From positions 14,495 through 78,494 of the forward strand of contig JAGOSC010000003.1 of the NCBI GenBank assembly GCA_018062515.1: DNA of 64,000 nt, given 5' to 3'. Shown here piece by piece: positions 1 through 64,000 of the stretch. This stretch comes from Candidatus Omnitrophota bacterium. GTDB taxonomy: Bacteria > Omnitrophota > Gorgyraeia > Zapsychrales > Zapsychraceae. A program made the position numbers and the translations under genes. Under the pieces are notes generated by a model, which searched no databases, was not told the DNA's origin, and saw only the letters and a list, made by a program, of their open reading frames with translations. How positions within the stretch are numbered: position 1 is the first letter of the stretch; every line of letters starts with the position of its first letter.

Positions 1-218
1 ATCCGACGCTGAGTGAAATCGCTATGATCAAATCTGACTCGATAAAAAAAATCACGTCCTCCATCTTGGCACGGAATATTACTTCGCTTAAAGTTACGGG
101 AACACTTCAAAAGCCGGCCATTGAACCAAAGACCTCACCTTTACGCATTTTAAAAAACACGGGCGGAGCCATTAAAGAAGGTGTGGGCGGAATTGTGGAA
201 GGAATAATTAAACGCTAA
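1..218 (+). CDS. 3' end of an unidentified + strand gene; frame is open to the window edge and stops at 216-218
   Basis: No stop codon between position 3 and 218 in this frame. A hairpin plus T-run follows immediately. The product is not recognisable. Confidence 0.25.
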   Translation, partial: PTLSEIAMIKSDSIKKITSSILARNITSLKVTGTLQKPAIEPKTSPLRILKNTGGAIKEGVGGIVEGIIKR

Positions 219-250
219 CGGTTTATATAATTCTTAAGCGTTTTTTTCAA
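207..250 (+). terminator. Candidate rho-independent terminator (AAACGCT ... AGCGTTT stem, then TTTTTTT)
   Basis: Read directly: aaacgctaacggtttatataattcttaagcgttttttt. It overlaps the 3' end of rdgB on the other strand, so it is weakly supported. Confidence 0.25.
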
Positions 251-814
251 GGCCTGAAGGGCCATCGCTCGATGGCTCATTTGGGATTTAATGGAAGGAT
301 CAAGCTCTCCAAACGTCTTGTTATATTTTGGGATTAGAAAATAGGGGTCGTATCCAAAGCCATTTGTTCCGCTCGGCTCCGTAGCAATAAATCCGGAACA
401 TTCACCCTCGACGACATCAATAATCTTTTCATCATCAACCAGCGCAATACAACAATGATACTTAGCGCTTCTTTTATTCGCCGGAACGCCTTTCAACTCA
501 GAAATCAATTTTTGATTATTTTTCTCGTCGGTGGCATTTTCTCCGGAATAGCGGGCTGAATAAATTCCCGGCGCATTATTCAAGGCTTCTACCGAAAGCC
601 CCGAATCTTCGCCCATGGTCAATTGATTGGTATAGGCCGCGATGATATTGGCTTTTATTAAAGCATTTTCGCGGAATGTCGTCCCATCCTCGACGATATC
701 CGGGGCATTGGGATAATCCGCCAAAGAAGTAATTTTTAAATCGAACTCTCTTAATAATTCTTTGATTTCTCTTAATTTCCCCTTGTTTTTCGTAGCGACG
801 ACCAGTTCTTTCAT
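215..814 (-). CDS. rdgB: Non-canonical purine NTP pyrophosphatase (RdgB/HAM1 family dITP/XTP pyrophosphatase)
   Basis: Translation carries the RdgB hallmarks TKNKGKLREI, EDSGL, NAPGIYSARY, FGYDPYF, SHRA. The ATG at 812-814 overlaps the rph stop by 1 nt (TGATG); the track's first M is a TTG. Confidence 0.85.
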   Translation of the reverse strand: MKELVVATKNKGKLREIKELLREFDLKITSLADYPNAPDIVEDGTTFRENALIKANIIAAYTNQLTMGEDSGLSVEALNNAPGIYSARYSGENATDEKNNQKLISELKGVPANKRSAKYHCCIALVDDEKIIDVVEGECSGFIATEPSGTNGFGYDPYFLIPKYNKTFGELDPSIKSQMSHRAMALQALKKTLKNYINR

Positions 815-1530
815 CAAATCTTTCCGATACTCTTTTTCTGTATACTAATTAAATCTTCGATTCCCTTTTTCGCTAAATCAAGAAGTTGAGTCAATTGTTT
901 TTGATCAAACGGGCTGCCCTCGGCGGTGCCTTGAACTTCAACGAATGAACCAGCTCCCACCATGACCACGTTCATATCCATTTGGGCTTTGGAATCTTCT
1001 TTATAATTCAAATCCAACATCAATTCATTCTCGAAAATTCCGACGCTGATCGCCGCGACAGAATCTTTTAAAGGAATTTCCTTAATCAATCCATTCTTTT
1101 TGATTTTTTTGAGCGCTAATGCCAAGGCAATATATCCCCCCGTGATCGCAGCGGTGCGCGTCCCGCCATCGGCCTGAATAACATCACAATCCACCATAAT
1201 CGTTCGTTCGCCTAATAACTTCATATCGACGACGGCGCGTAAACTGCGTCCGATTAACCGTTGAATTTCTAATGTCCGTCCGGCTGTTAAAGATTTTTCC
1301 CGTCGCATTCTTGTATCCGTCGAGCGCGGAAGCATGCCATATTCAGCCGTGACCCAACCTGTTCCCTTACCTTTTAAGAATGGCGGAACCGTTTCCTCGA
1401 CGCTGGCAGTACATATTACTTTAGTATCTCCAAACTCGATTAAACATGAACCTTCGGCGTGACAGGTATAATCTTTAGTCACCTTAATATTTCTTAACTG
1501 ATTGTTTTTTCGTCCATCATTACGGGCCAT
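814..1530 (-). CDS. rph: Ribonuclease PH
   Basis: Motifs [72 protein letters not shown]. The likely start is the internal MARNDGR (1528-1530) rather than the ORF-track start at 1575, which would overlap queF. Confidence 0.85.
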
Positions 1531-1543
1531 GGAAAACTCCTCA

Positions 1544-1948
1544 TTATTTCTTTTTTGATTTATATTCAGATTCAACCGTCGTGCCTATTCCTCCCCGAGG
1601 ATTCATCACGATTTTAATCTTTAACCAGCGCGGCTGACAACTCTTTACAAAATCGTCCTGAATTTTATTCACCAAATGTTCATGAAAAATCCCGACATCA
1701 CGATACGCGACTAAATAAAGTTTAAATGATTTCAATTCGACGCAACTCCGTCGGGGGCCATAAGAAATATAAATTACAGCAAAATCCGGTAATCCCGTTT
1801 TAGGACAAATGCAGGTGAATTCGGGAATTTCAAGATCTACTTTATAGTCCCGGTCGCTGTATTTATTTTCCCACACTTCAATCTCGGGTAATTTGAGCGT
1901 CCGTACATTCTCTTGTAACTCATCATATGAACTTTTTTTATTTGGCAT
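1544..1948 (-). CDS. queF: NADPH-dependent 7-cyano-7-deazaguanine (preQ0) reductase, unimodular QueF type
   Basis: [15 protein letters not shown] and [10 protein letters not shown]...FHEH match the QueF Cys-containing and QueF motifs. Confidence 0.8.
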
Positions 1949-1960
1949 ATTTATCTTCTC

Positions 1961-2650
1961 CTAACGAACTTTAAGCATTTTGTGTATCTGAGGCAAAATG
2001 CGCACATTGTTTAATTTTTGAGAACACAAGGTTTCATATCTTTGACAAAGATTCATGATGCCCTGGCCTAAATCAAATGTATTCGGCTGCAGGATGAACA
2101 GTATATTCGGATCCACGCCAGCTACTAAATCAATGGATTGTTGAATATCTTGTTCATTCGTTTTTAAACTTATCACCGTTTTAATAAACACATCTTTCCG
2201 TCGAGCGATACTTAAAAATCTTCTATGTTCATCCCAGTAAGGCCGGCATTGTGTGGAACTGGGAAGTTTTAAATCCATGGAAACAACGTCTAACTGTTCA
2301 ATCACTTCGCTAAGTTCATCCGGCAATATGCCATTGGTTTCCAAGTGAACCGGCATTTTTGCGTCATTCAGTTTCGGCAATAATTCTTTGATAAATTTAT
2401 ATTGTATTAATGGTTCACCGCCGGTCAATGAAACCGAATGACTTCCCGGCCAATATTTTTTAATTTCCATAAAGACTTCATCTAATGACATTTCTTTATA
2501 ATTCCTGGTCGTGTCGCCGATGGAATGCGGCGTATCGCACCAGACACAATGCATATTACATTCAAAGAACCGGACAAAGACTTGTTTCACGCCGGAAAAT
2601 TTTCCTTCTCCCTGAATAGACTGAAAAAATTCAATAAGTTTCGCGTTCAT
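1961..2650 (-). CDS. queE: 7-carboxy-7-deazaguanine synthase (radical SAM)
   Basis: LIEFFQSIQGEGKFSGVKQVFVRFFECNMHCVWCDT is the QueE N-terminal radical-SAM signature. The start is placed at MNAKLIEFF (2648-2650), 7 nt after the queC stop; the ORF track extends to 2695. Confidence 0.8.
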   Translation of the reverse strand: MNAKLIEFFQSIQGEGKFSGVKQVFVRFFECNMHCVWCDTPHSIGDTTRNYKEMSLDEVFMEIKKYWPGSHSVSLTGGEPLIQYKFIKELLPKLNDAKMPVHLETNGILPDELSEVIEQLDVVSMDLKLPSSTQCRPYWDEHRRFLSIARRKDVFIKTVISLKTNEQDIQQSIDLVAGVDPNILFILQPNTFDLGQGIMNLCQRYETLCSQKLNNVRILPQIHKMLKVR

Positions 2651-2657
2651 AATAGTA

Positions 2658-3326
2658 TCAATTATTTCGGATGGCCGGATCTTCATATCCAGCATCGGAA
2701 AATCCTTTAGCCCTCAAGACGCAACTATCACACGTGCCGCATGGTTTCTTTAATCCTTGATAACACGACCACGTCAACCGATAGGGAACCTTCAAGGCCA
2801 TGCCTTTACGTATAATGCCGGCCTTGGATAATGTGATTAAAGGAGCGTAAATCTTAATGGAATGCCCTTGCACTCCGGACTTCATCCCTTTCTGTACAGC
2901 CGATTGAAAGGCCTTCATAAAATCAGGACGGCAATCCGGATAGCCTGAATAGTCAATGGCATTGGCGCCAATAAAAACAGCTTGCGCGTGAATCGCTTCC
3001 GCGTAAGACATGGCCAAACTTAAAAAGATAATATTTCTGGCGGGCACGTAAGTCGACGGTATTTCTTTGGGATTGATTTTCTTTCTCGACGGGATTTTGA
3101 TTTTTTTATCCAGCAGTGATGATCCTAACCACGGTAATTGAATGCGCACAACTTGATAGTCGCATTTGACTGATTGGGCAATTTTCTTCGCGTGATCGAT
3201 TTCCCGTTTGTGCCGCTGACCATAATCAAAAATCAAACCGTAAGGCTGAAACTTTTTTTCTTTGGCCATGTAAAGAATCGTCGCTGAATCTAACCCGCCG
3301 GATAATAAAACAACTGCTTTTTTCAT
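2658..3326 (-). CDS. queC: 7-cyano-7-deazaguanine synthase
   Basis: KAVVLLSGGLDS (PP-loop), YGQRH, and C-terminal CxxC...C zinc ligands. The start MKKAVVLL at 3324-3326 forms an ATGA overlap with the queD stop. Confidence 0.85.
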   Translation of the reverse strand: MKKAVVLLSGGLDSATILYMAKEKKFQPYGLIFDYGQRHKREIDHAKKIAQSVKCDYQVVRIQLPWLGSSLLDKKIKIPSRKKINPKEIPSTYVPARNIIFLSLAMSYAEAIHAQAVFIGANAIDYSGYPDCRPDFMKAFQSAVQKGMKSGVQGHSIKIYAPLITLSKAGIIRKGMALKVPYRLTWSCYQGLKKPCGTCDSCVLRAKGFSDAGYEDPAIRNN

Positions 3327-3688
3327 GTTTCGTAATAAGACGCGCTCGCCATGTCTGATTCCCACACCTGAACTTTAAAAACTTTGAGAGGAGATACGAC
3401 CGGAGTAAATTGTTGATATATATATTTGGCGATGTTTTCCGCCGTCGGATTGACCGCTTTAAAATAATCCAAATCATTTAAACATTTATGATCTAACGTC
3501 TCCAGAAAATGTTTAAACTGTTTTTTTAAAATCGCAAAATCTTCAACCATGCCTATTTCATTTAGTTGTTCCGACTTTATAAAAACTTCCACTTTCCAGG
3601 TATGCCCGTGCAGGTCTTTGCATTTTCCTGGATAACCTCGCAAAAAATGCGCTGAGGCAATATCACCTTTTAATAATAATTCAAACAT
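3323..3688 (-). CDS. queD: 6-carboxy-5,6,7,8-tetrahydropterin synthase (PTPS family)
   Basis: SAHFLRGYPGKCKDLHGHTW is the QueD/PTPS Zn- and catalytic motif; size 121 aa. Confidence 0.8.
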   Translation of the reverse strand: MFELLLKGDIASAHFLRGYPGKCKDLHGHTWKVEVFIKSEQLNEIGMVEDFAILKKQFKHFLETLDHKCLNDLDYFKAVNPTAENIAKYIYQQFTPVVSPLKVFKVQVWESDMASASYYET

Positions 3689-3698
3689 TTCTGATCCT

Positions 3699-4487
3699 TT
3701 AAATCTTGGTTGCCTTTATTTCTTTTCCCAAAAAATTTCTCGCAATCTTACCGAATTGTTGCGGTTTATCAGACACTAAAAAACTGTACTTAGGTATTCC
3801 GCTTGTTTTCGTCAGGTCATTTTCTCTTAATATGACCTTGACCTGCTCGGCAATCTCATGAGCTGAATCTACCAAAACAACATCATTCCCGACGGTCTTT
3901 TGAATCACTTTCCTTAATAATGGATAATGAGTGCAGCCTAAAATCAGAGTATCAATTTTAAATTTATTTAAACTGCTCAGGTATGTTTTCGCAATGAGCT
4001 TCGTTGCCTCATCATCGAACCAGCCTTCTTCGACTAAAGGAACAAATAAAGCGCATGGCTGTGAAATAATTTTCGCGCTGCGGTTAAACTTCAGAATATT
4101 TTTTGTGTACTGGCCGCTTTTGATGGTGGCTGATGTCGCGATAACACCGATACGGTTATTGCGTGTTAAGCGCGCAGCTTTTTCAGCTCCGGGTTTAATA
4201 ACCCCGAGAATCGGAATCGTATAGTTTTTCTTTAGCAGCGGCATAGCGTAACTCGACGAGGAATTACAAGCTACCACCACCATCTTGACATTCTTTTTAA
4301 TAAGAATGTCAGTGTTTTCTTTGGAAAAACTAATAATTGATTCTTTGGATTTTGTACCGTATGGAACCCGGGCGGTATCACCGAAGTAAACAATATCTTC
4401 ATGGGGCAATTGTTTCATCAATTCTTTAACAACCGTCAGCCCGCCCAATCCGGAGTCAAATACGCCAATCGCAGAATTTCTATTCAT
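3699..4487 (-). CDS. murI: Glutamate racemase
   Basis: IGVFDSGLGGLTV...YFGDTARVPYG...VVACNS...LGCTHYP are the canonical MurI motifs. Confidence 0.85.
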   Translation of the reverse strand: MNRNSAIGVFDSGLGGLTVVKELMKQLPHEDIVYFGDTARVPYGTKSKESIISFSKENTDILIKKNVKMVVVACNSSSSYAMPLLKKNYTIPILGVIKPGAEKAARLTRNNRIGVIATSATIKSGQYTKNILKFNRSAKIISQPCALFVPLVEEGWFDDEATKLIAKTYLSSLNKFKIDTLILGCTHYPLLRKVIQKTVGNDVVLVDSAHEIAEQVKVILRENDLTKTSGIPKYSFLVSDKPQQFGKIARNFLGKEIKATKI

Positions 4488-4493
4488 AGAATG

Positions 4494-5576
4494 TTATTTA
4501 CCTTGAGAATATTCCAATAAACTGTTCGCAATGCCCGCAGCAATCTTGTCTCTGTAGCTACTGGATTTTAAAAGTCTTTCTTCTTTCGGATTCGATAAAA
4601 AACCAACCTCGATCAATACCGCCGGAACAAATGTGTTACGTAAAACATAAAAACCGGCCGTCTTTGTCCCGCGATTGGTAGCCTTGGTGGTTCTGGATAA
4701 ATTATCTCCAATGATCCGCGCCAACTTTATAGATTCGGACCCTTTATATTGCGTCAATAAATCCTCGACGATAAATGCCACATTTTTATCGTTGGAGTTT
4801 GTTGCCAAATTGGATAATAATAATTTTCGATTCAGCCTGCGGTTTTCATCATCTTTTTCTGCCTGGGTTAATTCCCTCAAGGAAAATATTTCAATACCGC
4901 TAACACTTTTTTTGGGTGATGAATTGGCATGAATACTGATAAAGGCATCGGCTTGAGTTTTACTCGCAATCTCGGTGCGGCCTTGTAACGTAACAAACTG
5001 ATCATCCGGGCGTGTCATAAAAACTTTGATATTCTGTTTTTCAAGAAGCCTTTTTACTCGTTTAGAAATATCCAAAACGATTTCTTTTTCTTTTGAATTA
5101 TTGTTCCCCATCGCCCCTGGGTCTTTCCCTCCATGTCCAGCGTCAATGACGACTTCTCTAATCTTTGTCAGCCTGTAAGAACCGCCCGTGCGTGCTTTTT
5201 TGTCAAAATGCTTATCGTCCGCCGCAACTTCGGCTTTTTCAAAAATAACCAATATTTTATCATGAAAATCTTTAGGGATGAGAATAGCGCCTTTTTTCAC
5301 CCGTAATGGTTTAATCAATTCGATTTGCTTATTGCCATATAAAGCAAAATTACTGTCAATCAACATGGTTACCGTCACATCGCCTTTTCTTAAGGTGATA
5401 ATTTGAGTAATCTGATCCCAATCCCAGGCGATATCAAGACGCTGGCAAGCATCTTTAAGGTAAATGTCCTGAATAGGTTTAATATTGGATTTTTTTTGTC
5501 CCGACGGGACGGTGGCACATCCGGAAAAAACAAGGCTGAGCAAAACAAAGAGAGTCAATTTGATTTTATGTTTCAT
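4494..5576 (-). CDS. N-acetylmuramoyl-L-alanine amidase (AmiC-like), lipoprotein
   Basis: Lipobox LVFSGC. An N-terminal AMIN-like region is followed by Amidase_3 motifs VVIDAGHGGKDPGA...ISIHANS. The ATG at 5574-5576 overlaps the upstream stop (ATGA). Confidence 0.75.
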   Translation of the reverse strand: MKHKIKLTLFVLLSLVFSGCATVPSGQKKSNIKPIQDIYLKDACQRLDIAWDWDQITQIITLRKGDVTVTMLIDSNFALYGNKQIELIKPLRVKKGAILIPKDFHDKILVIFEKAEVAADDKHFDKKARTGGSYRLTKIREVVIDAGHGGKDPGAMGNNNSKEKEIVLDISKRVKRLLEKQNIKVFMTRPDDQFVTLQGRTEIASKTQADAFISIHANSSPKKSVSGIEIFSLRELTQAEKDDENRRLNRKLLLSNLATNSNDKNVAFIVEDLLTQYKGSESIKLARIIGDNLSRTTKATNRGTKTAGFYVLRNTFVPAVLIEVGFLSNPKEERLLKSSSYRDKIAAGIANSLLEYSQGK

Positions 5577-7048
5577 AAGGCCGAATCGTCTATTTTTGCG
5601 TCAATCGTTTTTGCCGTCACAAACACGATGATTTCCGTCTTGCGCAACGTTTTATTTTGATTCCGGAACGCGAAACCCAAAAACGGAATTTCCTCGAAAG
5701 GTACGTCACGGATAAGCGGAATATCGCTGATCAAAGGAATCCGGCTTTCCGTGTTCACGGTCACATTCTTAAATAAACCGCCAATCACGATGGTTGATCC
5801 ATTTTTTACCGCAATATTGATGGCTTTTTCATCCAGTGAAAAAACAACAGGCTTGATATTCACGTCGATGGTTTCTTTTGTGTCGCCTAATGTCTTTAAA
5901 TAAAACCTTAAATCTTCTTTTTGATCTTTTGTTTCAAACTTGGTTCTTTGATCAGACATGTCAACCGCGTCCAAGCCGTTGATTGAAATGATCGCTGATT
6001 CTTCTCCCGACGCTGTAGAATTAAGTTCTCCTAACGTTGAAATATCCCCCACCGTTTCCAATGCCGCCAGCAGTACACTGTAATCTTCACCGCTAATCGT
6101 TCCGAGGCTGATCATTCCGTTTTTTCCTTCAATCGAATTTTTCATCCCCAGAAATTCGAGACTTTTATAGTCGGAAACAATGGCTTCCCAATCGACGCCG
6201 CGCGTGTGCTCATCATTAAGAATAATTTGAAGAATCTTTGTTTCAAATTTAACATTTTTGTCTACCTGATCATACTCTTCAATTCTCTTTTTAATGTCTA
6301 TCAATTTAGTACGCATATCGGTAACCGTGAGCGACTTTTTTTCTTGATCGATCTCAATTTTTCCTTTAACAGACAATAAGCTCTTGACGGCTTCCGCTGT
6401 CTTTTCCGGATCTTTAAATTTAAGAACAATGGTCATATGATCAATGGGAACGTCCATTTTCTTAATATAAGCTTCCATCGCCGGTATTTTCTTCGGTAAG
6501 TCAATTAAGACAAATGTCTGTGTTTGATCATTAAAAATAATCCGGCCGGATTCACTTTTCATCTCGTTCAGAACTTCCATGATTTCATTAGCGTCAGCGT
6601 GAAGAATAGGGACCATTTTTGTCTGAACTTTCTGAGTAAAGGGATAACCATAACGCTCTTCAAAACCTTTCGCCGTCAGGACACGTATAATTCCAGTTTC
6701 CTCACTGTAAGCCAGGCCGTTGGTATCCAAAATAATCCGCAAAGCATCACGGGCAAAAACATCTTTTAAGAAAATGGTGATTTTCCCCTGAACATCCTGA
6801 CCGGTGATAATATTCAGTCGTCCTTTTTGGGCTAATAACTCTAAGACTTCATAGATATCTTTGTTTTTTGCGTCGAGGACATCAATCTTAACGTCTTCTC
6901 CACCCATTTCCAGCTCATGCACAGCATTATCGACTTGATGGCTTATGCCGTTCTCTGCATAAACAAAGTCTTGGCATAATCCTAATACGCAAAAAACAAT
7001 CGCATAATTAAGATAATTTCTGAAATTGAATACTTTCTTCATGCTCAA
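5573..7048 (-). CDS. Secretin family outer-membrane channel (type IV pilus PilQ / T2SS GspD-like)
   Basis: Signal peptide, N-domain repeats, and a C-terminal secretin signature NGSTIVIGGLF...ESRIPLISDIPLI...RKTEIIVFVTAK. Confidence 0.7.
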   Translation of the reverse strand: MSMKKVFNFRNYLNYAIVFCVLGLCQDFVYAENGISHQVDNAVHELEMGGEDVKIDVLDAKNKDIYEVLELLAQKGRLNIITGQDVQGKITIFLKDVFARDALRIILDTNGLAYSEETGIIRVLTAKGFEERYGYPFTQKVQTKMVPILHADANEIMEVLNEMKSESGRIIFNDQTQTFVLIDLPKKIPAMEAYIKKMDVPIDHMTIVLKFKDPEKTAEAVKSLLSVKGKIEIDQEKKSLTVTDMRTKLIDIKKRIEEYDQVDKNVKFETKILQIILNDEHTRGVDWEAIVSDYKSLEFLGMKNSIEGKNGMISLGTISGEDYSVLLAALETVGDISTLGELNSTASGEESAIISINGLDAVDMSDQRTKFETKDQKEDLRFYLKTLGDTKETIDVNIKPVVFSLDEKAINIAVKNGSTIVIGGLFKNVTVNTESRIPLISDIPLIRDVPFEEIPFLGFAFRNQNKTLRKTEIIVFVTAKTIDAKIDDSAL

Positions 7049-7262
7049 ATTTTTCCTGGATCTGTTTTAATGTTAAATTCTTTTTTTGCAGCTGTTGAAT
7101 TTTCTTTAATTGCTGGTGAGTCCCGTCATTAAAATACCGTATATTCGTTTCTTTCGAACGGCCAATCTCTTTTAAGAGTCCGATGCTCAAATAATATTTA
7201 AGTGTATGAGTCGGGCATCCGCTTAGTTTGGATAAATCTTTAAGTAAGTAAATTGTTTGCAT
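7008..7262 (-). CDS. MerR-family HTH transcriptional regulator (small)
   Basis: LKDLSKLSGCPTHTLKYYLSIGLL resembles a MerR-type HTH. It overlaps the secretin 5' end by about 40 nt. Confidence 0.45.
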   Translation of the reverse strand: MQTIYLLKDLSKLSGCPTHTLKYYLSIGLLKEIGRSKETNIRYFNDGTHQQLKKIQQLQKKNLTLKQIQEKFEHEESIQFQKLS

Positions 7263-7509
7263 ATAATGGGGAAAATTGATTGAAACCAGGTAAATTTAAA
7301 TAGAAATGGTACATAAAGTGTTACAGTTGTTATGTTTAACTCAAATTGAACTATCCGGATGGGTAGTTAAGCTTTTATTCTCATATATTTAATCTGCCCT
7401 GTCAAGGTATTTGTCCGCCCGAATCTTTTAGAAACGATATTTTTTGTGGACGGTTAAAATTTTATCTGTTATAAATAATAACAATGTATAACCGCAACCA
7501 GAGGTACAT

Positions 7510-7899
7510 ATGATTATTGCCTTATGGATCATTTTAAGAATATTATTTTTTGCCGCAGCTATCTTCCTCTTATATCAGTATTTTAAAAGCCTTATAAATG
7601 ATGGTTCTTTTCATGTGATGAAGCACGGACTGAACAAGCCTTTTAAAAATAGCCAATTCGATACAAAAGCGAACCATAACCAATATACCCTTGAACTATA
7701 TAAATGGTCGATTAATGAGGGTGAAAATGTGTGTGAGGAAGCGCTTGACCGAGCCGCATGGCCGGCGATGGATATCGCCGATTGGATGAAAGAAGGCTTA
7801 CCTCGGTCTTCCGACGGCACTTCCCTCTGCGGACGAAATTGTCAATGTAAATTGACCCGTTATAAAGTTAAACCAACACGACAGCCAAAATCACTTTAA
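7510..7899 (+). CDS. Hypothetical small protein with N-terminal TM helix and Cys-rich C-terminus
   Basis: RBS AGAGGT sits 6 nt upstream of the ATG; hydrophobic N-terminus; no recognisable family. Confidence 0.4.
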   Translation: MIIALWIILRILFFAAAIFLLYQYFKSLINDGSFHVMKHGLNKPFKNSQFDTKANHNQYTLELYKWSINEGENVCEEALDRAAWPAMDIADWMKEGLPRSSDGTSLCGRNCQCKLTRYKVKPTRQPKSL

Positions 7900-7904
7900 C
7901 TTCT

Positions 7905-8306
7905 ATGTGGAATATTTTAATAGCCGAAGATGATCCCGCCGACGCCGAAAAATTAATCAAAGGCTTATCTTCCATCGCCCAATGCACCGTAGCAAAAGAC
8001 GGATCGGAAACAATTGCCGTCTACAAATCTGCTCAGGCCAAGAAAATAAATTTCGATTTCATATTGTTAGACGTACAAATTCCCCGGGTAAACGGCTTTG
8101 ATATTTTAAAGACCATAAGAAAATTAGAAGAATCCAATCGAGCTGTTTCTTCTCATGAGTCCAAAATCATCATGATTACGACATACAAAGATTCCCTGAT
8201 GGAAAATTACAATATGGGATGGGATGATTTTATGTCAAAGCCCGTCGATATCACTATCCTGATCAACCGCCTAAAAGAACTTCAATTAAAAAAAGAAACA
8301 ATTTAA
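7905..8306 (+). CDS. Single-domain response regulator (CheY-like receiver)
   Basis: ILIAEDDPADAE...ILLDVQIPRVNGFDILKTIRK...KIIMITT matches the receiver-domain pattern (D, D, T, K positions). Confidence 0.65.
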   Translation: MWNILIAEDDPADAEKLIKGLSSIAQCTVAKDGSETIAVYKSAQAKKINFDFILLDVQIPRVNGFDILKTIRKLEESNRAVSSHESKIIMITTYKDSLMENYNMGWDDFMSKPVDITILINRLKELQLKKETI

Positions 8307-8307
8307 C

Positions 8308-9657
8308 TTAGTTCGCGCTGATCAATTTCTTCAATTGTTCCATGCGTTCTTTTTGTGTTTTCTGAAGAGAACCATCAGCTGAAATTTCGCAGATTTTCTT
8401 TCGTATTTCAAGTGCTTCGCTATAATTCCCCAAGCGCTCAAGAATTTCCGCTTTTGTATCCAAATATATATCATTGTCCGGAGAAATTTTGAGAGCTTGT
8501 TCGACTAGTCTCAAGGCTTCATCCAACTTAATATTTTCTTCGGAATAAAGCCACGCCAAATCATTATACGCAAGCGACCATTCCGGCTGCTGCTGTATAC
8601 TGTTCAGCAATAATTCTTCTTTTCCCGACGGCGTGAGAGAACTATATTTTGCCTGATATTCAAAATAATAAGGATGGGTAATGACCAAAACAAAAACAGG
8701 AACGATGACGACACCAATATTGTAAATGTAGTGAGTGATGAGGCCTGCCTGCGTTGTTCCGCTCCATGCCCGTAATAATGTTATGGCGAAGGCCAAAAGC
8801 GCGATAATCGAAATCGCCAACCAGTCTCCCCAATATTGTCCGACATGAAGAACCGCAAATGATAAAGCAATGGTGTAAATAGCAAAACGCTGGCCCTTTA
8901 CTTTCTCAAAGATTTGAAATGAATATCCGCGAAATAAAATTTCTTCGAATAATGGCGCGACCAGCCAGGCCCACACGATGAATATAAAAATAATGACCGG
9001 CGAGTCGGCCGTCGCCAAAGCCTCGGTCATCGGCGTGGAAGGGTTATATTCTCCCCGTTGAATAATCACCGCCGAAGAAAGTCCGGCAAAAACTAAACCC
9101 ACGAGAGCCGGGACAAAAATACTTTTCATTTTTGAAATATTCTTCTTAAAACCAACATTGACCCAAAATCCTTCAGCCGAAAAACGTATAGACGATTTGT
9201 AAATAAGTATCGTGCTGACAAAGGTTAAGAAAATCGTCGATAACATGAGCCGGCTGATTTCGCTGAGGTGAACCAAAAACCTTTCGGTCAAAATTTCAAA
9301 TAAAATAGAAACATAAAAACTCAAAATCAACACATGAAACCATTCAAATATTAAATAAAATTTAGTCTTACGGTCGTCGGTGTTTAAATAATCCAAAGGT
9401 TTTTCTTTATCCGTATGTAAAAACCGATTTCGGTTTAATAAGTACGCTGGAACGATGCTAACTAAGAAAAAATAATTCAAAATTGTTTTCGGTTCTGGAG
9501 AAAAAACAGCCAACAATACGCTTGCGATGGTGAAAGACGCGGTAATTATTAACGACAGACGAAATATATCTTTAAAATGATCGCGGTTATAACGCTTAAG
9601 AAACTGGACGTCTAAAAATAACAGCACGAAAAATATAATCATCGTGATTTGACTCAT
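8308..9657 (-). CDS. CPBP (CAAX/Abi-like) intramembrane metalloprotease fused to C-terminal TPR repeats
   Basis: Multi-TM protein with the EEILFRG motif and a downstream H...H, plus a TPR-like C-terminus (WLYSEENIKLDEALRLVEQALKISPDN). Confidence 0.6.
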   Translation of the reverse strand: MSQITMIIFFVLLFLDVQFLKRYNRDHFKDIFRLSLIITASFTIASVLLAVFSPEPKTILNYFFLVSIVPAYLLNRNRFLHTDKEKPLDYLNTDDRKTKFYLIFEWFHVLILSFYVSILFEILTERFLVHLSEISRLMLSTIFLTFVSTILIYKSSIRFSAEGFWVNVGFKKNISKMKSIFVPALVGLVFAGLSSAVIIQRGEYNPSTPMTEALATADSPVIIFIFIVWAWLVAPLFEEILFRGYSFQIFEKVKGQRFAIYTIALSFAVLHVGQYWGDWLAISIIALLAFAITLLRAWSGTTQAGLITHYIYNIGVVIVPVFVLVITHPYYFEYQAKYSSLTPSGKEELLLNSIQQQPEWSLAYNDLAWLYSEENIKLDEALRLVEQALKISPDNDIYLDTKAEILERLGNYSEALEIRKKICEISADGSLQKTQKERMEQLKKLISAN

Positions 9658-10625
9658 ATGGAATCCCGCCTTCTAAATTTAGCGATAAAAAAACCGCTCA
9701 TAAAATCGTTTGGTAAGATTCGAAGACTATTGGAAACGTCCGGCGTGAATACCATTTCCCCCCAGGCTTCAATGGCCGGATACGTTTGAACACCGGTAAA
9801 TTCCGACGGATCTATCTTCTCGATAAAAAACTGTTCTTTTTCTTTTCTTAAAAACCAATCAATCACTTGTTCATTTTCTTCCGGCGCAAATGTACACGTT
9901 GAGTAAATCAAAACACCGCCGGGCTTTAACCAGCGGGCCGCGTTAAGTAATATTCCCTTTTGTTTTTTACGCATTTCCCTTATCTTTCGCAAACTCCAAT
10001 ACGAAAATGATTTTTTGTTCGCTAAATCAAAGCGCCCCTCAGAACTACATGGAGCATCGACGAGAATCCGGTCAAATAGGACATCGGATTTAAATTTTCG
10101 CGCGTCCATACATATTGTTTTAATATTCACCGCATTGTGCAATTTAATGACAGATTTGAGTTTAAACAAACGCTCTTTCACGGCTTCAACCGCGATAATT
10201 TCTCCAGTATCCTTCATCATTTGGGACATTTGAGTCGTTTTGCTTCCCGGGGCGGCGCAGACATCGAGAATTTTTTCTTGCGGCTGCGGATTCAAAACGA
10301 CCGGAACCAGTAAACTCGATAAACCTTGACGGTAAATGGCGCCGGATTCTTCCAATTCTCTAATTTCATCTATGTTTTCCCCGCTTTTGACAATGTATGC
10401 AGCATTAAACCACGGGATTTCTTCGACGCTTAATCCCGACGATAAAATTCTTTTTAGGACGGCATCCTTTGGATGATTGACATTGATGCGAAAGGTAATG
10501 GCCAAATCATTTTCAAAAGATTGAAGAACCTGTTCGTAATAGCCTGGCGGAACGATTTGTTTCAATCGTTCAACAAAATTAAAAGGCAAGCGTTGTTCTA
10601 TGTCAGCTGAATTATGTTTGGGCAT
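9654..10625 (-). CDS. RsmB/RsmF (NOL1/NOP2/Sun) family rRNA m5C methyltransferase
   Basis: DVCAAPGSKTTQ (SAM-binding), FDRILVDAPCSSEG (motif IV Cys) and TCT (motif VI). Confidence 0.7.
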   Translation of the reverse strand: MPKHNSADIEQRLPFNFVERLKQIVPPGYYEQVLQSFENDLAITFRINVNHPKDAVLKRILSSGLSVEEIPWFNAAYIVKSGENIDEIRELEESGAIYRQGLSSLLVPVVLNPQPQEKILDVCAAPGSKTTQMSQMMKDTGEIIAVEAVKERLFKLKSVIKLHNAVNIKTICMDARKFKSDVLFDRILVDAPCSSEGRFDLANKKSFSYWSLRKIREMRKKQKGILLNAARWLKPGGVLIYSTCTFAPEENEQVIDWFLRKEKEQFFIEKIDPSEFTGVQTYPAIEAWGEMVFTPDVSNSLRILPNDFMSGFFIAKFRRRDSI

Positions 10626-10631
10626 ATTCTT

Positions 10632-12257
10632 TTACCACACCATTTGTTCAATAGATGGCGGAACATAAATGTTTTGTTTCTTTAATTCCAAAAGCTGTTT
10701 CTGCGCCGCGAGTTTATTATTCGTTCTCGCGTAATAAACCACCAAACTTTTACGGGCATCCACATTCCTCGGATTTAATTCTACAGCCTTTTCCCAGGCG
10801 TCCAGCGCCTGCGTGTATTTGTGTTGATCACGATAAAACAATCCTAAATTGTAATAAACATTGTCGTACGTCGGATTAATCTTAATTTCACGGAAAAAAG
10901 ATTCTTGAGCCTTTTGTTTATCTCCCTTTAGTCCATAAATAAGCCCCAAATTATTATTCACCATATATTCATTTGGGTTTAACTGCAAAGCCCGTATAAA
11001 CTCCTTCTCGGCCGCGTCATAACGCTGATCCAAAAAATACATGGCCCCCAAATTCCGGTGTGCCAAGGGCGAATGCGGTGACGTCTGTACAGCATTATTC
11101 CAAAAAGCGTATCTATCTTTATAATTCTGTGCGTTGGCCCACGTCAAAGAGGATAAAAAAATAATAATGACCACCGCTGGTATAAAACTCATTTTATTAA
11201 AGCGTTTGACCACCGCTTGGATCACATTACTCTCGAGAAGAACGATCATCACTCCGATCATTGGAATATACACGCGGTACTCATGAACAATAAAACTGCC
11301 GATAAATGACGGCATTAAAAATATCAAGAACCATAAAATCCCGAATAGGATTTTTTTCCAATTTTTTTTAATAGGCAGTAAACACCCAGCGGCTAAAATT
11401 CCTGCGGCGGCGAAGCCATACATAAGATTTATATCTTGTAAAAACGGAAGAACAGATAACCGCACCGGAAAAAGAATTTTTCCCAAATATACGAAAACCG
11501 CTGAAAAATTATCCCATAAACTTTTAATAACATAATCTAAGGACACATTTGATAAATCACCGAGAATTAATTTTCTCAGCAATAAATATCCGCCGAGGCT
11601 TAACAACCACAGCGTCGACAAACTTATAATTAATTTAATAGATATATTTTTTTGATTAAAAAGAAAAATATATAAAAAACACACAGACGGAAGGGCAACG
11701 GCTGTCTCTTTCGTTAGAAATGAAAAAATCATAAATATAAAATGCAATCCCAACTGCCACCATTTTCTTGTATCCAAATAATTTGAAAAACAGATAAAAG
11801 ATAGCAGCACAAAGAAAGCTAATAGAGAATCCGTCCGTCCAGGAATCCAAACAATGGCCTGAGTCAAGACCGGATGAATGGCAAAACAAGACGATATCCA
11901 GACGGCGATCCATTTGTCATATTGGAACTTCCTTAACAAACAATATATCAAACAACAATTAACAGAATGCAGGACTAGGTTTGTGATCCGATAAACCATC
12001 CATGAGTCTTTATAAAACAAAGTATCAATGATAAAGGAAAAATAAATCAGCGGACGGTAAAATAATCCGGTTAATAAATCCGGCCTTAAAAACACCGTCC
12101 ATAAATTGGATATATCTTTTAAATAACTGTGTGCGTCCAGAAACCAAACATTATCATCCAGGTAAGTCAGTTGAAATTTTAATGTATGGACATACATACC
12201 GACGCATAAAAGAAATAGCGCCAAACAAGCTATTACATCAAAAATGATCCTTTTCAT
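10632..12257 (-). CDS. Polytopic membrane protein with C-terminal TPR repeats (PMT_2/TMTC-like putative glycosyltransferase)
   Basis: An N-terminal DDxxWFxD...YRPL...HxxN pattern and about 10 TM helices, then TPR repeats (NLGAMYF..., NLGLIYG..., YNLGLFY...). Confidence 0.45.
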   Translation of the reverse strand: MKRIIFDVIACLALFLLCVGMYVHTLKFQLTYLDDNVWFLDAHSYLKDISNLWTVFLRPDLLTGLFYRPLIYFSFIIDTLFYKDSWMVYRITNLVLHSVNCCLIYCLLRKFQYDKWIAVWISSCFAIHPVLTQAIVWIPGRTDSLLAFFVLLSFICFSNYLDTRKWWQLGLHFIFMIFSFLTKETAVALPSVCFLYIFLFNQKNISIKLIISLSTLWLLSLGGYLLLRKLILGDLSNVSLDYVIKSLWDNFSAVFVYLGKILFPVRLSVLPFLQDINLMYGFAAAGILAAGCLLPIKKNWKKILFGILWFLIFLMPSFIGSFIVHEYRVYIPMIGVMIVLLESNVIQAVVKRFNKMSFIPAVVIIIFLSSLTWANAQNYKDRYAFWNNAVQTSPHSPLAHRNLGAMYFLDQRYDAAEKEFIRALQLNPNEYMVNNNLGLIYGLKGDKQKAQESFFREIKINPTYDNVYYNLGLFYRDQHKYTQALDAWEKAVELNPRNVDARKSLVVYYARTNNKLAAQKQLLELKKQNIYVPPSIEQMVW

Positions 12258-12367
12258 CGCTCGTATTATAAGTCTTTTATGAAATTTTGGTTTAAAAAAT
12301 CAAAAGAAGGGAATTTATTAAATCAATATGAAGTTTGGAGTGGATATGGTCGAAGACCCAAGAAAGA

Positions 12368-12808
12368 TTAAAAATCGGCATATCCCATTCTTCGACATAT
12401 CCCTCCACAAGGGGTACAGAATATGCGTCCGTCATCGAGCAGAACAATTTCATACTCTAAAGTGCCATTGACCATTTTCTGCATTTGGGCGAGAGCCACC
12501 GAACTTGAGCTTCCACAAGAAGCCTGGGCAGGAATAAGAGAAGAGCTAAAATTTTTTAGCGACGGTATTGTAATATCTAATTGAGAACCATCGCTAGCAA
12601 AAACGTCGTTTTCCATCTGATAATCTTTCTGAGCTATCCAGATGGCTCTAAGGACTTGTTCGGCTTCCTGATTTTCCGTACGCCTAAGGGCTAGGCTGTA
12701 ATTAGGAATAATGAGTGAAATCAGAACACTCAATATGACGATAACAGCCATAATTTCATAAAGGCTAAAACCGGCGGAATTTCTAAAATTAAATGAAGAA
12801 TTTATCAT
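12368..12808 (-). CDS. Type IV pilin / pseudopilin-like protein (prepilin N-terminus)
   Basis: GFSLYEIMAVIVILSVL is a class-III signal (G|FxxxE) plus hydrophobic helix. The start is placed at MINSS (12806-12808), with AGGAAAA 8 nt upstream. Confidence 0.65.
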   Translation of the reverse strand: MINSSFNFRNSAGFSLYEIMAVIVILSVLISLIIPNYSLALRRTENQEAEQVLRAIWIAQKDYQMENDVFASDGSQLDITIPSLKNFSSSLIPAQASCGSSSSVALAQMQKMVNGTLEYEIVLLDDGRIFCTPCGGICRRMGYADF

Positions 12809-12926
12809 ATTTTTCCTTTGTGAAACAAGTATAACACGGCCAAATACGCAAAAATAATTAAGATTAAAAATTGTTGGTTTAGTTTGAATCAACGCTGAAA
12901 TTAAGGAAAGGATTATCTGGAAATTG

Positions 12927-14012
12927 TCATTCTGAAGAATCTTTTTCTAAAATAATATGGCCTTCATTGGCGAGCGAATTTAATAACTGTTCTCTTTCAT
13001 TCATCAGATTAGAAATCTTTTGCTGCGTTTGTTCCAGTTCTTCTTCCAAACAGGCGAGCTGAATATCCCGTTGCTTGAGCTGGGCGGCCTTTTGGATCAA
13101 CTGATTTTGCAAGTCATCTTGTTTGGTTTCTAAAAACCCCATATAATTATTTTCTTCAGATATATAAAAGGCATGGCCCTCGCCTTTCTTCAGAACCTCG
13201 TCATAAAGATCATTCAGCTGTTCCTTAGACTTTACTTGAACCGCCAAATCTTTTTGTGTCTGACTTAAATCAATTTGAGTATGAATTAAGTCATCCTTGG
13301 CGGATTGAAGTTCAATTTCTCTCTCATCTAAATAATCATCCAAAAGCTGAATCAGCTTATCTTGATAAACAAACTGATCATAATATTTACTTTCTAAATT
13401 GGGATTGATCCATTGGTGAAAATCAAGTTCATTGCGGGAACTGTCGTCGACCAAGGTTTGCAGGTCATGATATCCACCCTGATCAAAATGTCCATATTCA
13501 TTTTTGGTATAAAGTGGCCGACTGGCCGGTAATGTTGGCGCTTGTCTTACATAGATGACTGTTTCAACCGGTTGTATCACATTATTCTGTTGATGATTAT
13601 CCATATCCAAATAACTATAACGGTCTTGTTCGCGTTCATGTTGTACACGCTCCAAACGGAATAACATTTGATTAATTTCGGTGTTGAGCCGAGTGACTTT
13701 TTGCTGATATTCCTTCAATGATTGATTGGCTTGATCCGCCATCCGCAGTTTTCTCCGAGGGGAATCGGAAAGAGCATTCGGTGACGCTCCTAAATGACTT
13801 AAGTGAAGATGCGCTTCTTCATTATTAGGTTCCACCATAATCGCTTTTCTAAATTGGCAAATAGCGCCTTTTTCATTACCTTTATCTAATTCTCTAATAC
13901 CCGATTTAATGAGATATTGGGCGGCTCTATTTTCAGCTAATGCCGGCCGACCGAAAACCATAGAACTAATCATAATGATCAGCGCGACTCTCACTATATA
14001 GGTATTTTTCAT
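12927..14012 (-). CDS. Secreted TPR plus long coiled-coil protein, function unknown
   Basis: A signal peptide and one TPR-like unit, followed by about 250 aa of Q/E/L-rich heptad sequence. Confidence 0.45.
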   Translation of the reverse strand: MKNTYIVRVALIIMISSMVFGRPALAENRAAQYLIKSGIRELDKGNEKGAICQFRKAIMVEPNNEEAHLHLSHLGASPNALSDSPRRKLRMADQANQSLKEYQQKVTRLNTEINQMLFRLERVQHEREQDRYSYLDMDNHQQNNVIQPVETVIYVRQAPTLPASRPLYTKNEYGHFDQGGYHDLQTLVDDSSRNELDFHQWINPNLESKYYDQFVYQDKLIQLLDDYLDEREIELQSAKDDLIHTQIDLSQTQKDLAVQVKSKEQLNDLYDEVLKKGEGHAFYISEENNYMGFLETKQDDLQNQLIQKAAQLKQRDIQLACLEEELEQTQQKISNLMNEREQLLNSLANEGHIILEKDSSE

Positions 14013-14430
14013 ACTCTACGCCTCAACTGTTTGATCTGATAATTTCAGATTTTCATCTACGGAATAATAATCACAAGAAATTAATACCAAAAAATGATCC
14101 ATCCACATGTTGACCTCCTAGCGACGGTTCATTCAACTGACCATCGCATTGCGTTGAAAGTATAACACGCCCTCTTTTGTTGACAAGATAGGCGCCTTCA
14201 CTTTCTTTCGACGAGGATCACTTTCAGTAGTTTTCCACAGTTTGGTCATTTTTGAAATTGTCGTAACTCCTTAATTTTGTGTTTATCTTGACTCGAATAA
14301 AAATAAAAACCCGATTAATGAGCATGTGCTTATAAATAAAAAATATTTTTATCCCCTCCTTTTTTTCCTCTCTTTGAAGACAAAGTCAAACTATTGCGTG
14401 TTCCATTGATTTATGATATAAAACCTTTCT

Positions 14431-17034
14431 ATGAATCAGTCATCCCCGACTCTTGATCAGACGATCCCTGCTTCTGTTTCAGAAACCCCGATGCTCAAAC
14501 AGTATCACGCGCTTAAATCCAAACATCAAAACTGCATTTTATTTTTCCGTCTGGGTGATTTCTATGAAATGTTTTATGAAGACGCTCAAATTGCCTCGCG
14601 TGTTCTTGATTTGGTTCTTACTTCTCGAGGGAAGTCTCCGTCGCAAAAAGTGCCTATGTGCGGTATTCCCCATCACGCGGCCGAAAATTATATCGCTAAG
14701 TTAATTAAGGAAGGCCATAAGGTCGCTATCTGTGATCAGATGGAAGATCCGGCTATGGTCAAAGGCATTGTTAAACGCGATGTCACGCGAATTATCACCA
14801 AAGGAACATATTTAGACCAAAATGATCATCAAACACGTTATATTCTCGCGCTTAGTCCCCATCAAAAAATCGTTGGAGTATCATTTATTGATCCAACCAG
14901 CGGAACAATTCAAACCAATCAATTTTCTTATAATCCAAAAAGTCTAACTGAAATCATCGCGAATTTACCTATTTCCGAATGCATTTTTCCTGAATCGCTT
15001 TCCGATCAAATCAGATCACTCTTTGAACAACCTATTTTGAAATCAAAAAATATTGTCTTAAGCCCTTTTGACGATTGGTGTTTTAATCCTGATGTAACCA
15101 AGAAATCTTTGCTGGATCATTTTCATGTTCATAATCTCGTCGGATTCGGAATTGAAGATCGTCACTCTTCCGTGTCGAGCTGCGGCGCCTTATTGGAATA
15201 TTTGAAACAAATGAACAAACAACCAATACGGCATATCGATAAAATTGCTTTATATACGAACGAAGATTTTGTCTTTATTTCGCCGGCCGCGCATCGCGGT
15301 TTGGAATTTGATACTTTGATCCGTACCATTGATTTCACTCAAACCGCTTTAGGCAAACGCAAATTTAAGGAATGGTATTATCATCCGCTTAAATCCAAAG
15401 ATCAGATTGAACAGCGTCAACAAGCGGCGACATTGTTATTAAGTCATCCTGCAATCGGCCGAGAACTGAAACTTCTTCTTGGAAAAATTCCTGATCTTGA
15501 AAAAAATATATCTCGGCTGGGCTGCGGATACACGCATCCGCGGGACTTCATGGCTATTCGTAATACATTGGCGCTGTTGCCGGATATTAAAAAAATCATT
15601 CAGCCGCTCGTCGAAAAAAATGATTATTTTCAGCTGGCAGATATTAAGGAATTAAGAGAATTGCTGATTAACGCCGTCAAAGAACACATACCAATGGCGC
15701 ATTATGAAGGACAAATTTTCAATAAAGGTTATCATACGGAATTGGATGAATTACGCGGCCTGCAGGAAAATGGACGGGCTTGGTTGAAAAAATATCAGGA
15801 AACAGAAATCCAGCGTTCCGGAATCAATTCGCTCAAAATCGGTTTCAATAAAGTGTTCGGATATTATATTGAAATCACGAAGACGAATATCAAACATGTG
15901 CCTCAAGAATTTATTAGAAAACAAACCTTAGCCAATGCTGAACGTTACATCACACCGGAACTTAAAGAGTATGAAGAAAAAATCCTGACTGCCCAAGACA
16001 AAATCGTTAAAATCGAACAGACATTGATGATGAATTTACAGCAGAAAATTTTGGAACAATCCTTGAGCTTACATCAGTTTTGTCAAACGATCGCGCAAAT
16101 CGACTGCATTCAATCAATGGCGCTCTTGGCCGAATCTCCGAATTATATCTTGCCGGAAATTTCAATTGATTCAACAATTAAAATCACCGACGGACGGCAT
16201 CCCGTTGTTGAGAATACGACAGCTGAGACATTCATTGCCAATGATACATTGTTGGATAGTCAAGATAATCAATTGATCATATTAACCGGTCCTAACATGG
16301 CCGGAAAATCCACGTATATTCGTCAAACAGCGCTGTTGGTGATCATGGCTCAAGTTGGCAGTTATATTCCCGCGCGCCAGGCACACATTGGGATCGTCGA
16401 CAAAATCTTTACCCGCATCGGGGCTCACGATGATATTAGTAAAGGACAATCCACATTTATGGTGGAAATGAATGAAACCGCCGACATTCTCAACAATATG
16501 ACCGAAAAAAGTCTGGTGATTCTCGACGAGATTGGCCGTGGAACATCGACATATGACGGCCTTTCATTAGCATGGTCATTAGCGGAATATTTACGGACCA
16601 CAAATACGAGAACTCTGTTCGCGACACATTTTCATGAATTGACCGGGCTCGCGGATGAATATCCGTGTGTCAAAAACTACAATGTTGCCGTCAAAGAATG
16701 GAAAAACGAAATTATCTTTTTACATAAAATTATTCCCGGCAGCAGTGACGACAGTTATGGAATTTATGTCGCTAAATTAGCCGGTATTCCAGAAAATATT
16801 ATCAGCCGCGCCCGTCAAATCTTAACGCAGCTTGAACTGAAAAAAGACTTAAAAGAAGATTTAAAGAAAAATTTCCGTCATGAAAATCAATTGAGCTTAT
16901 TTTCGTCAAGTAAACATCCCGCTTTTGAAGAGTTTAAAGAAATGTTGGATCAAATCAATATTAACCGCTTAACACCGATAGAGGCTTTGACTCGTCTGGC
17001 GGAAATGAAACAAAAAATGGATAGTTATGAATAA
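14431..17034 (+). CDS. mutS: DNA mismatch repair protein MutS
   Basis: N-terminal mismatch-binding GDFYEMF, Walker A GPNMAGKSTYIRQ, and STFMVEM...DEIGRGTSTYDG. An internal start at MLKQYHA is also possible. Confidence 0.9.
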   Translation: MNQSSPTLDQTIPASVSETPMLKQYHALKSKHQNCILFFRLGDFYEMFYEDAQIASRVLDLVLTSRGKSPSQKVPMCGIPHHAAENYIAKLIKEGHKVAICDQMEDPAMVKGIVKRDVTRIITKGTYLDQNDHQTRYILALSPHQKIVGVSFIDPTSGTIQTNQFSYNPKSLTEIIANLPISECIFPESLSDQIRSLFEQPILKSKNIVLSPFDDWCFNPDVTKKSLLDHFHVHNLVGFGIEDRHSSVSSCGALLEYLKQMNKQPIRHIDKIALYTNEDFVFISPAAHRGLEFDTLIRTIDFTQTALGKRKFKEWYYHPLKSKDQIEQRQQAATLLLSHPAIGRELKLLLGKIPDLEKNISRLGCGYTHPRDFMAIRNTLALLPDIKKIIQPLVEKNDYFQLADIKELRELLINAVKEHIPMAHYEGQIFNKGYHTELDELRGLQENGRAWLKKYQETEIQRSGINSLKIGFNKVFGYYIEITKTNIKHVPQEFIRKQTLANAERYITPELKEYEEKILTAQDKIVKIEQTLMMNLQQKILEQSLSLHQFCQTIAQIDCIQSMALLAESPNYILPEISIDSTIKITDGRHPVVENTTAETFIANDTLLDSQDNQLIILTGPNMAGKSTYIRQTALLVIMAQVGSYIPARQAHIGIVDKIFTRIGAHDDISKGQSTFMVEMNETADILNNMTEKSLVILDEIGRGTSTYDGLSLAWSLAEYLRTTNTRTLFATHFHELTGLADEYPCVKNYNVAVKEWKNEIIFLHKIIPGSSDDSYGIYVAKLAGIPENIISRARQILTQLELKKDLKEDLKKNFRHENQLSLFSSSKHPAFEEFKEMLDQININRLTPIEALTRLAEMKQKMDSYE

Positions 17035-18802
17035 GGTGCGCGTTTTACCTGAAGAAATCATTGCCAAAATCGCGGCGGGCGAAGTGATCGACCGTCCCGC
17101 CTCGGTGATTAAAGAATTGTTAGAAAATTCGATTGATTCCGGCGCGGACAGAATTGAACTCAACGTCAAAGAGGCTGGTAAAACATCGATCATCATTAAA
17201 GACAATGGCTGCGGCATCAGCCGTGAAGATTTAGAAACCATTTTTCAGCGTCACGCGACAAGTAAGATTAAAACCATCGACGATCTTTTTAATATTTTTT
17301 CTTTGGGTTTCCGTGGAGAAGCCTTATACAGCATTGCCGCCGTTTCCGATATTATCCTACAAAGCAAGACCAATGAACAAGATGAAGGTTGGCAAATTCA
17401 CACCCGCGGCGGACAAAAACAAAATATCAAGCCGTGCGCTTTTAATGAGCATGGAACCCATATTGAAATCAAAGAACTCTTTTTTAATACCCCGGCGAGA
17501 AAAAAATTTCTAAAAACTGATACATCTGAATTTCATCAGATTCTGAGCACGTTTATTCCGTATACGCTGCTTCATCCGCACATCCGTTTTAAATTGTCTC
17601 ATCAACAACGTGATATCCTTGATTTGGCTTCCATCAGAGATTTAAAAAGCCGTGTGGCTCACGTATTGAATTTAAAAGAAGAACATTTGCTGGACGTCAC
17701 CAGAAATTTCCCGGAACAAAACATGGAAATGCGATTAATCATGGGCGATATTAATATCAAACGCGCCCGACGTGATTTGCAATATATTTTTGTAAACGGA
17801 CGTCCTGTTTCTAATAAGAATATCGCGTATCATTTAAATCAAATCTACCGGCTCATTCTTCCACCGGAATCAGCTCCATTCTTTATTCTTTATCTCACTC
17901 TTCCGCCGTCAGACGTAGATGTGAATATACATCCGACGAAGCGTGAGGTAAAAATAAGACAAGAACGCGAAATCTGTTCACTTTTGCGTAAAATGGGCGA
18001 AGAAACATTGATGGGCTCTTCAGGATTTAAACAAGCCTCTTTCCCGAAAGAGAAAACAATATTTGAGGCTTCTCGTCCATATAATGATTCCTCGTCTTAT
18101 GAAGCCAACTCACAAACATTATTTGAGAAAAATAGTTCGAATACCTACGAGGCCGTGAATAAAGATTATGCCTATCCACGGGCCAATGAACCGCAGGCCT
18201 TTTATCTTCCAACTGATCGTCCGTTGTTAGATGAAAATATTCTAAGCAAACTGGAAAGCGCGCGTTATATCGGCGCTTTTATGCATAAATTTTTATTATT
18301 TGAATCGAATAAGGATTTATTGGTTGTGGATCAACATGCGGCGGCCGAGCGCATCACTTATGAAAAATTGATACGTCATATGGACAAGGGCGACGTCGAG
18401 ATTCAGCCCTTATTGAGCCCCGTTTTGGTGAGCGTATCTCCGCAAGAACTGATTATTTACGAAGAAATTCAAGATGAATTTAAAAAGGTTGGCTTAGAAA
18501 GTTCATTATTCGACGCACAAACCATCGCCGTTCATACTCAACCTTTGCTTTTGCGGGATGTCGAACAAACCGTGCGTTATCTGCTCGCTGGTGACAAAAT
18601 CACCAACCGTGATCATGATCAAATCGCCCGTCGAGCTTGCCGTTCCTCCATTATGTCCGGCGACAAACTTAAACCTAATCAGGCTGAATTCTTGCGCGAA
18701 GAATTGTTACAATGTTTAGACCCTTTCACTTGCCCGCATGGAAGGCCCACCGTTATTGAATTGACCGAGAATTTTTTCGATCAACAGTTTCTAAGAACCT
18801 AA
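17027..18802 (+). CDS. mutL: DNA mismatch repair protein MutL
   Basis: GHKL ATPase motifs ELLENSIDSGA, DNGCGI, GFRGEAL; C-terminal dimerisation region. Its start overlaps mutS by 8 nt. Confidence 0.9.
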   Translation: MNKVRVLPEEIIAKIAAGEVIDRPASVIKELLENSIDSGADRIELNVKEAGKTSIIIKDNGCGISREDLETIFQRHATSKIKTIDDLFNIFSLGFRGEALYSIAAVSDIILQSKTNEQDEGWQIHTRGGQKQNIKPCAFNEHGTHIEIKELFFNTPARKKFLKTDTSEFHQILSTFIPYTLLHPHIRFKLSHQQRDILDLASIRDLKSRVAHVLNLKEEHLLDVTRNFPEQNMEMRLIMGDINIKRARRDLQYIFVNGRPVSNKNIAYHLNQIYRLILPPESAPFFILYLTLPPSDVDVNIHPTKREVKIRQEREICSLLRKMGEETLMGSSGFKQASFPKEKTIFEASRPYNDSSSYEANSQTLFEKNSSNTYEAVNKDYAYPRANEPQAFYLPTDRPLLDENILSKLESARYIGAFMHKFLLFESNKDLLVVDQHAAAERITYEKLIRHMDKGDVEIQPLLSPVLVSVSPQELIIYEEIQDEFKKVGLESSLFDAQTIAVHTQPLLLRDVEQTVRYLLAGDKITNRDHDQIARRACRSSIMSGDKLKPNQAEFLREELLQCLDPFTCPHGRPTVIELTENFFDQQFLRT

Positions 18803-18955
18803 TTTAAAAATTAATCTCGAATATCGAAGTCCGAAATACGAAACAATTTCTAATTTCCGAATAATTAAACAGGTCAAAAACGTTTTAAACATTAAAACAT
18901 TCTGATTTGAGTTATTGTTTCAAATTTCGATATTCGGATTTCGAAATTTCTTTAA
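18803..18955. terminator. Convergent intergenic spacer rich in TTCGAAAT/CGAATATCGAA palindromic words; candidate bidirectional terminator
   Basis: cgaatatcgaa (18818-18828) is complementary to ttcgatattcg (18925-18935), and tttcgaaa palindromes are present. It lies between the mutL stop and the giant-gene stop. Confidence 0.3.
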
Positions 18956-21900
18956 CTATTTCCAAGCAATTTGCATATCGATCGACGGATAGTTTAATAC
19001 CAGGATGGGTTCGCCATTTTCATCAATCAGAATTTCATTTTCACCTAAATGAATACGGTCATAATATAAATTCGGAATCGACATAAACTTGCGGTTGCCT
19101 TCATCTAAGATACTTTCCTGATAAGTTTTTTCTTCTTCCAAGAAAACGCCCGACGGAATTTTAACCGGCAGCGGTGTGATGGTGATGGGAACCATAAAAA
19201 TATCCATCATTTTCAGTTGTTCGATGAGAAGGTCTTCCTGATCAAAAAATTCTAAAGGAACATGAATAGACTTTTCAATCGGAATAATATTGAACTCTAT
19301 GTACGGCCGGCCGGGAACTTCCTCGACGGGTTCTGGAGGTAAATATTGAGATAAAAAGTTTAAGTATTTGATCGTATACATGTGATCTGGTATTGCTGTC
19401 AACGGAACTTCCAGGAATAAAGGATACGGAAGTTGTGTGGGTTTATAGTCCAACGTTATGACGATCGGCATGACCTTTGGAATGTAAACTGGCCTAATAA
19501 TATACTTTTCTCCAAAAACAAAATTCGTTTTAAACGGGAGTGGATCCCAAATATATGGGACAAGGTCAAAGGTTTGAGATATCTGTACACTAATTGAATT
19601 CACAATGTATTGAAGATCCTGCACCTCATACTCACTTTGTGTATTATTTGAGGATAAAGAAATATTGCTTTGATTTGACCGGCCATATTCTTTCGTCATT
19701 TCGTCAGTAAATTCTGTTTTTCCTTCTTGGCTGTATAATTTTTCTTCTCCAGGTGAATTTTTACCTCTCGGGGTAATTTCGCCCATTCTTGTTAAAAATG
19801 CATCGATCATATGATCAGCTGGATGAGAAAGGCCAAATATACTCATCAAATAAGCTTTGTTCGCCCCTCTTTGATTATTATTTTTTATATACAAAAGTAT
19901 AGGCCATGGAGCATTACCGCGATCATCAAAATATTCTTCGTAATTAACGACATATCGAAAATCCCAACGATTATCCGCCCGATATTTTTGCTGAGCTAAT
20001 CGCCGATCATTCATTGGTCTTTCGTTTTCATTCACGACCAGAGCCCGATCGTTCATCAAGGCAAAAACATCAGCCCATTCAGGATTATTTAACCGGTCTT
20101 TCATATATTGTTGCCATGTTTCGCGCTTATCTAATTTAAACCGCTGGACGATTTGTTCAATGTAACGCATATCTTTTTCTCTGACTTTTTGATCATAAAA
20201 GTTTCTCCACGCAGCCGTTTTTTCAATATTACTTTCTTCCATTTCCGGCTCTCCGCGGGTTAAATCAAGTTTTAGAGCTAAAAAAGCTTGATCATCATTG
20301 CCGTCGACGCTGTCCCCGGTGTTAGTCGCTGCATAGAAAACAGCGCTTTTACGTCCATATCCCTTACCTCTTTCAGATTCACGGACAGCTTGAACCACAA
20401 TATTCTGATTCTGACGGACATCCTTCATACGCTGCAGGACAATGACAACGTTGGCCCGTATAGAAGCGGCCAATTTATTCATGTACTCGATAAGGAAATC
20501 ATATACCAACTCAATATAATTAATGATCCTGAAAAGAATATCAAAAATACTATTCAAGAATTGTTTACCTTTTGCATGTGAAATAACCAGCGGCACATCA
20601 GCGAATTCTTTATTTACATCGATAAAATCATTGATTCGGTAAATTTCTTTTTCTATTGAACGATGAGCAATCATCGATTCCACATTCCATTCCGGCATGC
20701 CCAACGGTGTGTATTTTTTTATGTCAATCGACGGGCTATTTTGTTCCACATATAAAAACAGATAGCTTAACCGCTTCGTATTTTCTTTTTTATTGGCGCC
20801 GGATTGATTGTTCATCAAGACAAAAACGACAGCCCATTCAGGATTATTTAACCGGTCTTTCATATATTGCTGCCATGTTTCGCGCTTATCTAATTTAAAC
20901 CGCTGGACGATTTGTTCAATGTAGCGCATATCTTTTTCTCTGACTTTTTGATCATAAAAATTTCTCCACGCGGAAATCTTTTCAGAATTACTGTCATTCA
21001 TTTCCGGCTCACCGCGGGTTAAATCAAGTTTTAGAGCTAAGAAAGCTTGATCATCATTACCATCGACGCTGTCCCCGGTGTTCGTTGCTGCATAGAACAC
21101 AGCGCTGTATTCTTTTGGATTATTGTTCTGATCCGATGATTCCTCTCTAATTGAAACTGGCAAAGCGATTTGATTCGGATAATTATTTCCGATGGTACGG
21201 AACGGTTTCAAACCGTTCCCTACTGTTCCCGTGACATTAAAAAACAAATCTTCAATTAATCGGGTTAAATATTCAATCCAAAAATCTAATAACGTTTTTC
21301 TCTTAACTTTTGATTCAGGGATGGCATATTCCGTCAGTGATGGTGAATGTTTAGCAGGTATTACATTGGCAATATTGATTGTAATAATATTAAGAGGCAC
21401 TTCATGGAATTCGCCGCTTGCCTGAATTTCTTTTTCAATCGCCGGTTGTCCGCTTATTTTTAAACTGTCTTTAACAATCATCGGTTTATCCGCATACATC
21501 GGCACAGTGATTTCTTCTATATTAGATTCCAACAATTTATTCGCCTCATTTAACAATTCATTCATTTGTCGATTATCATTCAACATATCATTAACCAATG
21601 ATTTTAATTCCTTAACTTTATTTGGATCTTTCGACGGTGTTTGTTCTTTCAGTAAGTTGAAAACAATCGCCCAAGCCGGATTATTTAATCGGTCCTTCTT
21701 ATATTGCTGCCATGTTTCGCGTTGATCTAATTTAAATCGTTGGGCAATTTGCTCAATATAACGCATATCCTTCTCGGCGATTTTCTTATCGTAGAAATTT
21801 CTCCACGCGGCCGCTTTGTCTGGTGTTGTTTCAAACATTTCCGGCTCACCACGGGTTAAATCAAGCATCTTGGCTAATTGCGCTTGATCATCACTGCCGC

Positions 21901-24900
21901 TCATACTGTCACCGGTATTGGTTGAAACAACGAAGACCGATCCAACTGGGCTTGTTTTGTTTTGTACGTCTTGTTTAAATGTTGGTTCGGCATTTTGATG
22001 AGAATCACTTCTATACTCGACAGGCTCTTGAGTTTTTCTCGTCGGATGCATGGCCGAGAATTCACCCAAGAATAATTGTTTTAAATAATTAACCATCATG
22101 TCAAACCAAGAGAATAATTGATCAATACGAATTGTGATGACGGTTTCTTCTTCAGTAGCGATCGACGGCAAGAAGAATGGAACTTGTTTCGGTGATCCGA
22201 TGCGCGCTATACGAGAAGATAAGTCTTCCGGTGGTAAAATCATGGATTTAACTGCGTCTGCTAAGAGATTAAGTTTGATTTGTTTAATGTCGCGTTCAGC
22301 GATCATGGCTTGATCGTCGCCTTTTGCCTTTTCGGAAGTCAAATCATGACCTTCAATCTTCGCTTGTGATGGATCAACTAAATGCGCGATCATTTCTTGC
22401 GGTATGACGGCGGTGAACTGTTTATTATCCATTTTATAAAGTTCTAATTCTTTAAACTTAATATTCATCATTTCTGTTAGTTTCTGTAACTGTGCTTTGG
22501 TGCCTACTGCTATATGAGTATACGCTCCAATCTTTTCACCGATCTGCTCGTCGAGAATGACTTTATTCCTATCCCATAGAGAGAATATTGTCTTGACCAA
22601 CTTGACATCACCTAACATAAGATGATCTTGGTCAACTTCAACAAAACCATTTTCCGTAAATGAATGGAAAATACCTTGATGAATAACACCGCCGGAAGTC
22701 GGCTGCACATAATAAGGATTGTCGCTGGCTTCAATTTGCGGATCATGATATCCGGCATTCTCGTCGACTAAACCAAGCATTTTAAGCATCTTGCGTTGTA
22801 TAACCATATTTTGCGCGTCATTCCTTCTTGATTTTTGAACAGGATTATTTGGACCACCGACGACGTGAAGACCAATCAACTCATGCAGCATAGCTTCTGC
22901 TCGTCGTTGATCGGTATATTGTTCGCCGGACATTTCTTTCGGATTTAAACCGATATCTTTCAGGAATCCATCATTTAGATCAGAAGCCTTGGTCACAATA
23001 ACGTTATTGTTATCTTCGTCGGCAAAACCGGCCGGGAATGAACTTTTCATGATGTGTTCAAATGTAATTCTTTGGGCCGGGCTCATACCTTTAAGAATAT
23101 TCAAATCACCTAAACTCTTGAAATCAAGATCAAATTCATTTCCGACGAGGATATCGTTAATATCTGCGATCATTTCTGAGGTGTAATCCTTAAATTCCAA
23201 TTTCTCAATTTCTTCAATAGCGTTTTCCGCGAAGTGAGGAGTCAATTTAGTGATTATCTGGTCATAAATTTTTTGATCAAATAATCGTTGTTGTTCATCC
23301 TTGAACTGGTTCATCATGTTAATGGTTTCCTGAGCACCCAGATTGATCAAGGCTAATACATCAATTGATGAATCATTTGGATCAAGCGCGCGCTTCATCA
23401 TTTCTCTTAGGTCTTTCACCAATGCATGGAAGTTGGCCGTCATTTTCTCTGGTTGAGCGAGCACATCATCCAATCGTTTCACGATAATTTGAGCAGAGCG
23501 GTAATAAGGCGATTGTTCCGGATCTGTTGGATTAATTTCGCTGATCTTGACGGCCGCGCCCATCAATTTCTGCATATATAGATTCCAGACTTGGAAATAT
23601 CCGACAAAATTATTATCGTTGGCGCGTTTGTCGTCGATCTCAAAGGCGCGTTCAAATCCAGCTTTTGTTACCCGCTTGGTTAGAACAGGCGATTTTTTAT
23701 TCTTTGTTTCAATTTTCGTATGGATCACTTCATCATTATTGAAATGAACAAACGCATGCGCTTTTTCCGTTCCCTTAATATCGACTTGTACGACATTAGG
23801 AACGCCGTTCTCATTAATTTCATAAACGGCCCGGCTGACTTTAAGTTGACTGTCAAATGAGTCTTTCACATCTAATTCAAATTGATGATTCTTGTCTGTT
23901 CGGTTCACACGATTATCAAATATGACCAGATCCCGTCCGATTAATGTGAAACTATGCATTAATTTTCTGTATTCTTTCTCAGTTTGATCAAAGAACTTGG
24001 CATCCAAACCTTTTTCATAGCGTTTTGCGTCGATGGTCACACTTTGCGCTAAAATTTGTTTTTCTAAAATTAAATCTCCAGAGTCTTCCACTGTTTTGGT
24101 AATCCATAAAGGTAAGTAAGTACGTTTATTTGTTCCATTTTCTTGGTACTTATATACAAATTGTTTTTGATAAGCAATTCGTCCATTTTGTATCGGTACA
24201 ATTTTACGATTATATTGATCGCTGCCTTCATTGTGCTCAACAAATGTAACAGCGAGGGCATTTTGTGTTAAAGAATTCAGGATCAAATTATTTTCATAAA
24301 CCAATGTTTGACCATTCGGCAAATAGCCTCCGAAGTTTAGTTTGATCGGCTTATATTGATTATTTGCCGACATACTAACAGCATTCGCAGCGACGACGAC
24401 TTGCTGTCCCTCTTCGTTTGTATCGAAGGCCGTGGCTTCGTAAGTTTCAAAACCTGTGCCGGCATCAATGGAAACATTCATAGACGTTGTACTTGATCGG
24501 TTCAAATGCGTGATGATTCTTTGTTCGGTGCTTTCGGTAATCAATTGATTGATTTTCTGATTAACTTCCTTCTCGGTGATGCGTCCAGATTGGCTCTTGG
24601 CGGCGGAAACCACACTATGGATTTGTGATCTGACTTCAAGCGTTTTAAGAATGGTTTCACCTAAAAATCTTAATCGTTTAATATCACCGTCGGCCAATGC
24701 TTGTTTAATATCTCGCCGTAACGTTAAGTTGATGTCAGGATCGTTATGAATACTCATGATGATTTTGGCTTTATTATTATCCAAACGTCCGATACCTGAG
24801 TCTTTCACTAAGTTTGAACGATAAATAAACTGAAGGAATTCAGCTAATGCCGTCGATCCGACAAATATTGTATTAGCTTTTGTTGGCGCATCTCCTCGTA

Positions 24901-27900
24901 TCTTGGCTAAAATATTGGTTCCACCGGAAAGACCTAACTCGACGATGACTAATTCCATGTCTGGGTTATTTTGTGCTTCACGGACTAATTCAATCGCCTT
25001 TCTTTCCTGAAGAACATCCGGCTCGCCACGTAATTTCGCGTCTTCGCCGACGAGAACAATTAATTTTTCTTTATCAAATTTCACTTTTTCACCGTTCATC
25101 AATTCAATTTCTTTGACTCTAAAGACATGATCTGTGCCTTCGACCAAATGACCTGATTTCTTTAATCGTTCAGTTAATTTCTTGAAGCCTAAAGCGTTCC
25201 ACAGAGAAACTAACGTAACTCTGGTATCTTTTGTGTTCATTTCTGGATGAGTTATGGCTTTTGATATGACATCAACAATCGGATCTCCCGGTCTATCGTG
25301 GCTCGCCGGCGTTAAATCAAATTCTATTTTCGCTGATTCCGGAAGACCAGGTTCTTTACCTAAACGGAAAATCCTCATTCCTTGCATTTCCGCCGATAAA
25401 CGCATGGATTCCGCCGTCGCTGTCATACCTATACCACCAGCGACCAAACGATGGACATCTGCCGGTTTGACAGCATTTTCGACTTTTGACAATGCCGCAG
25501 TCAAGTAATGATCCATGCTGAGTTTTTCCATAATAACTATGGCGCGGGCTGTATGAGCATCGCCTGGAATCGTTCCCGGTTGAGAGAATTTATTAGCGGT
25601 CAACATGTAAATACCAAGATCACTATCCGGATCTAGGCCATGAATCGGATTGTCACGGGCAAATATCATTTCGATAAACGCATTCACCTGTTTGATAATT
25701 TCTTCACGAGTTTCCTCAAAAACTTCTTTTCCGTTTTCTTTCAATTTATTTAATTCTTCTTTATATTCTTTAGAGAATTTCGCCAATGGACTTAATTTTT
25801 CGCCATCCTTCACGAAGGAACGAAGAACCGGGCGTCCATATTGGTCTGTATCGAAAATTAATTCTTTTTGGCCTTTAACTTCAGCCAGCATTTTCATGAT
25901 GATTTTTTCTTTGATTTCATCCAGCGGCTTCATCAATTCAAGTTCATGTAGTTTTTCTTTTGCCTCTTTATCGCCGAGCTTAACTTTCGCTTGTAATTCT
26001 TGACGTTCTCTATTTCCCTTAATTAAGTCAGCGGAACGTTCGTTAGCATCTGTTTCGTCGCTGATTTCAAAAACGCGTTTTCCGATAACCTTATTTAATA
26101 TTTTGCGTGAAACTAATTCTTTAGAATCTTTGAAATCTCCGACGTTAATACCGTCCTTAAAGATAAAGTTATCTTTTTGCTTAATACGGCGTATACCGTT
26201 CTTTTCGCGTATTTCTTTCAGCAATGGATGATTCATAAATCGGTCCACTAATTTTTCCGGAATATTTACCAAAATAATTATCTTGCCATTTGTTTTTCTA
26301 TATAACCAGCGGGCAAAAGCGGCCGATAAGTCAGATTTACCAATACCGGCATCGGCGGCGTTAATGTCAAATCGGCCTTTTCCGTTTAAAAACGCGCGGG
26401 CAGATTCCAAAAATACCTTGGCCGCGTGAATCTGAGCCAAGCGGTTTTTGGACAGATCATAGAGTTCAATTCCGCCTTCGCTGACTGGCGTGGATTCCAT
26501 ATCACGTTTAACTTCGACGAGAATTTCGTATAATTCCAAAGTTTCCTTATCCAATTGACTCAAATCTTTCTTCAGTTTAAGTTCTTTAACTTTATTTTCA
26601 TCGTTAAACAGACGTTCCACTTCTTTAGATACTTCAATATAGTGTTCATTGATTTTTTCCGTTGATTTTGTTTCCGTCGGAGTTTTACGAATAGATGATT
26701 CAGCCGCGCCGCGTTTGTTTTCCTTGATGAGCCTTGGATCAAATCGATTAATGAAATTTTTCATTAATGATTTTTTCGATTTCTTGGCGATCATACTTCT
26801 ATCTTTAGTCGACGTCGTTTCTTTTGCTTCCACCTTGGAACTGAACATTTCCTTTAGAATTCTTAACATCTTTTCATACCATGATTCTTTCGGTGGAGTC
26901 GGTGAACCATTCGATGAACCTGAACCTAAAGTACCATTAGATGATGAAGGATTATTACCGCCGTTATTACCTGAAGATAAACCGCCACGACCACCTGTTC
27001 CGAAGAAACCGCCCATAGCCATTGCGGTCATTATGGATACATGTTCGCCGGAATTCATCCAAGTCGTTAAAACGTAACCGGCGACCGCTGAAATAATTAC
27101 CGGTCCGACGGAGTTTCTGTCCAACACTCGTTTGATCTTATAGAATAATTGTTGAGCTGAATCTTTTGTTACACGTTTAGCTTTGCGATGTGTGACGACG
27201 GACGCGATCAAACTGCCTAAAGTTAATAAGATAAATAATACGGAGACAGCCGCCTGATTCTTTTGTCCCGATTCCCCAATCGTAACTCCAGTTTTAGCGA
27301 AATAGGCGCTTTCTCCATAGTTTTGTCGACGAGATGATGTAATAACAGGGGCAAGACCATGAACTTTAGTTTTCGATTCCCCAATCGTATCCTTAGTTTC
27401 ACTATGGTCATTGCCCCTGTTGAAATAAAGGACAGCGTCATTCAGTTTCGATTCCCCAATCTTAACTTTAGTTACACTCAATGAATGTGTGACGCTGCCT
27501 TTAATATTTGTTTCTGAAATTAAGTTGTCTAAATGAATTGATTGTCCTTTAGCCACATTCATCGACGAGATATAGAGCATGAAACCGATCATAAACGGCG
27601 TAAAATACTTCAAAACACGTTTGATCAAGCTTGTTTGTTTCGTCGATGTTTGTTCTAATTCTTTATCAAGACCAGCCTCAATCACAGCTGGAGCATATTC
27701 AATCGGTGTGCCGTCACGTCTGGCTATAAAATAATTCTTGATATGACCAGGGTGATCACGGTCAAAAGCGACAATGGCTTCAACAATATCAGACACATAT
27801 TGGCTTCGATTTTCACTGCTCTTAGGTACAATAAACATCTTTCCTTTAACGAGGCCTAAAGCAATAGCGACGAGACTCAGAGCTGCCGTTCCTTCCACCT

Positions 27901-30900
27901 TAATACCAAACTTTTGATATAGAGCCATGCCGTAATAAGAGTCAATATTTGTCATACGGAAAGCGCCATCCGCATATTCACGTAGGCGATTCATAGCGCC
28001 GGGTTCCGGTGTCGCCGCGTTACCGTCGGAGGCTATCCCTTCATGCATCTCCCCAGTCGTTTCTGTAATCATTTGGATAGGTTCGCCAACTGGAACATTC
28101 TTGTTAGCTTCGAGTGTCATGTAACTCAAATCCGCAGGCGCTGTCGTAAATACGTACAAATGCGCTTGATTAATCATCGTCTTCACTTGAAGCCCGGCGC
28201 CGGCCGCCCAGCCACCTGAACCCATCGGCATAAGCACAACCAATTCACCATCTTTAAACCCTTTTATGGTAAACGATTTACCTTCTTTAAGCGCTGTCCT
28301 GCCAGCTGAATCTCCTTTATCTTTATCAAAATTATTTGGATCATATACTTCACCCGTTTCGGAATTTGTGACTTCATAACCACTCATGATTAAATCTTCC
28401 AACAATTGACGTACAATTTCCAAACCGCATGCCGAGTAACCTGAAAGGACCCATTCATATTTGGTTTTGTCAGCATGGCCGATTTGTAAATTCTCTTCCG
28501 GATTTTCGGCCACTAATTTCTCGACCTCTTCCAAAGCATGCTTATAACTCTTAAATTTGTCGATCAAAGTTCCAATTCCACCGGCACGCTCAATGTTATC
28601 TGCTTTGTGTTTCATAATCGGACCTGAGAAAACCAGGCCTTTCAGCTTCTTAATTGCTGCTTCGAATTTTGCTTCACTTAAACCACCTAATGGTTCTCCG
28701 CTCAATATTTCTTTAAATACATCTCTGGCGGCAAGTTCCTTATAGGTATTAACAAACCACTGATAGCCTTTCTTCTCATAAATTTCTATAACCGCACGTA
28801 CAGCCGTAACCGTGGCCAATCCATGATTACCAGTCGAAACGGCAATAACTTGTTTCGGAATTCTTCCTAAAAGAATGCGGATAAAAACTTCTACTGGCGC
28901 GCGATTTTTGAATGATCCGGTACGGTATAGCCATTCAAATAATTCGACAACAAAACCACTTGTTTCGTCTTTAAATTTCACTTCGACAGGTCGGCCAACA
29001 ATGTCGGATAGAAAATCGTTCATGCCTTTTATTGTGTAAAAATGTGTTACGACTTTAGAAACCATGCCGAATATACGCTGAAGTATTAAGGAAAGTCTAA
29101 CTTTCGCAAGTGTGATACCGCCTTCTTCTCTTCTAGCCTTAGCTTCAGCATGCGATAACGGAGTTAATTCAACATAATCAATTCCTTCTGGTAATTTTGT
29201 CTTTGCTCGACGAATGATATGACGGATGAATAATCCGGCGATAAGCGCTGTTCCAATAATAACAATACCAATAATAATTGTTTCGAAGCTGATCGTAGTT
29301 TTGGCAATCACATCAGAAAGGCTTTGAGCTTGAATACCGACGGCAGCTGAGAGTGATGCCGTCATTGTCGTGAAGAATATAACGAGAGAAATTAATTTAG
29401 ATCCACTATCATTTGATTCGCTATCGGTGGAGGCGTTGAGATCGGCTTCATTTTTGATTGAATCTTCAATAGGTGTTTGCTCAACTTTGCGTGTGCCTTT
29501 GAACACCATCATGCCCAATGGAGGCAATGTCATCGAAATGGAATTTTCACGATCATTGTATGGGATTTTTTCGGAATGTTGTCCTAACTTATTACCTATG
29601 TCACTGCCGCCGTATTTGGCAGAATCACTGTCTAAAATTGGTTCGAATTGACCAGCAAACGGTACACCGACGCGGTAATCGTTATGTACCGTCGGAGTTA
29701 AATTCGCGACAAACACAATCACTTCATCCGGATTATCACCTTTACGGCCAAAACTAATTACACTATGGTCATTATCATTAGCGATAAACTCATATCCGGC
29801 GTAATTCGAATCATATTGGTGAAGGGCTTGCTCATTCTTATATGCACGATTTAGATCGCTGAACCATTGTTGAACGCCGGCATGCAATGGATATTGCGTT
29901 AAGTTGAAATCGATACCTTGGTTATGATTCCATTCGGAATATTGGCCGAATTCTCCGCCCATAAATATTAATTTCTTACCCAACATGGCAAACATTAAAC
30001 CAAATAAAAGTCTTAAGTTCGCAAACCGCTGCCATTCGTCGCCGGGCATTTTGCTGAGTAGTGAAGCTTTCATGTGAACCACTTCATCATGCGACAAGGC
30101 CAGCACATATTTTTCGCCGGTCATGTAGGTAAAGTAGAAGGTCAGATCATTGATGTGATATTTGCGATATATCGAATCACGTTTGAAGAATTTAAGAATA
30201 TCATTCATCCATCCCATGGCCCATTTCAGGTCAAAGCCCAAAGCTTTACTATTATTTGACGCAGTGGATTCAGTAACGCCTGGCCAAGACGTTGATTCTT
30301 CGGCGATCATTAAGACACCCGGGAATTCTTTGTGAACCGTATCATTCAATAGTCTTAAGAAGCGGACAGCCTCGAGATTTTCATTTCCGCCATAAATATT
30401 CGGTTCCCATTCTCCAGCGTTTCGGCCATAATCCAGATGAATCATTGAGGAAACAGCATCGATGCGCATACCGTCGATGTGATAATATTCCAACCAGAAA
30501 TGGACATTGCTTAATAAGAAACTCATCACTTCATGACGTCCATAATTGAAGATCAATGTGCCCCAATCCGGATGTTCACCCTTCGATTTAGAATCATGAC
30601 TATAAAGTTCAGTACCATCGAAGCGGGCTAATCCATGAGCATCTTTCGGGAAATGCGCCGGAACCCAATCAATAATGACGCCAATGCCGGCTTGATGAAG
30701 TTGATCAACCAAATATTTGAAATCATCCGGCGTTCCGTAACGTGATGTCGGAGCGAAATAATTGCTGACTTGATATCCCCATGACGGATAATAATTGTGT
30801 TCGAATACAGGCATCATCTCGACATGGGTAAAGCCCATGGCTTTTACATATGCAACCAGTTCAGCGGCCAATTCACGGTACGTTAAGAATCCTGTTTCTC

Positions 30901-33900
30901 CATTTTCTAGTATTTTCTTTCTGAAAGAACCCAAGTGTATTTCGTAAATTGAAATCGGATGATTGATCGATGTTTCAACTCTATTCTTCATCCATTCCCC
31001 ATCATTCCATGTGTACTTCTTAACATTCACGACTTCAGAGGCTGTGCTATATTCTTTTCCTTCGGTTGGATGTTCGTTGTACTGCGCGTATGGATCCGCT
31101 TTAGTTTGAACTTGACCATCTTTACCGACGACGTGGAATTTATAACGACTTCCTTCTTTCACGCCAGCGATATAAATCGACCATACGCCGCTATCTGTAT
31201 CCAATGTCATTTGATTTGATTCATGTTGGCCATTGTTAAAATCACCGATGACTGAAACGGCCTGAGCATTTGGCGCCCAGACGGCGAAATAAGTACCATA
31301 TACTTTTTGTTCAGTTTCGATTAGATGAGCGCCGAGCTTTTCATAAACGCGGCTATGAGTACCTTCGTGATTGAATAAAAGTTTATCGAATCCGCCGAAT
31401 TGTAAGCTATTGATTTTTTCTTGAACTAGACGAGCTTCTTCATCCAATTCGGTTTGATAGGTAAAGAATTGATCTTCACGTTGGCTGTTGAGTTTATGGG
31501 AAAGGTTGAATTCAGCGACGGCGCCGATTTCGTGGACCAAGCTGGCGGCGGCTTGAACGTCGGTTAAATATCCGCGTGTTACGTATTCAGGATGATTAGA
31601 TAGGAGTATATATTCTTCATTGTTATATTCATAAACGGTAGCTAAAAATCCTTTGAATGGACCGGCGCGGACATAACCGGCGCTAACCATCGCACTCAAT
31701 CGTTCAGCCATGGCTTTGTAACCGTGACTATATAAATAATCAAGCGCAATCGTAACGGCTGCATCATTGATCATTATCGTGGCCAAACGATTAATATCAT
31801 TCTTTCTCGTTCTTTCTCTTATTTCTCTGAGAATAGAAATAACTTTTAGCGTTAAGCCTTCTGCTTTTAATCTCCAATCCCAATTGTTCACCGTTGTGTT
31901 AGGCTTATTCATTCTGGCTTCTCCGCCCAAACCAAGCACATCTTGCATTTGAACAATCGCTGTATTGGCTTTTGATGACATCGCAATCTGAATTAAAGCC
32001 AAATGAATATTTTTCTCGTTAATTTCTTTATTCAAGAATTCTTCAATCTCAATTTTTTCTTTAGCCGTGGCATCCGCAATATACCAACCGACTGTCGTGT
32101 TATTATCATGAGTTCCGGGATAAACCACTGTATTTGAATCAACATCACCCAATCCGAACTGAAGAACTTTCATGCCAGGCAAGTTAAATTGTTTTAACAA
32201 GGCTGTTACTTTTGGCGTAATTTTATCTTCCGCGCCTAAATCCTCGGCGATAAACGGCATATCTGGGAAATCTTTTTTCAATTGATTAAACAAGTCGGCT
32301 TGTGGACCGTCGAGCCATTTTCCATTTTTGGCTGTCTCTTCACCAGCTGGAATGGCCCAGTAAGCCACAAACCCGCGGAAATGATCCAATCGAATAATGT
32401 CGAAGAAATTAAGTTGATGGCGTAAACGGGCAACCCACCAGGCATAATTATTGTTCTTAAGCACATCCCAACGATAAAGCGGATTACCCCAAATTTGTCC
32501 AGTTTTACTAAACGCATCAGGCGGAACTCCAGCTTTAAACTTGAGCTGATTGTTTTCAGCCAGATCAAAATACTCACGGTTAACCCAAACATCGGCGCTG
32601 TCATGGCTGACAAACATTGGGACATCTCCGATAAGACGGACATTATTTTTAGAAGCATAGCTCTTCAATTCCTTCATTTGTTTGTACAACATGAATTGTA
32701 CAAACATGACTTCTTGAATATTGTCTTTATGCTTTCGCTGATATTTCTTGATCGCCGTTTTATTTCTATTTCTTACATCTTCTTTCCAATCCCACCATGG
32801 TTTTAATTCATTATTTTCTTTGAGAGTTCTGAATAAAGCGTAATCTTGCAACCAATCATCATTATTGGCGATAAATGTTTTAAATTCTTTTTTGTTAGCC
32901 GTTGATTTGAAGCGTTGATAGGCAATTTTTAATAAACGCTTTTTGAATTGGACAACAGCTTCATAGTCGACGAAGTTTTCATCGCCGGATTTAAAATCAG
33001 ATATTTCTTCTTCCGTCAAGAATCCGTATTCAACCAATTTTTCTAAACTGATCAATAACGGATTTAAGGCAAAGGCTGAATCGCTCAAATACGGTGAATG
33101 TTTGGTATAACCATCCGTCGGTGATAATGGAAGCATTTGCCAAATATGTTGTTTGGCTTTGGCTAAAAGATCAATAAATAGATACGCAGCCGGTCCAAAA
33201 TCTCCAATACCATGACGTGATGGCAATGATGTCATGGACAACAATACGCCGCTTTCTTTCGCTTCCGTCACGCGCTTGACTTCTTTACGGACCGTCACTC
33301 GGGTCGGCATTTTCTCGCCGGGAACTGGACGGGCTGCATCTTTTCTGACTGGTTTTAACTCCAATTCCAAGACTAAGTAACCCTGCGGATTTAAGATCAC
33401 TGTTGAGTTCTCAGTGAATGGATATTGTTCTTCACTACTTTCAAGACTGGTCCACAGGCCATTATTCTTCTCAGAAATATTCCATTCAGCTGGATTTAAG
33501 TTGAGCGTGAATGTTTGTGTTTCTTCTGAACGATTCACAATAACTAATCCCTGTTTCTGTCCGAGTTTTCGCTGGAAGACAAGTATGCCGTCTGGCAACC
33601 GACCGGTTACAATTTTATTAATTTCACCATTGCTCCATAAATCTGTACGGGTTTTGGGCAACCAATAATCATAAAATCTTCTTACATCAGGATTATTGGT
33701 TTCATTTTCAGGATGTCGTGTTACATACGTAGCGGTTGGTTTTTCCTTTGATCGTCCGTCGCGTTGACCAGAATTGATCATCACCATACCAGGTATCGTC
33801 ATCATGATGATCGCAGCAGCCATTTGCTGTTCTGTCGTCAAGAAGCTGGCTATACGTCGAGAAGGATCGTCATGATTTTCTAAGAAATGAACCGTGCGAG

Positions 33901-36900
33901 ATAAATAATCTAAAGTCGTTCTATCACGATTGGTTAAATAATCCCACAATTCGTGTGTCGATTGTTGTCCGTCGACGAGAATGTCAAACACATGTTTGTC
34001 ATAGGTATAATCAGATCCCAATTCTTGTAAATATTTCTGCAAGAAATATGATTCAGAAACGAAAATAGCATTCTTATAACCTTTCTTTAGTTCATTTAAT
34101 AATTCCGCAAAAACTTCCGTAGAAACCAATTTTTTGCCGCCATTCGTATGCAAAAATCCGTTAAGTTTTTCTTTTAACAATAATTCGGCCATATCGATTC
34201 GGAATCCGCCGCCATTAGTTAAGCCAAGAATATGTTTCAAGACCTTAATCATGTGTTCTCTTAATTCCGGATTGGTCCAATCTAACTCAACGGTATCTAT
34301 CCACGGCGCGCTGTTTGGCCCTTCTTGTCCATGGAGAAACGCTCTTGGACCATGGATCGTATCAGCGATGAAATATCGATTGTTATATTTCATGGCATCT
34401 TTACGATTCTTCATATAATCCCCGAGTCTAAGTGCCGTCAACCCTAACGCTTTTAATTTTTCCAAGCTGATAGAAACGAACCACTCTGGATTGGAGTAGA
34501 TCCATGATGAATCGGCAGCCATATGATTTGGAACAAAGTCGACGATGACTTTCAAGCCAGCGGCATTGGCACGTTTCACTAATTTACGGAATGATTGTTC
34601 CGTTCCTAATTCTTCATTGATCGTGTAATCCTTAATGCTATAAGCTGAACCGATTCGTTTTTCATCCCACATTTTATTGAACTTGACCGTAAAGTCGCCG
34701 GTTTGCCAAATACCCATCATCCAAACGATGTTAAAGCCTTCTTTGCGTAAATTCTTCAACATCTTCGTCGAGACTTGATCGAAACGAAGGCCTTTTTCAC
34801 GGGCATTCCATAAATACATATTGGCGCCTTGGGTTTTGATTTCTTCATCAACATTGATTTTAGATTTCAAGATCGTTGCCAACGCTTCGTCATTCAGATT
34901 GACTGAATGGTCACCCTTCTTAATCGCTTCAACCTTGGCAAAAATTTTGCGATTATGTTCAGCGTGGATTTCAGCGGCGGCCATGATGGCTTCTTGTTTG
35001 GCCAATTCAACTAATTCTGAATTATCCATTTCCGGTGATTCCTTACGTACTCTTTCATAGGCCTTCCAGAATGTTTCTGCGAAAACCTCGTCAGTTTTGC
35101 GGGCTAATGCAAGAAGTTTTTTCATTTGACCGATTGTCGGCAGGACACGTTTATTTTGAATAGGATCGTAAATTCCAGATTTAAGATGGTCGTAAACGAA
35201 TAGATACTCTGATTTACGATCAAAGTTGGTGGAAATTAGACTGAATTTGCTAATTCTGTTTGACTCTTCAATATATGGACCAAATTCAGGCGTGGTTGCG
35301 TAGATTTTAATAATTTCTTCTTCTGTATAATTCTTATTCGGGTTCTTTTCTTTAAGAATATTTCTAATGAATTGCATCCATCTATGATCGAAAATCATCG
35401 CCGGCGGAGCGTTGGATGAACCATTATTTCTATTCTTATTTTCTTTAACCTGTTTACGATTTTCCGTCGCTGAGTGAAGTGCGGTGTACATCTTTTTACC
35501 CATCCAAACAAACGGGCCGGCAAAACCGACAAAAATTAAGTACCATTTATTCTTTCTTAATTGTTCATTCTTGATGAAGAAGTCTGGTTTGTTAACGGCT
35601 GACGTATAGAAAACACTGAAATATTGTGTTGAAATACCGTCGATGGCGACGGCAAATGAAGCTAAGACTGGATGCTGAACGATGAAGCTGCGTACGATTG
35701 AATGTATACGTGTCATCCAATAGGCTTCAAATTGTTTAGCACCGACTTTTCCAGCTTCTTCTTTCAATCTTTCGATGTTTCCACGGACAAATCTAACCAT
35801 ATTGGTATAACCAAATGTTCGTAATCGAACCATGGTCATGATACCAGCAATTCTTAAGGCGGTTGTCACCGCTTCTTCTATACCTGTTGATTGACCGCCA
35901 AATAAACTTGGAGCTAGATGACTTACCATCCATACTATGGCCGCAATTCCCGTCGTGGCGACGACTGCAAATTTAACATCCTTGATAAACTCCTCTTTAT
36001 CAAATGCTTTGGATAATTTAATTGTTCGGGCTTTATCCATCATTCCCATAAGATCCACTGCAACCATAAATGCGCTGACTGACAGAATTAAATATGTTAA
36101 ATCTAAATCTTTCGGCGCGATGACGGTGAAGTAAACCCAGCTGAACGCTCCCATGATCAAACCTAATGGGAAGGCCGCCACGATTTGTTTCTTGATAATG
36201 TCCTGACCGCCGATCCATTGACCAGAAAAGTCCGTGGCTGCCATGAACATACCGAAGATGATAATGTTAGCGACCGGTAAAGCGACGACGAGCGTCAATA
36301 ATCCGAAGAGATAACCGTAGGTTAACAAGGCTAAAGCTGAAATAGCAGAAACACTGACCAGGGCTTTGAATAATACATTCTTGGTCCGTTTGTTTTTCTG
36401 AACAGAATTATTCTTTTGATCGTCGACTCCATTGCTCGCGGCATTGTCCGTCAATAGTTTGGATTGTTCCGCTTTAGCCAACGCGTTATTTTTGTTTATT
36501 TGTTCTATTTCTTGAGCCGTAAACAATGGTTCAATGAACGGCTGGAATCGAGCAGGAACTGCCTTTGAACCATTCTTTAGAGAGCCAAACAAACTTCCCA
36601 AATATGTTTCAACATTAAAGACATCCATGGTTTGTTTTAATTTAATTCCTGATTGGCGAGAAAGAAGTTCCGCGCGGTCCTTTAATTGTTTCAGACTATC
36701 GTCAGTAACGATAAACATGCGGTGACGTCGGCCGCTCAAGATATTTTTGTTCAACTGATCCGCGCCATATACCTTGAATCTCTTTTTATCTTTATCATCT
36801 TTCTTCTTGGTCATCATCATGAAAGCGATATAAAGCGAATGCTTCCACAAAATTTCTTTAACCATCTTGTCAAAACCTCTTTTCTCAGCGCGTTTCTGCA

Positions 36901-39900
36901 ATTTACTGCTGTTGACCGAATACCCGTTAGAGATTCCTTTGTTTATTTCATGTTCTATCTTTGTTTTGTCTAATTCACTAAAGTTAAAATTCTCAATAAT
37001 TTTCTCGATATACTTGTTCAGCACTCTCAGTTTTTCTAAGTTAATAACATTATCTTCTTTAACCAAACTTAAAATCTGCATAATAATAGCCAAATGTCCG
37101 CCTACTTCTGGAAAAGTATTATAATAATAGGCCTTTAATGACATCGGAAGATTATGGCGGTATTGAAAATACAACATAATCGGCACACGAATAAGCAGCG
37201 CCACAGCCAGCGAGACAATTAAATATGAAATAATTGGCGCTAATAAAGTTAGCAGAACACGTTCCCCTACTAAATTATTTACCGTAAGATACGTTCCAAT
37301 CGACATACCGAAAACCTTTAAAAAGGTAGTGAATACCTTCAACCCTGTGAAAATTTTAAAGATTTTCCAATACTGACCAATTTGCTTACGTGACAATTCT
37401 TTTTTCTTAAGAGCCAAAACAATAACAAGACTAAGAAGTTTCCTTATAGAATTAATCTTCTTTATTGTGACCCGTGTGGTGCCTTTTAATATTGAGAATG
37501 AGCCAACCAAAACCAGCGCTAAGACTGCGGTCAACAGCAAGCCAGGTATAAATTCAGAGGTGATGCCGTCACCTTCAGTTTTTTCCGATTCCCCAATCGT
37601 TTCAACTTTAGTAATTGTTGATGACTCGGCATCACCTCTTCCTTCAGATTTCTTGGAGACAGCGTCGTTTTCTATTGTTTCCGATTCCCCAATCGTCACT
37701 TTAGTTTTTGCAAAAGAACGATCGCTGTCTCCAATATGGCGCGTATCTGAAATATTTTTCTGAGAGTCTACAGAGGTGATGCCGATAACTTTAGTTTTTC
37801 CGATTCCCCAACCGTTAATAACTTTAGTTTTATCTAAATCGACATCACCTCTGTAAATGAATGTGAAGACAGCATCAAGCTTTTCAGTTTTTTCCGATTC
37901 CCCAATCGTATTAACTTTAGTTTCTGTAAACGAACGGCTGACACTGCCTTCAATAGATTGTGTTGCTTGAGAATTTACAGGGATGATGCCGCCAATGTTT
38001 CCGATTCCCCAATCGTTAACTTTAGTTTTGTCTAATGAACGGGCATCATCCCTAGAGTTTGTGGAGACAGTGTCAGCGTTTTCAGTTTTTTCCGATTCCC
38101 CAATCGTATTAACTTTAGTTTCTGTAAATGAACCGCCGACGCTGTCTCCAATATTTATTGTGACGAAAAGCACAAATGTAATTAAAGTGGCTGCTGTAAA
38201 GCGTGCAGCTTTCTTAAATATTGCGCGGACAACGCCCATAACTGTTGTATTTCCGATTCCCCAATCGTTAATAACTTTAGTTTTTAAAGAACGATGGGCG
38301 TTGTCTGCGATATGTTTTATGTTTGAAATGTTTGTTGGTAGATATTGAGTGGATGTTTCGATCGTGCGGATGGTGAAGGCGTAAAACTTGAATACAACAC
38401 CATTTCGATCAACTAAAACGTTCAACCGGGCTAACCAGCTTAACAATTGGATCAGAACACCTTTACCCGCAATTTCTTTTTCTTTCAAATCATTTGAATT
38501 TTCAGCGGCGTAAACAGGTGTCGCGGCAAATGGATTCAATTTGCTTAATAATGTAAAAATGGTCGGCATCACTGGCAACACTGGTGTAGGCGCAGCTGGT
38601 AATGTCGTCGGAACGTTTACAGGAATCGTCGAATCTAAATGAGCCGGAATGTTTGTTTTGATCTTCTTAATTTCTTGTGCTTTATCTAAAATCTTATTTT
38701 CTTTAGTTTTATTAATTTGTTTTCGAAGTTTTACAACAGCAGCGATTGAAACAGCGACAATGATGAACGCTTTGATCACAATCGGGCTGAGGAAGAATGT
38801 CGCGACGGCCAGCAATATGATTGGACCGCGGTCATGTATTCCCAGCTCATCTTTAAAATAAACATCCCTGATCTCAACTATTTCAACTTCATCAATTTTC
38901 TCTAATGCCTTTCTTAAACCATTTTCCGCGTCTTCTATTGAAGTAGTTATCGGCATTTCCAGTCTCAATTCCAACAAGACTTCGTCATTATTATCTTCTC
39001 GAGCAATAACTGTATTATCGATATTGATTTTCAACTCACTTATGGTCGCTGATATTTTATTCATCAGTCCTTTGGCATCCGTTACCGTAATATAAATATC
39101 CCGTTTAATTGTTTGATCAGGCCGTATGGGAATATTTCTATCTTCTCTCAAATCTTGTTTTAACCGATTTATGCGTTTATCGAGATCGAGATCAGTAATC
39201 TCATTAGATATGATAATTTCAATTATTTTCTTTCCTTGTCTTTTTGACTTTTTAGTAGAAACATTATATATAAAGATATCGCCAAAAATACCCGTCGCTA
39301 ACTTTTGCATACCAGGCCGGTCTAACAAATCTATCTTGATAATTATTTTATGTTTCCCGGATTTGTTAACAGTAACGTCAATCTCATCCCAGGACTTCAA
39401 TTTTTCTGTAACGACCGCTGGCTTCAATTCACCGAGTGCGACGGCCTGGAACACGCCATCAGCGGTAAATTTAATACCCTTAATTTTTAATTCAGATAAT
39501 AAGTCTTGAGCTGAATAGTTCAGACGGTCGGTTATCACTTGATTATTTAAATCGATGCCCTCTTGAATTAATGCTTGTCTTCCGGTTTCATTGAGAATTT
39601 TAATAATCGTTTCCCGGATTATATTTCCGTTACCGTTACTGTTAAACGCGGCCAGTCCAACGATAACTTCTTTAATTTCATTGAGCTTCAAAGATTCTTT
39701 GACCTGTTCCAAAACTTGATTAGTTACGCTTGTTCCAAGACCTAATTTTTGCAATAATCCCAATTGCGGTAAGCCAATATTTTTAAGTTCTTGCATACCA
39801 AGCGCGTAATAATTTGATTTTGGATGAGCAATCTCCATAACCCTAATCTTTGTACGCCATGATTTTGCCGAATTCAATATAGCTCTTTGCATGGCCGGAT

Positions 39901-42900
39901 TATTACCCAGCTTAATTTTTGTTGAATTTGATCCTTGTCGAACCATATCTCCAGGTTGAAGTTCTGAATTTTCCCGGGCTTGGGCTGGATCCTGTGAGGC
40001 ATCATATGAATCTGATTTATCAACCCAAGAATTTGTTCTTGGTCTGTACGTTTGCACACCGATATAATCTTCCGTCAACCCTTTTTCGAATTGAGCGGAA
40101 CTTTGTTTGAAATTTAGCATAACAAAATCAGCCCCAGTTGCGTCTCTCGGTAGTTCGACGATATCAACAAACTTTTCACCGTCGATTTTTACCCATGTCT
40201 GAACGTGCATAATTCCTAAAGTTTTAAGTTTCTGATAAACAATATTAACCGACTCGTCTGCATCTTCACTTAAGTAAACTGATTCCTCCGGAGAAACTTT
40301 TTGCCCGGTTTTTCGCTGAATTGTATACAACCAATGAGAAAGTTTTCCGGCTTCATTCTTGACGCCAAAGCGCTGAGCATCAAATCTTTCTTTTGACTGA
40401 AGCATTATTTCATAAACTAATCCGTCTTTATAATTTCTAACCAAAATATGGACGTTATCATCTTCTTTGCGATCAGGGTTTGGATTATCTTTTGTTGAAG
40501 GCAATAGCTGCCCAAAGTTTTCCTCGATCTTACCGACTATATTCCAAATAGCTGCAGCCGCAGCCCGTCCTGTTTTATTCTTAACGATAAGAGTAATACC
40601 CAATAAGTCATTAAGTTCTGATACCTTTTTATATTTTGAACTGTCTTTTCCTTTTCGCACTTCATTAACTTTTTCATAAGCGCTGTGAGCTGTCTTAACT
40701 CGTTGATAGCTCTCAATAGAATTATCAAATACATCGTTTAAAACGCCTGTCAGTTCATTAGTAATTTCCTTCAAATAATTCTTCAATGCTTCGTAGGTGA
40801 ATTTACTATTTTTATATTGTCTAGGTGTCTGCGCTGTAACAATTTCTTCAATTGTTTCATGATATTTAACCGGATCTTTCAGAATAAAGATGCGTTCATG
40901 TAATACTCTCACTAAATTGGTACGATAAAATAGAGAAGCTAAAGTTACATAAATATCTTCAACTTCCCGAATGAAAGATTTTTCGGAATCCGTTAATTCA
41001 TGTTTTTGTGTTCCTTGTTGTTTGATCATTTCTTCGAGAAAAACAATATTCTCAGCAAACACCAAACGAAGAATATCCGCTTCAGCCACATCGTTTTTAT
41101 CGTCAATGCCGCCAGTCATTTCTACTATCATATCGACATAATCTTGAATTAAACTGTCTGTTATTCTTTGATCAACATCTTTTCGTTTTCTAATAACTTT
41201 ATCGGGATGATATTGGAGATTAAGGATGCGTTTGAAATTATAGACCATCTTCAAAGCCCACTCGACTGAACCATTCTTGATGCGCTTGCTGTTGCGTAAA
41301 ATATATTTGTTTAAATCTTTGTCACGATGATCGGCTTCAAAGAACAAGGCCGCGATAACTCCCTTAAACTTAGCTTCTTGACGGATAACAGCATCAACCA
41401 ACTTAAAGGCATATTGCATTTGTTCTTCGTTATATTTCGTCGAGATAATATCATAAGCTTCTTTAATAGCATCGGTGTGTTGTTTGAGGGTTTCTTCATC
41501 AACAGGATGTCGACGATATTGATTACGTTTACTATAAGCTTTCATTAATTCATCCATCTTTTCATCAAAGTTGTTATTATTTCTATTATTATCACCGCCG
41601 TTTATTAACACCGCCAATCCAGCGAATATCAAACCAGCTCCAAGAATATTATCGATCACATAAGCGACCGCCGCTGCCACAATCACGACTAGAAAGTCCC
41701 AAATCTTAGAGGTGCTGATATGGTTTATGAGTCCTTTTAACTTATTGTTTTTTGAAGGGCCGATTTTCATCAAGAATTGTCGGCTAAATTCATTGTTTTG
41801 GCTTTCAACCAGACGGATAATCCATTCTTTTTCATCATCGTATTTAAGTTTATTAAATATTTTAATAAGCGTATCTGTGTTATTTGTTGGGTTGCTCGCT
41901 TCTCTTATAACATCAATTCCAAAATATCTATCTTTTCCAAAGAGACGAGAAATATCCGCCCGAACTTGCGCATCTGCTCTTAACCACAATAAAAGCATGG
42001 CGCTCATCATCGTTCGTTTATGAGGAACTTTATGAATTATGTTCTTGTAATGATCAGATATGGTTAAAACCCAATCAATACTGGAATGATCACTCAATTC
42101 AACTGCTTTGGCGTAAACCTCCCAAATGCTATTCATTAATTCGCTAGCTTGTTCAAAAATACTTCTAATCGCTTCTTCTTTAATTTCCTCTTGAGTCGGA
42201 TTTTTATTTTTTCTCAAAAGTCTATCTTTTGCATTTTTAAGGAGGTCTTTGTCAGACGCTAATTCAAAAGCGTCTTCTATAATTATTTCTACCGCGTCTC
42301 TGGCGTTTTTCAAAGTTTTGATTTCTTTCGGCAATCGATAAAAATTATCCTTGTCGGCGATGGCGTTCAATAAGATTCTCTTAAATTCAAATCGGATATG
42401 TTTATATTCATTAGGAAGGCTGTCAATAAATGATTTGCCCGTGCTTGGCATTTTGGCGATGAAAAATTGGTATAATGTTCCGTCTTTAACATCCTTAATA
42501 GCTTGGCCTTCCATTATTCGTCCGAACGTATATCGTCCGACGAGTTCTTCATTGCTTGAATTTTTATCACTCATCAAATTATGAGCGCGGTCAGCCAACT
42601 TAACCGTCATTGCTATATAACCCGCGCGGATAATTCGGTCATAATAGCGAATGGTTAAACGTTTTTGATTCCAGTCCGCTAACTTCTTCGCCAATTCAAC
42701 CAACACGGCCGGAGCGCCCAATTTTTTCAATACTGAATATATTTTCAACGGAATTAAGTTTTCGTTTTTATTTCTGGTCAATACCTTGACCAATTTGATG
42801 ACCTCATCAATATCAAGATTTCTCGCTGGGTCGTTTTCATCTAATTTCTCGACCAATTCCTCTAATTGTTGACGAAGTCTCTTTTCGACTAAGGCCATCA

Positions 42901-45900
42901 TTTTCTTGGTCACGTGAATTTTTCGTCCGTCATTCAACCGGCGAATTTTCGCTGGCATTAATTTATTTTTGTCATTCGTGTAATAATCAATACTGTTTTC
43001 AATAACATCATGGAGAATGTCTACGGCCACAGCGACAGGGTTTGATATCAGGAACCAGTTAACTGACATACTAGCAACACTGTGAAGATGTGAAGTATAA
43101 TCCGTTCCGACTACATCTTTTCTGACATCGCCTTCGTGATGGTCTTTAACAATTTCGTTTAAACCTTCAACATATTTTCTAGTTAAACCGGTATTGAGCT
43201 GTCCTAGGCCAATAAAATTATCTGGATCAAACACGTGTACTCCATAAATCTTCTTAAAGATTTCTGAAAAAATATCTTCAGCGGAGCCGGCCTTAAATTG
43301 TTTATAGAATTGTCTTTCTACGGCCGGTTGTTGTGATGCGTCTTTAATATTTTCAACAACACTTGATTTAATCATAGGCTCATTACGTTTTGATAAAATT
43401 TTCCAAATGGCAAAACCAGCCGCGCCAACAGCCAACGCGCTAACAGCCACCCAGCCCCAAACTGGCATTGAAACCAATATAACTGGAGTGAAAGCGATCA
43501 ACGCGTCGACGACGATAATACTTGATCCAGCTTCATAAACATTTTTAATCGTTTTATTAAATACCGCGACAATGCCCTTACGACCAATGTTTTCGATTCC
43601 CCAATCGTTAACTTTAGTTACAAAAGAACGAAGGGCATTGTCGGCGGTAATATTTGAGATGTTGGATTGAAGATACTTTGAAGATTTGATCCTGGCAAAT
43701 GTAAGAACAGCGACGATGAATATCATCTTTATGACAATCGGGCTGATTATAAATACAACACCGGCTGTTAAAATTATTGCTCCTAAATCATTGGATTTAG
43801 TACCGCGCTCTTCAATTCTATTGAACAATATATTTTCTAAGAATGTTTTAGCTTTACCCGTTACGCTGGCAACTAATCGTGCCTTAGTGACTTTAGTTGT
43901 ATTGACATTTTGTATAAATCGATTAGCTAATATGTTTTGTTCTTTTTTGCTTAAACGGTTAAATAAACGATTTACCGCAGCCCAATGAGCGGCTGGTATA
44001 GCATTTATTCCTTGTTTTCCGTCGTGAACTGGCTGTATGTCGCCTTTAACGGTATATAAAGCTAAGCCGAACATTTCGCTGATTAAGGTTTCACTTAATT
44101 GTTTTGACGTTAAATCAGCCTTCATTGTATGGCTGATGGCTTTAATGTTTCCGGTGTTGATGGACGTTTCAAAGATTTGTTGAACAGTAGCTTTCGTGCG
44201 GAATTGTTGTAATGGAGTAGTGATAAAGACAAACGTATGGGCGTTTAGTTTTCTTTCAGCGGATAATATTTTGCGGTAATTTTCGAAATTTTGTTTTGTA
44301 TTGGTTGATTCATTCTCGAGGATAACATTTTTACCTTCGGTTAAAGTGATATTTTTGAATTCAACTTCAGTAGCGATCATTTGATTCATCACTTGCAAGA
44401 TGATTTGCGCTTCGCTGATCTTCACTTTTCCTGCGCTTAAAGCTGAACTTAATTCAGCCAAATCAGCCGCTGAACTGATAATCTTTCCGGCGACTTCGAC
44501 CGTGTAACCAGCTTCAAGGGCTTTGATGATCAACGGCATGGTTAATCGTCCATATCCGCCGAGAATAACAATACGTTTGGCGTTTGCTGCTTCATAAACT
44601 CTCAAGGTGTGTCGAATCATATCGATATCATCATTTCCAGCGAAAACAACATCGTCGACGGATTCTTGACTTAATTGTTCCATGGTCATATCAGATTGGC
44701 TGAGGCCTTCAGCCAATTGTTCTTTAGCTTCAGCGGCCAATTTGGCTTGACGTTGGAAGTACAAGCGGGCAGCTAACCAAGCGGCCAGTGATAAGGCAAC
44801 GATACCGGCGATGACAGTCGCATAAGCGCTGAACAATACAACAGCGACTATCCCCGGAGCCAAATCATTCATTTTCTTGGTATTCTTGGTATCTTTAACA
44901 TTCTTATGATTGGATACAGTCAATTTATTATTAAACAATCGTTTGGCTTCATTGAATAAATAATACAAGGATCCTAATATCCAGGTGATGAAAAAGACGC
45001 CAGTAATGGTAACCGGTAAGAAATAAATCAAAGCTGTTGCGGATTCTGTGACGGCCAACCCAATACCGAACCCTAACATAAGTAATTCATAGAATATAAG
45101 CGCTAAACCTTTAAAATATAATCCTCCCTTATTCTTTCTCAAATCTTTCTTAATGGCTTTTGTTAATTCTTGTTTTTCAGAATATATCGTGTTCTTATCA
45201 GCTTTAGCTATTTTAAAGAGTTGTTTGGTGATTGCACCTGGAACCCAGATAACATCTAACCAAGATCGGATAATTCCCGTTTTGGTCCATTGTGTATATC
45301 CTTTGAATCCTTTATAACCAGTTGTTCCGGGGAATATGCCCGGCATAGTCAGAATCGGCGCGAAGGCCCATAAGAAAATAGCGGCAATATAGAAGAATGA
45401 CCAAAGAATTGGTAAGGCTTGCCACAAGAAAACACCTAATGAAGATATGAAAATAAAGATAAGTGAGAAGTTTATCTGGAATTGGAATGAATCGGTCGCC
45501 TTAAGTTTATTACCAGCATTATCCATGAATCTATAAATGCGTTCGATGAACTCAAATCTAGCTATGTCCCATCCCTTCTCTGACTGATTAAACTTAGCCT
45601 TTCCGTGCAAACCTTTGAAAATACCAAGCGAATAATTGATGATGTAAGTGATGTAAACCATCATCAAGGCTGGGAACAATCCAAATAAACTTGAAATACT
45701 GCCTTGAATACCTTTGCGATTGAAATTCACATAATGTTTCACTAATGTGATGGCAAGCACGACTGCCGTGGCCAACCCAGTGAAAGGCATAAACGCCATA
45801 CCCAAAAAGGCCGTTAATCCTAAGAAATGCGCGATAAGTGAGGCCAAAATGGTCGTCGGAATAATACCTAAATAATTTACTAATCCGCGCATAATACCTT

Positions 45901-48900
45901 TTTCCTGTTGTGATTGAGCTATACCGCTCATGGTCACCATTTGTGAGAACCATACGCCGACGAAAGCCAAAAATACCGCGAATGGGAAGCCGGCAAAACC
46001 GCTGACACCCAAATAAAGGACGGTGAATATATATGACGGAACCGCTAACATAATGAACGGTTTCTTGGTAAAGAAGCTGATCGTGAAGAAGAGCATCATT
46101 TTTTGATACCAATTAAATTCTTTACTCTTCATTAAGCGGGTTAATTGACGTCCAAGACCTAATTCCGCCCCGCCAGCCGCAAATTTTTGGAACGGAACAG
46201 AACCGCCCGCGACGCTGACCTCGCGACCTTTACCTACCTGTAAATATTCACGGTGAGCGATGTAGTAACCTTTTCTCTTCAACCAAACTTGAATCGCTAA
46301 CATAATGTCTTCGGATACATAATCCGGAGGAAGCGTTCCGAATTCTTTTAATAATTCAGTTCTGAAAAATGCGCCGTGACCATAGAAACCTAATGCCGCA
46401 GACATGGCATTTACACGCATGACAAATGTTGTCCATGTGCGGTCACCGAAACCATGAACCTTACCAATCCAGTTGAACTTATCGGTGATGATATATTCAG
46501 CGACGTTAACCGCCATCAATTGCGGATCATCGTTGAATTCGGCCAAAAGGTTCGGGAATTTCAAGGCGTCTTCGAAGCGAATATCGTTATTAGCATCCAA
46601 GAACAAGTTGATGTCGCCGGTTGAATAGTTCATCATATTGTTTTGATTCATCGGTTTATAGTTTGGATAAATATTCCACTTTGCCGGTGATCCAAATTCT
46701 TTAAACGTTCCTTCTCTTGGATTAAATTTGTACATACTGTGTTCTTCGTCCGTCAAGAAAGCGACTTGAAGCATTGGATATTTACGTAATAAGAATTTAA
46801 GGTCTTCAATCTTACGGCGCTCTTCTTCCTTGTCATGTTTTTCTAATTTTTTGAAACTTTGATATGCCCAAACGATCTGTAATTTTTCAGCGACTTTAAG
46901 ATCGACAGCGGCTTCACTATGAGCAATTTCCGGGAATAATTGTTTAACGATAAAGCGGTAGGCTTCCCAGGCAGTAATGAGGCCCATAATGGTTCGGTAA
47001 AACGGATGGAAACGCATATTGACGAAGTCTTCCACCATTTCCGTAATCTCTTGGACGATTTCGCTATTCATATTTGTTGGGAACATAAACTCTTCTGTAC
47101 CTTCCAAAGCGCGCCATTCTGAAATGGTTGATTCGTCAATATTTTTGCCATATGTAGTAACTAAACGGCTCACAAAATTCTGCCATTCATCCGGCATTTC
47201 CTTAATAATGTGCGTTAACTTGGTTTTACCGACACCGCCCTCTTCTTTATTCAGGTCGGAGAAGTGAACCATAACAACTTCATCATTACCAACGGCGTTG
47301 ATCGTCAATTTCGGTAATCTTGTCCATGCCGGCATGGTTGGCATTCTCATCTTGACGACGCTAGTCATATAGAATTGTAAACGCTCTCTGACTTCTTCAT
47401 TTTTAAAGGTTCTGCTGAAATCATTAATAGCTACGCGTTCTTTTTCTTCTTGATCAATTAAATTCTTTTCGTATAAGTGTTTAGCAATTTCACTGCCTGT
47501 TTTCTTAGCGCCAAAATTTTTATCTAATTTGCTTACAAACGCGTCGGCATTTCTTCTTAACCCGCGGGCTGACGTAATAAAGCCTAATCCATCCATCCAT
47601 CCCTTTATTGAACCAGTGATCCATTGTGTAAAGTTAATAAAGGTAAATGTATCAAGAAAGTAGAACATGATGAATGTTGACCAAATAGCAATCGCTAGTC
47701 CCCAACCGGCAACCATACTTAAAGTATGATCTCCAAAAATATTAGACGTTATAATCTTTAAACTACTAAAGACGAAATCATTCCAAACATACTTAAATCC
47801 AAACGTAACGGCCCAGAAGAATGTACTAAAGGACAACTCTTTAAGAGAGCGTCTAACATAATTCTTTCTCAAATAACTGCTACTTATTCCTTTATCTATT
47901 CTGCTTGCCGTATTTACTATATTTCGGATGTTTTGAATCAAATTCTTAACAACCAAAAAGGCTATAAAAGCAATGGCCGCCCATGTCACAAATACCGGAA
48001 TCACCGCATAAATCGGTCCTAAGATAATGATCAATGTCGCCGGAATGGACAAAACAAATGGCCAGTTATTTTTACTATATTGAACAGCACCTCTAAATCC
48101 GGCAAAGTAAGCTGATGCCGCAATGATTATGCTTACCAGCATGATCGCAACTGAGGTAATAAGCATATTATCCGCCAAACCGTAAAACGCGATAACTCCA
48201 TTTAGGATTAAACCAATTACAACGCCGATGATAATATAAGTTTTGCGTGAGGCATAATTTCCGGATTTATCTTTGTATGTCTTGAATTTCTGAATTTTCT
48301 CTGCAATATTTTTAAAACTTGTACTATCTTTGTGTTTATACAACAATGTACCTAAACGGCCTAATCGTTTGAGTCCTTCCTCAAGTGGTAGTTGATTTCC
48401 TTCATTATCTCTTAGTTGCTTACTCAATAAATCTTTAACAAATTCTCGATTATTCAATTGATCAATCAAATCTTCCCAGGTAATTCTAGATTCTTTTTCC
48501 ATATCACCGACCGCTCCGCGATCATAGAATCTAGTTAAATTGAAGTACCATAGATCAATTTCCTTACCGAAGCGTTCTCCAACTCCTGCAGCCCATTTTT
48601 CTTTATCGTGGATATTACTGTCGATCAACTCTCGCAACATAATGGTATATCTTAATCGCGGCAGAATGGCGCGGATATGTGAACCGCGGGTAAACATAAG
48701 CACAAATAATACATACATTTCAAAATTGAATTTAATATTTTCGGGCAACTTTTGTCCGATTTGTATCATCCAATCATTGAATTCACTGAAATTATCGTCG
48801 AGGAATTTATCAGCGGATCGGTTGGTTCCATATAACATGTCAATGATTTTGTATAAGGCGATATCAACGGTTGGTTTATCAAAACCAAATTTTTCAGCGA

Positions 48901-51900
48901 CCGGCTTGATTTTATTTTCGATGGCGATATAAAAATCTTTCATGGCTTTATCAATCTTATTATTGGATTCAGAAATCTTATCCTTTGAACCGCTTTCCCC
49001 TTTCACCAGCTCTTCTTCTATTTTCGCAAGTTCTTCGGTCTTTATTGTCTCCAAAACTTCTTTCGCTTTCGCAAGATCTTCCTTAGACATGATCTTTTCT
49101 CGAGTAACCATTACTTCCAGCGTATTAATTTCTTCTCCTGACTCATCACGTCGATCACCGATAACATATTTGGTGAAGTCATTGCCATTTTTCTTTCTGC
49201 GTTTGGCTAATAAATTGCCTACTCCATAAGATAGTGGACGGCCAACATAACTCCACAAGAAGAGGATTAATGCGGCGATGCTGATCCATTGCATAATCTT
49301 GAACGAATCACCGTTGAAAATTCGGTCAATAAAGGACGTTTGATCAACATCAAATACTACATCAACGGTTTGATTTTCTTGATCAACCACAGTATGGAAA
49401 GGAATATCGAAACTTTGATTATTCTTAAGTTCCCATTGCTCGTCAAAGGTACGGTCCAATTCGGTTAATTCATCCAATCGTTTCGTGTCGGCAATTTTAC
49501 CGTCTTCATAAATATAACGTCTTACATAAACATTGCCTGAAGCTTGATCTTTTTCGGTGACGATGATCACTTCACGCACAATTTTCTTACCATCAACATC
49601 TTTGATAAAGGTATGAGAACTATTAAAGATAACGCTTAATTTCCAATTTCCATCTCCATTATGTGTCGTATAAGCTCTGACGGGTTTTTCATTCTCGTCG
49701 TAGATAACATATTCAACGCCGGATGTTATAATCGGCGCACCGGCATAACCTTGCGCCACCGGATAGAGAAGTTTATGAAATCCTTTAGCCAATAATTTTC
49801 CGCCCGGAGAACGAATTTGTGTGATTTTGAATTGTGAGTCAAGTACAAGAGATTCATAACCTTCAAGTGTCTTAATCACCTTGCCGGCTTCATCATAATA
49901 TTCAAACTGTACTTTATGCGTAGCATCGCGAGAGATTTTTGCGAACACAGCTCCATATTCACCTGGCCCACGGGTGACTGTAAAGTTTTCAAATTTTTGA
50001 CGGCTATACTCAACGTCTGGTGAACGGAAAACTTCAACTTCGGTTAATTGATGATCTTTTCCGACGACAATAGCGCCAGGCTGGACACCGCTGAACATGC
50101 GTGTTAATGTCGTCAACTCGCCGCCATTGTAGCGGACTTGTAAATCGTAAACTCCTTCAAAGTTCCATAAATTAATTCCTAAATCACCATTGGCGAACAA
50201 TACGGCGATTTTGCGTCCGCGAGCATCATTCGGGATCAGGAATTCATGTGTGGTCGTTGTTTCAACTTCTACCGGCTTTCCATCGACGAATGTTTTCGGT
50301 GTGACGAGAACTTCCGGTAATTTGGTATCCGGATAAATGCGCAACGATTCCATAATCTTCCAGAAGCCGCCTTGTTGCTGAACGCGTTCATATTCAGCCG
50401 GGAAACGTTTAGCTAAAGCTTCCATGTAGGTATTGATGACTTGCGGAGTAAAGAGACGTTTGGCAACCACTGTTCTGTCTTCATGAGGAATTTGCATACT
50501 GCGTCGGTAAATATCATAACGGGCTATTGAGAATGTTTCATTCGTCGCGTCATAGACTTTCAGTGAAAGCTCGCCGAATAATGTTCCGTCAGCTAATTTT
50601 TTAACTTCAAATTTTTCGAATTCTGAATGAGTATAAACAACATTTTCTACAGTACCATTCGGATGTCTGACATCCATACTCATAATACCACCCGTCGCTA
50701 AATAAGGATTTTCTTTGCCGTAGATATATTTGGATCTAATAGCTATGATCATATCCCGATTTTCTCTATCCGGAGTGGCGTCGTTTGCGTCAATTTCTTC
50801 TAACAATATGCCTTCAGCAGAGAAGATTTCGATAATATTTCGATAAATTCCGTCACTTAGTACAAGGGTTTTTGTTCTGGTTAATTCGCTAGTCTTATCA
50901 TTATGAGAATATTGGCCATACTTATATTTAAGAATCCAGCGTTTTGACGTTGTATCGTATTCGTAACCGCGTCCGCCGATTTCTTGACCTTGGGCGTTAT
51001 AGATCGGATAAAATCTTTGATCTTTTCCGTCTTGGGTATGGGTCGTTCGGTAAATAAGCTTTCCGTTGACTGTTTGAATGGTGGTTGATTTTTCTAAGTA
51101 TTCTTTCTTGTCATAATCGTACCATTTTGTTTCTTTAAGGATGACGGTTTCGTTGTACGGATTGAACATTCCGACGATGCTCTTAATTACTTTTCCGTTA
51201 ACCTTGATATCAACTTCTTTAGCTGATTGTTGAGCGCCTCGGCCATATCCGCCTTCGGATTGCGCGCCGGCTTTATTTATTTCATAACCTAAAGCGTTGA
51301 AGGTCATTTTCTTGGATTTTCCGGTTCGATAGTCGGTATAGACGATCGTGACTTTAGCGTCGGTTGGTTCAGCGTCGATGTTGTAATAAATGGTGCGTGT
51401 TCCGGCGATCTTGACTTGATGTGCGGCGAAATATTCAATCACTTCTTCGGTATAAGCTTCCATATCTTCGTAATTGTTGTAACTTCCGGTAAATTTAATT
51501 CCGTTCTTATAGATTTCCGTTGATATTTCGATACCGGTTTTTGGATCGTATGTCGGGATGGTGATAAATTTATCGTTAGCTGCGAAAAAGCGTTTTCCGT
51601 TGCGATAAATTTCAACGCCTTCATTTGTTTTCCATTCCGGATTGATTTTCTGAATAATCAAACTCTTATTGATCGGGAATGTTACCGTCGCTAATACTGT
51701 TTCTTCTTGGCCATCTCCGTCGACATCGATGTCAATTTGGAAGTTGGTGAAATTGCCGTTAACAATATTGAGGCGTTCAATTTCGGATAATGTTTTGATC
51801 TTATCCATGACCTTGTTGAGCATGACCAAATCGTATACCTTATATCCTTGTTCGTGAACATAAGCGTCGCCGAGTTCGATTTCGCCGGATGCTGTTTCTA

Positions 51901-54900
51901 CAATCTTGTTGAATGTAATTCCGCCGCGTCTATAGTTGAACTTATTGCCGTTGACATCGGTATAAATGCCGCCGTTCTTAAGCACATTGAAGCGTCGGGT
52001 ATTTTCCAAGTTTTGTTTTTCACGTTTAACATCTTCTTCCATTTGTTTAAGCCCGGCGATGATAACAATTCTTTCTAAACGTCCATCCTTATGCGCGATG
52101 AGGAATTCCATTTCATTCTTGGAACTGGTGAATTCAATATCCATGCGAAGGGCTTTTAGCTCACGTAAGCGGATCTTTTCATCTTTTGTTAAAGTACGTT
52201 CTTTTTTCGTTTGCTCTAATTGAACCTTTTCCTTCAAATCGTCTTTTAAATTCATATAGTATTCATAGTTTTCTTCGCCGGGCTTCACTTCAGTCTTTTG
52301 CACTTCTTCGAGAGTTAACTTTTTCGCCTTTGAGTTATATTTGGCAAATTCATTAGAAATAATCTTAACTTCTTTACCGATTTCATGAGCGATGCGATTT
52401 AAATCAGCCTTCATTAATATAGTTAAAGCTGTTTCATCCGTACCTTTCTCCTCGTCGGATAATTGATCATAAAGTTGCGCAAACATATTCGTTGGGTCAA
52501 TGATATTTCCGTTAACCTTGACTCTAAAATCAATACCTGCATTGCCGCTGTTTCCAATAATTTCACCAACTTTAATTCGATCGCCGATCATGACATCAGC
52601 ACCAGATAAATCTCCGTACACGATGCTGATTTTATTTCCTTCATAATCGATGGCGGTCTCAACTTCAATTTCAAACTTGCCGTTCTCTTTATCTTGTCCG
52701 ACATGGATGACTTCGCCGGTCATATTTGACGGGATTTCTGTATCGTCGGCGACAGCGATGGTGATTCGGTCATTATCTAATGTGAAACGTCCGTCTTTAT
52801 ACGGGCTATTATGGATAAGTTTAGATCGTAATAAAGCCATTCGAAGCGCTGCGAATTTCTTCACATCAGCTATGACAGTTGGTTTTGTAATTTGATTATT
52901 TTCAATTTTCGTTGTTAAGAAATTATCGCCGGCCACGACGCTGATGAAATATTGAGCGGTTGAGCCTAAGGCTTGATTGCCCACGGCAGTTTTAGATCCA
53001 ATACCGGTTTCAACGCCTTTAAGGGTGGCTTGCGGGAAGCTGCCGTCTTCATTCATCATTAATTCAAGTTGAGGTCGGTATAGTTTGACCCGTTCAATTT
53101 GCACATTAGCCTCGTCGAGTAAACCATATTGTCTGAAATATGGAATGAACATTTTGAATACGCCGATCGCTTGGGCGGTTTCTTTAGTAAATCCTATTCT
53201 TCGTTTACTTTCATCCGTGACGTCATTACGCTTGGTCATGGCGGTCTTCAAGTCAACTAAATCAAACAAGCTGACTTCTTTTCCTTTATACATAACGTTA
53301 ACGCCGAATGTCTCGACGATTTTGTTGAGAAGTTTGGCGAATTCCCGGGCGGCTTGCTCATTGGTCATGCCTTTTGTCTTGATAAAGGTGTCAGCATATT
53401 TTTGTGGGCCCATGGCTTCTATCAATTGCATTTGAACATCCGACGTGAATCCTTCAGCATCTTTTTGATTTTTAAATAATCCGGTTTCTTTATCTCTCAA
53501 GGTTTTAATAAAGCTTAAGCTTCTGCGGCTAGCTTCCCGGGAGTCGTCATCATCATTTTGCTCAGCATAATTATTGAAGAAGGCATATACAATCAAATTG
53601 GTTCTTAAGTCTTCAGCATTAGGAGTAATTCCTCTTTCTGAAAGCGGCAAGATATATTCCGGAAGGACTTTACCAAGTTTCAAATCAGTGTCTCCGAACC
53701 GTTTAACTGTCAGTGTTGTTTTTTGGTCTTGTACATCCAGCATCAAATCTTTAATATCTTCCAACATACGATGATAGCGGTAATCATGCGTGGACTTCTC
53801 ATAAGTCATAATTGCCAAACCAATCGCCGCGGTGGTAGGTACATGCGGATTTCCATGAGGTTCACCGGTATTGACGTCGATATCGCGCGCGAATCCGCTG
53901 AAGGAAACGCCACGGCCTTCGACTTGTTTCTTATAGCTAATATTATAATAATAATTAAGTGTGCGTTTGATGCTCTTGATATCGTTACTGATTAAATTCT
54001 TGATAATATCCTCCGCGTGATCCATACCAGTTCCGATTGAATATGAACCAGGCATTTCTTCGTCATAAGATTTAGGCGTTCCCGTCGGTGTGTTATACGC
54101 GCCAAAATCACTACCCATGTTCGTAGAAACTCCACTTTCTTTCAGCGCGAGCTTCATATTTTCCAAAGTTTCCATTTCTTGATGGATCTTCTTCAACTGA
54201 CTCTTAATTCCGTTGCGGGTAAATATAATCACTCTCTTATGTTCTGTGCCGTCGGCGTCAATGGTTGTTGCCAGTGTGACCGGAACTTGTATGGTACGGC
54301 CTTTGCCGTCGTCGATCTCTACGGATTGCACTGTTTTAAATAGGGCATTATATTGTTCTTGGGTATATGTAACGGCTTTATCATTGAATATGTTTGAGCG
54401 AATATCATAGGCTACAATGTTTTTATTATCTTCAATGCGATTCAAATGCTTGAGAAGATCCTTTTCCCAACCTAAAGTAAATGAATAGAACGGTACACCG
54501 ATACTAAATCTGAGCCCGGTCGGCGCTTCTTTAAATGGATAGCTCAATTTGTTATCACCGAATAGATCGGAAGCCCAATTAATCACGGATCGGCCATCTA
54601 ATCCAATGTTGACCACGTTCAAAATCTTATCGAGATAGGTAGCTTTCTGGGTCAATAAATCGTCGAATCTCTGATAATGAATTTGATGGCCAAGGAATAT
54701 GGATGATAAGGCCTCACCAATATTGACGCTGCCATTATATTTGATAATGCGCTGGCTTAAAATATTGACCAAGGTTGGATTTTTAGGTATGTCATACACT
54801 GGTATAATTTCTGTCCAATATTTTGGATCTATTTTTGGCGTCGATGGATCAACACCATTCAATCCAAACGATGATGGGTTGGTATTAGGATCTTGGAATT

Positions 54901-57900
54901 CTTTAGGTTGAGCGGATTTAATATTTTTCTCGGTGTTCAAACTTTCGGCTGCTCCGAGGAAAGAGGCGGCGTTCGACAATAGCCCCATGATAAAGCCGAT
55001 GTTTCTTTCGGCTGGAAGGCTCTTTAGATAACTAAACATACGCTCAGCATCTTCCGGTGTGAAATCACTTTCTAGTCTTTTCTCGGCTCTTCGTTTGTAT
55101 TCATCCTTGGCGCTCTGTGGAAGGGCGTTCCAACGTTTTGTGAATTCCCGGTCAAATTTATTTTGACTGAGCGTCTTTAAAGTCGGATCATTTTTCAATA
55201 ATTCTTCATTGAATAGGTATTTCTTATAGAACCGTATTTGCTCATTCTTCGTCGGGGCTTTAGGTGCTTTTTCCGGTTGAGTCATCATATCAAATACTAT
55301 TCCAGTCCCTGCCGTTAACAGCTTGAGCGGCGGGAAGAATCCTGTAAAGATATCGGCAAAGCCCGTGAAGAGATTAAAGACGCTTCTTTTCTCTAAAGTC
55401 TTTAACTGCTCTTTCTGTGCTTCTACTCTATTTTCTGCTTGCATCAAGCCCATAATGGCCTCGACTTCCTCGGCCTTATGCGTGTTCATGCCGTAAATAA
55501 TCCAGCTTTGATTGCCTTCTTTATCTTTTTCATCTTCGAATACTGAAATTCTTGGCAAAGGAGTTTGGCTGTATAACTTATTCACTGTTTTACGCCATTG
55601 CCCGTTGACATCCTTAACTTTCGTCACGATGACCGGATGTCCGGCTGATTTGTCTTCAAACTCTCTGGTATCGTCGTCGACCAAGAATTTCACGGCTTCA
55701 CTAATCATGCCGTCTTTGGTATTTACGATGACCGCTGAATATGGGTCTTTGCTTGGCGGCAACATGGCCTTTGAAAATTCAGGCGTTTCGCTGATTAATT
55801 CATCGCGTTCTTCAAGATCTTGGGTCTCTAATATATCTAATAATCGTATCAATACTTGTCGGTCACGAAGAACCGTTTCAGCCTTTTGAAGTTTAAGCTG
55901 CTGAGCTTTTTCACCGGAGCGTAGAATACCGCTGATCGGATTTCCTTGAAGGTCAAAACCTTGAACAACAGCAATCATGTCTTTTCCGAATTCTTCAGCT
56001 TCTCTGATTTGTTCATCGGTTAATTTAACGTAATATGGTGAAGTCGTAATATCTTCAAACGGATGTTTTCCTGCCTCAAGCTTGGCTTTATAAATCGTAA
56101 TGGATGCGTTTTCTTTGAATTTGTCAAATGATGGCTGATCATAGAGTGGCATGACGATCTCGTTGTAAGTATCCGGATTCATTGATATGACAAGATACAT
56201 TGGGCTGTCAGCACCGTTTTGTGTCATCAATTCATCAGCCGCTATTCCGTTGATCGACGCTGTGACGGTTCGTTCCAAAGTCTTTTGATCACCATCAATG
56301 TGAAGATTTTTCAATATTTCTTGGCGTTCTTCATCGCTTTGAGCACCGACGATATCTTTAGAAATTTTATTAAACTCTTTGTATAAATCGATCGTTTCAT
56401 CGTCTTGTTGTTTATCTTGATCGAGAGAAATTACCGGTTTGTATGGCTGGACCTTGATGTCTTTAGCTTCGTCGATCAATGTGCTCAACTCAGGCAATGT
56501 TCTGGCATTTTTCAATTTAATTTGAGCAGATTGTTTGGTGACATCAAAATCGTATCGTTCGGTTAATTTGATTCTTGTATCAATCAATGATTTTGTTTCG
56601 TAATGATTGATTGTTAATGATGTTGGGGCTTTCCCTAATTCTTTAAATTTGGTCGGCATTGGCGGAAGATAATTGTTTACTTCTTCTTTCTCGACGTTAG
56701 CTGGCACTGAAGTAATCGCCTTGAATTCACTCATGTCAGATGAAATTGTTTCATCGGTATCACCAAATTCAGTTTTTGTGGTGCTTTCTTCACTTGATGT
56801 ACCTTCTTCAACGTTCGTATCATTGCTAACAAAACTATGTCGTTGGCCGCCTCGGTGTTGTTTCTTCATAGCCATAAGCTTTTGATCCAATTCGCTCTTT
56901 TCGTAAATGCTCATGACATCAGACACATATTTACGTGTATCTTTGATTTCCGGAATTGAACCAGCAGCATTGTTAACCGCGTCTTCTCCGGCGTGATATG
57001 AGGCTAAAGCAAATTCTTTGCTATCAAATGACTTGAATTGTTTAGCGAATTGATATGAGCCAGCCAAAACGTTGATCGCTGGATCAAAAATGTCTGATTC
57101 TTTCCAATCCATCTTCAATTCTTGTGCAATTTTCATAAATTGTTCCGGAGTAATTTGCATTAATCCTCGGGCATTATTTTCAGTAGAGATTTTGTTTGGA
57201 TCAAAACCGCTTTCCTTAATAATGATCGCTTGAATCATTTGTCTGAAACTATCGCCATTTTTGAATTGCTTATTGAGGTTAAGGTCATCCATGTCAAAGA
57301 CCTTGTTAATGGAGCTTGAAATCTCAGCGTTTAAGCTCATTAAATCTGAAGACATAACCGTGTATTTAGCTAACATTTCAGTCACTACGTTTCTGTCGAA
57401 GTTTTCAGCTGGATTTGGTCCGACACCGTCTTTATGGAATTTTTCCATAGTAGACTTGGCCCAAGAAGGCATAACATTTGGCTGATCAGCATTAAACCAT
57501 TGACGTGAACCCATATCCAAGTGAAGTTGAGTCTTATAGAATCCAACCCCTTTAAATCCAGCTTGTAAGCCCATTTCCAAGAACAAGGCTTTTTCTTGAT
57601 CAGTTAAGGATTGTGTTTGGAAGTCAAATGCTCGGCCGGTATGATGTTCTTTTCCATCAACGCCTTCTGTATCTGTAGTTAATCTTGTTCCACTGCGATG
57701 TTCATCTTTGCCGTCTGGACCTTCATGATTAATTTGAACGAACTTGCCGCTCACCGTTGTAAACGCTCGGCCTAATTCATCGGCGGTCAAGGCAGCATGC
57801 GCATCAACGTCTGTTCCCGGCGCCGTCATGTCGGAAAGATCATAATGTTCAAGGTCATTATTTGAAGCCGTCCATTTACCTTCAACTGAATGCTGAAGCA

Positions 57901-60900
57901 TGTTATTAAATAAACCTACCTGGGTGGTGTATCCAGTCTTTGGTGATGGATTTTGAGGAATTGTATCGCTGCCGACGAAAAGGCTTAATGATCCAAATAC
58001 AATCGGAAGAAGATAAACAGGTAGAAGAAGTTTTTTCAGAGGCTTTTCAATGGATCTTAGCGCTGTCATGATCTTTTTGAAGCTAAATTTCTCAAAGAAT
58101 TTAATCGCTATTATTACGGCAAAAACAATACTAGCGACCATATATAGAGAAATTACAGCCCACTGTAATGGTCCGATATTATTCGCAGCCGTATCTTGAG
58201 CCATGGCCATTCCTGGTAACATGGTTACGGCGGCCAATACAGCTGCGAATTTCAATGTTTTCTTAAATAATGCGGAGACAGCGTCAGTTGTAGTTATTAC
58301 GATTCCCCAACCGTTGTTAACTTTAGTTTCTAAAGAACGACTGTCGCTGTCTCCGATATTATTAGTTGAGATTTCGGTAGATACTCTTGGTTGAATACTG
58401 AGGAACTTCACCGCTTTCCAAAGCATGCTGGACAAGCCGGCGAACACTTTTTTGACCAACGAGGTCAAGTTCATTCCAAGTGTCGGTAAGGCCATTTTTA
58501 CTGTAGATATGGTCCATTGTGTTGGTAATGAGATATAACCTGATTTTGTTGGTTGTGGTTTCACGGCAGCTGGCAATGAAACATTGACTTTGAGGGATTT
58601 GAACAAAATGCGTAATCTTAATGCTGGGTTTAGTGTTAAGAACGACCATTTCGCACCTCCGGAAATAGTAAAGGCTTGTTTGAAAATACGTACAAAAGTA
58701 CGTAATCCAAACAAGCCTTTATTTTGGTTGATGATCTTAGATTGAGTTTTTACTTGAGATGACGGTCCTCGGATTTGGCCATATTTGACTGACAATAAGG
58801 CTATGAGAACCAAAGATACAGCAATAGCGATAAGCCCGATGATAACTGGGCTTACGGATGTGGTACCGGCAAAAGCAATAATACTACCGGCATAGCGTAG
58901 GTTGGATGATCTACCAATAGACAAAGTCTCAGATTCGCGTACCGTATCAGTTTTATCTTCTACCGGCACACCTGAGGCTTTTCGATTTCTCTTATTAAGT
59001 AGATTTTCTGAGCGCGCAATTCTTGAATCTTGCTCAGTATATAAGCGAACAAAGCTTACATCATTAACGTTCTTTCTGCCTTTGGCGGCGTACTCAGAGC
59101 TAATGACTTTGCTTTGACTTATTTCTTCTTTAATTGTAGATACTGTTTCGTTCACAGTACCAGAACTGAATCCGCTCTTGTCGTTTCGAGCAGGATTTGT
59201 AAAACGAGTATTCTTGATTTGCTCTATAGCCTTAGCTACTCGCACCCCAAGAATTTCACTCTCCCCATTTACATTGCTGTAAGCGGATCGAATGGCTTCA
59301 ACCAATCTTCCGATTAGGTTGATGTTTTTTCCAATAATGTCTGCAGCATCTTTCGATCCTACAGTGTTGCCAGTAACAGCTTTCACTGCTACAAGAACTA
59401 ATCCAAAGCCCAATGCTTCAGATGAAACTACTGTGTAACCTACTTCTTCTTTACTACCATCTTCTCTATTTACATAGAGACGCACTCCAACAACTTTGTC
59501 CTTTCCAACTTCATTACTGAAGAGGGATTGAACTGCTTCTTCAGCCAATCTTCCGATTAAGCTGACAACTACTTCTACAATAATGTCTGTATCGGCTTTC
59601 GCTTCTACAGTGTTTCCAGTAATAGCTTTCACTATTACAAGAACTAATCCGAAGCCCAATGCTCCAGATAAAACTTTTTCGGTCGTTAAACCAGCTTTAG
59701 TTTCTTCAGCTTTATTTCCTACAACTGTGTAACCATTTACTTCTTTATTACCATCTTGTGTAAGACGTACTACAACAACTTTGCTCTCTCTAACTTCATT
59801 ACTGAAGTCGGATTGAACCGCTTCTTCAGCCAATCTTCCGATTAAGCTGATAACTACTTCTACAATAATGTCTGTATTGGCTTTCGCTTCTACAGTCGTG
59901 CTAGCAATAGATTGCTCTATCGCATGAGCTGATCCGGAAACTAATTTTCCAGATAAAGTTTCTTCAGCCTTACGGCTAGCTGTAACTTCATTAGCTTTTC
60001 CGGATTCTTCAACAACCTCATCCGATTCGGTTTTTGCTTCACTTGCTTGTCCGTGCGCTTTCGCACCAGAACCACTACTTCTACTATAATTGGTACCATT
60101 TTCAGCTAAGACTAACTGAACTAGTACTTCATACTGTTCTTGAATCTTTCGAACATTCATCAAGAATTCTTGAACAGGTCCTGCTTTGACTTTTCGAACT
60201 TCTACAACATTTACTACGATTGCTGTATTTTCTTTCTTTTCAGTGTTGCCACTGGTTTTGCCTTCTTTAGTTGTACCTACAGCAGATACGACTTTAGAAC
60301 CTTCGGCTTGTTCATTTACTACTTTGTTACTTGCTTCTTTACTTCTATCTCCTTCACTTACGTGAACAAGATATACTACTTCAACTTCATTCTTTCTGTC
60401 TGCGTTTCCGTAAACGAATCGAACTGCTTCAGCCAATCTTTCGATTAAGCTGATTACTTCTTGTTTTACGTTGTTTCTAACTCGAGCAACTGATAAAACT
60501 GCTGCTAGAACTAATCCGAAACCTAATGTTTCAGATGAAGTTTTTTCAGCCTTGCGGCCAGCTTTAACTTCGTCAGCTTTATTACCTACTTCTTTGTTAC
60601 TTACTTCAACTTCTTCTACAGTATTTAAAACATTTACAACTTTAATAATTACTTCGTTTGTCCGCGCTACTAGCATTTGCACTGCCTGGCCTATTGCGGA
60701 ATAGGCGGCAGCTAAGAATGCTGTCGGGCTAAGGCCAGAAGTAAGGCCCCGGGTCCTTGATTCTATTGATATTGCAACTAACCATGATTTACTTGCTTTT
60801 AATTCTTCTGAAATCTGTGGACCTACCTTAATATAGGCCTTGGATGGTCCAAACTCGTTTTGATATTTGACCATAGCAATCTTGGTCTTATTTCCACCAT

Positions 60901-63900
60901 TCGAACCTGTTCCGCCAGCACCACCTGAAGGCGATGGTTCGGCGGTAGGCAATTCTGCTGGGGTCGAAGGAACAACCGGTAAGACTGCATTTTGTTGTCG
61001 GCCGCGACCAGGTATGGCTGATTGATTTTGATCTGGATAATCGGAGGTATCTGCTTTGGCAAAACTATAGCCCATTTCAAAGAGATAATCTTGGGCGGTT
61101 TCTAAAATCTTAGGAGCCTGGCTTAACAACATACTTGGTATGTTGATAGTTGTCAGCGGAATATTAGGAATGACCGGTGTGGCCGGCATAATAACGTTTG
61201 GAACTGGGCTAGGCGCCACTGGTTGATTTGGAGTAGCTCGATCTAACCCTTCTTGACCATCAATTTCGGCATCTTGGGAATGCAATCTTGCTTTAAATTT
61301 ATTCTTATCTTCTGTAAGTTCATTATTCTCAGATATTTCTGAACCTTCAGGCGGTCCACGATCGGTAAGTTGTTTTGCTTCCTCAGCCGGCGTTAATTGA
61401 TCAGATTCTAACTTGATGTTGCCTTGGAGCTGATCATTCATCAAATTCATAATTCCACTCGGCGGAATATTTCCAGGCTGATACATAGCCGGAATATTGA
61501 GCTTATCTTGAGTTACAGTAGCATCGATGTATTCTTTAGCTGAGGTTTGATTAGCTATAGCGGAGATAGTAATAGCGCCCGCAATAAATAACTTACCGGC
61601 CCAGCTGCGTAATCGGGCAAACTTTGTTTTTTCACTGACTTTTTCTTTATTTACGGTTGAAGTTTTAGGCGTATCAAGCTGCGCTATTTCAAACATTTTA
61701 CTATTAAACTGTTTCATAGCCGCCTTAATCGGTGCTTCGCGCTGATCAGATGAGAGATTTTCAACCATTCCATTGGCTTTTAACTGCATTTCAGAAACAA
61801 TGGCAAAGGCTAACTCAGAGGTTTCAAACCGAATACCCTTGTTTAAATTCTCACTATTAAGATCTTCAGCCAATTTATCCATCAAATTGGATAATAATTT
61901 AAATTTATTTTGATCAATCGATTTTGTCTTATATTTCCCTGCTTCGTCTTTTTCTAGTAGAAATGTGAAAACTGAGAATAGAACTTGGGCTGTTTCCAGG
62001 GAGAATTTATTGCTTTCATCCTCAAATGTACGGGCAAAATAATCTAAGACAAAGTTCATAACATTCTTGTCTTCAAAGACGGATGAATTAATAGTCAGTG
62101 TTTTTCCATCTTCACTCTTCACTGGAAGAAGCGGGCTGTCACGTTCAATGCTGATAGTCTTGAAAGCCGCTAAAGCCTTGGCTAACTTTTCACTATATGT
62201 AACAGCTTGTTGCAATTTAACAACCGTTTTGATCCTTGTTTCCGCATCCGTACTTTCATTTTCCACGACCACCGGCACATTCCCATCCGGCCCTTGATGA
62301 ATGAGGATTTCGGACTTCTGCAATATTTCGTCTTTGTGATCATTCACCACTTTTTCAAATTCTTCTTTACTTAACGCGTGAACAAGTGATTTTAACCACG
62401 TGTTTCCTAACACTTTCCATATCCTGGCCGACTCCATGGTGGCCTGCCGCATATTATTGGCAATAAATTCCTCTGAGCTTTGAGAATCATCCGGTAAAGC
62501 TTTCCAATAGTCGGCTAATACCAACAATTCATCCGCATTATCGATCGCATCCGAAAGGGTCAATTCGATACCTGAATTCTTCCATATCTTCATAATATCC
62601 GTCATTCGAGGTAGCGCTGAACGGACGGTGGCAAGTCTCGTGTTAAATTCTTCCTGCGTAAAATCAATGCGTCCGGAAATTAGCCTTAATGAATCATTTA
62701 AGACTTGATCAACCTTTTGCTGTGAGGCATTGTCTTCAAGTAAAGCCAGAAGATTTTCTTCCTCTTGAGTTCTCTTTTTCTTGTTTTGCAAATCTGTCTT
62801 GACCGGCTCCAGCATTTCAGCTGAACTTATATTAATAAGGGAAGGCAGGTCCTTTTCCAATTGAGGCCGTAAATGAACATCCACAAAATCGGCACCCAAA
62901 CTCTTCTTCAATTCTTGATACTCAAAGTTTTCTTTATCAGAGGCTAAAAGATTATTAATCGTTTTTAACTGTTTCTTATAAAGCGCTTCTTCTTTCTTGA
63001 GTTTTTTCTCTGCTAATTCAGTCAGCTCAAAACCACTGACAAAGGCATGTTTCATTAATTCTGCGGTCAGCGTGAGGGTTAATTTTTCACGGTCTTCCAT
63101 ATCGGCCGACGGATCAGCTGCCAGACGATTTGCCCTTATGATCGGCGATTCAATCATGGCAATAAAAATATTAACCGGCAATTTGGCTAATACCTCAGTG
63201 TTCATATTAGCTTCAATAAATTTATTGATCTTGACCGCCAATTCCATTTGGTTCAAGTCGGCTGATAATTTGAATATTTCCAGCGCTTTAACCATTTCAA
63301 TCGGGGTTAAGCGACTTTCGACTTCATTCTTATTAAGGGTAGTGATCAGCGTTTGAATATCCGCAACCGTCAGTTCTTTGGTTTTCTTTAAGATTTGTTG
63401 AACCAATGAATCCTGTGATTTTTGTAATTTTCTCACAGCTTTATTCAATGATTTTATTGAAGCATCCGTCATGAAACCTAAACGAATGACATCTTTAATC
63501 ATATAACTATATTTTTTCCATTGCGCGGGGATCTTTTTACCATAAGGCATTTTGGCGATGTCTTCATCTTTCAAAGATTCACGCCGTTCATGTTCCAATT
63601 CAAGCGCTAAGAATTTCGTTCTCTTGGCTTCATCCGCCTCAGATAATAGCCGATCTCTGATTCGTAAGATTTCATTTTGCTTTCCTTGTATCGCTTCCGT
63701 AGTATCATTAAGCGTATGAATCAAGGTCACTAATTCCTCAATATTCACATGTCCTTTAAAGGCACCCTCAGCTACATCGCTAACCAAATAATCAAAGAAC
63801 GGCAATATGGTCGGTTGGGATTCAATCTTTTTAACGAGCGTTTTAAGAGATTCTATGTTTTTGTCAAAGCCCAATCCAATTAAGACCCGAATATATCCAA

Positions 63901-64000: not shown

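What the first reader, a model, noticed from the sequence alone, without database searches (positions are those of the whole stretch)
18956..64000. Single uninterrupted ORF of more than 45 kb (>15,010 codons) running off the window: a giant gene
In AT-rich DNA a stop-free frame of this length cannot arise by chance. The frame also carries more than a dozen recognisable enzyme domains in register, so it is coding. The 5' end lies beyond position 64000, so the true protein is longer. The gene ends convergently 153 nt from mutL. Giant genes of this scale are rare and have been reported mainly in a few lineages (e.g. Omnitrophota, some Chlorobi). This one's module content (see other findings) is unusual.
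Basis: seen in the sequence. Interest (0 to 1): 0.95.

Follow-up and report, generated by a model that had tools for sequence, protein, structure and literature searches.

The report
Giant membrane multi-enzyme gene of Omnitrophota
The 45-kb stop-free frame is real: it is the 3' part of a giant gene from an uncultivated Omnitrophota bacterium, a phylum already known for such genes, so this is a new example of a known oddity whose notable extras are almost no cysteine and a fungal-type glucan synthase module.

Summary
The minus strand is stop-free from 18959 to 64000 (15,014 codons). A TAG stop sits at 18956-18958, 153 nt from convergent mutL. The chance probability is about 1e-463.

Codon usage matches the neighbouring genes along the whole frame. 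An independent assembly is 100% identical over the 3' end. MutS is 100% identical to a 'Candidatus Omnitrophica' MAG protein. A relative (MutS 85% identical) has the same mutS-mutL synteny followed by a convergent gene called at 32,543 aa, whose C-terminus is homologous to this one.

This is therefore a member of the published class of Omnitrophota giant, multi-pass-membrane, multi-enzyme proteins. The visible part carries about 40 hydrophobic helices in clusters. Between them lie:
- an intact SLT lytic transglycosylase
- a degenerate M23 domain
- a complete FKS-type GT48 glucan synthase module with its catalytic motifs
- DUF218
- a catalytically intact GH13-GH77-GlgB alpha-glucan cassette
- a PLP enzyme domain
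- C-terminal repeats

About 79% of the chain has no family match. I find 8 enzyme-type domains, not 'more than a dozen'.

Two things stand out. There is 1 cysteine in 15,014 residues, where about 189 are expected. The GT48 module recurs in other giant ORFs. Function is inferred, not shown.

The parts
18956..64000 (-). Giant ORF, 3' part: 15,014 sense codons plus a TAG stop at 18956-18958. The N-terminus lies beyond the window.
59126..60934 (-). N-proximal internal repeats (aa 1023-1625, 28-32% identical units), each containing a hydrophobic 'GALGFGLVLVxVKA' segment
57974..59674 (-). Hydrophobic (TM-like) cluster A, aa 1443-2009. It includes a signal-peptide-like segment KKTLKFAAVLAAVTMLPGMAMA|Q.
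56960..57244 (-). SLT lytic transglycosylase domain (aa 2253-2347). The catalytic E-S, GLMQ and AxYxxG motifs are present.
   Evidence: Pfam PF01464, E 4e-21
52493..52765 (-). Peptidase M23/LytM-like domain (aa 3746-3836). HxxxD is present and the final HxH is absent, so it is probably non-catalytic.
   Evidence: 28-31 bits against a cut-off of 28.7
44981..56623 (-). Conserved 'supermodule' (aa 2460-6340), colinear at 25-28% identity with a 5,601-aa protein (P0137). It includes the conserved pre-GT48 domain aa 4431-4935, which has no known fold.
47666..49297 (-). Hydrophobic cluster B, aa 4902-5445 (about 5 helices), before the GT domain
45146..47404 (-). GT48 (FKS1/callose-synthase-like) 1,3-beta-glucan synthase module (aa 5533-6285). 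It comprises a GT domain with KPMNQN, DAN, ED and GKGRE motifs, followed by its own ~10-helix bundle (aa 5982-6402 = 44795-46057).
44069..44572 (-). DUF218 domain (aa 6477-6644)
   Evidence: 29-31 bits against a cut-off of 27.6
38888..39106 (-). ACT-like domain (aa 8299-8371), below Pfam threshold
   Evidence: E 7e-4, 19.8 bits against a cut-off of 27
37571..38293 (-). Cluster of short repeated motifs TKVN[DG]WGI / TKVxTIGESEKTE (aa 8570-8810), flanked by hydrophobic helices. Further copies lie at 58199-58354, 43406-43648 and 27194-27493.
35921..36376 (-). Hydrophobic cluster G, aa 9209-9360 (about 6 helices), before the alpha-glucan cassette
33479..34774 (-). GH13 alpha-amylase-family domain (aa 9743-10174). 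Conserved regions I-IV are intact.
31808..33274 (-). GH77 4-alpha-glucanotransferase (MalQ/amylomaltase), full length (aa 10243-10731). RLDH, AEDLG and GTHDN motifs are intact.
   Evidence: E 2e-162; PDB 1tz7, 1e-119
29462..31399 (-). GlgB branching enzyme (CBM48 + GH13 + C-terminal domain; aa 10868-11513). All four GH13 regions are intact and it contains no Cys.
   Evidence: PDB 5gqw, 2e-198; NF003811, 731 bits
27848..28936 (-). PLP-dependent (PALP, Ser/Thr-dehydratase-like) domain (aa 11689-12051) with the GSFKNR lysine motif. It holds the protein's only cysteine, at codon 28427-28429.
20042..22024 (-). C-terminal ~280-aa repeats (aa 13993-14653, 49-74% identical) inside a TM-free tail of 2,745 aa. 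They are homologous to the C-terminus of the 32,543-aa orthologue.
18959..19468 (-). Conserved extreme C-terminus (last 170 aa), 56-61% identical to the orthologues in L052 and L053
18803..18955 (.). Convergent intergenic spacer with a long inverted repeat, a possible bidirectional terminator
   Evidence: -36.4 kcal/mol, z -3.5
14431..18802 (+). mutS-mutL, a conserved syntenic anchor next to the giant gene
5573..7048 (-). PilQ-type secretin. With the pilin-like gene at 12368-12892 it forms the type IV pilus / T2SS-type neighbourhood typical of these loci.
   Evidence: literature

Best explanation
This is the C-terminal 15,014 codons of one genuine chromosomal giant gene of an uncultivated Omnitrophota bacterium. 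The full gene is probably 20,000-33,000 codons. It belongs to the published class of Omnitrophota giant proteins: multi-pass membrane chains strung with enzymes, called 'Archaeovorin-type' by West-Roberts 2023 and 'multi-enzyme metabolic cluster' by Nielsen & Lui 2026.

Shown here: the chain alternates clusters of hydrophobic helices with soluble modules. In order these are:
- an active-looking SLT lytic transglycosylase and a degenerate LytM/M23 domain, in a 2,900-aa helix-free stretch
- a complete FKS-type GT48 glucan synthase (GT domain plus its own helix bundle) with the catalytic motifs preserved
- DUF218
- a catalytically intact GH13 amylase, GH77 amylomaltase and GlgB cassette
- a PLP-dependent enzyme domain
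- a repeat-bearing tail

Inferred mechanism: the protein is threaded back and forth through the inner membrane, so that wall-cutting and wall-binding modules face outward. The GT48 module makes a glucan from UDP-glucose on the cytoplasmic face and extrudes it. The alpha-glucan cassette disproportionates and branches maltodextrins into a glycogen-like polymer, which needs no ADP-glucose. Together this forms an envelope-anchored enzyme scaffold, used for the cell-to-cell (epibiotic or predatory) lifestyle of the phylum and for handling scavenged sugars.

The near-total exclusion of cysteine implies that the chain, or most of it, must tolerate export or an extracytoplasmic environment.
For: Real, single reading frame:
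- stop-free at a chance of about 1e-463
- host-like codon usage in frame along the whole length
- no nucleotide tandem repeats
- the independent Logan assembly is 100% identical over window 8664-20100

Lineage and orthology:
- MutS is 100% identical to an Omnitrophica MAG protein
- the relative has the same synteny with a 32,543-aa convergent gene
- 47% identity over 1,077 aa and 56% over the last 170 aa

Architecture:
- about 40 hydrophobic segments in clusters
- domain hits
- catalytic motifs read in the sequence. The FKS1 motif identities come from review PMC12715860.

Recurrence of the GT48 module in giant frames:
- 64 representative clusters at E<=1e-30, many of 2-8 kaa
- in 4 of 6 metagenome loci the frame is open across the whole 13-21 kb

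Context: PilQ and pilin genes lie nearby, matching.

Cys exclusion.

Fit to the published class.

That MalQ plus GlgB can build glycogen from maltodextrins is established E. coli biochemistry (my own knowledge).
Against: - No expression, proteomic or topology data exist for this protein.
- My helix calls come from a crude hydropathy scan, and orientations are not resolved. For example, the positive-inside rule around aa 11592 and 12251 gives conflicting sides unless an extra helix is assumed.
- About 79% of residues have no family match.
- The SecA_DEAD, C39/S8, HEAT, GT5 and NUDIX domains described as typical for Archaeovorins were not found in the visible part.
- GlgB, MalQ and PALP are cytoplasmic enzymes elsewhere, which sits awkwardly with a chain-wide signature of export (Cys exclusion).
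- Read-level support is missing for 20.1-64 kb.
- The whole chain could be cut into pieces after synthesis.
Confidence: 0.8

Rival explanations
1. Polyprotein reading. The ORF is translated as one chain, or partly from internal starts, but it functions as many separate proteins. They would be released by signal peptidase or another protease at recurring junction modules, so the 'giant protein' never exists as a mature entity.
For: The enzyme modules are complete, with intact catalytic motifs, and are separated by linkers and helix clusters. A ~60-aa junction module recurs three times before hydrophobic helices. One copy looks like a Sec signal peptide with an AMA|Q cleavage site. West-Roberts 2023 also raise cleavage as a possibility.
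Against: No protease domain (C39, S8) is visible in this part. The junction motif is absent from 150 related GT48-bearing proteins. For V. archaeovorus, peptides map to a giant ORF, but their coverage does not settle whether it is processed. Nothing here tests cleavage.
Confidence: 0.25
2. Assembly or consensus artefact. The 45-kb frame is stitched from separate loci, or in-frame stops were erased by consensus polishing.
For: The window comes from a metagenome-assembled contig. The only independent assembly I could retrieve covers just the last 1.1 kb of the ORF, and it breaks at an internal repeat.
Against: - A chimera would not keep one frame open for 15,014 codons.
- Codon usage and GC are uniform and host-like.
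- An orthologue of 32,543 aa sits at the same syntenic place on an 872-kb contig, with a homologous C-terminus.
- Colinear similarity to independent proteins extends over aa 2460-6340.
- Four other contigs show the same module inside frames that are open end to end.
- No tandem nucleotide repeats were found.
Confidence: 0.03
3. A giant surface adhesin or 'coat' protein whose embedded enzyme-like domains serve only as carbohydrate-binding modules, comparable to the giant repeat adhesins of Chlorobium chlorochromatii or RTX adhesins.
For: The C-terminal tail is TM-free and repetitive. Cysteine exclusion is typical of exported giant adhesins (my own knowledge). Adhesion is one published proposal for Omnitrophota giant ORFs.
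Against: All catalytic residues of GH13, GH77, GlgB, SLT and GT48 are retained, which argues for catalysis rather than binding alone. The protein has about 40 hydrophobic helices and few repeats, unlike repeat adhesins.
Confidence: 0.1
4. A megasynthase (NRPS/PKS), or a polyvalent protein of a mobile element or phage.
For: Only the size points this way.
Against: There are no condensation, adenylation, KS, AT or carrier domains, and no methylase or helicase domains, in Pfam or NCBIfam scans of the whole chain. The gene lies in a conserved housekeeping neighbourhood of que genes, murI, mutS and mutL.
Confidence: 0.01

Closest known systems
'Archaeovorin-type' giant proteins of Omnitrophota (West-Roberts et al. 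2023, bioRxiv 10.1101/2023.11.21.568195). Type example: the 39,678-aa protein of Velamenicoccus archaeovorus LiM.
   Same: Same phylum. A single ORF of tens of kb with many transmembrane helices. A mix of glycosyltransferase, glycoside-hydrolase, peptidase and SLT domains in largely unannotated sequence. Secretin and pilus genes nearby.
   Different: The visible 15,014 aa lack the SecA_DEAD, HEAT, GT5/GT1, methyltransferase and NUDIX domains listed as typical. The N-terminal C39/S8 region cannot be seen. The GT48, GH77, GlgB and GH13 modules and the cysteine exclusion are not mentioned in that paper.
'Multi-enzyme metabolic cluster' class of Omnitrophota long proteins (Nielsen & Lui 2026, bioRxiv 10.64898/2026.06.07.730766)
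   Same: Many distinct Pfam families tile one membrane-anchored polypeptide with none dominating. It includes a sugar-metabolism module. TM density is of the order of one helix per few hundred residues. There are no recent nucleotide tandem repeats.
   Different: Their sugar module centres on starch synthase, GT1 and phosphoglucomutase. Here it is amylase, amylomaltase and branching enzyme plus a GT48 synthase, none of which is named in their text.
Fungal FKS1 / plant callose synthase (GT48 1,3-beta-glucan synthases; PDB 7xe4, 8jzn)
   Same: The Pfam Glucan_synthase profile is matched over positions 4-744 of 819, and there is a PDB FKS1 hit. The KPxNQN, DAN and ED motifs are conserved. The layout is the same: a helix cluster, then the GT domain, then a ~10-helix bundle.
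   Different: Identity to eukaryotic enzymes is only ~25-29%. The module is embedded in a giant bacterial chain. No Rho1-type partner or FKS1_dom1 accessory domain was detected. The product and linkage are untested.
Giant repeat adhesins (Chlorobium chlorochromatii 36,805-aa protein; RTX/Bap-type adhesins)
   Same: Size class, association with a symbiotic lifestyle, and cysteine poverty (my own knowledge).
   Different: Those are mostly tandem Ig-like, VCBS or beta-helix repeats without membrane helices or metabolic enzymes. This protein has few repeats and many helices and enzymes.

Membership tests
Omnitrophota giant ORF (Seymour 2023: ORF >20 kb in an Omnitrophota genome) | Encoded in an Omnitrophota genome | tested here: met
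   MutS is 100% identical to MBP9853429.1 'Candidatus Omnitrophica bacterium'. All named hits among the 120 listed are Omnitrophica/Omnitrophota, apart from one from a hydrothermal vent metagenome. No phylogenomic tree was made.
Omnitrophota giant ORF (Seymour 2023) | Uninterrupted ORF longer than 20 kb | tested here: met
   45,042 nt are visible, open to the window edge.
Archaeovorin-type giant protein (West-Roberts 2023) | Gene >90 kb (>30,000 aa) | tested here: inconclusive
   Only 15,014 codons are visible. The source contig is 81,473 bp, so the gene is probably cut by the contig end. The syntenic orthologue is 32,543 aa.
Archaeovorin-type giant protein | Numerous transmembrane helices | tested here: met
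   51 Kyte-Doolittle windows at or above 1.7, merging to roughly 40 helices in ~9 clusters. The method is crude; no TMHMM or DeepTMHMM was available.
Archaeovorin-type giant protein | Divergent SecA_DEAD / SecA preprotein-binding domain (present in most) | tested here: not met
   No hit in Pfam at E<=0.1 on 1,000-aa pieces, nor in NCBIfam. It may lie in the unseen N-terminal half.
Archaeovorin-type giant protein | N-terminal region with a signal peptide and a C39 or S8 peptidase | not testable with these tools
   The N-terminus is outside the window, and the source contig could not be retrieved.
Archaeovorin-type giant protein | Domain set: glycosyl transferases, glycosyl hydrolases, peptidases, SLT; also methyltransferases, NUDIX and HEAT | tested here: inconclusive
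   GT (GT48), GH (GH13, GH77, GlgB), a peptidase-like domain (M23) and SLT are present. Methyltransferase, NUDIX, HEAT and GT5/GT1 were not found in the visible part.
Archaeovorin-type giant protein | Type II secretion / type IV pilus genes in the neighbourhood | tested here: met
   A PilQ/GspD-type secretin at 5573-7048 and a pilin/pseudopilin-like gene at 12368-12892. A full T2SS operon is not present in the window.
GT48 (FKS/callose synthase) glucan synthase | Match to the family profile above the curated threshold | tested here: met
   PF02364, 94.5 bits against a cut-off of 37.2, covering profile positions 4-744 of 819. PDB FKS1 hit at 1e-11.
GT48 (FKS/callose synthase) glucan synthase | Catalytic ED motif, DAN motif and UDP-Glc-binding K/N (FKS1 E1221-D1222, D1102-A-N1104, K1082, N1085; PMC12715860) | tested here: met
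   VSEDIM at aa 5895, LDANND at 5801 and KPMNQN at 5782. All are conserved in 8 aligned relatives. The correspondence is by motif, not by a structural alignment.
GT48 (FKS/callose synthase) glucan synthase | Makes beta-1,3-glucan from UDP-glucose | not testable with these tools
   This needs biochemistry.
GlgB / GH77 MalQ / GH13 amylase | Family profile match plus the catalytic Asp-Glu-Asp residues | tested here: met
   GlgB: NF003811 at 731 bits on a piece cut at aa 11001, just below that model's 741-bit cut-off. The sibling GlgB models NF008967 (714.5 vs 577) and TIGR01515 (664.7 vs 464) are exceeded, and PDB 5gqw scores 2e-198. GH77: E 2e-162. GH13: E 9e-39. Conserved regions I-IV, and RLDH / AEDLG / GTHDN, were read in the sequence.
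Peptidase M23 (active LytM-type metallopeptidase) | HxxxD and HxH zinc ligands | tested here: not met
   HVGQD is present, but the C-terminal HxH is replaced by GIDFRV. The score sits at the Pfam threshold. I treat it as a degenerate LytM domain.

The most novel reading that the evidence does not exclude
The near-absolute exclusion of cysteine extends to domains that are cytoplasmic enzymes everywhere else (GlgB, MalQ, a PLP enzyme). It recurs in orthologues and in unrelated GT48-bearing giant ORFs. This may mean that these chains are exported essentially whole, so that 'intracellular' sugar metabolism is displayed outside the cell or delivered to a host or prey cell. In addition, the GT48 modules in these bacterial giants may form a prokaryotic sister or source clade of the eukaryotic FKS/callose synthases, whose origin is unexplained.
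Probability: 0.15. Interest if true: 0.7.

Novelty: new member of a known kind. Interest (0 to 1): 0.4.

Why it matters
The giant ORF itself adds one more well-supported example, with a syntenic 32,543-aa orthologue, to a class that is already catalogued in the thousands but has no experimentally understood function.

Three features of this example are concrete and testable:
- The cysteine exclusion (1 in 15,014 residues) is a chain-wide selective signature. It could be checked across all published giants, and it constrains where the protein lives.
- A complete, motif-intact FKS-type GT48 synthase inside bacterial giant proteins offers a tractable module for biochemistry, and a lead on the evolutionary origin of the fungal and plant enzymes.
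- The intact amylase, amylomaltase and branching-enzyme cassette gives a defined activity to assay. That could test the 'prey sugar processing' idea, which so far rests on annotation alone.

Tried and rejected
Searches that found nothing:
- Exact 70-mer from the window end in genome contigs and metagenome contigs: no match, so the contig could not be extended.
- MutL as query for related loci in GTDB genomes: only ~33% identical, unrelated taxa. This spent the last genome scan.
- PDB search of aa 5401-6400 alone: no hit, although the 5,000-aa piece had hit FKS1. This was probably a filter effect.
- Profile of the conserved pre-GT48 domain (aa 4431-4935, alignment A3) against PDB: nothing.
- Finer Pfam and NCBIfam scans on 1,000-aa pieces: no robust new domains.
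- Rfam and tRNA scans of the window: nothing.
- Supplement look-up for Pfam lists in West-Roberts 2023: none held.

Calls that failed or were unusable:
- The 8-sequence GT48 alignment was too diverse for locus finding; a 3-sequence alignment worked.
- AlphaFold2 of the C-terminal 1,200 aa without an alignment: mean pLDDT 30.8, unusable, so no fold search was run.

A misleading negative:
- The search for homologous proteins with the C-terminal 1,514 aa gave no hit, although an orthologue exists. That database evidently does not index such giants, so 'no hit' is not evidence of orphan status.

Ideas rejected:
- Avoidance of stop-adjacent codons as the way the frame stays open: 35.6% of codons are one step from a stop, against 36.3% in the neighbours.
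- NRPS/PKS or a polyvalent mobile-element protein: no such domains, and a housekeeping context.
- Alternative genetic code: irrelevant, because none of the three stop codons occurs.
Full report
**1. The observation**

The longest stop-free stretch in the window is on the minus strand, from 18959 to 64000: 45,042 nt or 15,014 codons. It reaches the window edge. A TAG stop sits at 18956-18958. The next longest open stretch in the window is 2.6 kb. The other five frames of the same DNA contain 602-1,525 stops. From base composition a stop is expected at 6.9% of codons, so the chance of 15,014 stop-free codons is about 1e-463.

The spacer contains a long inverted repeat that folds at -36.4 kcal/mol (z = -3.5). 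It is a plausible two-way terminator.

**2. The frame is coding throughout and belongs to the host**

Codon-position GC has the coding pattern in every 1,000-codon block. In-frame synonymous codon usage correlates with the 18 neighbouring ORFs at r = 0.73-0.86 in every 3,000-codon block, well above the out-of-frame controls. There are no nucleotide tandem repeats apart from one 29-nt trifle.

An independent short-read assembly (Logan, SRR11088468) is 100% identical to window 8664-20100. It stops where a C-terminal repeat begins, which explains why such genes fragment in assemblies.

**3. Whose gene it is**

The window's MutS is 100% identical to MBP9853429.1 from a 'Candidatus Omnitrophica bacterium' MAG, on a contig of 81,473 bp. 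Every named hit among the 120 best is Omnitrophica/Omnitrophota, apart from one from a hydrothermal vent metagenome. I could not retrieve that contig. The rest of the window holds ordinary chromosomal genes:
- rdgB, RNase PH and a queuosine cluster
- murI and an amidase
- a PilQ-type secretin and a pilin-like gene
- rsmB, mutS and mutL

**4. Orthologue**

In GCA_050250375.1 (contig JBFWOS010000003.1, 872 kb; MutS 85% identical) the gene order murI-amidase-secretin...mutS-mutL is the same. mutL is again followed by a convergent gene, called there at 32,543 aa. Its last 2,724 residues align with this protein at 47% identity over 1,077 residues and 56% over the final 170. A second relative (JGI Ga0131077_10000399; MutS 82%) has a homologous C-terminal fragment cut by the contig end.

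The gene is therefore conserved in position, evolves much faster than its neighbours, and is probably about twice as long as the part seen here. With only 17 kb of contig outside the window, the source assembly most likely truncates it. This last point is an inference.

**5. Anatomy**

Residue i corresponds to window position 64000-3(i-1). A hydropathy scan finds 51 windows, merging to roughly 40 helices, grouped in about nine clusters. From the N-terminal to the C-terminal end:
- **aa 1-1400:** unannotated.
- **aa 1023-1625:** repeats.
- **aa 1443-2009:** helix cluster.
- **aa ~2010-4900:** a 2,900-residue helix-free stretch. It holds an SLT domain (2253-2347, E 4e-21) with its catalytic Glu-Ser, GLMQ and AxYxxG motifs. 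It also holds an M23/LytM domain (3746-3836) that keeps HxxxD but lacks HxH.
- **aa 4902-5445:** about five helices.
- **aa 5533-6285:** a GT48 glucan-synthase module followed by its own bundle of about ten helices.
- **aa 6477-6644:** DUF218.
- **aa 8299-8371:** further helices and a weak ACT-like domain.
- **aa 9209-9360:** a six-helix cluster.
- **aa 9743-11513:** GH13 amylase (9743-10174), full-length GH77 amylomaltase (10243-10731, E 2e-162) and GlgB (10868-11513; PDB 2e-198), one after another.
- **aa 11689-12051:** two helices, then a PLP-dependent dehydratase-like domain.
- **aa 12251 onwards:** one helix, then a 2,745-residue tail with ~280-aa repeats.

All three alpha-glucan enzymes keep every catalytic motif. 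These family matches cover only 21% of the chain. I count eight enzyme-type domains, not more than a dozen.

**6. The GT48 module**

This module has the KPMNQN, DAN and ED motifs. In yeast FKS1 these are the UDP-glucose-binding K1082/N1085, the D1102-A-N1104 motif and the essential E1221-D1222 (review PMC12715860). It also has the FKS layout of a helix cluster, a GT domain and a helix bundle.

A full HMMER scan of 1.84 billion representatives found 422 relatives, 64 of them at E<=1e-30. Many are 2-8 kaa long, while proteins of eukaryotic FKS size score only about 1e-15.

In JGI metagenomes, four of six loci carry the module inside a frame that stays open across the whole 13-21 kb fetched. Their flanking domains differ; L056, for example, has methyltransferases. 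One 5,601-aa protein is colinear with residues 2460-6340 here.

So the module is a recurrent, shuffled building block of giant bacterial ORFs. I found no paper in the library that discusses prokaryotic GT48.

**7. Cysteine**

The chain has one cysteine (aa 11858, inside the PLP domain) in 15,014 residues. The 18 neighbouring ORFs have 1.26%, which predicts about 189. The Poisson probability of at most one is about 1e-80. Every other amino acid lies within 0.8-1.26 times the neighbours' frequency, and codons one step from a stop are not avoided. The signal is therefore about the thiol, not about keeping the frame open.

| Sequence | Cys / residues | Source |
|---|---|---|
| This protein | 1 / 15,014 | |
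| Orthologue C-terminus, L052 | 2 / 2,725 | |
| Orthologue C-terminus, L053 | 0 / 775 | |
| Other giant frame, L056 | 2 / 7,209 | |
| Other giant frame, L058 | 1 / 5,756 | |
| Other giant frame, L055 | 8 / 4,374 | |
| Other giant frame, L057 | 23 / 5,009 | |

The neighbours of the two orthologues have 1.04-1.09% cysteine. None of the three key papers mentions cysteine. Cysteine exclusion is a known trait of exported proteins in bacteria that lack disulfide machinery, and of giant adhesins (my own knowledge). It is unexpected that GlgB, MalQ and a PLP enzyme share it.

**8. Comparison with what is known**

Giant ORFs are a documented hallmark of Omnitrophota:
- Seymour 2023 (PMC10066038): ORFs >20 kb occur in most genomes of several classes.
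- West-Roberts 2023: proteins up to 85,804 aa, all full-length ones with many TM helices, most with a SecA_DEAD domain. The 'Archaeovorin' type carries GT, GH, peptidase, SLT and sugar-metabolism domains, with T2SS-like genes nearby.
- Nielsen & Lui 2026: 916 proteins catalogued, 94% membrane-targeted, with a 'multi-enzyme metabolic cluster' class and secretion or pilus genes flanking them.

This gene fits that class in lineage, size, helices, enzyme mosaic and neighbourhood. Several 'typical' domains (SecA_DEAD, HEAT, GT5, NUDIX) are absent from the visible part, and the N-terminus cannot be judged. I therefore file it as a new member of a known kind.

**9. How it most likely works (inference)**

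The chain is woven through the inner membrane. The long helix-free SLT/LytM stretch is most simply placed outside, where it can bind and cut peptidoglycan. The five helices that follow would bring the GT48 catalytic domain to the cytoplasmic face, as in FKS1, from where a glucan is extruded through the module's own helix bundle.

The amylase, amylomaltase and branching-enzyme trio can turn maltodextrins into branched glycogen-like polymer without nucleotide sugars. This fits the published idea that these proteins process sugars taken from a host or prey.

Whether the chain stays whole is open. A ~60-residue junction module occurs at aa 1883, 6785 and 8570, with a consensus of ...RS[LF]xTKVN[DG]WGI...FKKxxKF followed by a hydrophobic helix. 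The first copy resembles a cleavable signal peptide. This leaves room for processing into pieces.

**10. Verdict**

The lineage guess was right. Rarity, domain count and overall interest were overstated. The gene is a new member of a known kind, with three side observations worth a specialist's look: the cysteine exclusion, the bacterial GT48 modules and the junction motif.

Noticed in passing
window 18959-64000 (sole Cys codon 28427-28429); L052 14433-22607; L056; L058: Near-total cysteine exclusion: 1 Cys in 15,014 residues against 1.26% in the neighbouring genes. The pattern is shared by the orthologues (2/2,725 and 0/775) and by other GT48-bearing giant ORFs (2/7,209 and 1/5,756). All other amino acids are at normal frequencies. 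It is not mentioned in the three main papers on these genes.
   Followed up: partly
window 45146-47404 (aa 5533-6285); loci L055-L058; proteins P0124-P0272: A complete FKS/callose-synthase-type GT48 module with the DAN, ED and KPxNQN motifs inside a bacterial protein. It has 422 relatives among 1.84 billion representatives. The best are multi-kaa proteins and score far above the proteins of eukaryotic FKS size. In 4 of 6 metagenome loci it sits in a frame that is open across the whole locus. This is a possible prokaryotic relative of a family regarded as eukaryotic.
   Followed up: partly
window 58199-58354, 43406-43648, 37571-38293, 27194-27493: A short motif family recurs just before hydrophobic helices: RS[LF]xTKVN[DG]WGI (5 copies) and TKVxTIGESEKTE (7 copies), with fewer than 1 expected by chance. 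The copy at aa ~1911-1937 resembles a Sec signal peptide with an AMA|Q site. The motif is absent from 150 related large proteins. Its function is unknown; it could be a junction, an insertion signal or a cleavage signal.
   Followed up: partly
window 49196-50710 (aa 4431-4935): A ~500-residue domain (motif HFLIPNDPRGRDIA) is conserved before the GT48 helix cluster in at least five other large proteins. It has no Pfam, NCBIfam or PDB-sequence relative.
   Followed up: partly
window 18803-18955: The 153-nt spacer between convergent mutL and the giant gene holds a long inverted repeat (fold -36.4 kcal/mol, z -3.5). The simple terminator scan found no canonical terminator there.
   Followed up: partly
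window 52493-52765: The M23/LytM domain lacks the HxH zinc ligands, like the non-catalytic amidase activators EnvC and NlpD. An AmiC-type amidase gene lies in the same window at 4494-5576. A functional link is pure speculation.
   Followed up: no
window 215-3688: A housekeeping block upstream: Ham1/RdgB, RNase PH, then a queuosine-precursor cluster (QueF, a radical-SAM QueE-like gene, QueC, and PTPS/QueD). Several neighbouring ORFs overlap.
   Followed up: partly
window 10632-12257 versus L053 14416-17681: A PMT_2/TPR gene lies upstream of mutS in the window. In the relative L053, PMT_2 and TPR genes lie instead between mutL and the giant-like ORF. This is a local rearrangement next to the giant gene.
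   Followed up: no
window 20042-22024 and L001 end (window 20100): The independent short-read assembly of the same sample breaks exactly inside the C-terminal ~840-nt repeats. The last 54 nt of L001 recur at 20806-20859 with 93% identity. This is a concrete illustration of why giant genes are truncated in MAGs.
   Followed up: yes
The 5.8-billion-protein word-index search returned nothing for the C-terminal 1,514 aa, although a 47%-identical orthologue exists in a public genome. Very long proteins appear not to be indexed there, so negative results for giant-gene segments should not be read as 'orphan'.
   Followed up: yes

What the first reader, a model, noticed from the sequence alone, without database searches (positions are those of the whole stretch)
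27261..58325. A 30-nt DNA motif repeated 12 times inside the giant gene and decoded in two different reading frames
The + strand motif tt(c)cgattccccaa(t/c)cgttaactttagtt occurs at 27270, 27375, 27450, 37588, 37683, 37802, 37896, 38003, 38094, 38255, 43595 and 58301. The upstream TKV codons are always in frame. A 2-nt difference (AAC versus AATACG) shifts the register, so the identical core CGATTGGGGAATCGGAAA is read as T-I-G-E-S-E-K in six copies and as (N)D-W-G-I-G-N in the other six. Conservation of the nucleotide string across two frames points to DNA- or RNA-level selection or spread (a recombination or slippage substrate, RNA structure, or binding site) rather than purely peptide-level selection. 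Several copies sit just before predicted TM helices.
Basis: seen in the sequence. Interest (0 to 1): 0.75.

Follow-up and report, generated by a model that had tools for sequence, protein, structure and literature searches.

The report
Conserved RNA hairpin inside giant gene
The repeated 30-base motif is the unchanging tip of a roughly 80-110-base hairpin that sits in frame inside giant membrane-protein genes of Omnitrophota bacteria and is conserved as nucleic acid rather than as protein, which is why the same bases are read in two reading frames.

Summary
There are 12 copies against 0.15 expected by chance. All lie on one strand inside an ORF of at least 15,010 aa. Seven copies are read as T/K-IGES and five as (D/G)WGI, not six and six.

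The motif is the apical stem-loop (CGAUU-GGGG-AAUCG) of a 77-109-nt hairpin. The 10-14-bp basal stem differs between copies but stays complementary: 101 double-sided compensatory cells, against 6-35 in register-shifted controls.

The same module occurs in giant ORFs of four other Omnitrophota MAGs, in 49 core copies, all in the TIGES frame. All 56 IGES peptides in the five genomes use ATT-GGG-GAA-TCG, although GGG and TCG are rare codons.

An orthologous unit is about 88% identical in nucleotides between two genomes. The flanking protein there is 38% identical and third codon positions are saturated. G-U pairs and folding energies favour the sense strand, so mRNA is the likely active form.

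The DWGI frame is a change specific to this lineage: a 2-nt deletion before the apex and a 4-nt deletion after it.

Units lie as 1-22 tandem copies, mostly beside transmembrane or signal-like helices. Function is inferred only: a cis-acting mRNA element, probably recognised at its apex. No Rfam or Pfam family matches.

The parts
18956..63988 (-). Giant ORF of at least 15,010 aa, open to the window edge. It is a multi-enzyme, multi-TM protein of the Omnitrophota giant-gene type and hosts all 12 units.
   Evidence: One search gives the ORF. Searches give the Pfam domains: SLT, M23, glucan synthase, DUF218, alpha-amylase, GH77, CBM48/GlgB, PALP. One search finds about 37 hydrophobic helices. One search finds no stop in 63989-64000 and only 1 Cys.
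58267..58362 (-). Hairpin unit, GWGI frame (site 1, aa 1876-1908). A single unit followed by a signal-like helix.
   Evidence: 96 nt, 34 bp, -33.2 kcal/mol; z = -5.5. CM score 62 bits. One search gives the frame.
43562..43649 (-). Hairpin unit, DWGI frame (site 2, aa 6780-6809), between two TM helices.
   Evidence: 88 nt, 33 bp, -39.6 kcal/mol; z = -6.7; inverted repeat I16. One search gives the context.
38224..38309 (-). Hairpin unit, DWGI frame (site 3, aa 8560-8589).
   Evidence: 86 nt, 29 bp, -32.0 kcal/mol; z = -5.6; inverted repeat I1.
38062..38150 (-). Hairpin unit, TIGES frame (array site 4).
   Evidence: 89 nt, 28 bp, -33.9 kcal/mol; inverted repeat I3..
37978..38054 (-). Hairpin unit, DWGI frame (array site 4). 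It is the orthologue of a TIGES-frame unit in L008.
   Evidence: 77 nt, 28 bp, -31.5 kcal/mol; alignment to L008 shows deletions of 2 nt and 4 nt flanking the apex, plus one compensatory G-C to A-T change.
37864..37952 (-). Hairpin unit, TIGES frame (array site 4).
   Evidence: 89 nt, 32 bp, -30.2 kcal/mol.
37767..37857 (-). Hairpin unit, GWGI frame (array site 4).
   Evidence: 91 nt, 35 bp, -39.2 kcal/mol; inverted repeat I4.
37633..37741 (-). Hairpin unit, TIGES frame (array site 4).
   Evidence: -35.1 kcal/mol; inverted repeat I25; 88 bits.
37549..37646 (-). Hairpin unit, TIGES frame. It is the last unit of array site 4 and is directly followed by a TM helix.
   Evidence: 98 nt, 31 bp, -36.0 kcal/mol; inverted repeat I15..
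27426..27503 (-). Hairpin unit, KIGES frame (site 5), downstream of a signal-like helix.
   Evidence: 78 nt, 28 bp, -29.9 kcal/mol; inverted repeat I17.
27344..27421 (-). Hairpin unit, TIGES frame (site 5).
   Evidence: 78 nt, 28 bp, -34.0 kcal/mol; 66 bits.
27239..27319 (-). Hairpin unit, TIGES frame (site 5). Its 3' arm runs into the next TM helix.
   Evidence: 81 nt, 28 bp, -28.0 kcal/mol; z = -1.9, the weakest of the 12..

Best explanation
The 30-nt motif is the invariant apical part of a modular hairpin of about 80-110 nt that is embedded in frame in giant, multi-transmembrane genes of a clade of Omnitrophota.

Anatomy on the sense strand: a basal stem of 10-14 bp whose sequence differs between copies but stays complementary; an asymmetric internal loop carrying ...CGUUCAUUAACAGAAACUAAA; short middle stems AACU/AGUU and GUU/AAC; and the apical stem-loop CGAUU-GGGG-AAUCG.

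Selection acts on the nucleic acid, most probably on the sense transcript, and not on the encoded peptide. The peptide is a hydrophilic linker, (G)DSxRS[LF]TETKV-TIGESETE-xGAVS, that tolerates change.

In the lineage of this window a 2-nt deletion just 5' of the apex and a 4-nt deletion about 10 nt 3' of it re-phased roughly eight codons (KTIGESETEVV became NDWGIGNIG). The RNA apex and both basal arms were left intact. That variant then persisted at five places, which explains why one string is read in two frames.

Shown here: the hairpin, its covariation, nucleotide conservation across species independent of frame and of codon position, the bias towards the sense strand, restriction to giant ORFs in the data available, and placement mostly next to TM or signal-like helices.

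Inferred only: the function. My best guess is a cis-acting mRNA element recognised through its sequence-specific apex by a protein or by the ribosome/RNA polymerase machinery. It would control elongation, coupling, stability or processing of the very long transcript at module boundaries beside membrane-spanning segments. Tandem copies would add avidity or dwell time.
For: Structure:
- All 12 window units fold with the motif at the apex, with 28-35 bp and -28 to -40 kcal/mol.
- Eight units were tested against shuffles. Seven give z = -3.3 to -6.7 and the weakest gives -1.9.
- The window units fall in the most stable 0.1-4% of 103-nt windows of the gene.

Covariation on 37 distinct units from 5 genomes:
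- All 10 basal pairs show changes on both sides.
- There are 101 compensated cells, against 6-35 when the partner is slid by 1-3 columns. Pairing is 92.6% against 26-43%. None of 500 shuffles reaches the observed values.
- There are 33 different 5' arms.
- A unit's own 5' and 3' arms pair at -27.4 kcal/mol. Arms taken from different units pair at -14.6 kcal/mol.

Nucleotide-level rather than peptide-level constraint:
- All 56 IGES peptides in five genomes are encoded ATTGGGGAATCG. GGG is 5.6% of Gly codons and TCG is 7.7% of Ser codons in this gene, which gives P = 0.002 per copy.
- Within the same units, the Ser of RS[LF] uses 4 codons. The residue before Ile varies (T/A/K), but its stem bases stay fixed.
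- The same apex is read in two frames.

Orthologous comparison, window against L008:
- The flanking protein is 38% identical, nucleotide identity is 50% and third-position identity is 33%.
- The unit itself is about 88% identical in nucleotides and shows one G-C to A-T compensatory change.

Sense strand:
- Mean folding energy is -35.6 kcal/mol on the sense strand and -31.1 on the antisense strand (Wilcoxon p = 2e-7).
- The basal stem has 30 G-U cells against 8 A-C cells.

Translation:
- The frame is restored within about 25 nt of the shift, so the units are translated and not skipped.

Distribution:
- A scan of 185,579 species genomes found multi-copy hits only in 4 Omnitrophota MAGs. Every such locus is open in one frame across the whole fetched stretch, 8 kb except the 1.6-kb L005. 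A 2.0-Mb contig holds a single locus.
- There are no copies in the 19-kb non-giant part of the window.
- About 12 of 15 sites lie within about 20 aa of a hydrophobic helix.
Against: - There are no expression, structure-probing or binding data.
- Only five genomes are available, and the other four were found through the nucleotide pattern itself. This is an ascertainment bias, although secondary copies within the loci are free of it.
- Units within a genome are related, so covariation counts are not independent events. Almost all compensations are transitions (GC to AU via GU).
- Hairpins are also stable as single-stranded DNA on both strands, so a DNA-level role is not excluded.
- Stable mRNA structure is not generally enriched downstream of the about 30 TM helices that lack units (p = 0.59). 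A generic 'pause after every TM' model therefore fails.
- Two or three sites have no adjacent TM helix.
- Recent block amplification (405 nt x 5.4 copies at 98% identity in L011) shows that part of the copy number reflects turnover rather than function.
- I could not scan whole genomes for the core alone.
Confidence: 0.6

Rival explanations
1. It is a selfish or neutral in-frame palindromic repeat, of the kind seen in Rickettsia RPEs, PARCELs or MITEs. It spreads by duplication, unequal recombination or transposition into tolerant linker regions of the giant gene. The stems are kept complementary by hairpin-templated (template-switch) repair rather than by any function for the host.
For: - The unit is palindromic, translated in frame and placed in hydrophilic linkers.
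- Copies are dispersed to 5 sites across 31 kb of one gene, and only the hairpin itself is similar between them.
- Copy number changes quickly: 6 units in L003 against 22 in its sister L011, where a 405-nt block is 98% identical between copies.
- Antisense ORFs lie over the array, as expected for palindromic coding repeats (PMC2996958).
- Template switching is known to create and maintain hairpins (PMC8794818).
Against: - Unpaired bases (the GGGG loop, ACUAAA, GGAAAC) are invariant across five species and two frames. Templated repair cannot maintain unpaired bases.
- Orthologous arrays are retained while the flanking codons are saturated.
- No copies were found outside giant ORFs, including on a 2.0-Mb contig and in the 19-kb flank of the window.
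- No transposase lies nearby.
- The excess of G-U on the sense strand argues for RNA-level tolerance rather than perfect DNA-templated copying.
Confidence: 0.2
2. It is a DNA-level device. The hairpin- or cruciform-prone direct repeats act as a slippage or recombination substrate that varies the length of exposed juxtamembrane loops, in the manner of a contingency locus.
For: - All copies are direct repeats.
- Arrays differ in unit number between related genomes: 6 against 22, and 5 against 7.
- The hairpins are stable as single-stranded DNA on either strand, with z = -3.8 to -6.7.
Against: - Recombination needs homology, not an invariant apex combined with covarying stems.
- The window array is old and diverged. 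TRF finds no tandem repeat there, yet the apex is intact.
- Recombination between the two frame types would shift the reading frame.
- The strand asymmetry of G-U pairs points to RNA.
Confidence: 0.1
3. It is a purely peptide-level repeat, such as a structural or sorting motif TKV-TIGESE. Its nucleotide identity would then reflect recent common ancestry or concerted evolution. The DWGI copies would be degenerate.
For: - The peptide RS[LF]TETKVTIGESETE is well conserved in four MAGs.
- The repeats sit beside membrane helices.
Against: - There is no synonymous variation in 56 copies despite rare codons, while neighbouring conserved residues do vary synonymously.
- The DWGI copies keep the apex bases and a compensated hairpin, and they share the same frame shift at five places.
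- Covariation between the codons of the two arms has no explanation at the protein level.
- The peptide matches no Pfam, NCBIfam or PDB family.
Confidence: 0.03
4. It is a recoding signal, that is, a programmed frameshift or a ribosomal bypass of the hairpin.
For: - A stable hairpin lies inside an ORF, and one sequence is used in two frames.
Against: - A single ORF stays open throughout.
- The frame shift is hard-wired by indels and is compensated within about 25 nt. This shows selection for read-through in the zero frame.
- No stop codon or overlapping second ORF follows the units.
Confidence: 0.02

Closest known systems
Rickettsia palindromic elements (RPE), i.e. in-frame palindromic repeats in protein-coding genes. 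What I know of RPEs comes from my own knowledge of Ogata et al. 2000; they are also mentioned in PMC1779305 and PMC10969869.
   Same: They are hairpin-forming repeats of about 100 nt that lie inside ORFs. They are translated in frame and sit in segments the protein tolerates.
   Different: RPEs are scattered over many unrelated genes and intergenic DNA as single copies. The units here were found only in giant ORFs, often in tandem arrays. They have an invariant apex, covarying basal stems and conservation across species beyond that of the host protein. No sequence comparison with RPEs was made.
[quoted passage not shown]
   Same: They are tandem intragenic repeats whose coding DNA has dyad symmetry. 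They are frequent in membrane-targeted proteins, vary in copy number and have antisense ORFs.
   Different: PARCELs are defined by a 25-residue amphipathic peptide HMM, so conservation is at the peptide level. Here no DUF285 match is found, the unit is about 30-35 codons, the peptide is hydrophilic, and conservation is at the nucleotide level across two frames.
RNA hairpins embedded in coding sequence and recognised at the apex, such as the bacterial SECIS element bound by SelB and the picornavirus cre (from my own knowledge)
   Same: A stem-loop inside an ORF has an invariant apical sequence while the lower stem only needs to pair. It constrains codon choice. This is the closest analogy for how the element might work.
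   Different: There is no in-frame UGA upstream because the ORF is open. The units are tandemly repeated. No binding partner is known.
REP/BIME and REPIN hairpin repeats, which stabilise mRNA (from my own knowledge)
   Same: They are repeated hairpins that can block 3'-5' exonucleases and act in cis on long transcripts.
   Different: REPs are extragenic, have conserved arms and variable loops (the opposite of the pattern here), and are dispersed across the genome.
Omnitrophota giant genes, 'Archaeovorins' (bioRxiv 10.1101/2023.11.21.568195 and 10.64898/2026.06.07.730766)
   Same: The host gene fits this type. It is at least 15,000 aa and has many TM helices, SLT and M23 cell-wall hydrolase domains and glycan-metabolism enzyme domains. 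The MAG hits are labelled Candidatus Omnitrophota.
   Different: Term searches of the main text found no 'hairpin', 'palindrom', 'stem-loop' or 'secondary structure' in the 2026 preprint and no 'frameshift' in either; the one 'motif' occurrence in the 2023 preprint was not among the passages shown.

Membership tests
Rickettsia palindromic elements / in-frame MITE-like repeats | Palindromic repeat of about 100-150 nt able to form a hairpin and translated in frame | tested here: met
   Searches show the hairpins. Searches show they are in frame.
Rickettsia palindromic elements / in-frame MITE-like repeats | Dispersed over many unrelated genes and intergenic regions of the genome | tested here: not met
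   All multi-copy loci are open in one frame across the whole fetched stretch, i.e. giant ORFs. One 2.0-Mb contig holds a single locus. No copy lies in the 19-kb flank of the window. One caveat: the genome scan used the composite TKV + core pattern, not the core alone.
PARCEL (DUF285/TIGR02167) | Match to the 25-residue amphipathic repeat HMM | tested here: not met
   Pfam and NCBIfam scans of the giant protein and of the arrays give no DUF285 or TIGR02167 hit.
PARCEL (DUF285/TIGR02167) | Dyad symmetry of the coding DNA and tandem arrays in membrane-targeted proteins | tested here: met
CRISPR array | Short repeats separated by unique spacers of similar length, non-coding, with cas genes nearby | tested here: not met
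   The 'spacers' share conserved sequence and are complementary to each other across the repeat. The region is one continuous ORF. Neighbouring genes are housekeeping genes.
Bacterial SECIS element | In-frame UGA shortly upstream of the hairpin | tested here: not met
   The ORF has no internal stop. Units are preceded by ACU AAA GUU.
Programmed ribosomal frameshift site | Slippery site plus stimulatory structure linking two overlapping ORFs | tested here: not met
   There is a single open frame, and the shift is encoded by compensated indels.
Any Rfam family | Covariance-model score at or above the gathering threshold | tested here: not met
   There are no hits in the whole window at the gathering threshold. 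On the array, only chance-level hits appear at E <= 1.
Integron attC site | Conserved R''/R' core sites at the base of an imperfect hairpin, located between gene cassettes | tested here: not met
   Here conservation is at the apex and the base is variable. The element is intragenic.
Omnitrophota giant multi-TM gene (host gene context) | ORF over 10,000 aa with many TM helices and cell-wall or glycan enzyme domains, in Omnitrophota | tested here: met
   The related loci come from MAGs titled Candidatus Omnitrophota. The taxonomy of the window itself is inferred, not shown.

The most novel reading that the evidence does not exclude
The hairpin is a previously undescribed class of intragenic structured RNA that is dedicated to expressing giant membrane-protein genes. 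On this reading it is independent of reading frame and specific in its apical sequence, and tandem copies form a multivalent site on the nascent transcript of 45 kb or more. There it would recruit a factor, or engage the ribosome or RNA polymerase directly. The effect would be to re-synchronise transcription, translation and membrane insertion, or to protect or process the transcript, at boundaries between enzyme modules.
Probability: 0.3. Interest if true: 0.85.

Novelty: new variant of a known kind. Interest (0 to 1): 0.7.

Why it matters
How cells transcribe, translate and insert proteins of 15,000 to 147,000 residues is an open question, and the Omnitrophota giant-gene papers say that processing points and the insertion mechanism are unknown. 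A hairpin that is conserved better than the protein around it, placed beside membrane-spanning or signal-like segments and repeated up to 22 times, is a concrete and testable candidate for a cis-acting signal in giant-gene expression.

It is also a clear natural example of overlapping constraints. RNA structure here overrides codon choice and even the reading frame, and compensatory evolution is visible inside a coding sequence.

In practical terms, the covariance model and the 23-nt apex give a marker for finding related giant genes and their module boundaries in metagenomes.

Tried and rejected
Searches that found nothing useful:
- Three protein homology searches found nothing: the window array, a TIGES array from L008, and the conserved region downstream of the array.
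- The exhaustive HMMER search of 1.84 billion representatives gave one spurious eukaryotic repeat protein. No comparison set ascertained through the peptide could therefore be built.
- The metagenome scan with the composite pattern gave only single matches that lack the extended core, so they are chance or unrelated hits.
- The viral scan found nothing.
- Rfam found nothing.
- Pfam, NCBIfam and PDB searches on the repeat peptide found nothing significant.
- TRF sees no tandem repeat in the window array because the units are diverged.

Ideas considered and rejected:
- CRISPR-like array. The conserved block starts with GTT and ends with GAAAC, but the 'spacers' are conserved and self-complementary, and the whole region is one ORF.
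- attC site, SECIS element and programmed frameshift or bypass. See the membership table.
- A dsDNA operator for a dimeric regulator. This does not explain complementarity 35 nt on either side of the core.
- A generic 'mRNA structure after every TM helix' model. Structure downstream of TM helices without units equals the background.
- Intrinsic terminators. Terminator-like sites are not enriched (16 found against 13.6 expected) and none corresponds to the sense-strand unit hairpin; one + strand match overlaps unit 37549-37646.

I did not run AlphaFold on the repeat peptide. A single-sequence model of a low-complexity linker would not have been informative.

Full report
OBSERVATION

The 13-mer GATTCCCCAATCG, allowing at most 1 mismatch, occurs 12 times in the window. 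All copies are on the + strand. Dinucleotide shuffles give 0.15 expected. All copies lie inside one minus-strand ORF, 18956..63988, of 15,010 aa. That ORF is still open at the right edge of the window.

I translated each copy in the gene's frame. One coordinate is off by one: 37587, not 37588.

The host protein carries SLT, peptidase M23, glucan synthase, DUF218, alpha-amylase, GH77, CBM48/GlgB and PALP domains. It also has about 37 hydrophobic helices. This is the architecture described for Omnitrophota giant genes (bioRxiv 10.1101/2023.11.21.568195 and 10.64898/2026.06.07.730766).

RELATIVES

I scanned one genome from each of 185,579 species with ACTAAAGTN{5,9}TTGGGGAATCG. This pattern does not favour either frame. 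Multi-copy hits appeared only in four MAGs titled Candidatus Omnitrophota or 'bacterium': L003, L005/L010, L008/L012 and L011. The remaining hits were single chance matches. The same pattern found only chance or unrelated matches in the metagenome collection and none in viral contigs.

Each of the six real loci is open in one frame across the whole fetched stretch (8 kb, or 1.6 kb for L005), so each lies inside a giant ORF. They contain 49 core copies, all in the TIGES frame. Every IGES peptide in all five genomes (56 in total) is encoded ATT-GGG-GAA-TCG. GGG makes up only 5.6% of Gly codons and TCG only 7.7% of Ser codons in the window gene, so the chance of this encoding is about 0.002 per copy.

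Within the same units, the Ser of the conserved RS[LF] uses four different codons, and Arg and Leu also vary synonymously. The residue before Ile varies between T, A and K, yet its two bases that belong to the stem stay fixed. Conservation therefore follows membership of the stem, not codon position.

WHAT THE MOTIF IS

Lining up the copies showed that the sequence upstream of each motif is the reverse complement of the sequence downstream. Different copies use different complementary pairs:
- GGAGACAGCGCC / GGCGCTGTCTCC
- GGTGATGCC / GGCATCACC
- GAGGGCAAC / GTTGCCCTC
- AAGGACGGCG / CGCCGTCCTT
- in the DWGI copies, GACAATGCCCTT / AAGGGCATTGTC and ACAACGCCCAT / ATGGGCGTTGT

Each of the 12 window units folds into a hairpin of 77-109 nt with 28-35 bp and -28 to -40 kcal/mol, with CGAUU-GGGG-AAUCG at the apex. 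Seven of the eight units tested against shuffles give z-scores of -3.3 to -6.7, and the weakest gives -1.9. The window units fall in the most stable 0.1-4% of windows in the gene.

I aligned 37 distinct units from five genomes (A1). All ten basal pairs show changes on both sides. There are 101 compensated cells, against 6-35 when the 3' partner is slid by 1-3 columns. Pairing is 92.6%, against 26-43% in the slid controls. None of 500 shuffles reaches the observed values. There are 33 different 5' arms.

A unit's own arms pair at -27.4 kcal/mol, while arms taken from different units pair at -14.6 kcal/mol. In most units the unit's own 3' arm is the best partner among all 46.

A covariance model built from the alignment (R1) finds no further copies in the window, its 19-kb flank or L001. 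Rfam has no matching family. The peptide has no Pfam, NCBIfam or PDB match.

RNA OR DNA, AND WHICH STRAND

The hairpins would also be stable as single-stranded DNA on either strand. Three observations favour the sense transcript:
- The sense strand folds better than the antisense strand, -35.6 against -31.1 kcal/mol (Wilcoxon p = 2e-7).
- The basal stem contains 30 G-U cells against 8 A-C cells. A-C cells would be G-U on the other strand.
- Nearly all compensations are GC to AU transitions, the route that passes through G-U.

I therefore regard the mRNA as the likely active form. This is an inference, not something shown directly.

DEPTH OF CONSERVATION AND ORIGIN OF THE SECOND FRAME

The window array at aa 8560-8814 is orthologous to the five-unit array in L008, because the same downstream TM and juxtamembrane region follows both. 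That flanking protein is only 38% identical. Its codons are 50% identical and third positions 33% identical, which means they are saturated. The orthologous unit is nevertheless about 88% identical in nucleotides, and it carries one G-C to A-T compensatory change in the basal stem.

The alignment shows how the DWGI frame arose. GTTAAAACGATT became GTTAACGATT, a loss of 2 nt. About 10 nt after the apex a further 4 nt were lost. Roughly eight codons were re-phased (KTIGESETEVV became NDWGIGNIG), while the TKV codons, both basal arms and every apex base were kept.

All five DWGI or GWGI copies share the AACG(A/G)TT junction, which is consistent with a single origin. Their basal stems have since diverged and been compensated. 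The variant is therefore not recent, and it has been maintained at five places spread over 20 kb.

The restored frame shows that the units are translated rather than bypassed.

CONTEXT IN THE PROTEIN

Units occur as 1-22 tandem copies at 15 sites in the five genomes. About 12 sites lie within about 20 aa of a hydrophobic helix. The typical arrangement is a signal-like helix, often with an AxA-Q motif, upstream, and a TM helix followed by a basic cluster downstream. By the positive-inside rule this places the peptide in a short exported loop. Two or three sites lack adjacent helices.

Copy number is dynamic. L003 has 6 units where its sister L011 has 22, produced by a 405-nt four-unit block repeated 5.4 times at 98% identity. 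The window array is diverged, and TRF finds nothing there.

MECHANISM

Shown:
- The element is a hairpin with an invariant, partly unpaired apex and a covarying base.
- It is under purifying selection at the nucleic-acid level, independent of reading frame.
- In all available data it is restricted to giant ORFs.

Inferred: it acts in cis in the giant mRNA and is recognised through its apex, with tandem copies adding avidity or dwell time.

The candidate roles are listed below. I cannot discriminate between them with these tools.
- Pacing of the ribosome or RNA polymerase at points where the nascent chain must re-engage the membrane.
- Maintaining coupling, or anti-termination, on a transcript of 45 kb or more.
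- Forming a barrier to exonucleases.
- Acting as a processing site.

A generic 'pause after every TM helix' model is not supported. The 30 TM helices without units show no excess downstream structure.

RIVALS

A selfish RPE- or PARCEL-like repeat, with stems maintained by template switching (PMC8794818), explains the dispersal and the changes in copy number. It does not explain the invariant unpaired bases, the retention at orthologous positions while flanking codons are saturated, or the absence of copies outside giant ORFs.

A DNA slippage substrate explains variation in copy number but not the apex or the strand bias.

A purely peptide-level motif is contradicted by codon invariance, two-frame use and covariation between the arms.

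Recoding is contradicted by the single open frame and the compensated indels.

COMPARISON WITH KNOWN ELEMENTS AND NOVELTY

The nearest known kinds are in-frame palindromic coding repeats (RPEs, and PARCELs as described in PMC2996958) and, by analogy of mechanism, ORF-embedded hairpins recognised at the apex (SECIS, cre). The element fails the defining tests of each: genome-wide dispersal, the DUF285 HMM, and an upstream UGA.

Term searches of the two Omnitrophota giant-gene preprints found no mention of hairpins, palindromes or frameshifts. I rate the element a new variant of a known kind. I give about 0.3 probability that it is a new class of functional intragenic RNA specific to giant genes.

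LIMITS

Only five genomes are available. The relatives were ascertained through the nucleotide pattern itself. Units within a genome are related, so the counts are not independent events. There are no expression or structure-probing data. I could not scan whole genomes for the core alone.

Noticed in passing
window 18956-63988 (-); also L003, L005, L008, L010, L011, L012: The giant proteins are almost free of cysteine. The window ORF has 1 Cys in 15,010 aa (at aa 11853), and 13,872 aa of giant-ORF sequence from four other MAGs have none. The 14 neighbouring ORFs have 1.18% Cys. Trp and Tyr are at normal levels, so this is not general avoidance of codons one step from a stop. A search for 'cysteine' in the two Omnitrophota giant-gene preprints found nothing.
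   Followed up: partly
window 58193-58258 and 27539-27610 (-); L003, L010, L011, L012 upstream of their arrays: The hydrophobic helices just upstream of the hairpin arrays look like internal signal peptides. They have a basic n-region, an h-region and an AxA-like c-region followed by Q (AMA-QD, AKG-QS, AQA-QT, TQA-QD, ARG-QT). They are candidate signal-peptidase cleavage points of the giant polyprotein. The literature says the cleavage sites are unknown.
   Followed up: no
window 63989-64000: There is no stop codon in frame upstream of the listed TTG start, so the giant ORF runs off the window. The gene may be longer than 15,010 aa.
   Followed up: partly
window 58181-58250 and 58669-58721 (-): Two further strong hairpins lie in the giant mRNA near site 1, at -33.8 and -30.5 kcal/mol. 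The first overlaps the signal-like coding segment. Neither is related in sequence to the motif.
   Followed up: partly
basal stems of all units (window and loci): The 5' arms are purine-rich and resemble Shine-Dalgarno sequences (GGAG, GGGG, GAGG). The 3' arms resemble the anti-Shine-Dalgarno sequence (CUCC, CCCC, CCUC). The orientation is never flipped. This may bear on interaction with the ribosome, or it may simply reflect the G-D-S and A-V-S codons.
   Followed up: no
window 37467-37763 (+) and 37983-38348 (+): Antisense ORFs of 98 and 121 aa lie over the array. This is expected as a by-product of palindromic coding sequence and is not evidence of genes.
   Followed up: no
window 20051-20347 / 20810-21106 / 21678-21810, and 59332-59896 (-): The giant gene contains other, larger internal duplications that are unrelated to the motif. 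One is 297 nt at 92% identity, encoding a block ...AVFYAATNTGDSVDGNDDQAFLALKLDLTRGEPEM... repeated three times. Another is 134 nt at 92% identity near the N-terminus.
   Followed up: no
L011 4595-6782, compared with L003: A four-unit block of 405 nt is repeated 5.4 times at 98% identity in one MAG. The orthologous site in a sister species has only six units. This indicates recent tandem amplification of hairpin units.
   Followed up: yes
window 14431-18802 (+): mutS and mutL lie immediately beyond the 3' end of the giant gene and converge on it. The other neighbours are housekeeping genes: Ham1, RNase PH, QueC, a racemase, an amidase, a secretin, RsmB and a pilin. No transposase or integrase is present.
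   Followed up: partly

What the first reader, a model, noticed from the sequence alone, without database searches (positions are those of the whole stretch)
29490..34900. Contiguous alpha-glucan (glycogen-type) toolkit inside the giant protein: GH13 amylase, GH77 amylomaltase, GlgB branching enzyme
Three full-length enzymes that are normally separate cytoplasmic proteins occur back to back in one frame, each with intact signature motifs. The GH13 carries GFRIDMA region II, the GH77 carries the GTHDN motif, and the GlgB has its CBM48 and all four GH13_9 conserved regions. Together with the GT48 module this makes the protein a polysaccharide synthesis and remodelling array.
Basis: partly seen in the sequence, partly recalled or inferred. 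Interest (0 to 1): 0.75.

Follow-up and report, generated by a model that had tools for sequence, protein, structure and literature searches.

The report
Glycogen-enzyme trio inside giant membrane protein
Three normally separate glycogen/maltodextrin enzymes (an amylase, an amylomaltase and a branching enzyme) are fused in one reading frame inside a giant membrane protein of over 15,000 amino acids, probably from an Omnitrophota bacterium; this is a real, conserved example of a phenomenon already described for that phylum.

Summary
Window 29,492-34,852 (minus strand) encodes, in one uninterrupted frame of an ORF of at least 15,014 aa, three modules plus one unassigned domain:
- an AmyB-like GH13 module
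- a full GH77 amylomaltase (MalQ)
- a conserved orphan domain of about 165 aa
- a full GH13_9 branching enzyme (CBM48 + catalytic + C domain)

All three Asp/Glu/Asp catalytic triads are intact. Codon usage matches the rest of the ORF. There are no repeats or extra promoter/terminator-like signals at the junctions.

The same order is colinear (54% identity over 2,014 aa) in a giant ORF of a Candidatus Omnitrophota MAG, where a GT5 glycogen synthase follows directly. This makes misassembly very unlikely.

The block lies in a loop of about 2,030 aa with no predicted membrane helix. That loop ends in a membrane hairpin whose charge pattern, together with the nucleotide-sugar-dependent GlgA in the relative's equivalent loop, points to the cytoplasmic face. 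This is inferred, not shown.

The most likely function is membrane-tethered intracellular alpha-glucan (glycogen/maltodextrin) turnover.

GT48 lies 3,400 aa away, behind many predicted membrane segments, and by family assignment makes beta-glucan.

Sugar and glycogen modules in giant Omnitrophota proteins are already reported, so this is a new member of a known kind.

The parts
18956..64000 (-). Giant ORF of at least 15,014 aa. The stop codon is at 18956-18958 and the N-terminus lies beyond the window edge. It hosts the alpha-glucan block.
   Evidence: Pfam mosaic: SLT, M23, GT48, DUF218, GH13, GH77, GlgB, PALP. Many hydrophobic segments by hydropathy.
35498..36379 (-). Cluster of about 7 hydrophobic (predicted transmembrane) segments, aa 9208-9501, immediately upstream of the loop. 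It is conserved with the Omnitrophota relative.
   Evidence: Hydropathy scan. Part of the 42%-identity colinear stretch aa 8616-9532 vs L002. No Pfam or NCBIfam family. Its helix parity could not be resolved.
29396..35497 (-). Loop of about 2,030 aa with no predicted transmembrane helix (aa 9502-11535). It carries the whole alpha-glucan block and is inferred to be cytoplasmic.
   Evidence: No hydrophobic segment at or above the threshold between aa 9501 and 11536. The equivalent loop in L002 also holds GlgA and a sugar-phosphate isomerase fold, again with no TM segment.
34853..35497 (-). Pre-GH13 region (aa 9502-9716). Function unknown; weakly conserved.
   Evidence: 18-42% identity to L002 in 50-aa windows. 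No family hit.
33350..34852 (-). GH13 module, AmyB-like (aa 9717-10217): catalytic (beta/alpha)8 domain plus C-terminal beta-sandwich. Catalytic D9936 (nt 34193-34195), E9983 (nt 34052-34054), D10044 (nt 33869-33871).
   Evidence: PF00128 140 bits. 4gkl AmyB E 1e-29. Invariant catalytic columns in the 33-sequence alignment. AF2 pLDDT 85, pTM 0.85. Foldseek top hit 4gkl, TM 0.80.
31859..33238 (-). GH77 4-alpha-glucanotransferase (MalQ/amylomaltase) module, aa 10255-10714. Catalytic D10539 (nt 32384-32386), E10586 (nt 32243-32245), D10632 (nt 32105-32107).
   Evidence: PF02446 540 bits, full-length. NF011080 610 > 477 and TIGR00217 359 > 206. 1tz7 E 1.7e-121; triad aligned to D293/E340/D395 of 2x1i.
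31364..31858 (-). Orphan conserved domain between GH77 and GlgB (aa 10715-10879).
   Evidence: 44-60% identity to L002, as high as the catalytic domains. No homologues in the 5.8-billion-protein search. No Pfam or NCBIfam hit. The single-sequence AF2 model is unreliable (pLDDT 49).
29492..31363 (-). GH13_9 1,4-alpha-glucan branching enzyme (GlgB) module, aa 10880-11503: CBM48 + catalytic + Alpha-amylase_C. Catalytic D11181 (nt 30458-30460), E11234 (nt 30299-30301), D11305 (nt 30086-30088).
   Evidence: NF003811 866.6 > 741 and TIGR01515 779 > 464. 5gqw E 1.2e-198. CBM_48 82 bits and Alpha-amylase_C 85 bits.
29222..29395 (-). Two-helix membrane hairpin (aa 11536-11593) that closes the loop, followed by RHIIRRAKTK.
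   Evidence: Hydropathy 1.96 and 2.72. The C-terminal flank is K/R-rich and the connecting loop K/R-poor. L002 shows the same pattern more clearly: outer flanks with 4 and 6 K/R, acidic connecting loop.

Best explanation
The block is a genuine, in-frame, catalytically competent alpha-glucan module. It consists of an AmyB-like GH13, a GH77 amylomaltase, a conserved orphan domain and a GlgB branching enzyme. It is embedded in a long loop without membrane helices in a giant, multi-pass membrane protein of the kind found in Omnitrophota.

The loop most probably faces the cytoplasm, so the three enzymes are tethered side by side at the inner face of the membrane. There they would handle intracellular alpha-1,4/alpha-1,6-glucan:
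- The GH13 cuts alpha-1,4-glucans or maltodextrins into short maltooligosaccharides.
- The amylomaltase disproportionates these into longer chains plus glucose.
- The branching enzyme converts the long chains into a soluble, glycogen-like polymer.

The same set can also remodel stored or acquired glycogen. In the nearest relative a GT5 glycogen synthase is appended directly after GlgB, making that loop a near-complete glycogen unit.

Shown: domain identity, completeness, intact catalytic residues, one frame, conservation of order in a second lineage.

Inferred: cytoplasmic sidedness, the direction of flux (storage versus breakdown), that the polypeptide is made and used as one piece, and the Omnitrophota origin of the window itself.
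For: - Domain identity and completeness.
- Catalytic triads aligned to solved enzymes.
- GH13 catalytic columns invariant in the clade.
- Confident GH13 model whose closest fold is AmyB.
- One frame with no stops, and codon usage and GC3 indistinguishable from the rest of the ORF (block RSCU distance 0.21, against 0.22-0.40 for 600-codon windows of the ORF).
- No junction repeats and no excess promoter/terminator-like sites.
- Colinear homologue in the Candidatus Omnitrophota MAG JBFWOS010000003.1 (54% identity over 2,014 aa, inside an open frame of more than 7,276 aa), with all triads kept and GT5 (KKGGQGDV motif) + GT1 directly downstream.
- No hydrophobic segment in the L002 loop that holds Glucosamine_iso, GH13, GH77, GlgB and GlgA.
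- A third giant ORF (L004/L005) has the same GH13 type and a GT5 in one TM-free stretch.
- The hairpin after the loop has K/R-rich outer flanks and a K/R-poor or acidic connecting loop in L002, and on its C-terminal side in the window.
- From established knowledge: GlgA needs ADP/UDP-glucose, which is a cytoplasmic metabolite.
- Literature: sugar-metabolism modules (starch synthase, GT1, PGM) recur in giant Omnitrophota membrane proteins (bioRxiv 10.64898/2026.06.07.730766; bioRxiv 10.1101/2023.11.21.568195).
Against: - Sidedness rests on a crude hydropathy scan and the positive-inside rule. The upstream helix cluster gives contradictory charge patterns and its parity could not be resolved.
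- In the window, the N-terminal flank of the hairpin is acidic rather than basic.
- The 2026 preprint reports that DeepTMHMM places the metabolic content of at least one giant on the outer face. West-Roberts et al. also got 'extracellular' calls for sugar-phosphate enzymes, while doubting them.
- No GlgA or GlgC was found in the window's part of the protein, so net synthesis from nucleotide sugars is not encoded here.
- The GH13's specificity is unknown: it passes no equivalog model and is at most 34% identical to any database protein.
- There is no expression or processing evidence.
- The organism is not identified directly. The only evidence is the nearest homologue and the giant-gene phenotype.
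Confidence: 0.6

Rival explanations
1. Surface CAZyme array. The loop is extracytoplasmic, and the GH13/GH77/GlgB modules act on alpha-glucans of prey cells or of the environment (released glycogen, starch, capsular glucan). They would pre-digest and rearrange these for uptake, as proposed for the V. archaeovorus giant protein.
For: - The same protein carries SLT and M23 peptidoglycan hydrolases, which must act outside the cytoplasm.
- The literature proposes that Omnitrophota giant proteins degrade surface polysaccharides of target cells (PMC10066038).
- The literature also reports outer-face predictions for some multi-enzyme giants.
- If the weaker first helix of the hairpin (hydropathy 1.96, acidic N-flank) is not a true transmembrane helix, the loop would lie on the opposite side from RHIIRRAKTK.
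Against: - A branching enzyme and a disproportionating enzyme have no obvious use outside the cell.
- In the orthologous loop of L002, GlgA (nucleotide-sugar dependent) and a sugar-phosphate isomerase fold share the same TM-free stretch.
- The L002 hairpin shows a clear in-out-in charge pattern.
- No signal peptide or carbohydrate-binding/adhesion modules flank the block.
- The closest characterised GH13, AmyB, is to my knowledge an intracellular enzyme.
Confidence: 0.15
2. Coat or capsule synthesis. The enzymes build a branched alpha-glucan in the cytoplasm, and the adjacent conserved transmembrane cluster exports it to form an extracellular alpha-glucan layer. This would be analogous to mycobacterial capsular alpha-glucan, which is made by cytosolic GlgB-dependent routes.
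For: - The upstream helix cluster and the block are conserved together with L002 (42% and 54% identity, colinear).
- The giant also has a GT48-like synthase with its own helix bundles, which suggests the protein handles exported glucans.
- L002 adds GlgA.
Against: - The helix cluster matches no transporter or exporter family.
- The idea is entirely inferential.
- MalQ and an amylase are more typical of turnover or salvage than of capsule synthesis.
Confidence: 0.1
3. Inert passengers. The modules are recently captured operon genes fused by loss of stop codons. They are carried along without a role specific to the giant protein, or are decaying.
For: - Giant Omnitrophota proteins are highly mosaic and mostly sequence-unique.
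- Module content differs between relatives: GlgA and Glucosamine_iso in L002 only; GH13 + GT5 without GH77/GlgB in L005.
- The order GH13-MalQ-GlgB-GlgA resembles an operon.
Against: - All nine catalytic residues and the conserved regions are intact in both lineages despite 46% sequence divergence.
- The linker domain is as conserved as the catalytic domains.
- There are no frameshifts or stops.
- Codon usage is fully ameliorated.
Confidence: 0.08
4. Assembly artefact. A glycogen operon from another organism was spliced into the giant ORF by misassembly.
For: - Metagenome-derived giant genes are hard to assemble.
- The only independent assembly of this organism found (Logan contig L001) covers just window 8664-20100 and breaks in the C-terminal repeats. 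The block itself therefore has no second assembly from the same organism.
Against: - There are no stop codons, intergenic gaps or start contexts between modules.
- Composition and codon usage are the same as the rest of the ORF.
- There are no repeats at the junctions.
- The same order, in frame, including the flanking non-CAZy sequence and the orphan linker, is present in an unrelated MAG assembly.
Confidence: 0.02

Closest known systems
Giant multi-enzyme membrane proteins of Omnitrophota ('multi-enzyme metabolic clusters', bioRxiv 10.64898/2026.06.07.730766; 'Archaeovorins', West-Roberts et al., bioRxiv 10.1101/2023.11.21.568195)
   Same: - An ORF of more than 10,000 aa with many transmembrane helices.
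- A mosaic of unrelated enzyme domains, including SLT and a sugar/glycogen-metabolism module (starch synthase GT5, GT1, PGM reported in the literature).
- The closest homologue of the block is in a Candidatus Omnitrophota MAG.
   Different: - Neither paper's main text, nor the one held supplement, mentions GH13, GH77, CBM48/GlgB or GT48.
- No dockerin, HEAT or TPR hit was found here, so it is not an Archaeovorin in the strict sense.
- No GT5 was found in the window's part.
Bifunctional alpha-glucan enzyme fusions: MalQ-GlgB proteins of ~1,100-1,360 aa (IMG name 'alpha-1,4-glucan 6-glycosyltransferase/4-alpha-glucanotransferase'), GlgB-GlgA fusions, and GlgX/MalQ (NCBIfam NF011083)
   Same: - The order GH77 then GlgB in one polypeptide occurs in P0004 and P0010 (a 127-member cluster).
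- GlgB-GT5 occurs in P0006.
- GlgX/MalQ occurs in P0001.
   Different: - Those are soluble two-domain proteins with short linkers (40-70 aa).
- Here there are three enzymes plus a conserved 165-aa orphan domain, inside a giant membrane protein.
- The giant's GH77 is only 38% identical to that of P0004.
- P0010 uses a different GH77 type with an N-terminal MalQ_N domain.
- The fusions therefore look independent.
Classical bacterial glycogen/maltodextrin pathway (GlgC, GlgA, GlgB, GlgP, GlgX, MalQ as separate cytoplasmic proteins)
   Same: The GlgB and MalQ modules pass the equivalog or family cut-offs of the standalone enzymes and keep the catalytic residues.
   Different: - The enzymes are covalently fused and membrane-tethered.
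- No GlgC, GlgA, GlgP or GlgX is present in the window.
- An AmyB-like GH13 takes the position where a phosphorylase or debranching enzyme might be expected.
AmyB, the 'noncanonic maltogenic alpha-amylase' of Thermotoga neapolitana (PDB 4gkl)
   Same: Best sequence match (E 1e-29) and best structural match (TM 0.80) for the first module. CSR I-IV and the catalytic triad align.
   Different: - Only ~21% identity.
- The module has an insertion of ~55 aa between CSR I and CSR II relative to 4gkl.
- Substrate specificity is therefore not transferable.

Membership tests
GH13 (alpha-amylase family), first module | Significant match to the family catalytic-domain profile | tested here: met
   PF00128 140 bits against a cut-off of 22.
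GH13 (alpha-amylase family), first module | Conserved regions I-IV with the catalytic Asp (II), Glu (III) and Asp (IV), plus His (I, IV) and Arg (II) | tested here: met
   DFVPNH / GFRIDMA / VSESY / FLENHDD. The corresponding columns are invariant in 33 clade members.
GH13 (alpha-amylase family), first module | (beta/alpha)8 barrel with a C-terminal beta-sandwich domain | tested here: met
   AF2 model with pLDDT 85 and pTM 0.85. The top Foldseek hits are all GH13; the best is 4gkl at TM 0.80.
GH13 (alpha-amylase family), first module | Assignment to a functionally typed subfamily or specificity (amylase, cyclomaltodextrinase, GlgE, TreS and so on) | tested here: not met
   No NCBIfam equivalog cut-off is reached; the best is 63.7 bits against 540. 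The nearest database proteins are at most 34% identical and carry only generic names such as glycosidase or alpha-amylase family glycosyl hydrolase.
GH77 4-alpha-glucanotransferase (MalQ/amylomaltase) | Full-length match above curated cut-offs | tested here: met
   PF02446 540 bits, profile positions 2-462 of 465. NF011080 610 > 477 and TIGR00217 359 > 206.
GH77 4-alpha-glucanotransferase (MalQ/amylomaltase) | Catalytic Asp nucleophile, Glu acid/base and Asp transition-state stabiliser (D293/E340/D395 in Thermus numbering) | tested here: met
   RLDHFRGF / IAEDLG / GTHDN align to positions 293, 340 and 395 of 2x1i.
GH77 4-alpha-glucanotransferase (MalQ/amylomaltase) | Disproportionating activity on maltooligosaccharides | not testable with these tools
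   Needs an enzyme assay.
GH13_9 branching enzyme (GlgB) | Equivalog-level match | tested here: met
   NF003811 866.6 > 741, NF008967 847 > 577, TIGR01515 779 > 464. 5gqw E 1.2e-198.
GH13_9 branching enzyme (GlgB) | Architecture of CBM48 + catalytic domain + C-terminal all-beta domain | tested here: met
   CBM_48 82 bits and Alpha-amylase_C 85 bits flank the catalytic domain. No clear separate N1 domain is present; the only GlgB_N hit overlaps CBM48. This is the short-N-terminus type.
GH13_9 branching enzyme (GlgB) | Catalytic Asp/Glu/Asp in regions II, III and IV | tested here: met
   MRIDAV / IAEEST / LSHDEV align with the 5gqw motifs. They are conserved in L002 as RVDAV / AEEST / AHDEV.
Omnitrophota giant multi-enzyme membrane proteins | ORF of 10,000 aa or more with multiple transmembrane helices | tested here: met
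   At least 15,014 aa. Dozens of hydrophobic segments at or above 1.6 on the Kyte-Doolittle scale; this is a crude method.
Omnitrophota giant multi-enzyme membrane proteins | Many distinct enzyme Pfams tiling the polypeptide, including a sugar-metabolism module | tested here: met
   SLT, M23, GT48, DUF218, GH13, GH77, CBM48/GlgB and PALP.
Omnitrophota giant multi-enzyme membrane proteins | Host genome belongs to phylum Omnitrophota | tested here: inconclusive
   The only close homologue of the block is in a MAG titled Candidatus Omnitrophota bacterium. The window has no rRNA or other marker that I could place. The exact-match contig from SRR11088468 carries no taxonomy.
Archaeovorin (West-Roberts et al.) | Dockerin, HEAT and TPR repeat content | tested here: not met
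   No such Pfam hit at E <= 0.001 in the 15,014 aa available. The N-terminal part lies outside the window.

The most novel reading that the evidence does not exclude
The conserved unit aa 8616-11535 (a helix cluster, then GH13, MalQ, an orphan domain and GlgB) may be a coupled membrane conduit and enzyme line. Prey-derived maltodextrins or glycogen fragments would enter through the helix cluster. The tethered MalQ + GlgB pair would then convert them directly into the predator's own branched storage glucan, without nucleotide sugars. Under this reading these fused modules are the cell's only copies of these enzymes, meaning core carbon-storage metabolism has been physically relocated into the giant protein.
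Probability: 0.15. Interest if true: 0.75.

Novelty: new member of a known kind. Interest (0 to 1): 0.45.

Why it matters
Giant proteins of the uncultured, probably predatory or episymbiotic Omnitrophota are poorly understood. A key open question in the two available preprints is whether their embedded metabolic enzymes sit inside or outside the cell.

This block is a clean test case:
- The three enzymes are well understood, have simple assays and have intact active sites.
- They are conserved in order across two lineages.
- They lie in one helix-free loop bounded by a recognisable hairpin.

Determining its sidedness and activity would show whether such giants act as cytoplasmic 'metabolic scaffolds' that channel storage-glucan synthesis at the membrane, or as surface enzyme arrays. 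It also documents a three-enzyme alpha-glucan fusion with an orphan conserved domain, which may interest people who make designer glucans with enzymes.

Tried and rejected
1. A word-indexed homologue search with the whole 1,803-aa block returned only two bifunctional fusions (GlgX/MalQ and MalQ-GlgP). The 8,000-candidate limit was probably saturated, so it says nothing about giant homologues.

2. The exhaustive representative search found no giant-length close relative. The longest hit was 2,684 aa, and it mostly returned ordinary GlgBs. Giant ORFs appear to be under-represented in the protein libraries. The DNA-level scans were what found the relatives.

3. Orphan linker domain:
   - No homologues.
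   - The single-sequence AF2 model had pLDDT 49 and is unusable.

4. A Shine-Dalgarno analysis of internal ATGs, meant to test internal initiation, was uninformative because ordinary genes in the window mostly lack such motifs as well.

5. Counting helix parity from the peptidoglycan-hydrolase domains to the block, and applying the positive-inside rule to the upstream helix cluster, gave contradictory results. I therefore rest sidedness on the downstream hairpin and on the enzyme content of the L002 loop.

6. I considered a GlgE-like maltosyltransferase identity for the first GH13. GlgE structures appear among the Foldseek hits at TM ~0.64, but no GlgE family model matched, so I rejected it.

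7. I considered that the two GH13-type domains are recent internal duplicates. There is no self-similarity at E < 1e-6.

8. Searches for the run accession SRR11088468 and of the paper supplements gave nothing.

9. Standalone glg genes elsewhere in the genome could not be checked.

Full report
**What is in the sequence.**

The minus strand carries one open reading frame from the stop codon at nt 18956 to the window edge. It encodes at least 15,014 aa, and the N-terminus is missing. I number residues from the window edge; aa i begins at nt 64000-3(i-1).

Pfam finds these domains along the ORF:
- SLT, aa ~2253-2347
- Peptidase_M23, aa ~3746-3836
- a nearly full-length GT48 Glucan_synthase match, aa ~5533-6285 (94.5 bits against a cut-off of 37.2)
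- DUF218
- a weak ACT domain
- the block under review
- a divergent PLP-enzyme (Ser/Thr-dehydratase-like) fold

The rest of the window holds ordinary housekeeping genes. The Pfam families precomputed for the identical contig show mutS and mutL and an RsmB/F-type methyltransferase. My own reading of the translations adds the queuosine genes, murI, rph and rdgB. No glycogen genes lie outside the giant ORF.

**Checking the observation.**

It contains four units.

1. A GH13 catalytic domain with a C-terminal beta-sandwich, aa 9717-10217 (PF00128, 140 bits).
2. A complete GH77 domain, aa 10255-10714.
   - PF02446 540 bits, profile positions 2-462 of 465.
   - NCBIfam NF011080 610 > 477; TIGR00217 malQ 359 > 206.
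3. A 165-aa stretch with no family assignment, aa 10715-10879.
4. A complete branching enzyme, aa 10880-11503.
   - CBM48, catalytic domain and Alpha-amylase_C are all present.
   - NF003811 866.6 > 741; TIGR01515 779 > 464.

Against solved structures:
- The GlgB module matches Cyanothece GlgB 5gqw at E 1e-198.
- The GH77 module matches Aquifex amylomaltase 1tz7 at E 2e-121.
- The first GH13 matches the 'noncanonic maltogenic alpha-amylase' AmyB of Thermotoga neapolitana, 4gkl, at E 1e-29.

It fails to refute.
- GH77 D10539/E10586/D10632 align with positions 293/340/395 of Thermus amylomaltase.
- GlgB D11181/E11234/D11305 sit in MRIDAV / IAEEST / LSHDEV, aligned with the Cyanothece motifs.
- GH13 D9936/E9983/D10044, together with the His and Arg of regions I, II and IV, are invariant columns in an alignment of the module with 32 of its nearest database relatives.

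An AlphaFold2 model of the GH13 module is confident (pLDDT 85, pTM 0.85). Its best structural neighbour is again AmyB, at TM 0.80 normalised to the target.

The specificity of this first module remains open. It reaches no NCBIfam equivalog threshold, and its nearest database proteins are at most 34% identical and carry only generic names.

**Artefact or real?**

- GC, GC3 and relative synonymous codon usage of the block are the same as in the rest of the ORF. The RSCU distance of the block to the whole ORF is 0.21; 600-codon windows of the ORF range from 0.22 to 0.40.
- There are no direct repeats at the junctions.
- Promoter-like and terminator-like matches are not above shuffled expectation.
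- The two GH13-type domains are not recent duplicates of one another.
- An independent short-read assembly (Logan, SRR11088468) is 100% identical to window 8664-20100. It breaks just inside the giant gene, where a triplicated C-terminal repeat begins, so it does not reach the block.

The decisive evidence is comparative. A scan of species-representative genomes with the GH13/GH77 junction region found one close relative, contig JBFWOS010000003.1 of a MAG titled Candidatus Omnitrophota bacterium.
- The 21.8-kb locus fetched (L002) is a single open frame of 7,276 aa, open at both ends.
- It is colinear with the window protein in two stretches. L002 aa 2077-2920 matches window aa 8616-9532 at 42% identity. 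L002 aa 3183-5151 matches window aa 9530-11505 at 54% identity over 2,014 columns.
- The second stretch runs through GH13, GH77, the unassigned linker and GlgB.
- All catalytic motifs are kept in L002.
- The linker is as conserved as the enzymes (44-60% in 50-aa windows), so it is a real domain. It has no detectable homologues elsewhere and no usable structure model.

A misassembled operon is therefore very unlikely.

**How the module varies between relatives.**

- In L002, a 260-aa Glucosamine_iso/6-phosphogluconolactonase fold is inserted before the GH13. A GT5 starch/glycogen synthase follows GlgB directly, with the KKGGQGDV form of the nucleotide-sugar motif plus a GT1 domain. A HAD phosphatase-like fold and an alpha/beta-hydrolase come after that.
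- In the window protein, GlgB is instead followed by a two-helix hairpin and the PLP fold. No GT5 is detectable in the 15,014 aa available.
- A metagenome scan found a third giant ORF (L004 and L005 are identical; more than 7,169 aa). It has the same GH13 type (45% identity) and a GT5 about 700 aa downstream, but no GH77 or GlgB within reach.
- Soluble two-enzyme fusions exist in the protein libraries: GH77-GlgB (P0004; P0010, whose 127-member cluster IMG names as a bifunctional enzyme), GlgB-GT5 (P0006) and GlgX/MalQ (P0001).
- A 2,610-aa partial protein (P0018) combines PRK, a methyltransferase, GlgB and PPDK, and looks like a fragment of another giant.
- The giant's GH77 is only 38% identical to that of P0004. 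P0010 uses a different GH77 type with an N-terminal MalQ_N domain. Neither has the 165-aa linker domain. The fusions therefore look independent.

**Topology.**

A Kyte-Doolittle scan finds no hydrophobic segment between aa 9501 and 11536. The block therefore sits in one loop of about 2,030 aa.

The loop is closed by two helices, aa 11536-11556 and 11572-11593, followed by RHIIRRAKTK.
- In L002 the equivalent hairpin has K/R-rich outer flanks (4 and 6 K/R in 20 residues) and an acidic connecting loop. This is the in-out-in pattern.
- In the window only the C-terminal flank is clearly basic.

The L002 loop of about 2,950 aa, also without a hydrophobic segment, contains GlgA and a sugar-phosphate isomerase fold. 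Their substrates, nucleotide sugars and sugar phosphates, are cytoplasmic metabolites; this is established biochemistry and was not tested here. The L005 stretch holding GH13 and GT5 is likewise free of predicted helices.

Against this, the helix cluster upstream of the loop gives contradictory positive-inside signals, and I could not resolve its parity. No dedicated topology predictor was available. I put cytoplasmic sidedness at roughly 75%.

The literature is itself divided.
- West-Roberts et al. obtained extracellular predictions for sugar-phosphate enzymes in Archaeovorins but suspected missed helices.
- The 2026 Omnitrophota preprint considers the sugar module compatible with the cytoplasmic face for TM-only proteins. 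It reports an outer-face prediction for its largest multi-enzyme giant.

**Most likely mechanism.**

The three activities form a coherent alpha-glucan unit.
- An AmyB-like hydrolase generates or trims maltooligosaccharides.
- MalQ disproportionates them into long alpha-1,4 chains plus glucose.
- GlgB turns those chains into branched, soluble glycogen-like polymer.

This route can build or remodel glycogen from maltodextrins without nucleotide sugars. In L002 the appended GlgA adds the nucleotide-sugar route.

Tethering the enzymes next to each other at the membrane would favour channelling. That would suit a small cell with feast-and-famine access to sugars, as inferred for Omnitrophota (PMC10066038).

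What is shown is identity, integrity, fusion and conservation. Sidedness, flux direction and translation as one polypeptide are inferred.

Rivals:
- a surface array acting on prey or environmental alpha-glucan (about 0.15)
- cytoplasmic synthesis coupled to export of an alpha-glucan coat through the conserved helix cluster (about 0.10)
- functionally idle captured operon genes (about 0.08)
- misassembly (about 0.02)

**Comparison with what is known, and novelty.**

Each module is a normal member of its family (see the membership table); only the first GH13 lacks a typed specificity. Fusions of alpha-glucan enzymes are known. Giant Omnitrophota membrane proteins with a sugar-metabolism module (starch synthase, GT1, PGM) have been catalogued.

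Neither paper's text, nor the one held supplement, mentions GH13, GH77, CBM48/GlgB or GT48. The specific trio, with its orphan linker domain and its conservation across two lineages, therefore appears undescribed. It is still another instance of a described phenomenon, not a new kind of system, so I rate it a new member of a known kind with moderate interest.

- GT48 is confirmed as a domain.
- It lies 3,400 aa away behind many predicted helices.
- By family assignment it makes a different polymer.
- The protein also carries unrelated enzymes.

**Limits.**

- The organism is not identified directly.
- The N-terminal part of the protein is outside the window.
- The rest of the genome could not be searched for standalone glg genes.
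- Topology rests on crude methods.
- No expression data exist.

Noticed in passing
window 45146-47404 (-), aa ~5533-6285: Nearly full-length match to eukaryote-type GT48 1,3-beta-glucan synthase (PF02364, 94.5 bits against a cut-off of 37.2, profile positions 4-744 of 819), flanked by dense clusters of hydrophobic helices. As far as I know GT48 is unusual in bacteria.
   Followed up: partly
window 56960-57244 (-) and 52493-52765 (-): An SLT lytic transglycosylase domain (72.6 bits) and a Peptidase_M23 domain (28.4 bits, just under the 28.7 cut-off) in the same giant ORF. These peptidoglycan hydrolases should act outside the cytoplasm, so the giant protein must expose different loops on different sides of the membrane.
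   Followed up: partly
window 20042-22195 (-), aa 13936-14653: Three tandem copies of a repeat of about 270 aa (45-78% identity) near the C-terminus, containing the motif ...NTGDS..G.DDQA.LA..LDLTRGEPEM...WRNFYD.K..EKDMRYIEQI.QRFKLD.RETWQQY.KDRLNNP.WA. The independent short-read contig L001 ends at nt 20100, inside this repeat region.
   Followed up: partly
window 59273-60589 (-), aa 1138-1576: Internal repeats of about 100-165 aa (47-55% identity), rich in V/E/K/A with an embedded hydrophobic 'ALGFGLVLV' segment. Function unknown.
   Followed up: no
window 37592-38284 (-) and 27242-27508 (-): A short repeated motif (TKVN..GIG / TKV.TIGESEKTE), seen at aa 8573-8803 and again at aa 12165-12253. 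It sits between a signal-peptide-like helix and a strong transmembrane helix, suggesting a recurring 'hairpin cassette' whose short exposed segment carries these repeats. L002 aa 2077-2176 matches both copies.
   Followed up: no
window 31364-31858 (-), aa 10715-10879: An orphan domain between GH77 and GlgB. It is as conserved with the Omnitrophota relative as the enzymes (54% identity), yet has no homologue in 5.8 billion proteins and no family assignment.
   Followed up: yes
window 27815-28933 (-), aa ~11690-12062: A divergent PLP-dependent (Ser/Thr-dehydratase-like) fold directly after the hairpin. PALP scores 42-44 bits for the C-terminal half only. Weak NCBIfam hits to EutB/dehydratases fall around the ...STGNHG... 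segment. The domain appears split by insertions.
   Followed up: partly
L002 (JBFWOS010000003.1, 602645-624474), whole locus: A giant ORF open at both ends (more than 7,276 aa) in a Candidatus Omnitrophota MAG. Domain order: M23, Glucosamine_iso/6PGL, GH13, GH77, GlgB, GT5+GT1 (GlgA), HAD/S6PP-like, alpha/beta-hydrolase. This is a more complete glycogen unit than in the window.
   Followed up: yes
L005 (Ga0154332_113) and L004 (Ga0209211_10000300), identical sequence: A third giant ORF (more than 7,169 aa) found in two metagenomes. It has the same AmyB-like GH13 type (45% identity), a GT5 about 700 aa downstream and a weak GH15 glucoamylase-like hit upstream, but no GH77 or GlgB in the 21.5 kb fetched.
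   Followed up: partly
P0018 (NCBI TBR15226.1, 2,610 aa, partial): A protein fragment combining PRK/uridine kinase, a methyltransferase, GlgB and the PPDK N-terminal domain. It is probably a piece of another giant multi-enzyme protein that carries a branching enzyme.
   Followed up: no
window 45594-46112 (-): A 172-aa ORF on the same strand but in another frame, lying wholly inside the giant gene in the GT48 region. It is most likely a chance ORF.
   Followed up: no
window 1544-3688 (-): Four adjacent or overlapping small genes that, from my reading of the translations, look like the queuosine precursor set (queF, queE, queC, queD). Next to them are murI and an amidase-like lipoprotein. These are ordinary housekeeping genes, and I did not test them with a family search.
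   Followed up: no

What the first reader, a model, noticed from the sequence alone, without database searches (positions are those of the whole stretch)
36000..48500. Enzyme modules alternate with blocks of predicted TM helices: a membrane-woven polyprotein-like organisation
Dense TM blocks lie at about 36000-37500, 41650-41750, 43300-43500, 44900-46100 and 47600-48500, with TM hairpins near 29200-29400 and 49240-49302. Classic cytoplasmic enzymes (RSH, GlgB, MalQ, PALP) and classic periplasmic or extracellular enzymes (SLT, M15, M23-like) sit on the same chain. Either the chain threads the membrane so that modules alternate sides, or it is cleaved into separate enzymes, giving a bacterial polyprotein.
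Basis: inference. Interest (0 to 1): 0.55.

Follow-up and report, generated by a model that had tools for sequence, protein, structure and literature searches.

The report
Omnitrophota giant membrane-threaded multi-enzyme gene
The region is the middle of a single gene of at least 15,010 codons from an uncultivated Omnitrophota bacterium, one of the already described giant membrane-studded multi-enzyme proteins of that phylum; it matters mainly because it shows what the membrane blocks are and that the whole chain avoids cysteine.

Summary
Window 18956-63988 (minus strand) is one stop-free ORF of at least 15,010 aa, open at the window edge. SLT, GH77/MalQ, GlgB and PALP are clear Pfam matches, and the RSH is confirmed by a profile search (E. 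coli RelA, E 1e-22). M15 is seen only as motifs, and the M23 is degenerate.

The kind is known. The neighbouring genes are exact matches to proteins of a Candidatus Omnitrophota MAG. Giant multi-enzyme proteins with about one TM helix per 370 aa, and the question of whether they are cleaved, are already in the literature (West-Roberts 2023; Nielsen & Lui 2026).

New details:
- Two TM blocks, and the single TM before them, belong to an FKS1/callose-synthase-like (GT48) glucan synthase unit. This unit is conserved inside giant ORFs of four other Omnitrophota-type contigs.
- Other blocks belong to a paralogous junction cassette present 3-4 times.
- A Mesh1-like HD module and a RelA-like module are separated by a hydrophobic hairpin.
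- The chain has 1 Cys in 15,010 aa, against 1.26% in neighbouring genes. Its relatives are also nearly Cys-free.

Whether the chain is threaded or cleaved remains unresolved. Both a threaded topology and a tethered one are self-consistent, and no processing protease was found.

The parts
18956..63988 (-). Single giant ORF, at least 15,010 aa. Its 5' end is open at the window edge.
   Evidence: no stop in 15,010 codons; the 12 nt upstream are also open
49241..49297 (-). Single lead-in TM (aa 4898-4916). K/R flanks suggest out-to-in.
   Evidence: homologous position in L004p, L005p and L006p
48236..49240 (-). Soluble domain before TM1 of the synthase unit (aa 4917-5251). It occupies the position of the cytosolic AC domain of FKS1.
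   Evidence: position only; no Pfam hit
47666..48235 (-). TM1-6 of the FKS1-like unit (aa 5252-5441). Includes a weakly hydrophobic TM5 equivalent at about aa 5384-5404.
   Evidence: hhalign against eukaryotic FKS/callose synthases: probability 100%, E 3.5e-46, conserved FYFLDT after TM6
46097..47665 (-). GT48 glycosyltransferase domain (aa 5442-5964) with the DAN motif at 46589-46597
   Evidence: Pfam Glucan_synthase E 4e-28; PDB FKS1 E 1e-11; motifs DAN, YGHxxF, SEDI, QVGKGR; Foldseek top 8 hits are all FKS1
44768..46096 (-). C-terminal TM bundle of the synthase unit (aa 5965-6407), about 10 predicted helices
   Evidence: the Pfam Glucan_synthase match extends to aa 6281
44069..44572 (-). 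DUF218 (SanA/ElyC/YdcF-type) domain
   Evidence: Pfam E 3e-8, above the gathering score; the module is shared with L004
43394..43777 (-). Junction cassette C2: Ser-Pro hydrophobic element, TKVNDWGI motif, TM pair
42554..43177 (-). Probable Mesh1/SpoT-like HD phosphohydrolase domain within module S4 (41708-43393)
   Evidence: Top three PDB hits are Mesh1 (E 0.02-0.08) with aligned H..RKD..Y..H and LHDV.E motifs; KLADRAHNL motif. The evidence is weak: Pfam and hhalign are negative.
41603..41707 (-). 34-aa hydrophobic helix-DN-helix element between the HD and RSH modules
38816..41602 (-). Divergent long RSH (RelA-like): pseudo-HD, synthetase, TGS and a C-terminal ACT (38888-39097)
   Evidence: RelA 5iqr_8, E 1e-22; ACT
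37544..38815 (-). Junction cassette C3 followed by tandem TKVNDWGI / TKVxTIGESEK peptide repeats
35915..37543 (-). Unassigned stretch: TM 8816, basic amphipathic segment, TM 8915, 270-aa soluble part, 5-TM block (aa 9205-9358)
   Evidence: no family hit
56960..57691 (-). M15-like LAS motifs (57494-57691) and SLT lytic transglycosylase (56960-57244)
52493..52765 (-). Degenerate M23/LytM domain (HxxxD kept, HxH lost)
27839..34759 (-). GH13, GH77 (MalQ; RLDH/AEDLG/THDN motifs intact), GlgB, TM hairpin (29225-29395), PALP
58199..58885 (-). Junction cassette C1. Its second TM looks like a Sec signal peptide (KKTLKFAAVLAAVTMLPGMAMA|QD).
27194..27616 (-). Partial junction cassette C4

Best explanation
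SHOWN.
- The region is the interior (aa ~5160-9330) of one ORF of at least 15,010 aa in a Candidatus Omnitrophota MAG.
- It belongs to the described class of giant, TM-studded multi-enzyme proteins of that phylum.
- The hydrophobic blocks are of two kinds.
  - The first kind is the intrinsic membrane domain of an FKS1/callose-synthase-like GT48 unit (aa 4917-6407). This unit has an N-terminal soluble domain, six TMs, a GT domain with the DAN motif, and about 10 further TMs.
  - The second kind is short junction elements. These include a paralogous cassette used 3-4 times and a helix-break-helix hairpin. They flank soluble modules: DUF218, a probable HD hydrolase, a RelA-like RSH-ACT, and unknown modules.

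INFERRED (most likely mechanism).
- The chain is made as one polypeptide and inserted co-translationally.
- The murein-active modules (M15-like, SLT, degenerate M23; aa 2006-4897) lie outside.
- A single TM brings the chain in.
- The nucleotide- and nucleotide-sugar-dependent modules lie on the cytoplasmic face. These are the GT48 GT domain, the HD and the RSH, and probably GH13/GH77/GlgB/PALP.
- The Ser-Pro junction elements and the hairpin act as re-entrant or paired anchors rather than side-switching spans.
- The result is a membrane-tethered enzyme array.
- It couples cell-wall cutting outside with glucan synthesis and export, alpha-glucan remodelling and alarmone turnover inside.
- Whether it is cut afterwards is open.
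For: - Single ORF.
- Omnitrophota origin: MutS, MutL and RsmB are exact matches to NCBI proteins of an Omnitrophota MAG.
- The class and its TM density are described in the literature. Here there are 41 TMs in 15,010 aa, one per 366.
- GT48 unit.
- The GT48 unit is embedded in stop-free giant ORFs in L004 (23 kb) and L005 (10.5 kb), and in L002 and L006.
- The lead-in TM plus six homologous TMs gives odd parity between the murein hydrolases and the GT domain, and the K/R flanks agree.
- The HD and RSH modules sit on either side of a 34-aa helix-DN-helix. A hydrolase/synthetase pair makes sense only if both are on one side.
- A Ser-Pro break in a hydrophobic element of about 32 aa has an experimental precedent as a re-entrant helix that predictors read as a single span (PglC, PMC6133551).
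- Catalytic motifs are intact in GH77 and GT48.
Against: - The positive-inside rule, applied locally, puts the RSH-ACT module and DUF218 outside. The C-flanks of the Ser-Pro elements carry 3-6 K/R, while the N-flanks are acidic or neutral.
- The 17-TM count for FKS1 (PMC12715860) would place whatever follows the synthase outside.
- Near-total cysteine exclusion extends over the cytoplasmic-type modules. This fits exported proteins better than cytoplasmic ones.
- No topology predictor (DeepTMHMM/TMHMM) was available, and both AlphaFold models were of low confidence.
- The synthetase motif EIQIRT reads EIMLQS here, so RSH activity is uncertain.
Confidence: 0.55

Rival explanations
1. True membrane-woven polyprotein. 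After insertion the chain is cut at or near the recurrent junction cassettes, by signal peptidase on the outer face and/or an unidentified protease. This would release or separate about five blocks: I | M15-SLT-M23-GT48-DUF218 | HD-RSH | unknown-GH13-GH77-GlgB-PALP | C-terminal block.
For: - A paralogous cassette recurs at aa ~1702-1930, 6738-6865 and 8392-8617, with a partial copy at 12125-12265. Each copy lies at a boundary between functional blocks.
- The second TM of C1 has a canonical signal-peptide shape ending AMA|QD.
- The relative L002 carries a Rhomboid domain in its giant ORF.
- Cleavage has been proposed for the class on the basis of C39/S8 domains.
- In L006 the ORF ends about 135 aa after the synthase unit, so that boundary is a natural protein end.
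Against: - No C39, S8, rhomboid, intein or other processing domain was detected in this window.
- The cassette is not found in relatives, so it is not a conserved processing signal of the class.
- The second TMs of C2 and C3 lack AxA-type sites.
- The N-terminus, where C39/S8 domains sit in other giants, lies outside the window.
Confidence: 0.25
2. Largely extracytoplasmic chain. Most modules, including the cytoplasmic-type enzymes, are exposed outside the producer's cytoplasm. They would form a surface coat or be directed at prey or host cells. The hydrophobic elements would be anchors or insertion devices.
For: - There is 1 Cys in 15,010 aa, against 74 in 5,868 aa in neighbouring genes.
- Relatives are similar: 0/7,684 (L004p), 0/3,518 (L005p) and 3/4,370 (L006p). 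Giant-embedded homologues P0002, P0010, P0011 and P0012 are also Cys-free or nearly so.
- By contrast, the 722-aa RSH homologue P0013 has 6 Cys.
- K/R flanks place the RSH-ACT outside.
- West-Roberts 2023 found most domains predicted extracellular.
Against: - The GT48 GT domain needs UDP-glucose, and its topology is fixed by homology to FKS1, where the GT domain is cytosolic.
- The RSH needs ATP and GTP/GDP.
- Moving hydrophilic blocks of more than 2,000 aa across the membrane many times is costly.
- Cysteine exclusion might have another cause, such as avoiding cross-links in a megadalton chain.
Confidence: 0.15
3. Artefact or not one protein: a mis-assembly joining separate genes, a decaying pseudogene, or independent translation of modules from internal starts.
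For: - The window comes from a MAG.
- An independent Logan contig breaks at 20100, where internal repeats begin.
- Shine-Dalgarno motifs are weak in this genome, so internal starts cannot be scored.
Against: - Zero stops in 45 kb at about 39% GC cannot arise without selection.
- Composition is uniform.
- aa 2555-6879 are collinear with giant ORFs from other assemblies.
- The Logan contig is identical over 8664-20100.
- Catalytic motifs are intact.
- Peptides from a homologous giant ORF have been detected in V. archaeovorus.
Confidence: 0.04

Closest known systems
Omnitrophota giant proteins: 'Archaeovorin' type (West-Roberts et al. 2023, bioRxiv 10.1101/2023.11.21.568195) and 'multi-enzyme metabolic cluster' class (Nielsen & Lui 2026, bioRxiv 10.64898/2026.06.07.730766)
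   Same: - Same phylum.
- A single ORF of more than 10 kaa.
- About one TM per 370 aa.
- A mix of glycosyl-transferases/hydrolases, peptidases, SLT and housekeeping-type metabolic enzymes.
- Module content shuffled between relatives.
- A T2SS-type secretin nearby.
- The same open question of cleavage versus a single chain.
   Different: - No SecA_DEAD, C39, S8, HEAT, NUDIX or GT5 domain was detected in the 15,010 aa seen here. The N-terminus is missing from the window.
- This protein contains a GT48 unit, a RelA-like RSH, GH77 and GlgB. The two preprints, as I searched them, do not mention glucan synthase, RelA or cysteine.
Eukaryotic beta-1,3-glucan synthase FKS1 / plant callose synthase (CAZy GT48; PDB 7xe4, 8wl6)
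   Same: - Same order of parts: soluble N-domain, 6 TM, GT-A domain, TM bundle.
- Shared motifs: DAN, YGHxxF, (S/N)EDI and QVGKG(R/K)(E/D).
- hhalign probability 100%.
- FKS1 is the only significant fold match.
   Different: - About 20-25% identity.
- Embedded in a bacterial giant ORF.
- No cysteines, so the two extracellular disulfides needed by yeast Fks1 are absent.
- No Rho1 partner is expected.
- The product and activity are untested.
- The TM count after the GT domain (about 10 against 11) is unresolved.
Long RSH enzymes (RelA/SpoT/Rel) and the small alarmone hydrolase Mesh1
   Same: - Domain order pseudo-HD, synthetase, TGS ... ACT over about 930 aa.
- RxKxxxSxxxK, the catalytic D and E, and HW.Y motifs are present.
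- A separate upstream module carries Mesh1-like H...HD motifs.
   Different: - Not detected by the Pfam RelA_SpoT model directly.
- Flanked on both sides by hydrophobic elements.
- EIQIRT is changed to EIMLQS.
- Hydrolase-like and synthetase-like parts are separated by a membrane hairpin.
Membrane-woven viral polyproteins (for example flavivirus), from my own knowledge
   Same: One chain with internal signal and stop-transfer helices that place enzyme modules on alternate sides of a membrane.
   Different: Those are cleaved by signal peptidase and a viral protease at defined short sites. No protease or conserved cleavage site was found here, and there is no sequence relationship.
Re-entrant membrane helix of monotopic phosphoglycosyl transferases (PglC; PMC6133551)
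   Same: A hydrophobic segment of about 30 aa broken by a conserved Ser-Pro, with a basic flank. Such segments are usually predicted as a single span.
   Different: - In PglC the basic motif is on the N-terminal side and the helix belongs to a catalytic fold.
- Here the basic flank is C-terminal and the element is a linker.
- The resemblance is in form only and was not tested.

Membership tests
Omnitrophota giant multi-enzyme membrane proteins | Encoded in an Omnitrophota genome | tested here: met
   MutS, MutL and RsmB of the window are exact matches to MBP9853429.1, MBP9853430.1 and MBP9853425.1 from 'MAG: Candidatus Omnitrophota bacterium'. Module relatives occur only in Omnitrophota MAGs.
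Omnitrophota giant multi-enzyme membrane proteins | Single ORF of at least 10,000 aa | tested here: met
   15,010 codons without a stop, open at the window edge
Omnitrophota giant multi-enzyme membrane proteins | Many TM helices, about 2% of residues | tested here: met
   40-41 KD segments, one per 366 aa; well above shuffles. A crude predictor was used, not DeepTMHMM.
Omnitrophota giant multi-enzyme membrane proteins | Many distinct enzyme families tiled along the chain with no dominant repeat | tested here: met
   SLT, M23, GT48, DUF218, RSH/ACT, GH13, GH77, CBM48/GlgB and PALP
Archaeovorin type sensu West-Roberts 2023 | SecA_DEAD-like domain, N-terminal C39/S8 peptidase, HEAT repeats, GT5/GT1, NUDIX, methyltransferases | tested here: not met
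   None was detected by Pfam tiling at E <= 0.01 in the 15,010 aa present. The N-terminal part of the gene is outside the window, so absence from the whole protein is not shown.
GT48 (FKS1/callose synthase) | Glucan_synthase (PF02364) homology above threshold | tested here: met
   98.6 bits against a cut-off of 37.2; PDB FKS1 E 1e-11; hhalign E 3.5e-46
GT48 (FKS1/callose synthase) | DAN catalytic motif and companion motifs in the GT domain | tested here: met
   LDANNDIRFEDALK, YGHGAFF, SEDIMLA and QVGKGREVS aligned to eukaryotic sequences; motif defined in PMC12715860
GT48 (FKS1/callose synthase) | Architecture: soluble N-domain, TM1-6, GT, TM7-17 | tested here: inconclusive
   Six TMs before the GT domain by alignment, one of them weakly hydrophobic. 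About 10 were predicted after it, against 11 in FKS1. The N-domain is unassigned. The AlphaFold model is too poor to count helices reliably.
GT48 (FKS1/callose synthase) | Beta-1,3-glucan synthase activity from UDP-glucose | not testable with these tools
   Needs a biochemical assay
Long RSH (RelA/SpoT homologue) | Synthetase domain with RxKxxxSxxxK, catalytic Asp and Glu | tested here: met
   The profile of S5 plus four homologues hits RelA, Rel and SpoT structures at E 1e-22 to 1e-13. The motifs are visible in the sequence.
Long RSH (RelA/SpoT homologue) | N-terminal HD, TGS and C-terminal ACT/RRM in order | tested here: met
   The alignment covers RelA residues 93-432 (HD-like, synthetase, TGS). 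ACT lies at aa 8298-8367, below the Pfam cut-off.
Long RSH (RelA/SpoT homologue) | (p)ppGpp synthesis or hydrolysis | not testable with these tools
   EIQIRT is altered to EIMLQS, so activity is uncertain
Processed polyprotein | A dedicated protease or recurring cleavage sites at module boundaries | tested here: inconclusive
   No protease domain with a processing role was found. A recurrent junction cassette exists, but its function is unknown and it is absent from relatives.
Processed polyprotein | Mature products smaller than the ORF | not testable with these tools
   Needs proteomics
Peptidase M15 (LAS metallopeptidase) | HxxxxxxD ... H zinc ligands within a recognised M15 profile | tested here: inconclusive
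   The motifs EHHTGRAFD and GVGFYKTQLHLD are present. There is no Pfam match at E <= 1.
Peptidase M23 (active LytM) | HxxxD and HxH zinc ligands | tested here: not met
   HVGQD is present. HxH is replaced by IDFRV. The domain match is E 4e-7, so this is a degenerate LytM-type domain.

The most novel reading that the evidence does not exclude
The near-total exclusion of cysteine is conserved in giant ORFs of at least four lineages and covers modules descended from cytoplasmic enzymes. It may mean that the whole chain is built for the extracytoplasmic space or for a prey or host cell. On this reading the paralogous junction cassettes (Ser-Pro element, basic linker, TKVNDWGI motif, signal-like TM) are insertion-and-processing signals. 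They would divide the chain into about five blocks, making it a genuine bacterial membrane-woven polyprotein that also carries a eukaryote-type GT48 glucan synthase.
Probability: 0.15. Interest if true: 0.85.

Novelty: new member of a known kind. Interest (0 to 1): 0.5.

Why it matters
Giant Omnitrophota genes are a recognised puzzle. Nobody knows how a protein of 15,000 to 147,000 aa is inserted in the membrane, which side its enzymes face, or whether it is cut. This window does not solve that, but it adds four handles.

- Some TM blocks are simply the membrane domain of an embedded integral-membrane enzyme. This gives a fixed topological anchor (the GT48 GT domain is cytoplasmic) from which to count.
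- A recurrent junction cassette gives specific candidate sites for N-terminomics.
- Cysteine exclusion is a cheap, assembly-independent signature. It can be tested across all giant ORFs and bears directly on localisation.
- A callose-synthase-like GT48 in bacteria is of interest for the evolution of beta-glucan synthases.

Tried and rejected
- **Word-indexed homologue searches** with the RSH module and the S4 module found nothing. The exhaustive HMMER search of 1.84 billion representatives found only four relatives of the RSH module.
- **NCBIfam** gave nothing useful for the region.
- **Single-sequence AlphaFold of S4** gave pLDDT 39 and was not searched further.
- **AlphaFold of the synthase unit** with nine sequences gave pLDDT 44. 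It was used only for the FKS1 fold match, not for counting helices.
- **hhalign of S4 against the RSH profile** was negative, so the HD call stays weak.
- **Internal translation starts**: Shine-Dalgarno motifs are weak upstream of the neighbouring genes, so this test was dropped.
- **Tandem Repeats Finder** found no DNA-level tandem repeats in the gene. The peptide repeats are diverged at the DNA level.
- **Extending the gene upstream**: a metagenome scan with the first 400 aa found nothing.
- **Rhomboid-like motifs** in the 5-TM block (aa 9205-9358) were sought by eye and not found.
- **Avoidance of stop-adjacent codons** as the cause of the cysteine deficit was rejected, because Trp and Tyr frequencies are normal.
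- **Stand-alone copies** of these enzymes elsewhere in the genome could not be checked from a 64-kb window.

Full report
**What is at the coordinates**

The window holds 18 ordinary bacterial genes at 1-18802: queC, a radical-SAM gene, murI, an Amidase_3 gene, a secretin, rsmB, TPR proteins, mutS and mutL. After them comes one ORF on the minus strand from 63988 to 18956, 15,010 codons long. The 12 bases upstream to the window edge are also open, so the true start probably lies outside the window. The finding region 36000-48500 corresponds to aa ~5163-9329 of this protein.

**Origin**

MutS, MutL and RsmB of the window are exact matches to NCBI proteins MBP9853429.1, MBP9853430.1 and MBP9853425.1. 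These come from 'MAG: Candidatus Omnitrophota bacterium', on an 81,473-bp contig. A Logan contig from run SRR11088468 is identical to window 8664-20100. It ends where internal repeats of the giant gene begin.

**Check of the observation**

- At KD >= 2.0 there are 22 segments, against 3.7 +/- 1.7 in shuffles. Sixteen of the 22 lie in the finding region.
- None at KD >= 1.6 falls in the 1,750-aa GH13/GH77/GlgB span.
- Pfam tiling gives the following:
  - SLT, aa 2249-2343.
  - M23, aa 3742-3832.
  - Glucan_synthase, aa 5777-6281.
  - DUF218, aa 6473-6640.
  - A weak ACT, aa 8298-8367.
  - GH13.
  - GH77, E 2e-152.
  - CBM48 + amylase + amylase_C (GlgB).
  - PALP.
  - An exhaustive HMMER search of the module at aa 7463-8402 found four relatives carrying RelA_SpoT, HD_4 and ACT.
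  - A profile of the five sequences hits E. coli RelA at E 1e-22 across the HD-like, synthetase and TGS parts.
- The M23 has lost its HxH.

**This kind of object is already described**

- Kizina et al. (cited) and Seymour et al. 2023 reported giant ORFs with dozens of TM helices in Omnitrophota.
- West-Roberts et al. 2023 defined 'Archaeovorins'.
  - These carry many TM helices, glycosyl-transferases and hydrolases, peptidases and SLT.
  - They also carry glycolytic enzymes whose predicted extracellular location 'seems highly unlikely'.
  - The authors raised post-translational cleavage as an open question.
- Nielsen & Lui 2026 catalogued 916 such proteins. [quoted passage not shown]
- The present protein has one per 366.

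**What the TM blocks are: the synthase unit**

- The blocks at 47600-48500 and 44900-46100 belong to one FKS1/callose-synthase-like (GT48) unit.
  - Sequence evidence: Pfam 98.6 bits; PDB FKS1 E 1e-11; hhalign against eukaryotic sequences probability 100% and E 3.5e-46 over 1,123 columns.
  - The DAN, YGHxxF, SEDI and QVGKGR motifs are conserved.
  - Foldseek's only significant hits are eight FKS1 structures, although the model is of low confidence.
- The alignment maps aa 5252-5441 onto eukaryotic TM1-6. This includes a weakly hydrophobic TM5 equivalent that hydropathy alone misses.
- In FKS1 the N-terminal accessory domain and the GT domain are cytosolic.
- Counting from that anchor gives six TMs back to the soluble domain at aa 4917-5251 (inside), and one further TM (aa 4898) back to the 2,900-aa TM-free stretch that carries M15-like, SLT and M23.
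- That stretch therefore falls outside, where murein hydrolases belong. The K/R flanks of every helix in this stretch agree.
- The same unit, preceded by a long TM-free region and a single TM, is embedded in giant ORFs elsewhere:
  - Omnitrophota MAGs L004 (23 kb, no stop) and L005 (10.5 kb, no stop).
  - A frameshift-riddled low-coverage contig, L002.
  - L006, where the ORF ends about 135 aa after the unit.
- Downstream modules differ between relatives. L004 has GH2, DUF218, UPF0489 and HATPase_c.
- Apart from these, the databases searched returned only eukaryotic callose and glucan synthases.

**What the TM blocks are: junction elements**

- Self-comparison shows a paralogous cassette at aa ~1702-1930, 6738-6865 and 8392-8617, with a partial copy at 12125-12265.
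- Each cassette has four parts in order:
  - A hydrophobic element of about 32 aa with a central Ser-Pro (for example GPIILLAVATFFLSPIVIKAFIIVAVSIAAVV).
  - A basic linker.
  - A motif NIS..ADNA.RSL.TKVN(D/G)WGI.
  - A TM helix with a basic N-flank.
- After C3 the motif is repeated in tandem up to aa 8810.
- The cassettes divide the chain into blocks:
  - Block I (up to about aa 1700).
  - M15-like, SLT, M23, GT48, DUF218.
  - HD, RSH-ACT.
  - Unknown, a 5-TM block, GH13, GH77, GlgB, PALP.
  - The C-terminal block.
- The cassette was not found in the relatives.
- Between cassette C2 and the RSH lies module S4.
  - Its best PDB matches are the three Mesh1 entries (E 0.02-0.08), with the catalytic H...HD motifs aligned.
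  - This is suggestive only, because Pfam and hhalign are negative.
- S4 and the RSH are separated by a 34-aa helix-DN-helix element.

**Topology beyond the synthase is ambiguous**

Two models are self-consistent.

- Model A treats each Ser-Pro element and the 34-aa element as single spans.
  - The K/R flanks fit this, as does the 17-TM parity of FKS1.
  - But the RSH-ACT and DUF218 then lie outside.
- Model B treats them as re-entrant elements or paired helices.
  - All nucleotide-dependent modules then lie inside, and the 10 predicted helices after the GT domain fit.
  - There is an experimental precedent: the Ser-Pro re-entrant helix of PglC, which predictors call a single span.
- Because the Ser-Pro elements are paralogous, whichever holds for one should hold for all.
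- I favour Model B on functional grounds, but only weakly.

**An unexpected property bears on this**

- The giant protein has 1 cysteine in 15,010 residues. The 18 neighbouring genes have 74 in 5,868 (1.26%).
- All other residues, including Trp and Tyr, are at normal frequency.
- The relatives are alike:
  - L004p has 0 in 7,684, L005p 0 in 3,518 and L006p 3 in 4,370.
  - The giant-embedded homologues P0002, P0010, P0011 and P0012 have 0-1.
  - By contrast, the 722-aa RSH homologue P0013, the eukaryotic FKS proteins and the non-giant genes of L006 have about 1%.
- Neither preprint mentions cysteine, and a literature search found nothing on it.
- From my own knowledge, cysteine exclusion is typical of exported proteins in bacteria without disulfide-forming machinery. 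That favours an extracytoplasmic reading even for cytoplasmic-type modules. Other causes cannot be excluded.

**Evidence on cleavage**

- No processing protease, intein or known self-cleaving module was detected in the window.
- Hints in favour of cleavage:
  - The cassette recurs at block boundaries.
  - A signal-peptide-like TM ends AMA|QD in C1.
  - L002 has a Rhomboid domain.
  - The ORF of L006 ends naturally right after the synthase unit.
- None of this is decisive.

**Verdict**

It is not new for this class.
- The object is a new member of a known kind.
- Four details appear unreported in the sources I could search:
  - A bacterial GT48 unit that explains two of the TM blocks.
  - A paralogous junction cassette.
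  - A hydrolase, hairpin and RelA-like arrangement.
  - Near-total cysteine exclusion.

Noticed in passing
window 18956-63988 (whole ORF); the single Cys codon is at 28427-28429: Near-total cysteine exclusion: 1 Cys in 15,010 aa against 1.26% in the 18 neighbouring genes. Giant-ORF relatives L004, L005 and L006 have 0, 0 and 3 Cys in 7,684, 3,518 and 4,370 aa. Trp and Tyr frequencies are normal. Not mentioned in the two giant-gene preprints.
   Followed up: partly
window 58199-58885, 43394-43777, 38138-38815 (repeats to 37544), 27194-27616: A paralogous junction cassette recurs 3-4 times at boundaries between functional blocks. It consists of a Ser-Pro hydrophobic element, a basic linker, a TKVN(D/G)WGI motif and a TM. 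It was not found in relatives.
   Followed up: partly
window 44768-49240: A eukaryote-type GT48 (FKS1/callose synthase-like) glucan synthase unit in a bacterium. The only close relatives found are in Omnitrophota giant ORFs; all other hits are plant, fungal or chytrid enzymes at about 25% identity. It has no cysteines, so it lacks the two extracellular disulfides that yeast Fks1 needs.
   Followed up: partly
window 41603-43393 and 38816-41602: A probable Mesh1/SpoT-like HD hydrolase module and a RelA-like synthetase-TGS-ACT module are separated by a 34-aa hydrophobic helix-DN-helix. The synthetase motif EIQIRT reads EIMLQS.
   Followed up: partly
window 20042-22480: Large internal protein repeats near the C-terminus (aa 13837-14649, units of about 280 aa, 30-71% identity). 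An independent Logan contig of the same locus ends at 20100, at the edge of this repeat. This is the part of the gene most at risk of mis-assembly.
   Followed up: partly
window 59126-60934: N-terminal repeat region (aa 1019-1621, roughly 95-aa units). It has recurring GFGLVLV-type hydrophobic segments and a DIIVEVV.SLIGRLAEEAV motif.
   Followed up: no
window 4494-7048: An Amidase_3 (AmiC-like) gene and a GspD/PilQ-type secretin lie about 12 kb beyond the 3' end of the giant gene. West-Roberts 2023 note that T2SS-like genes often lie near giant genes. A degenerate LytM domain inside the giant protein might regulate such an amidase.
   Followed up: no
L002 (ENA ERZ26696514 ctg287574), 1-25034: A 2.78x-coverage contig in which ten tightly overlapping same-strand 'genes' are evidently one giant ORF broken by frameshift errors. 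It carries DUF3179, the GT48 unit, PALP, Bac_transf and Rhomboid domains.
   Followed up: partly
window 45594-46112: A 172-aa ORF in another frame of the minus strand lies inside the TM bundle of the synthase unit. It is probably spurious.
   Followed up: no
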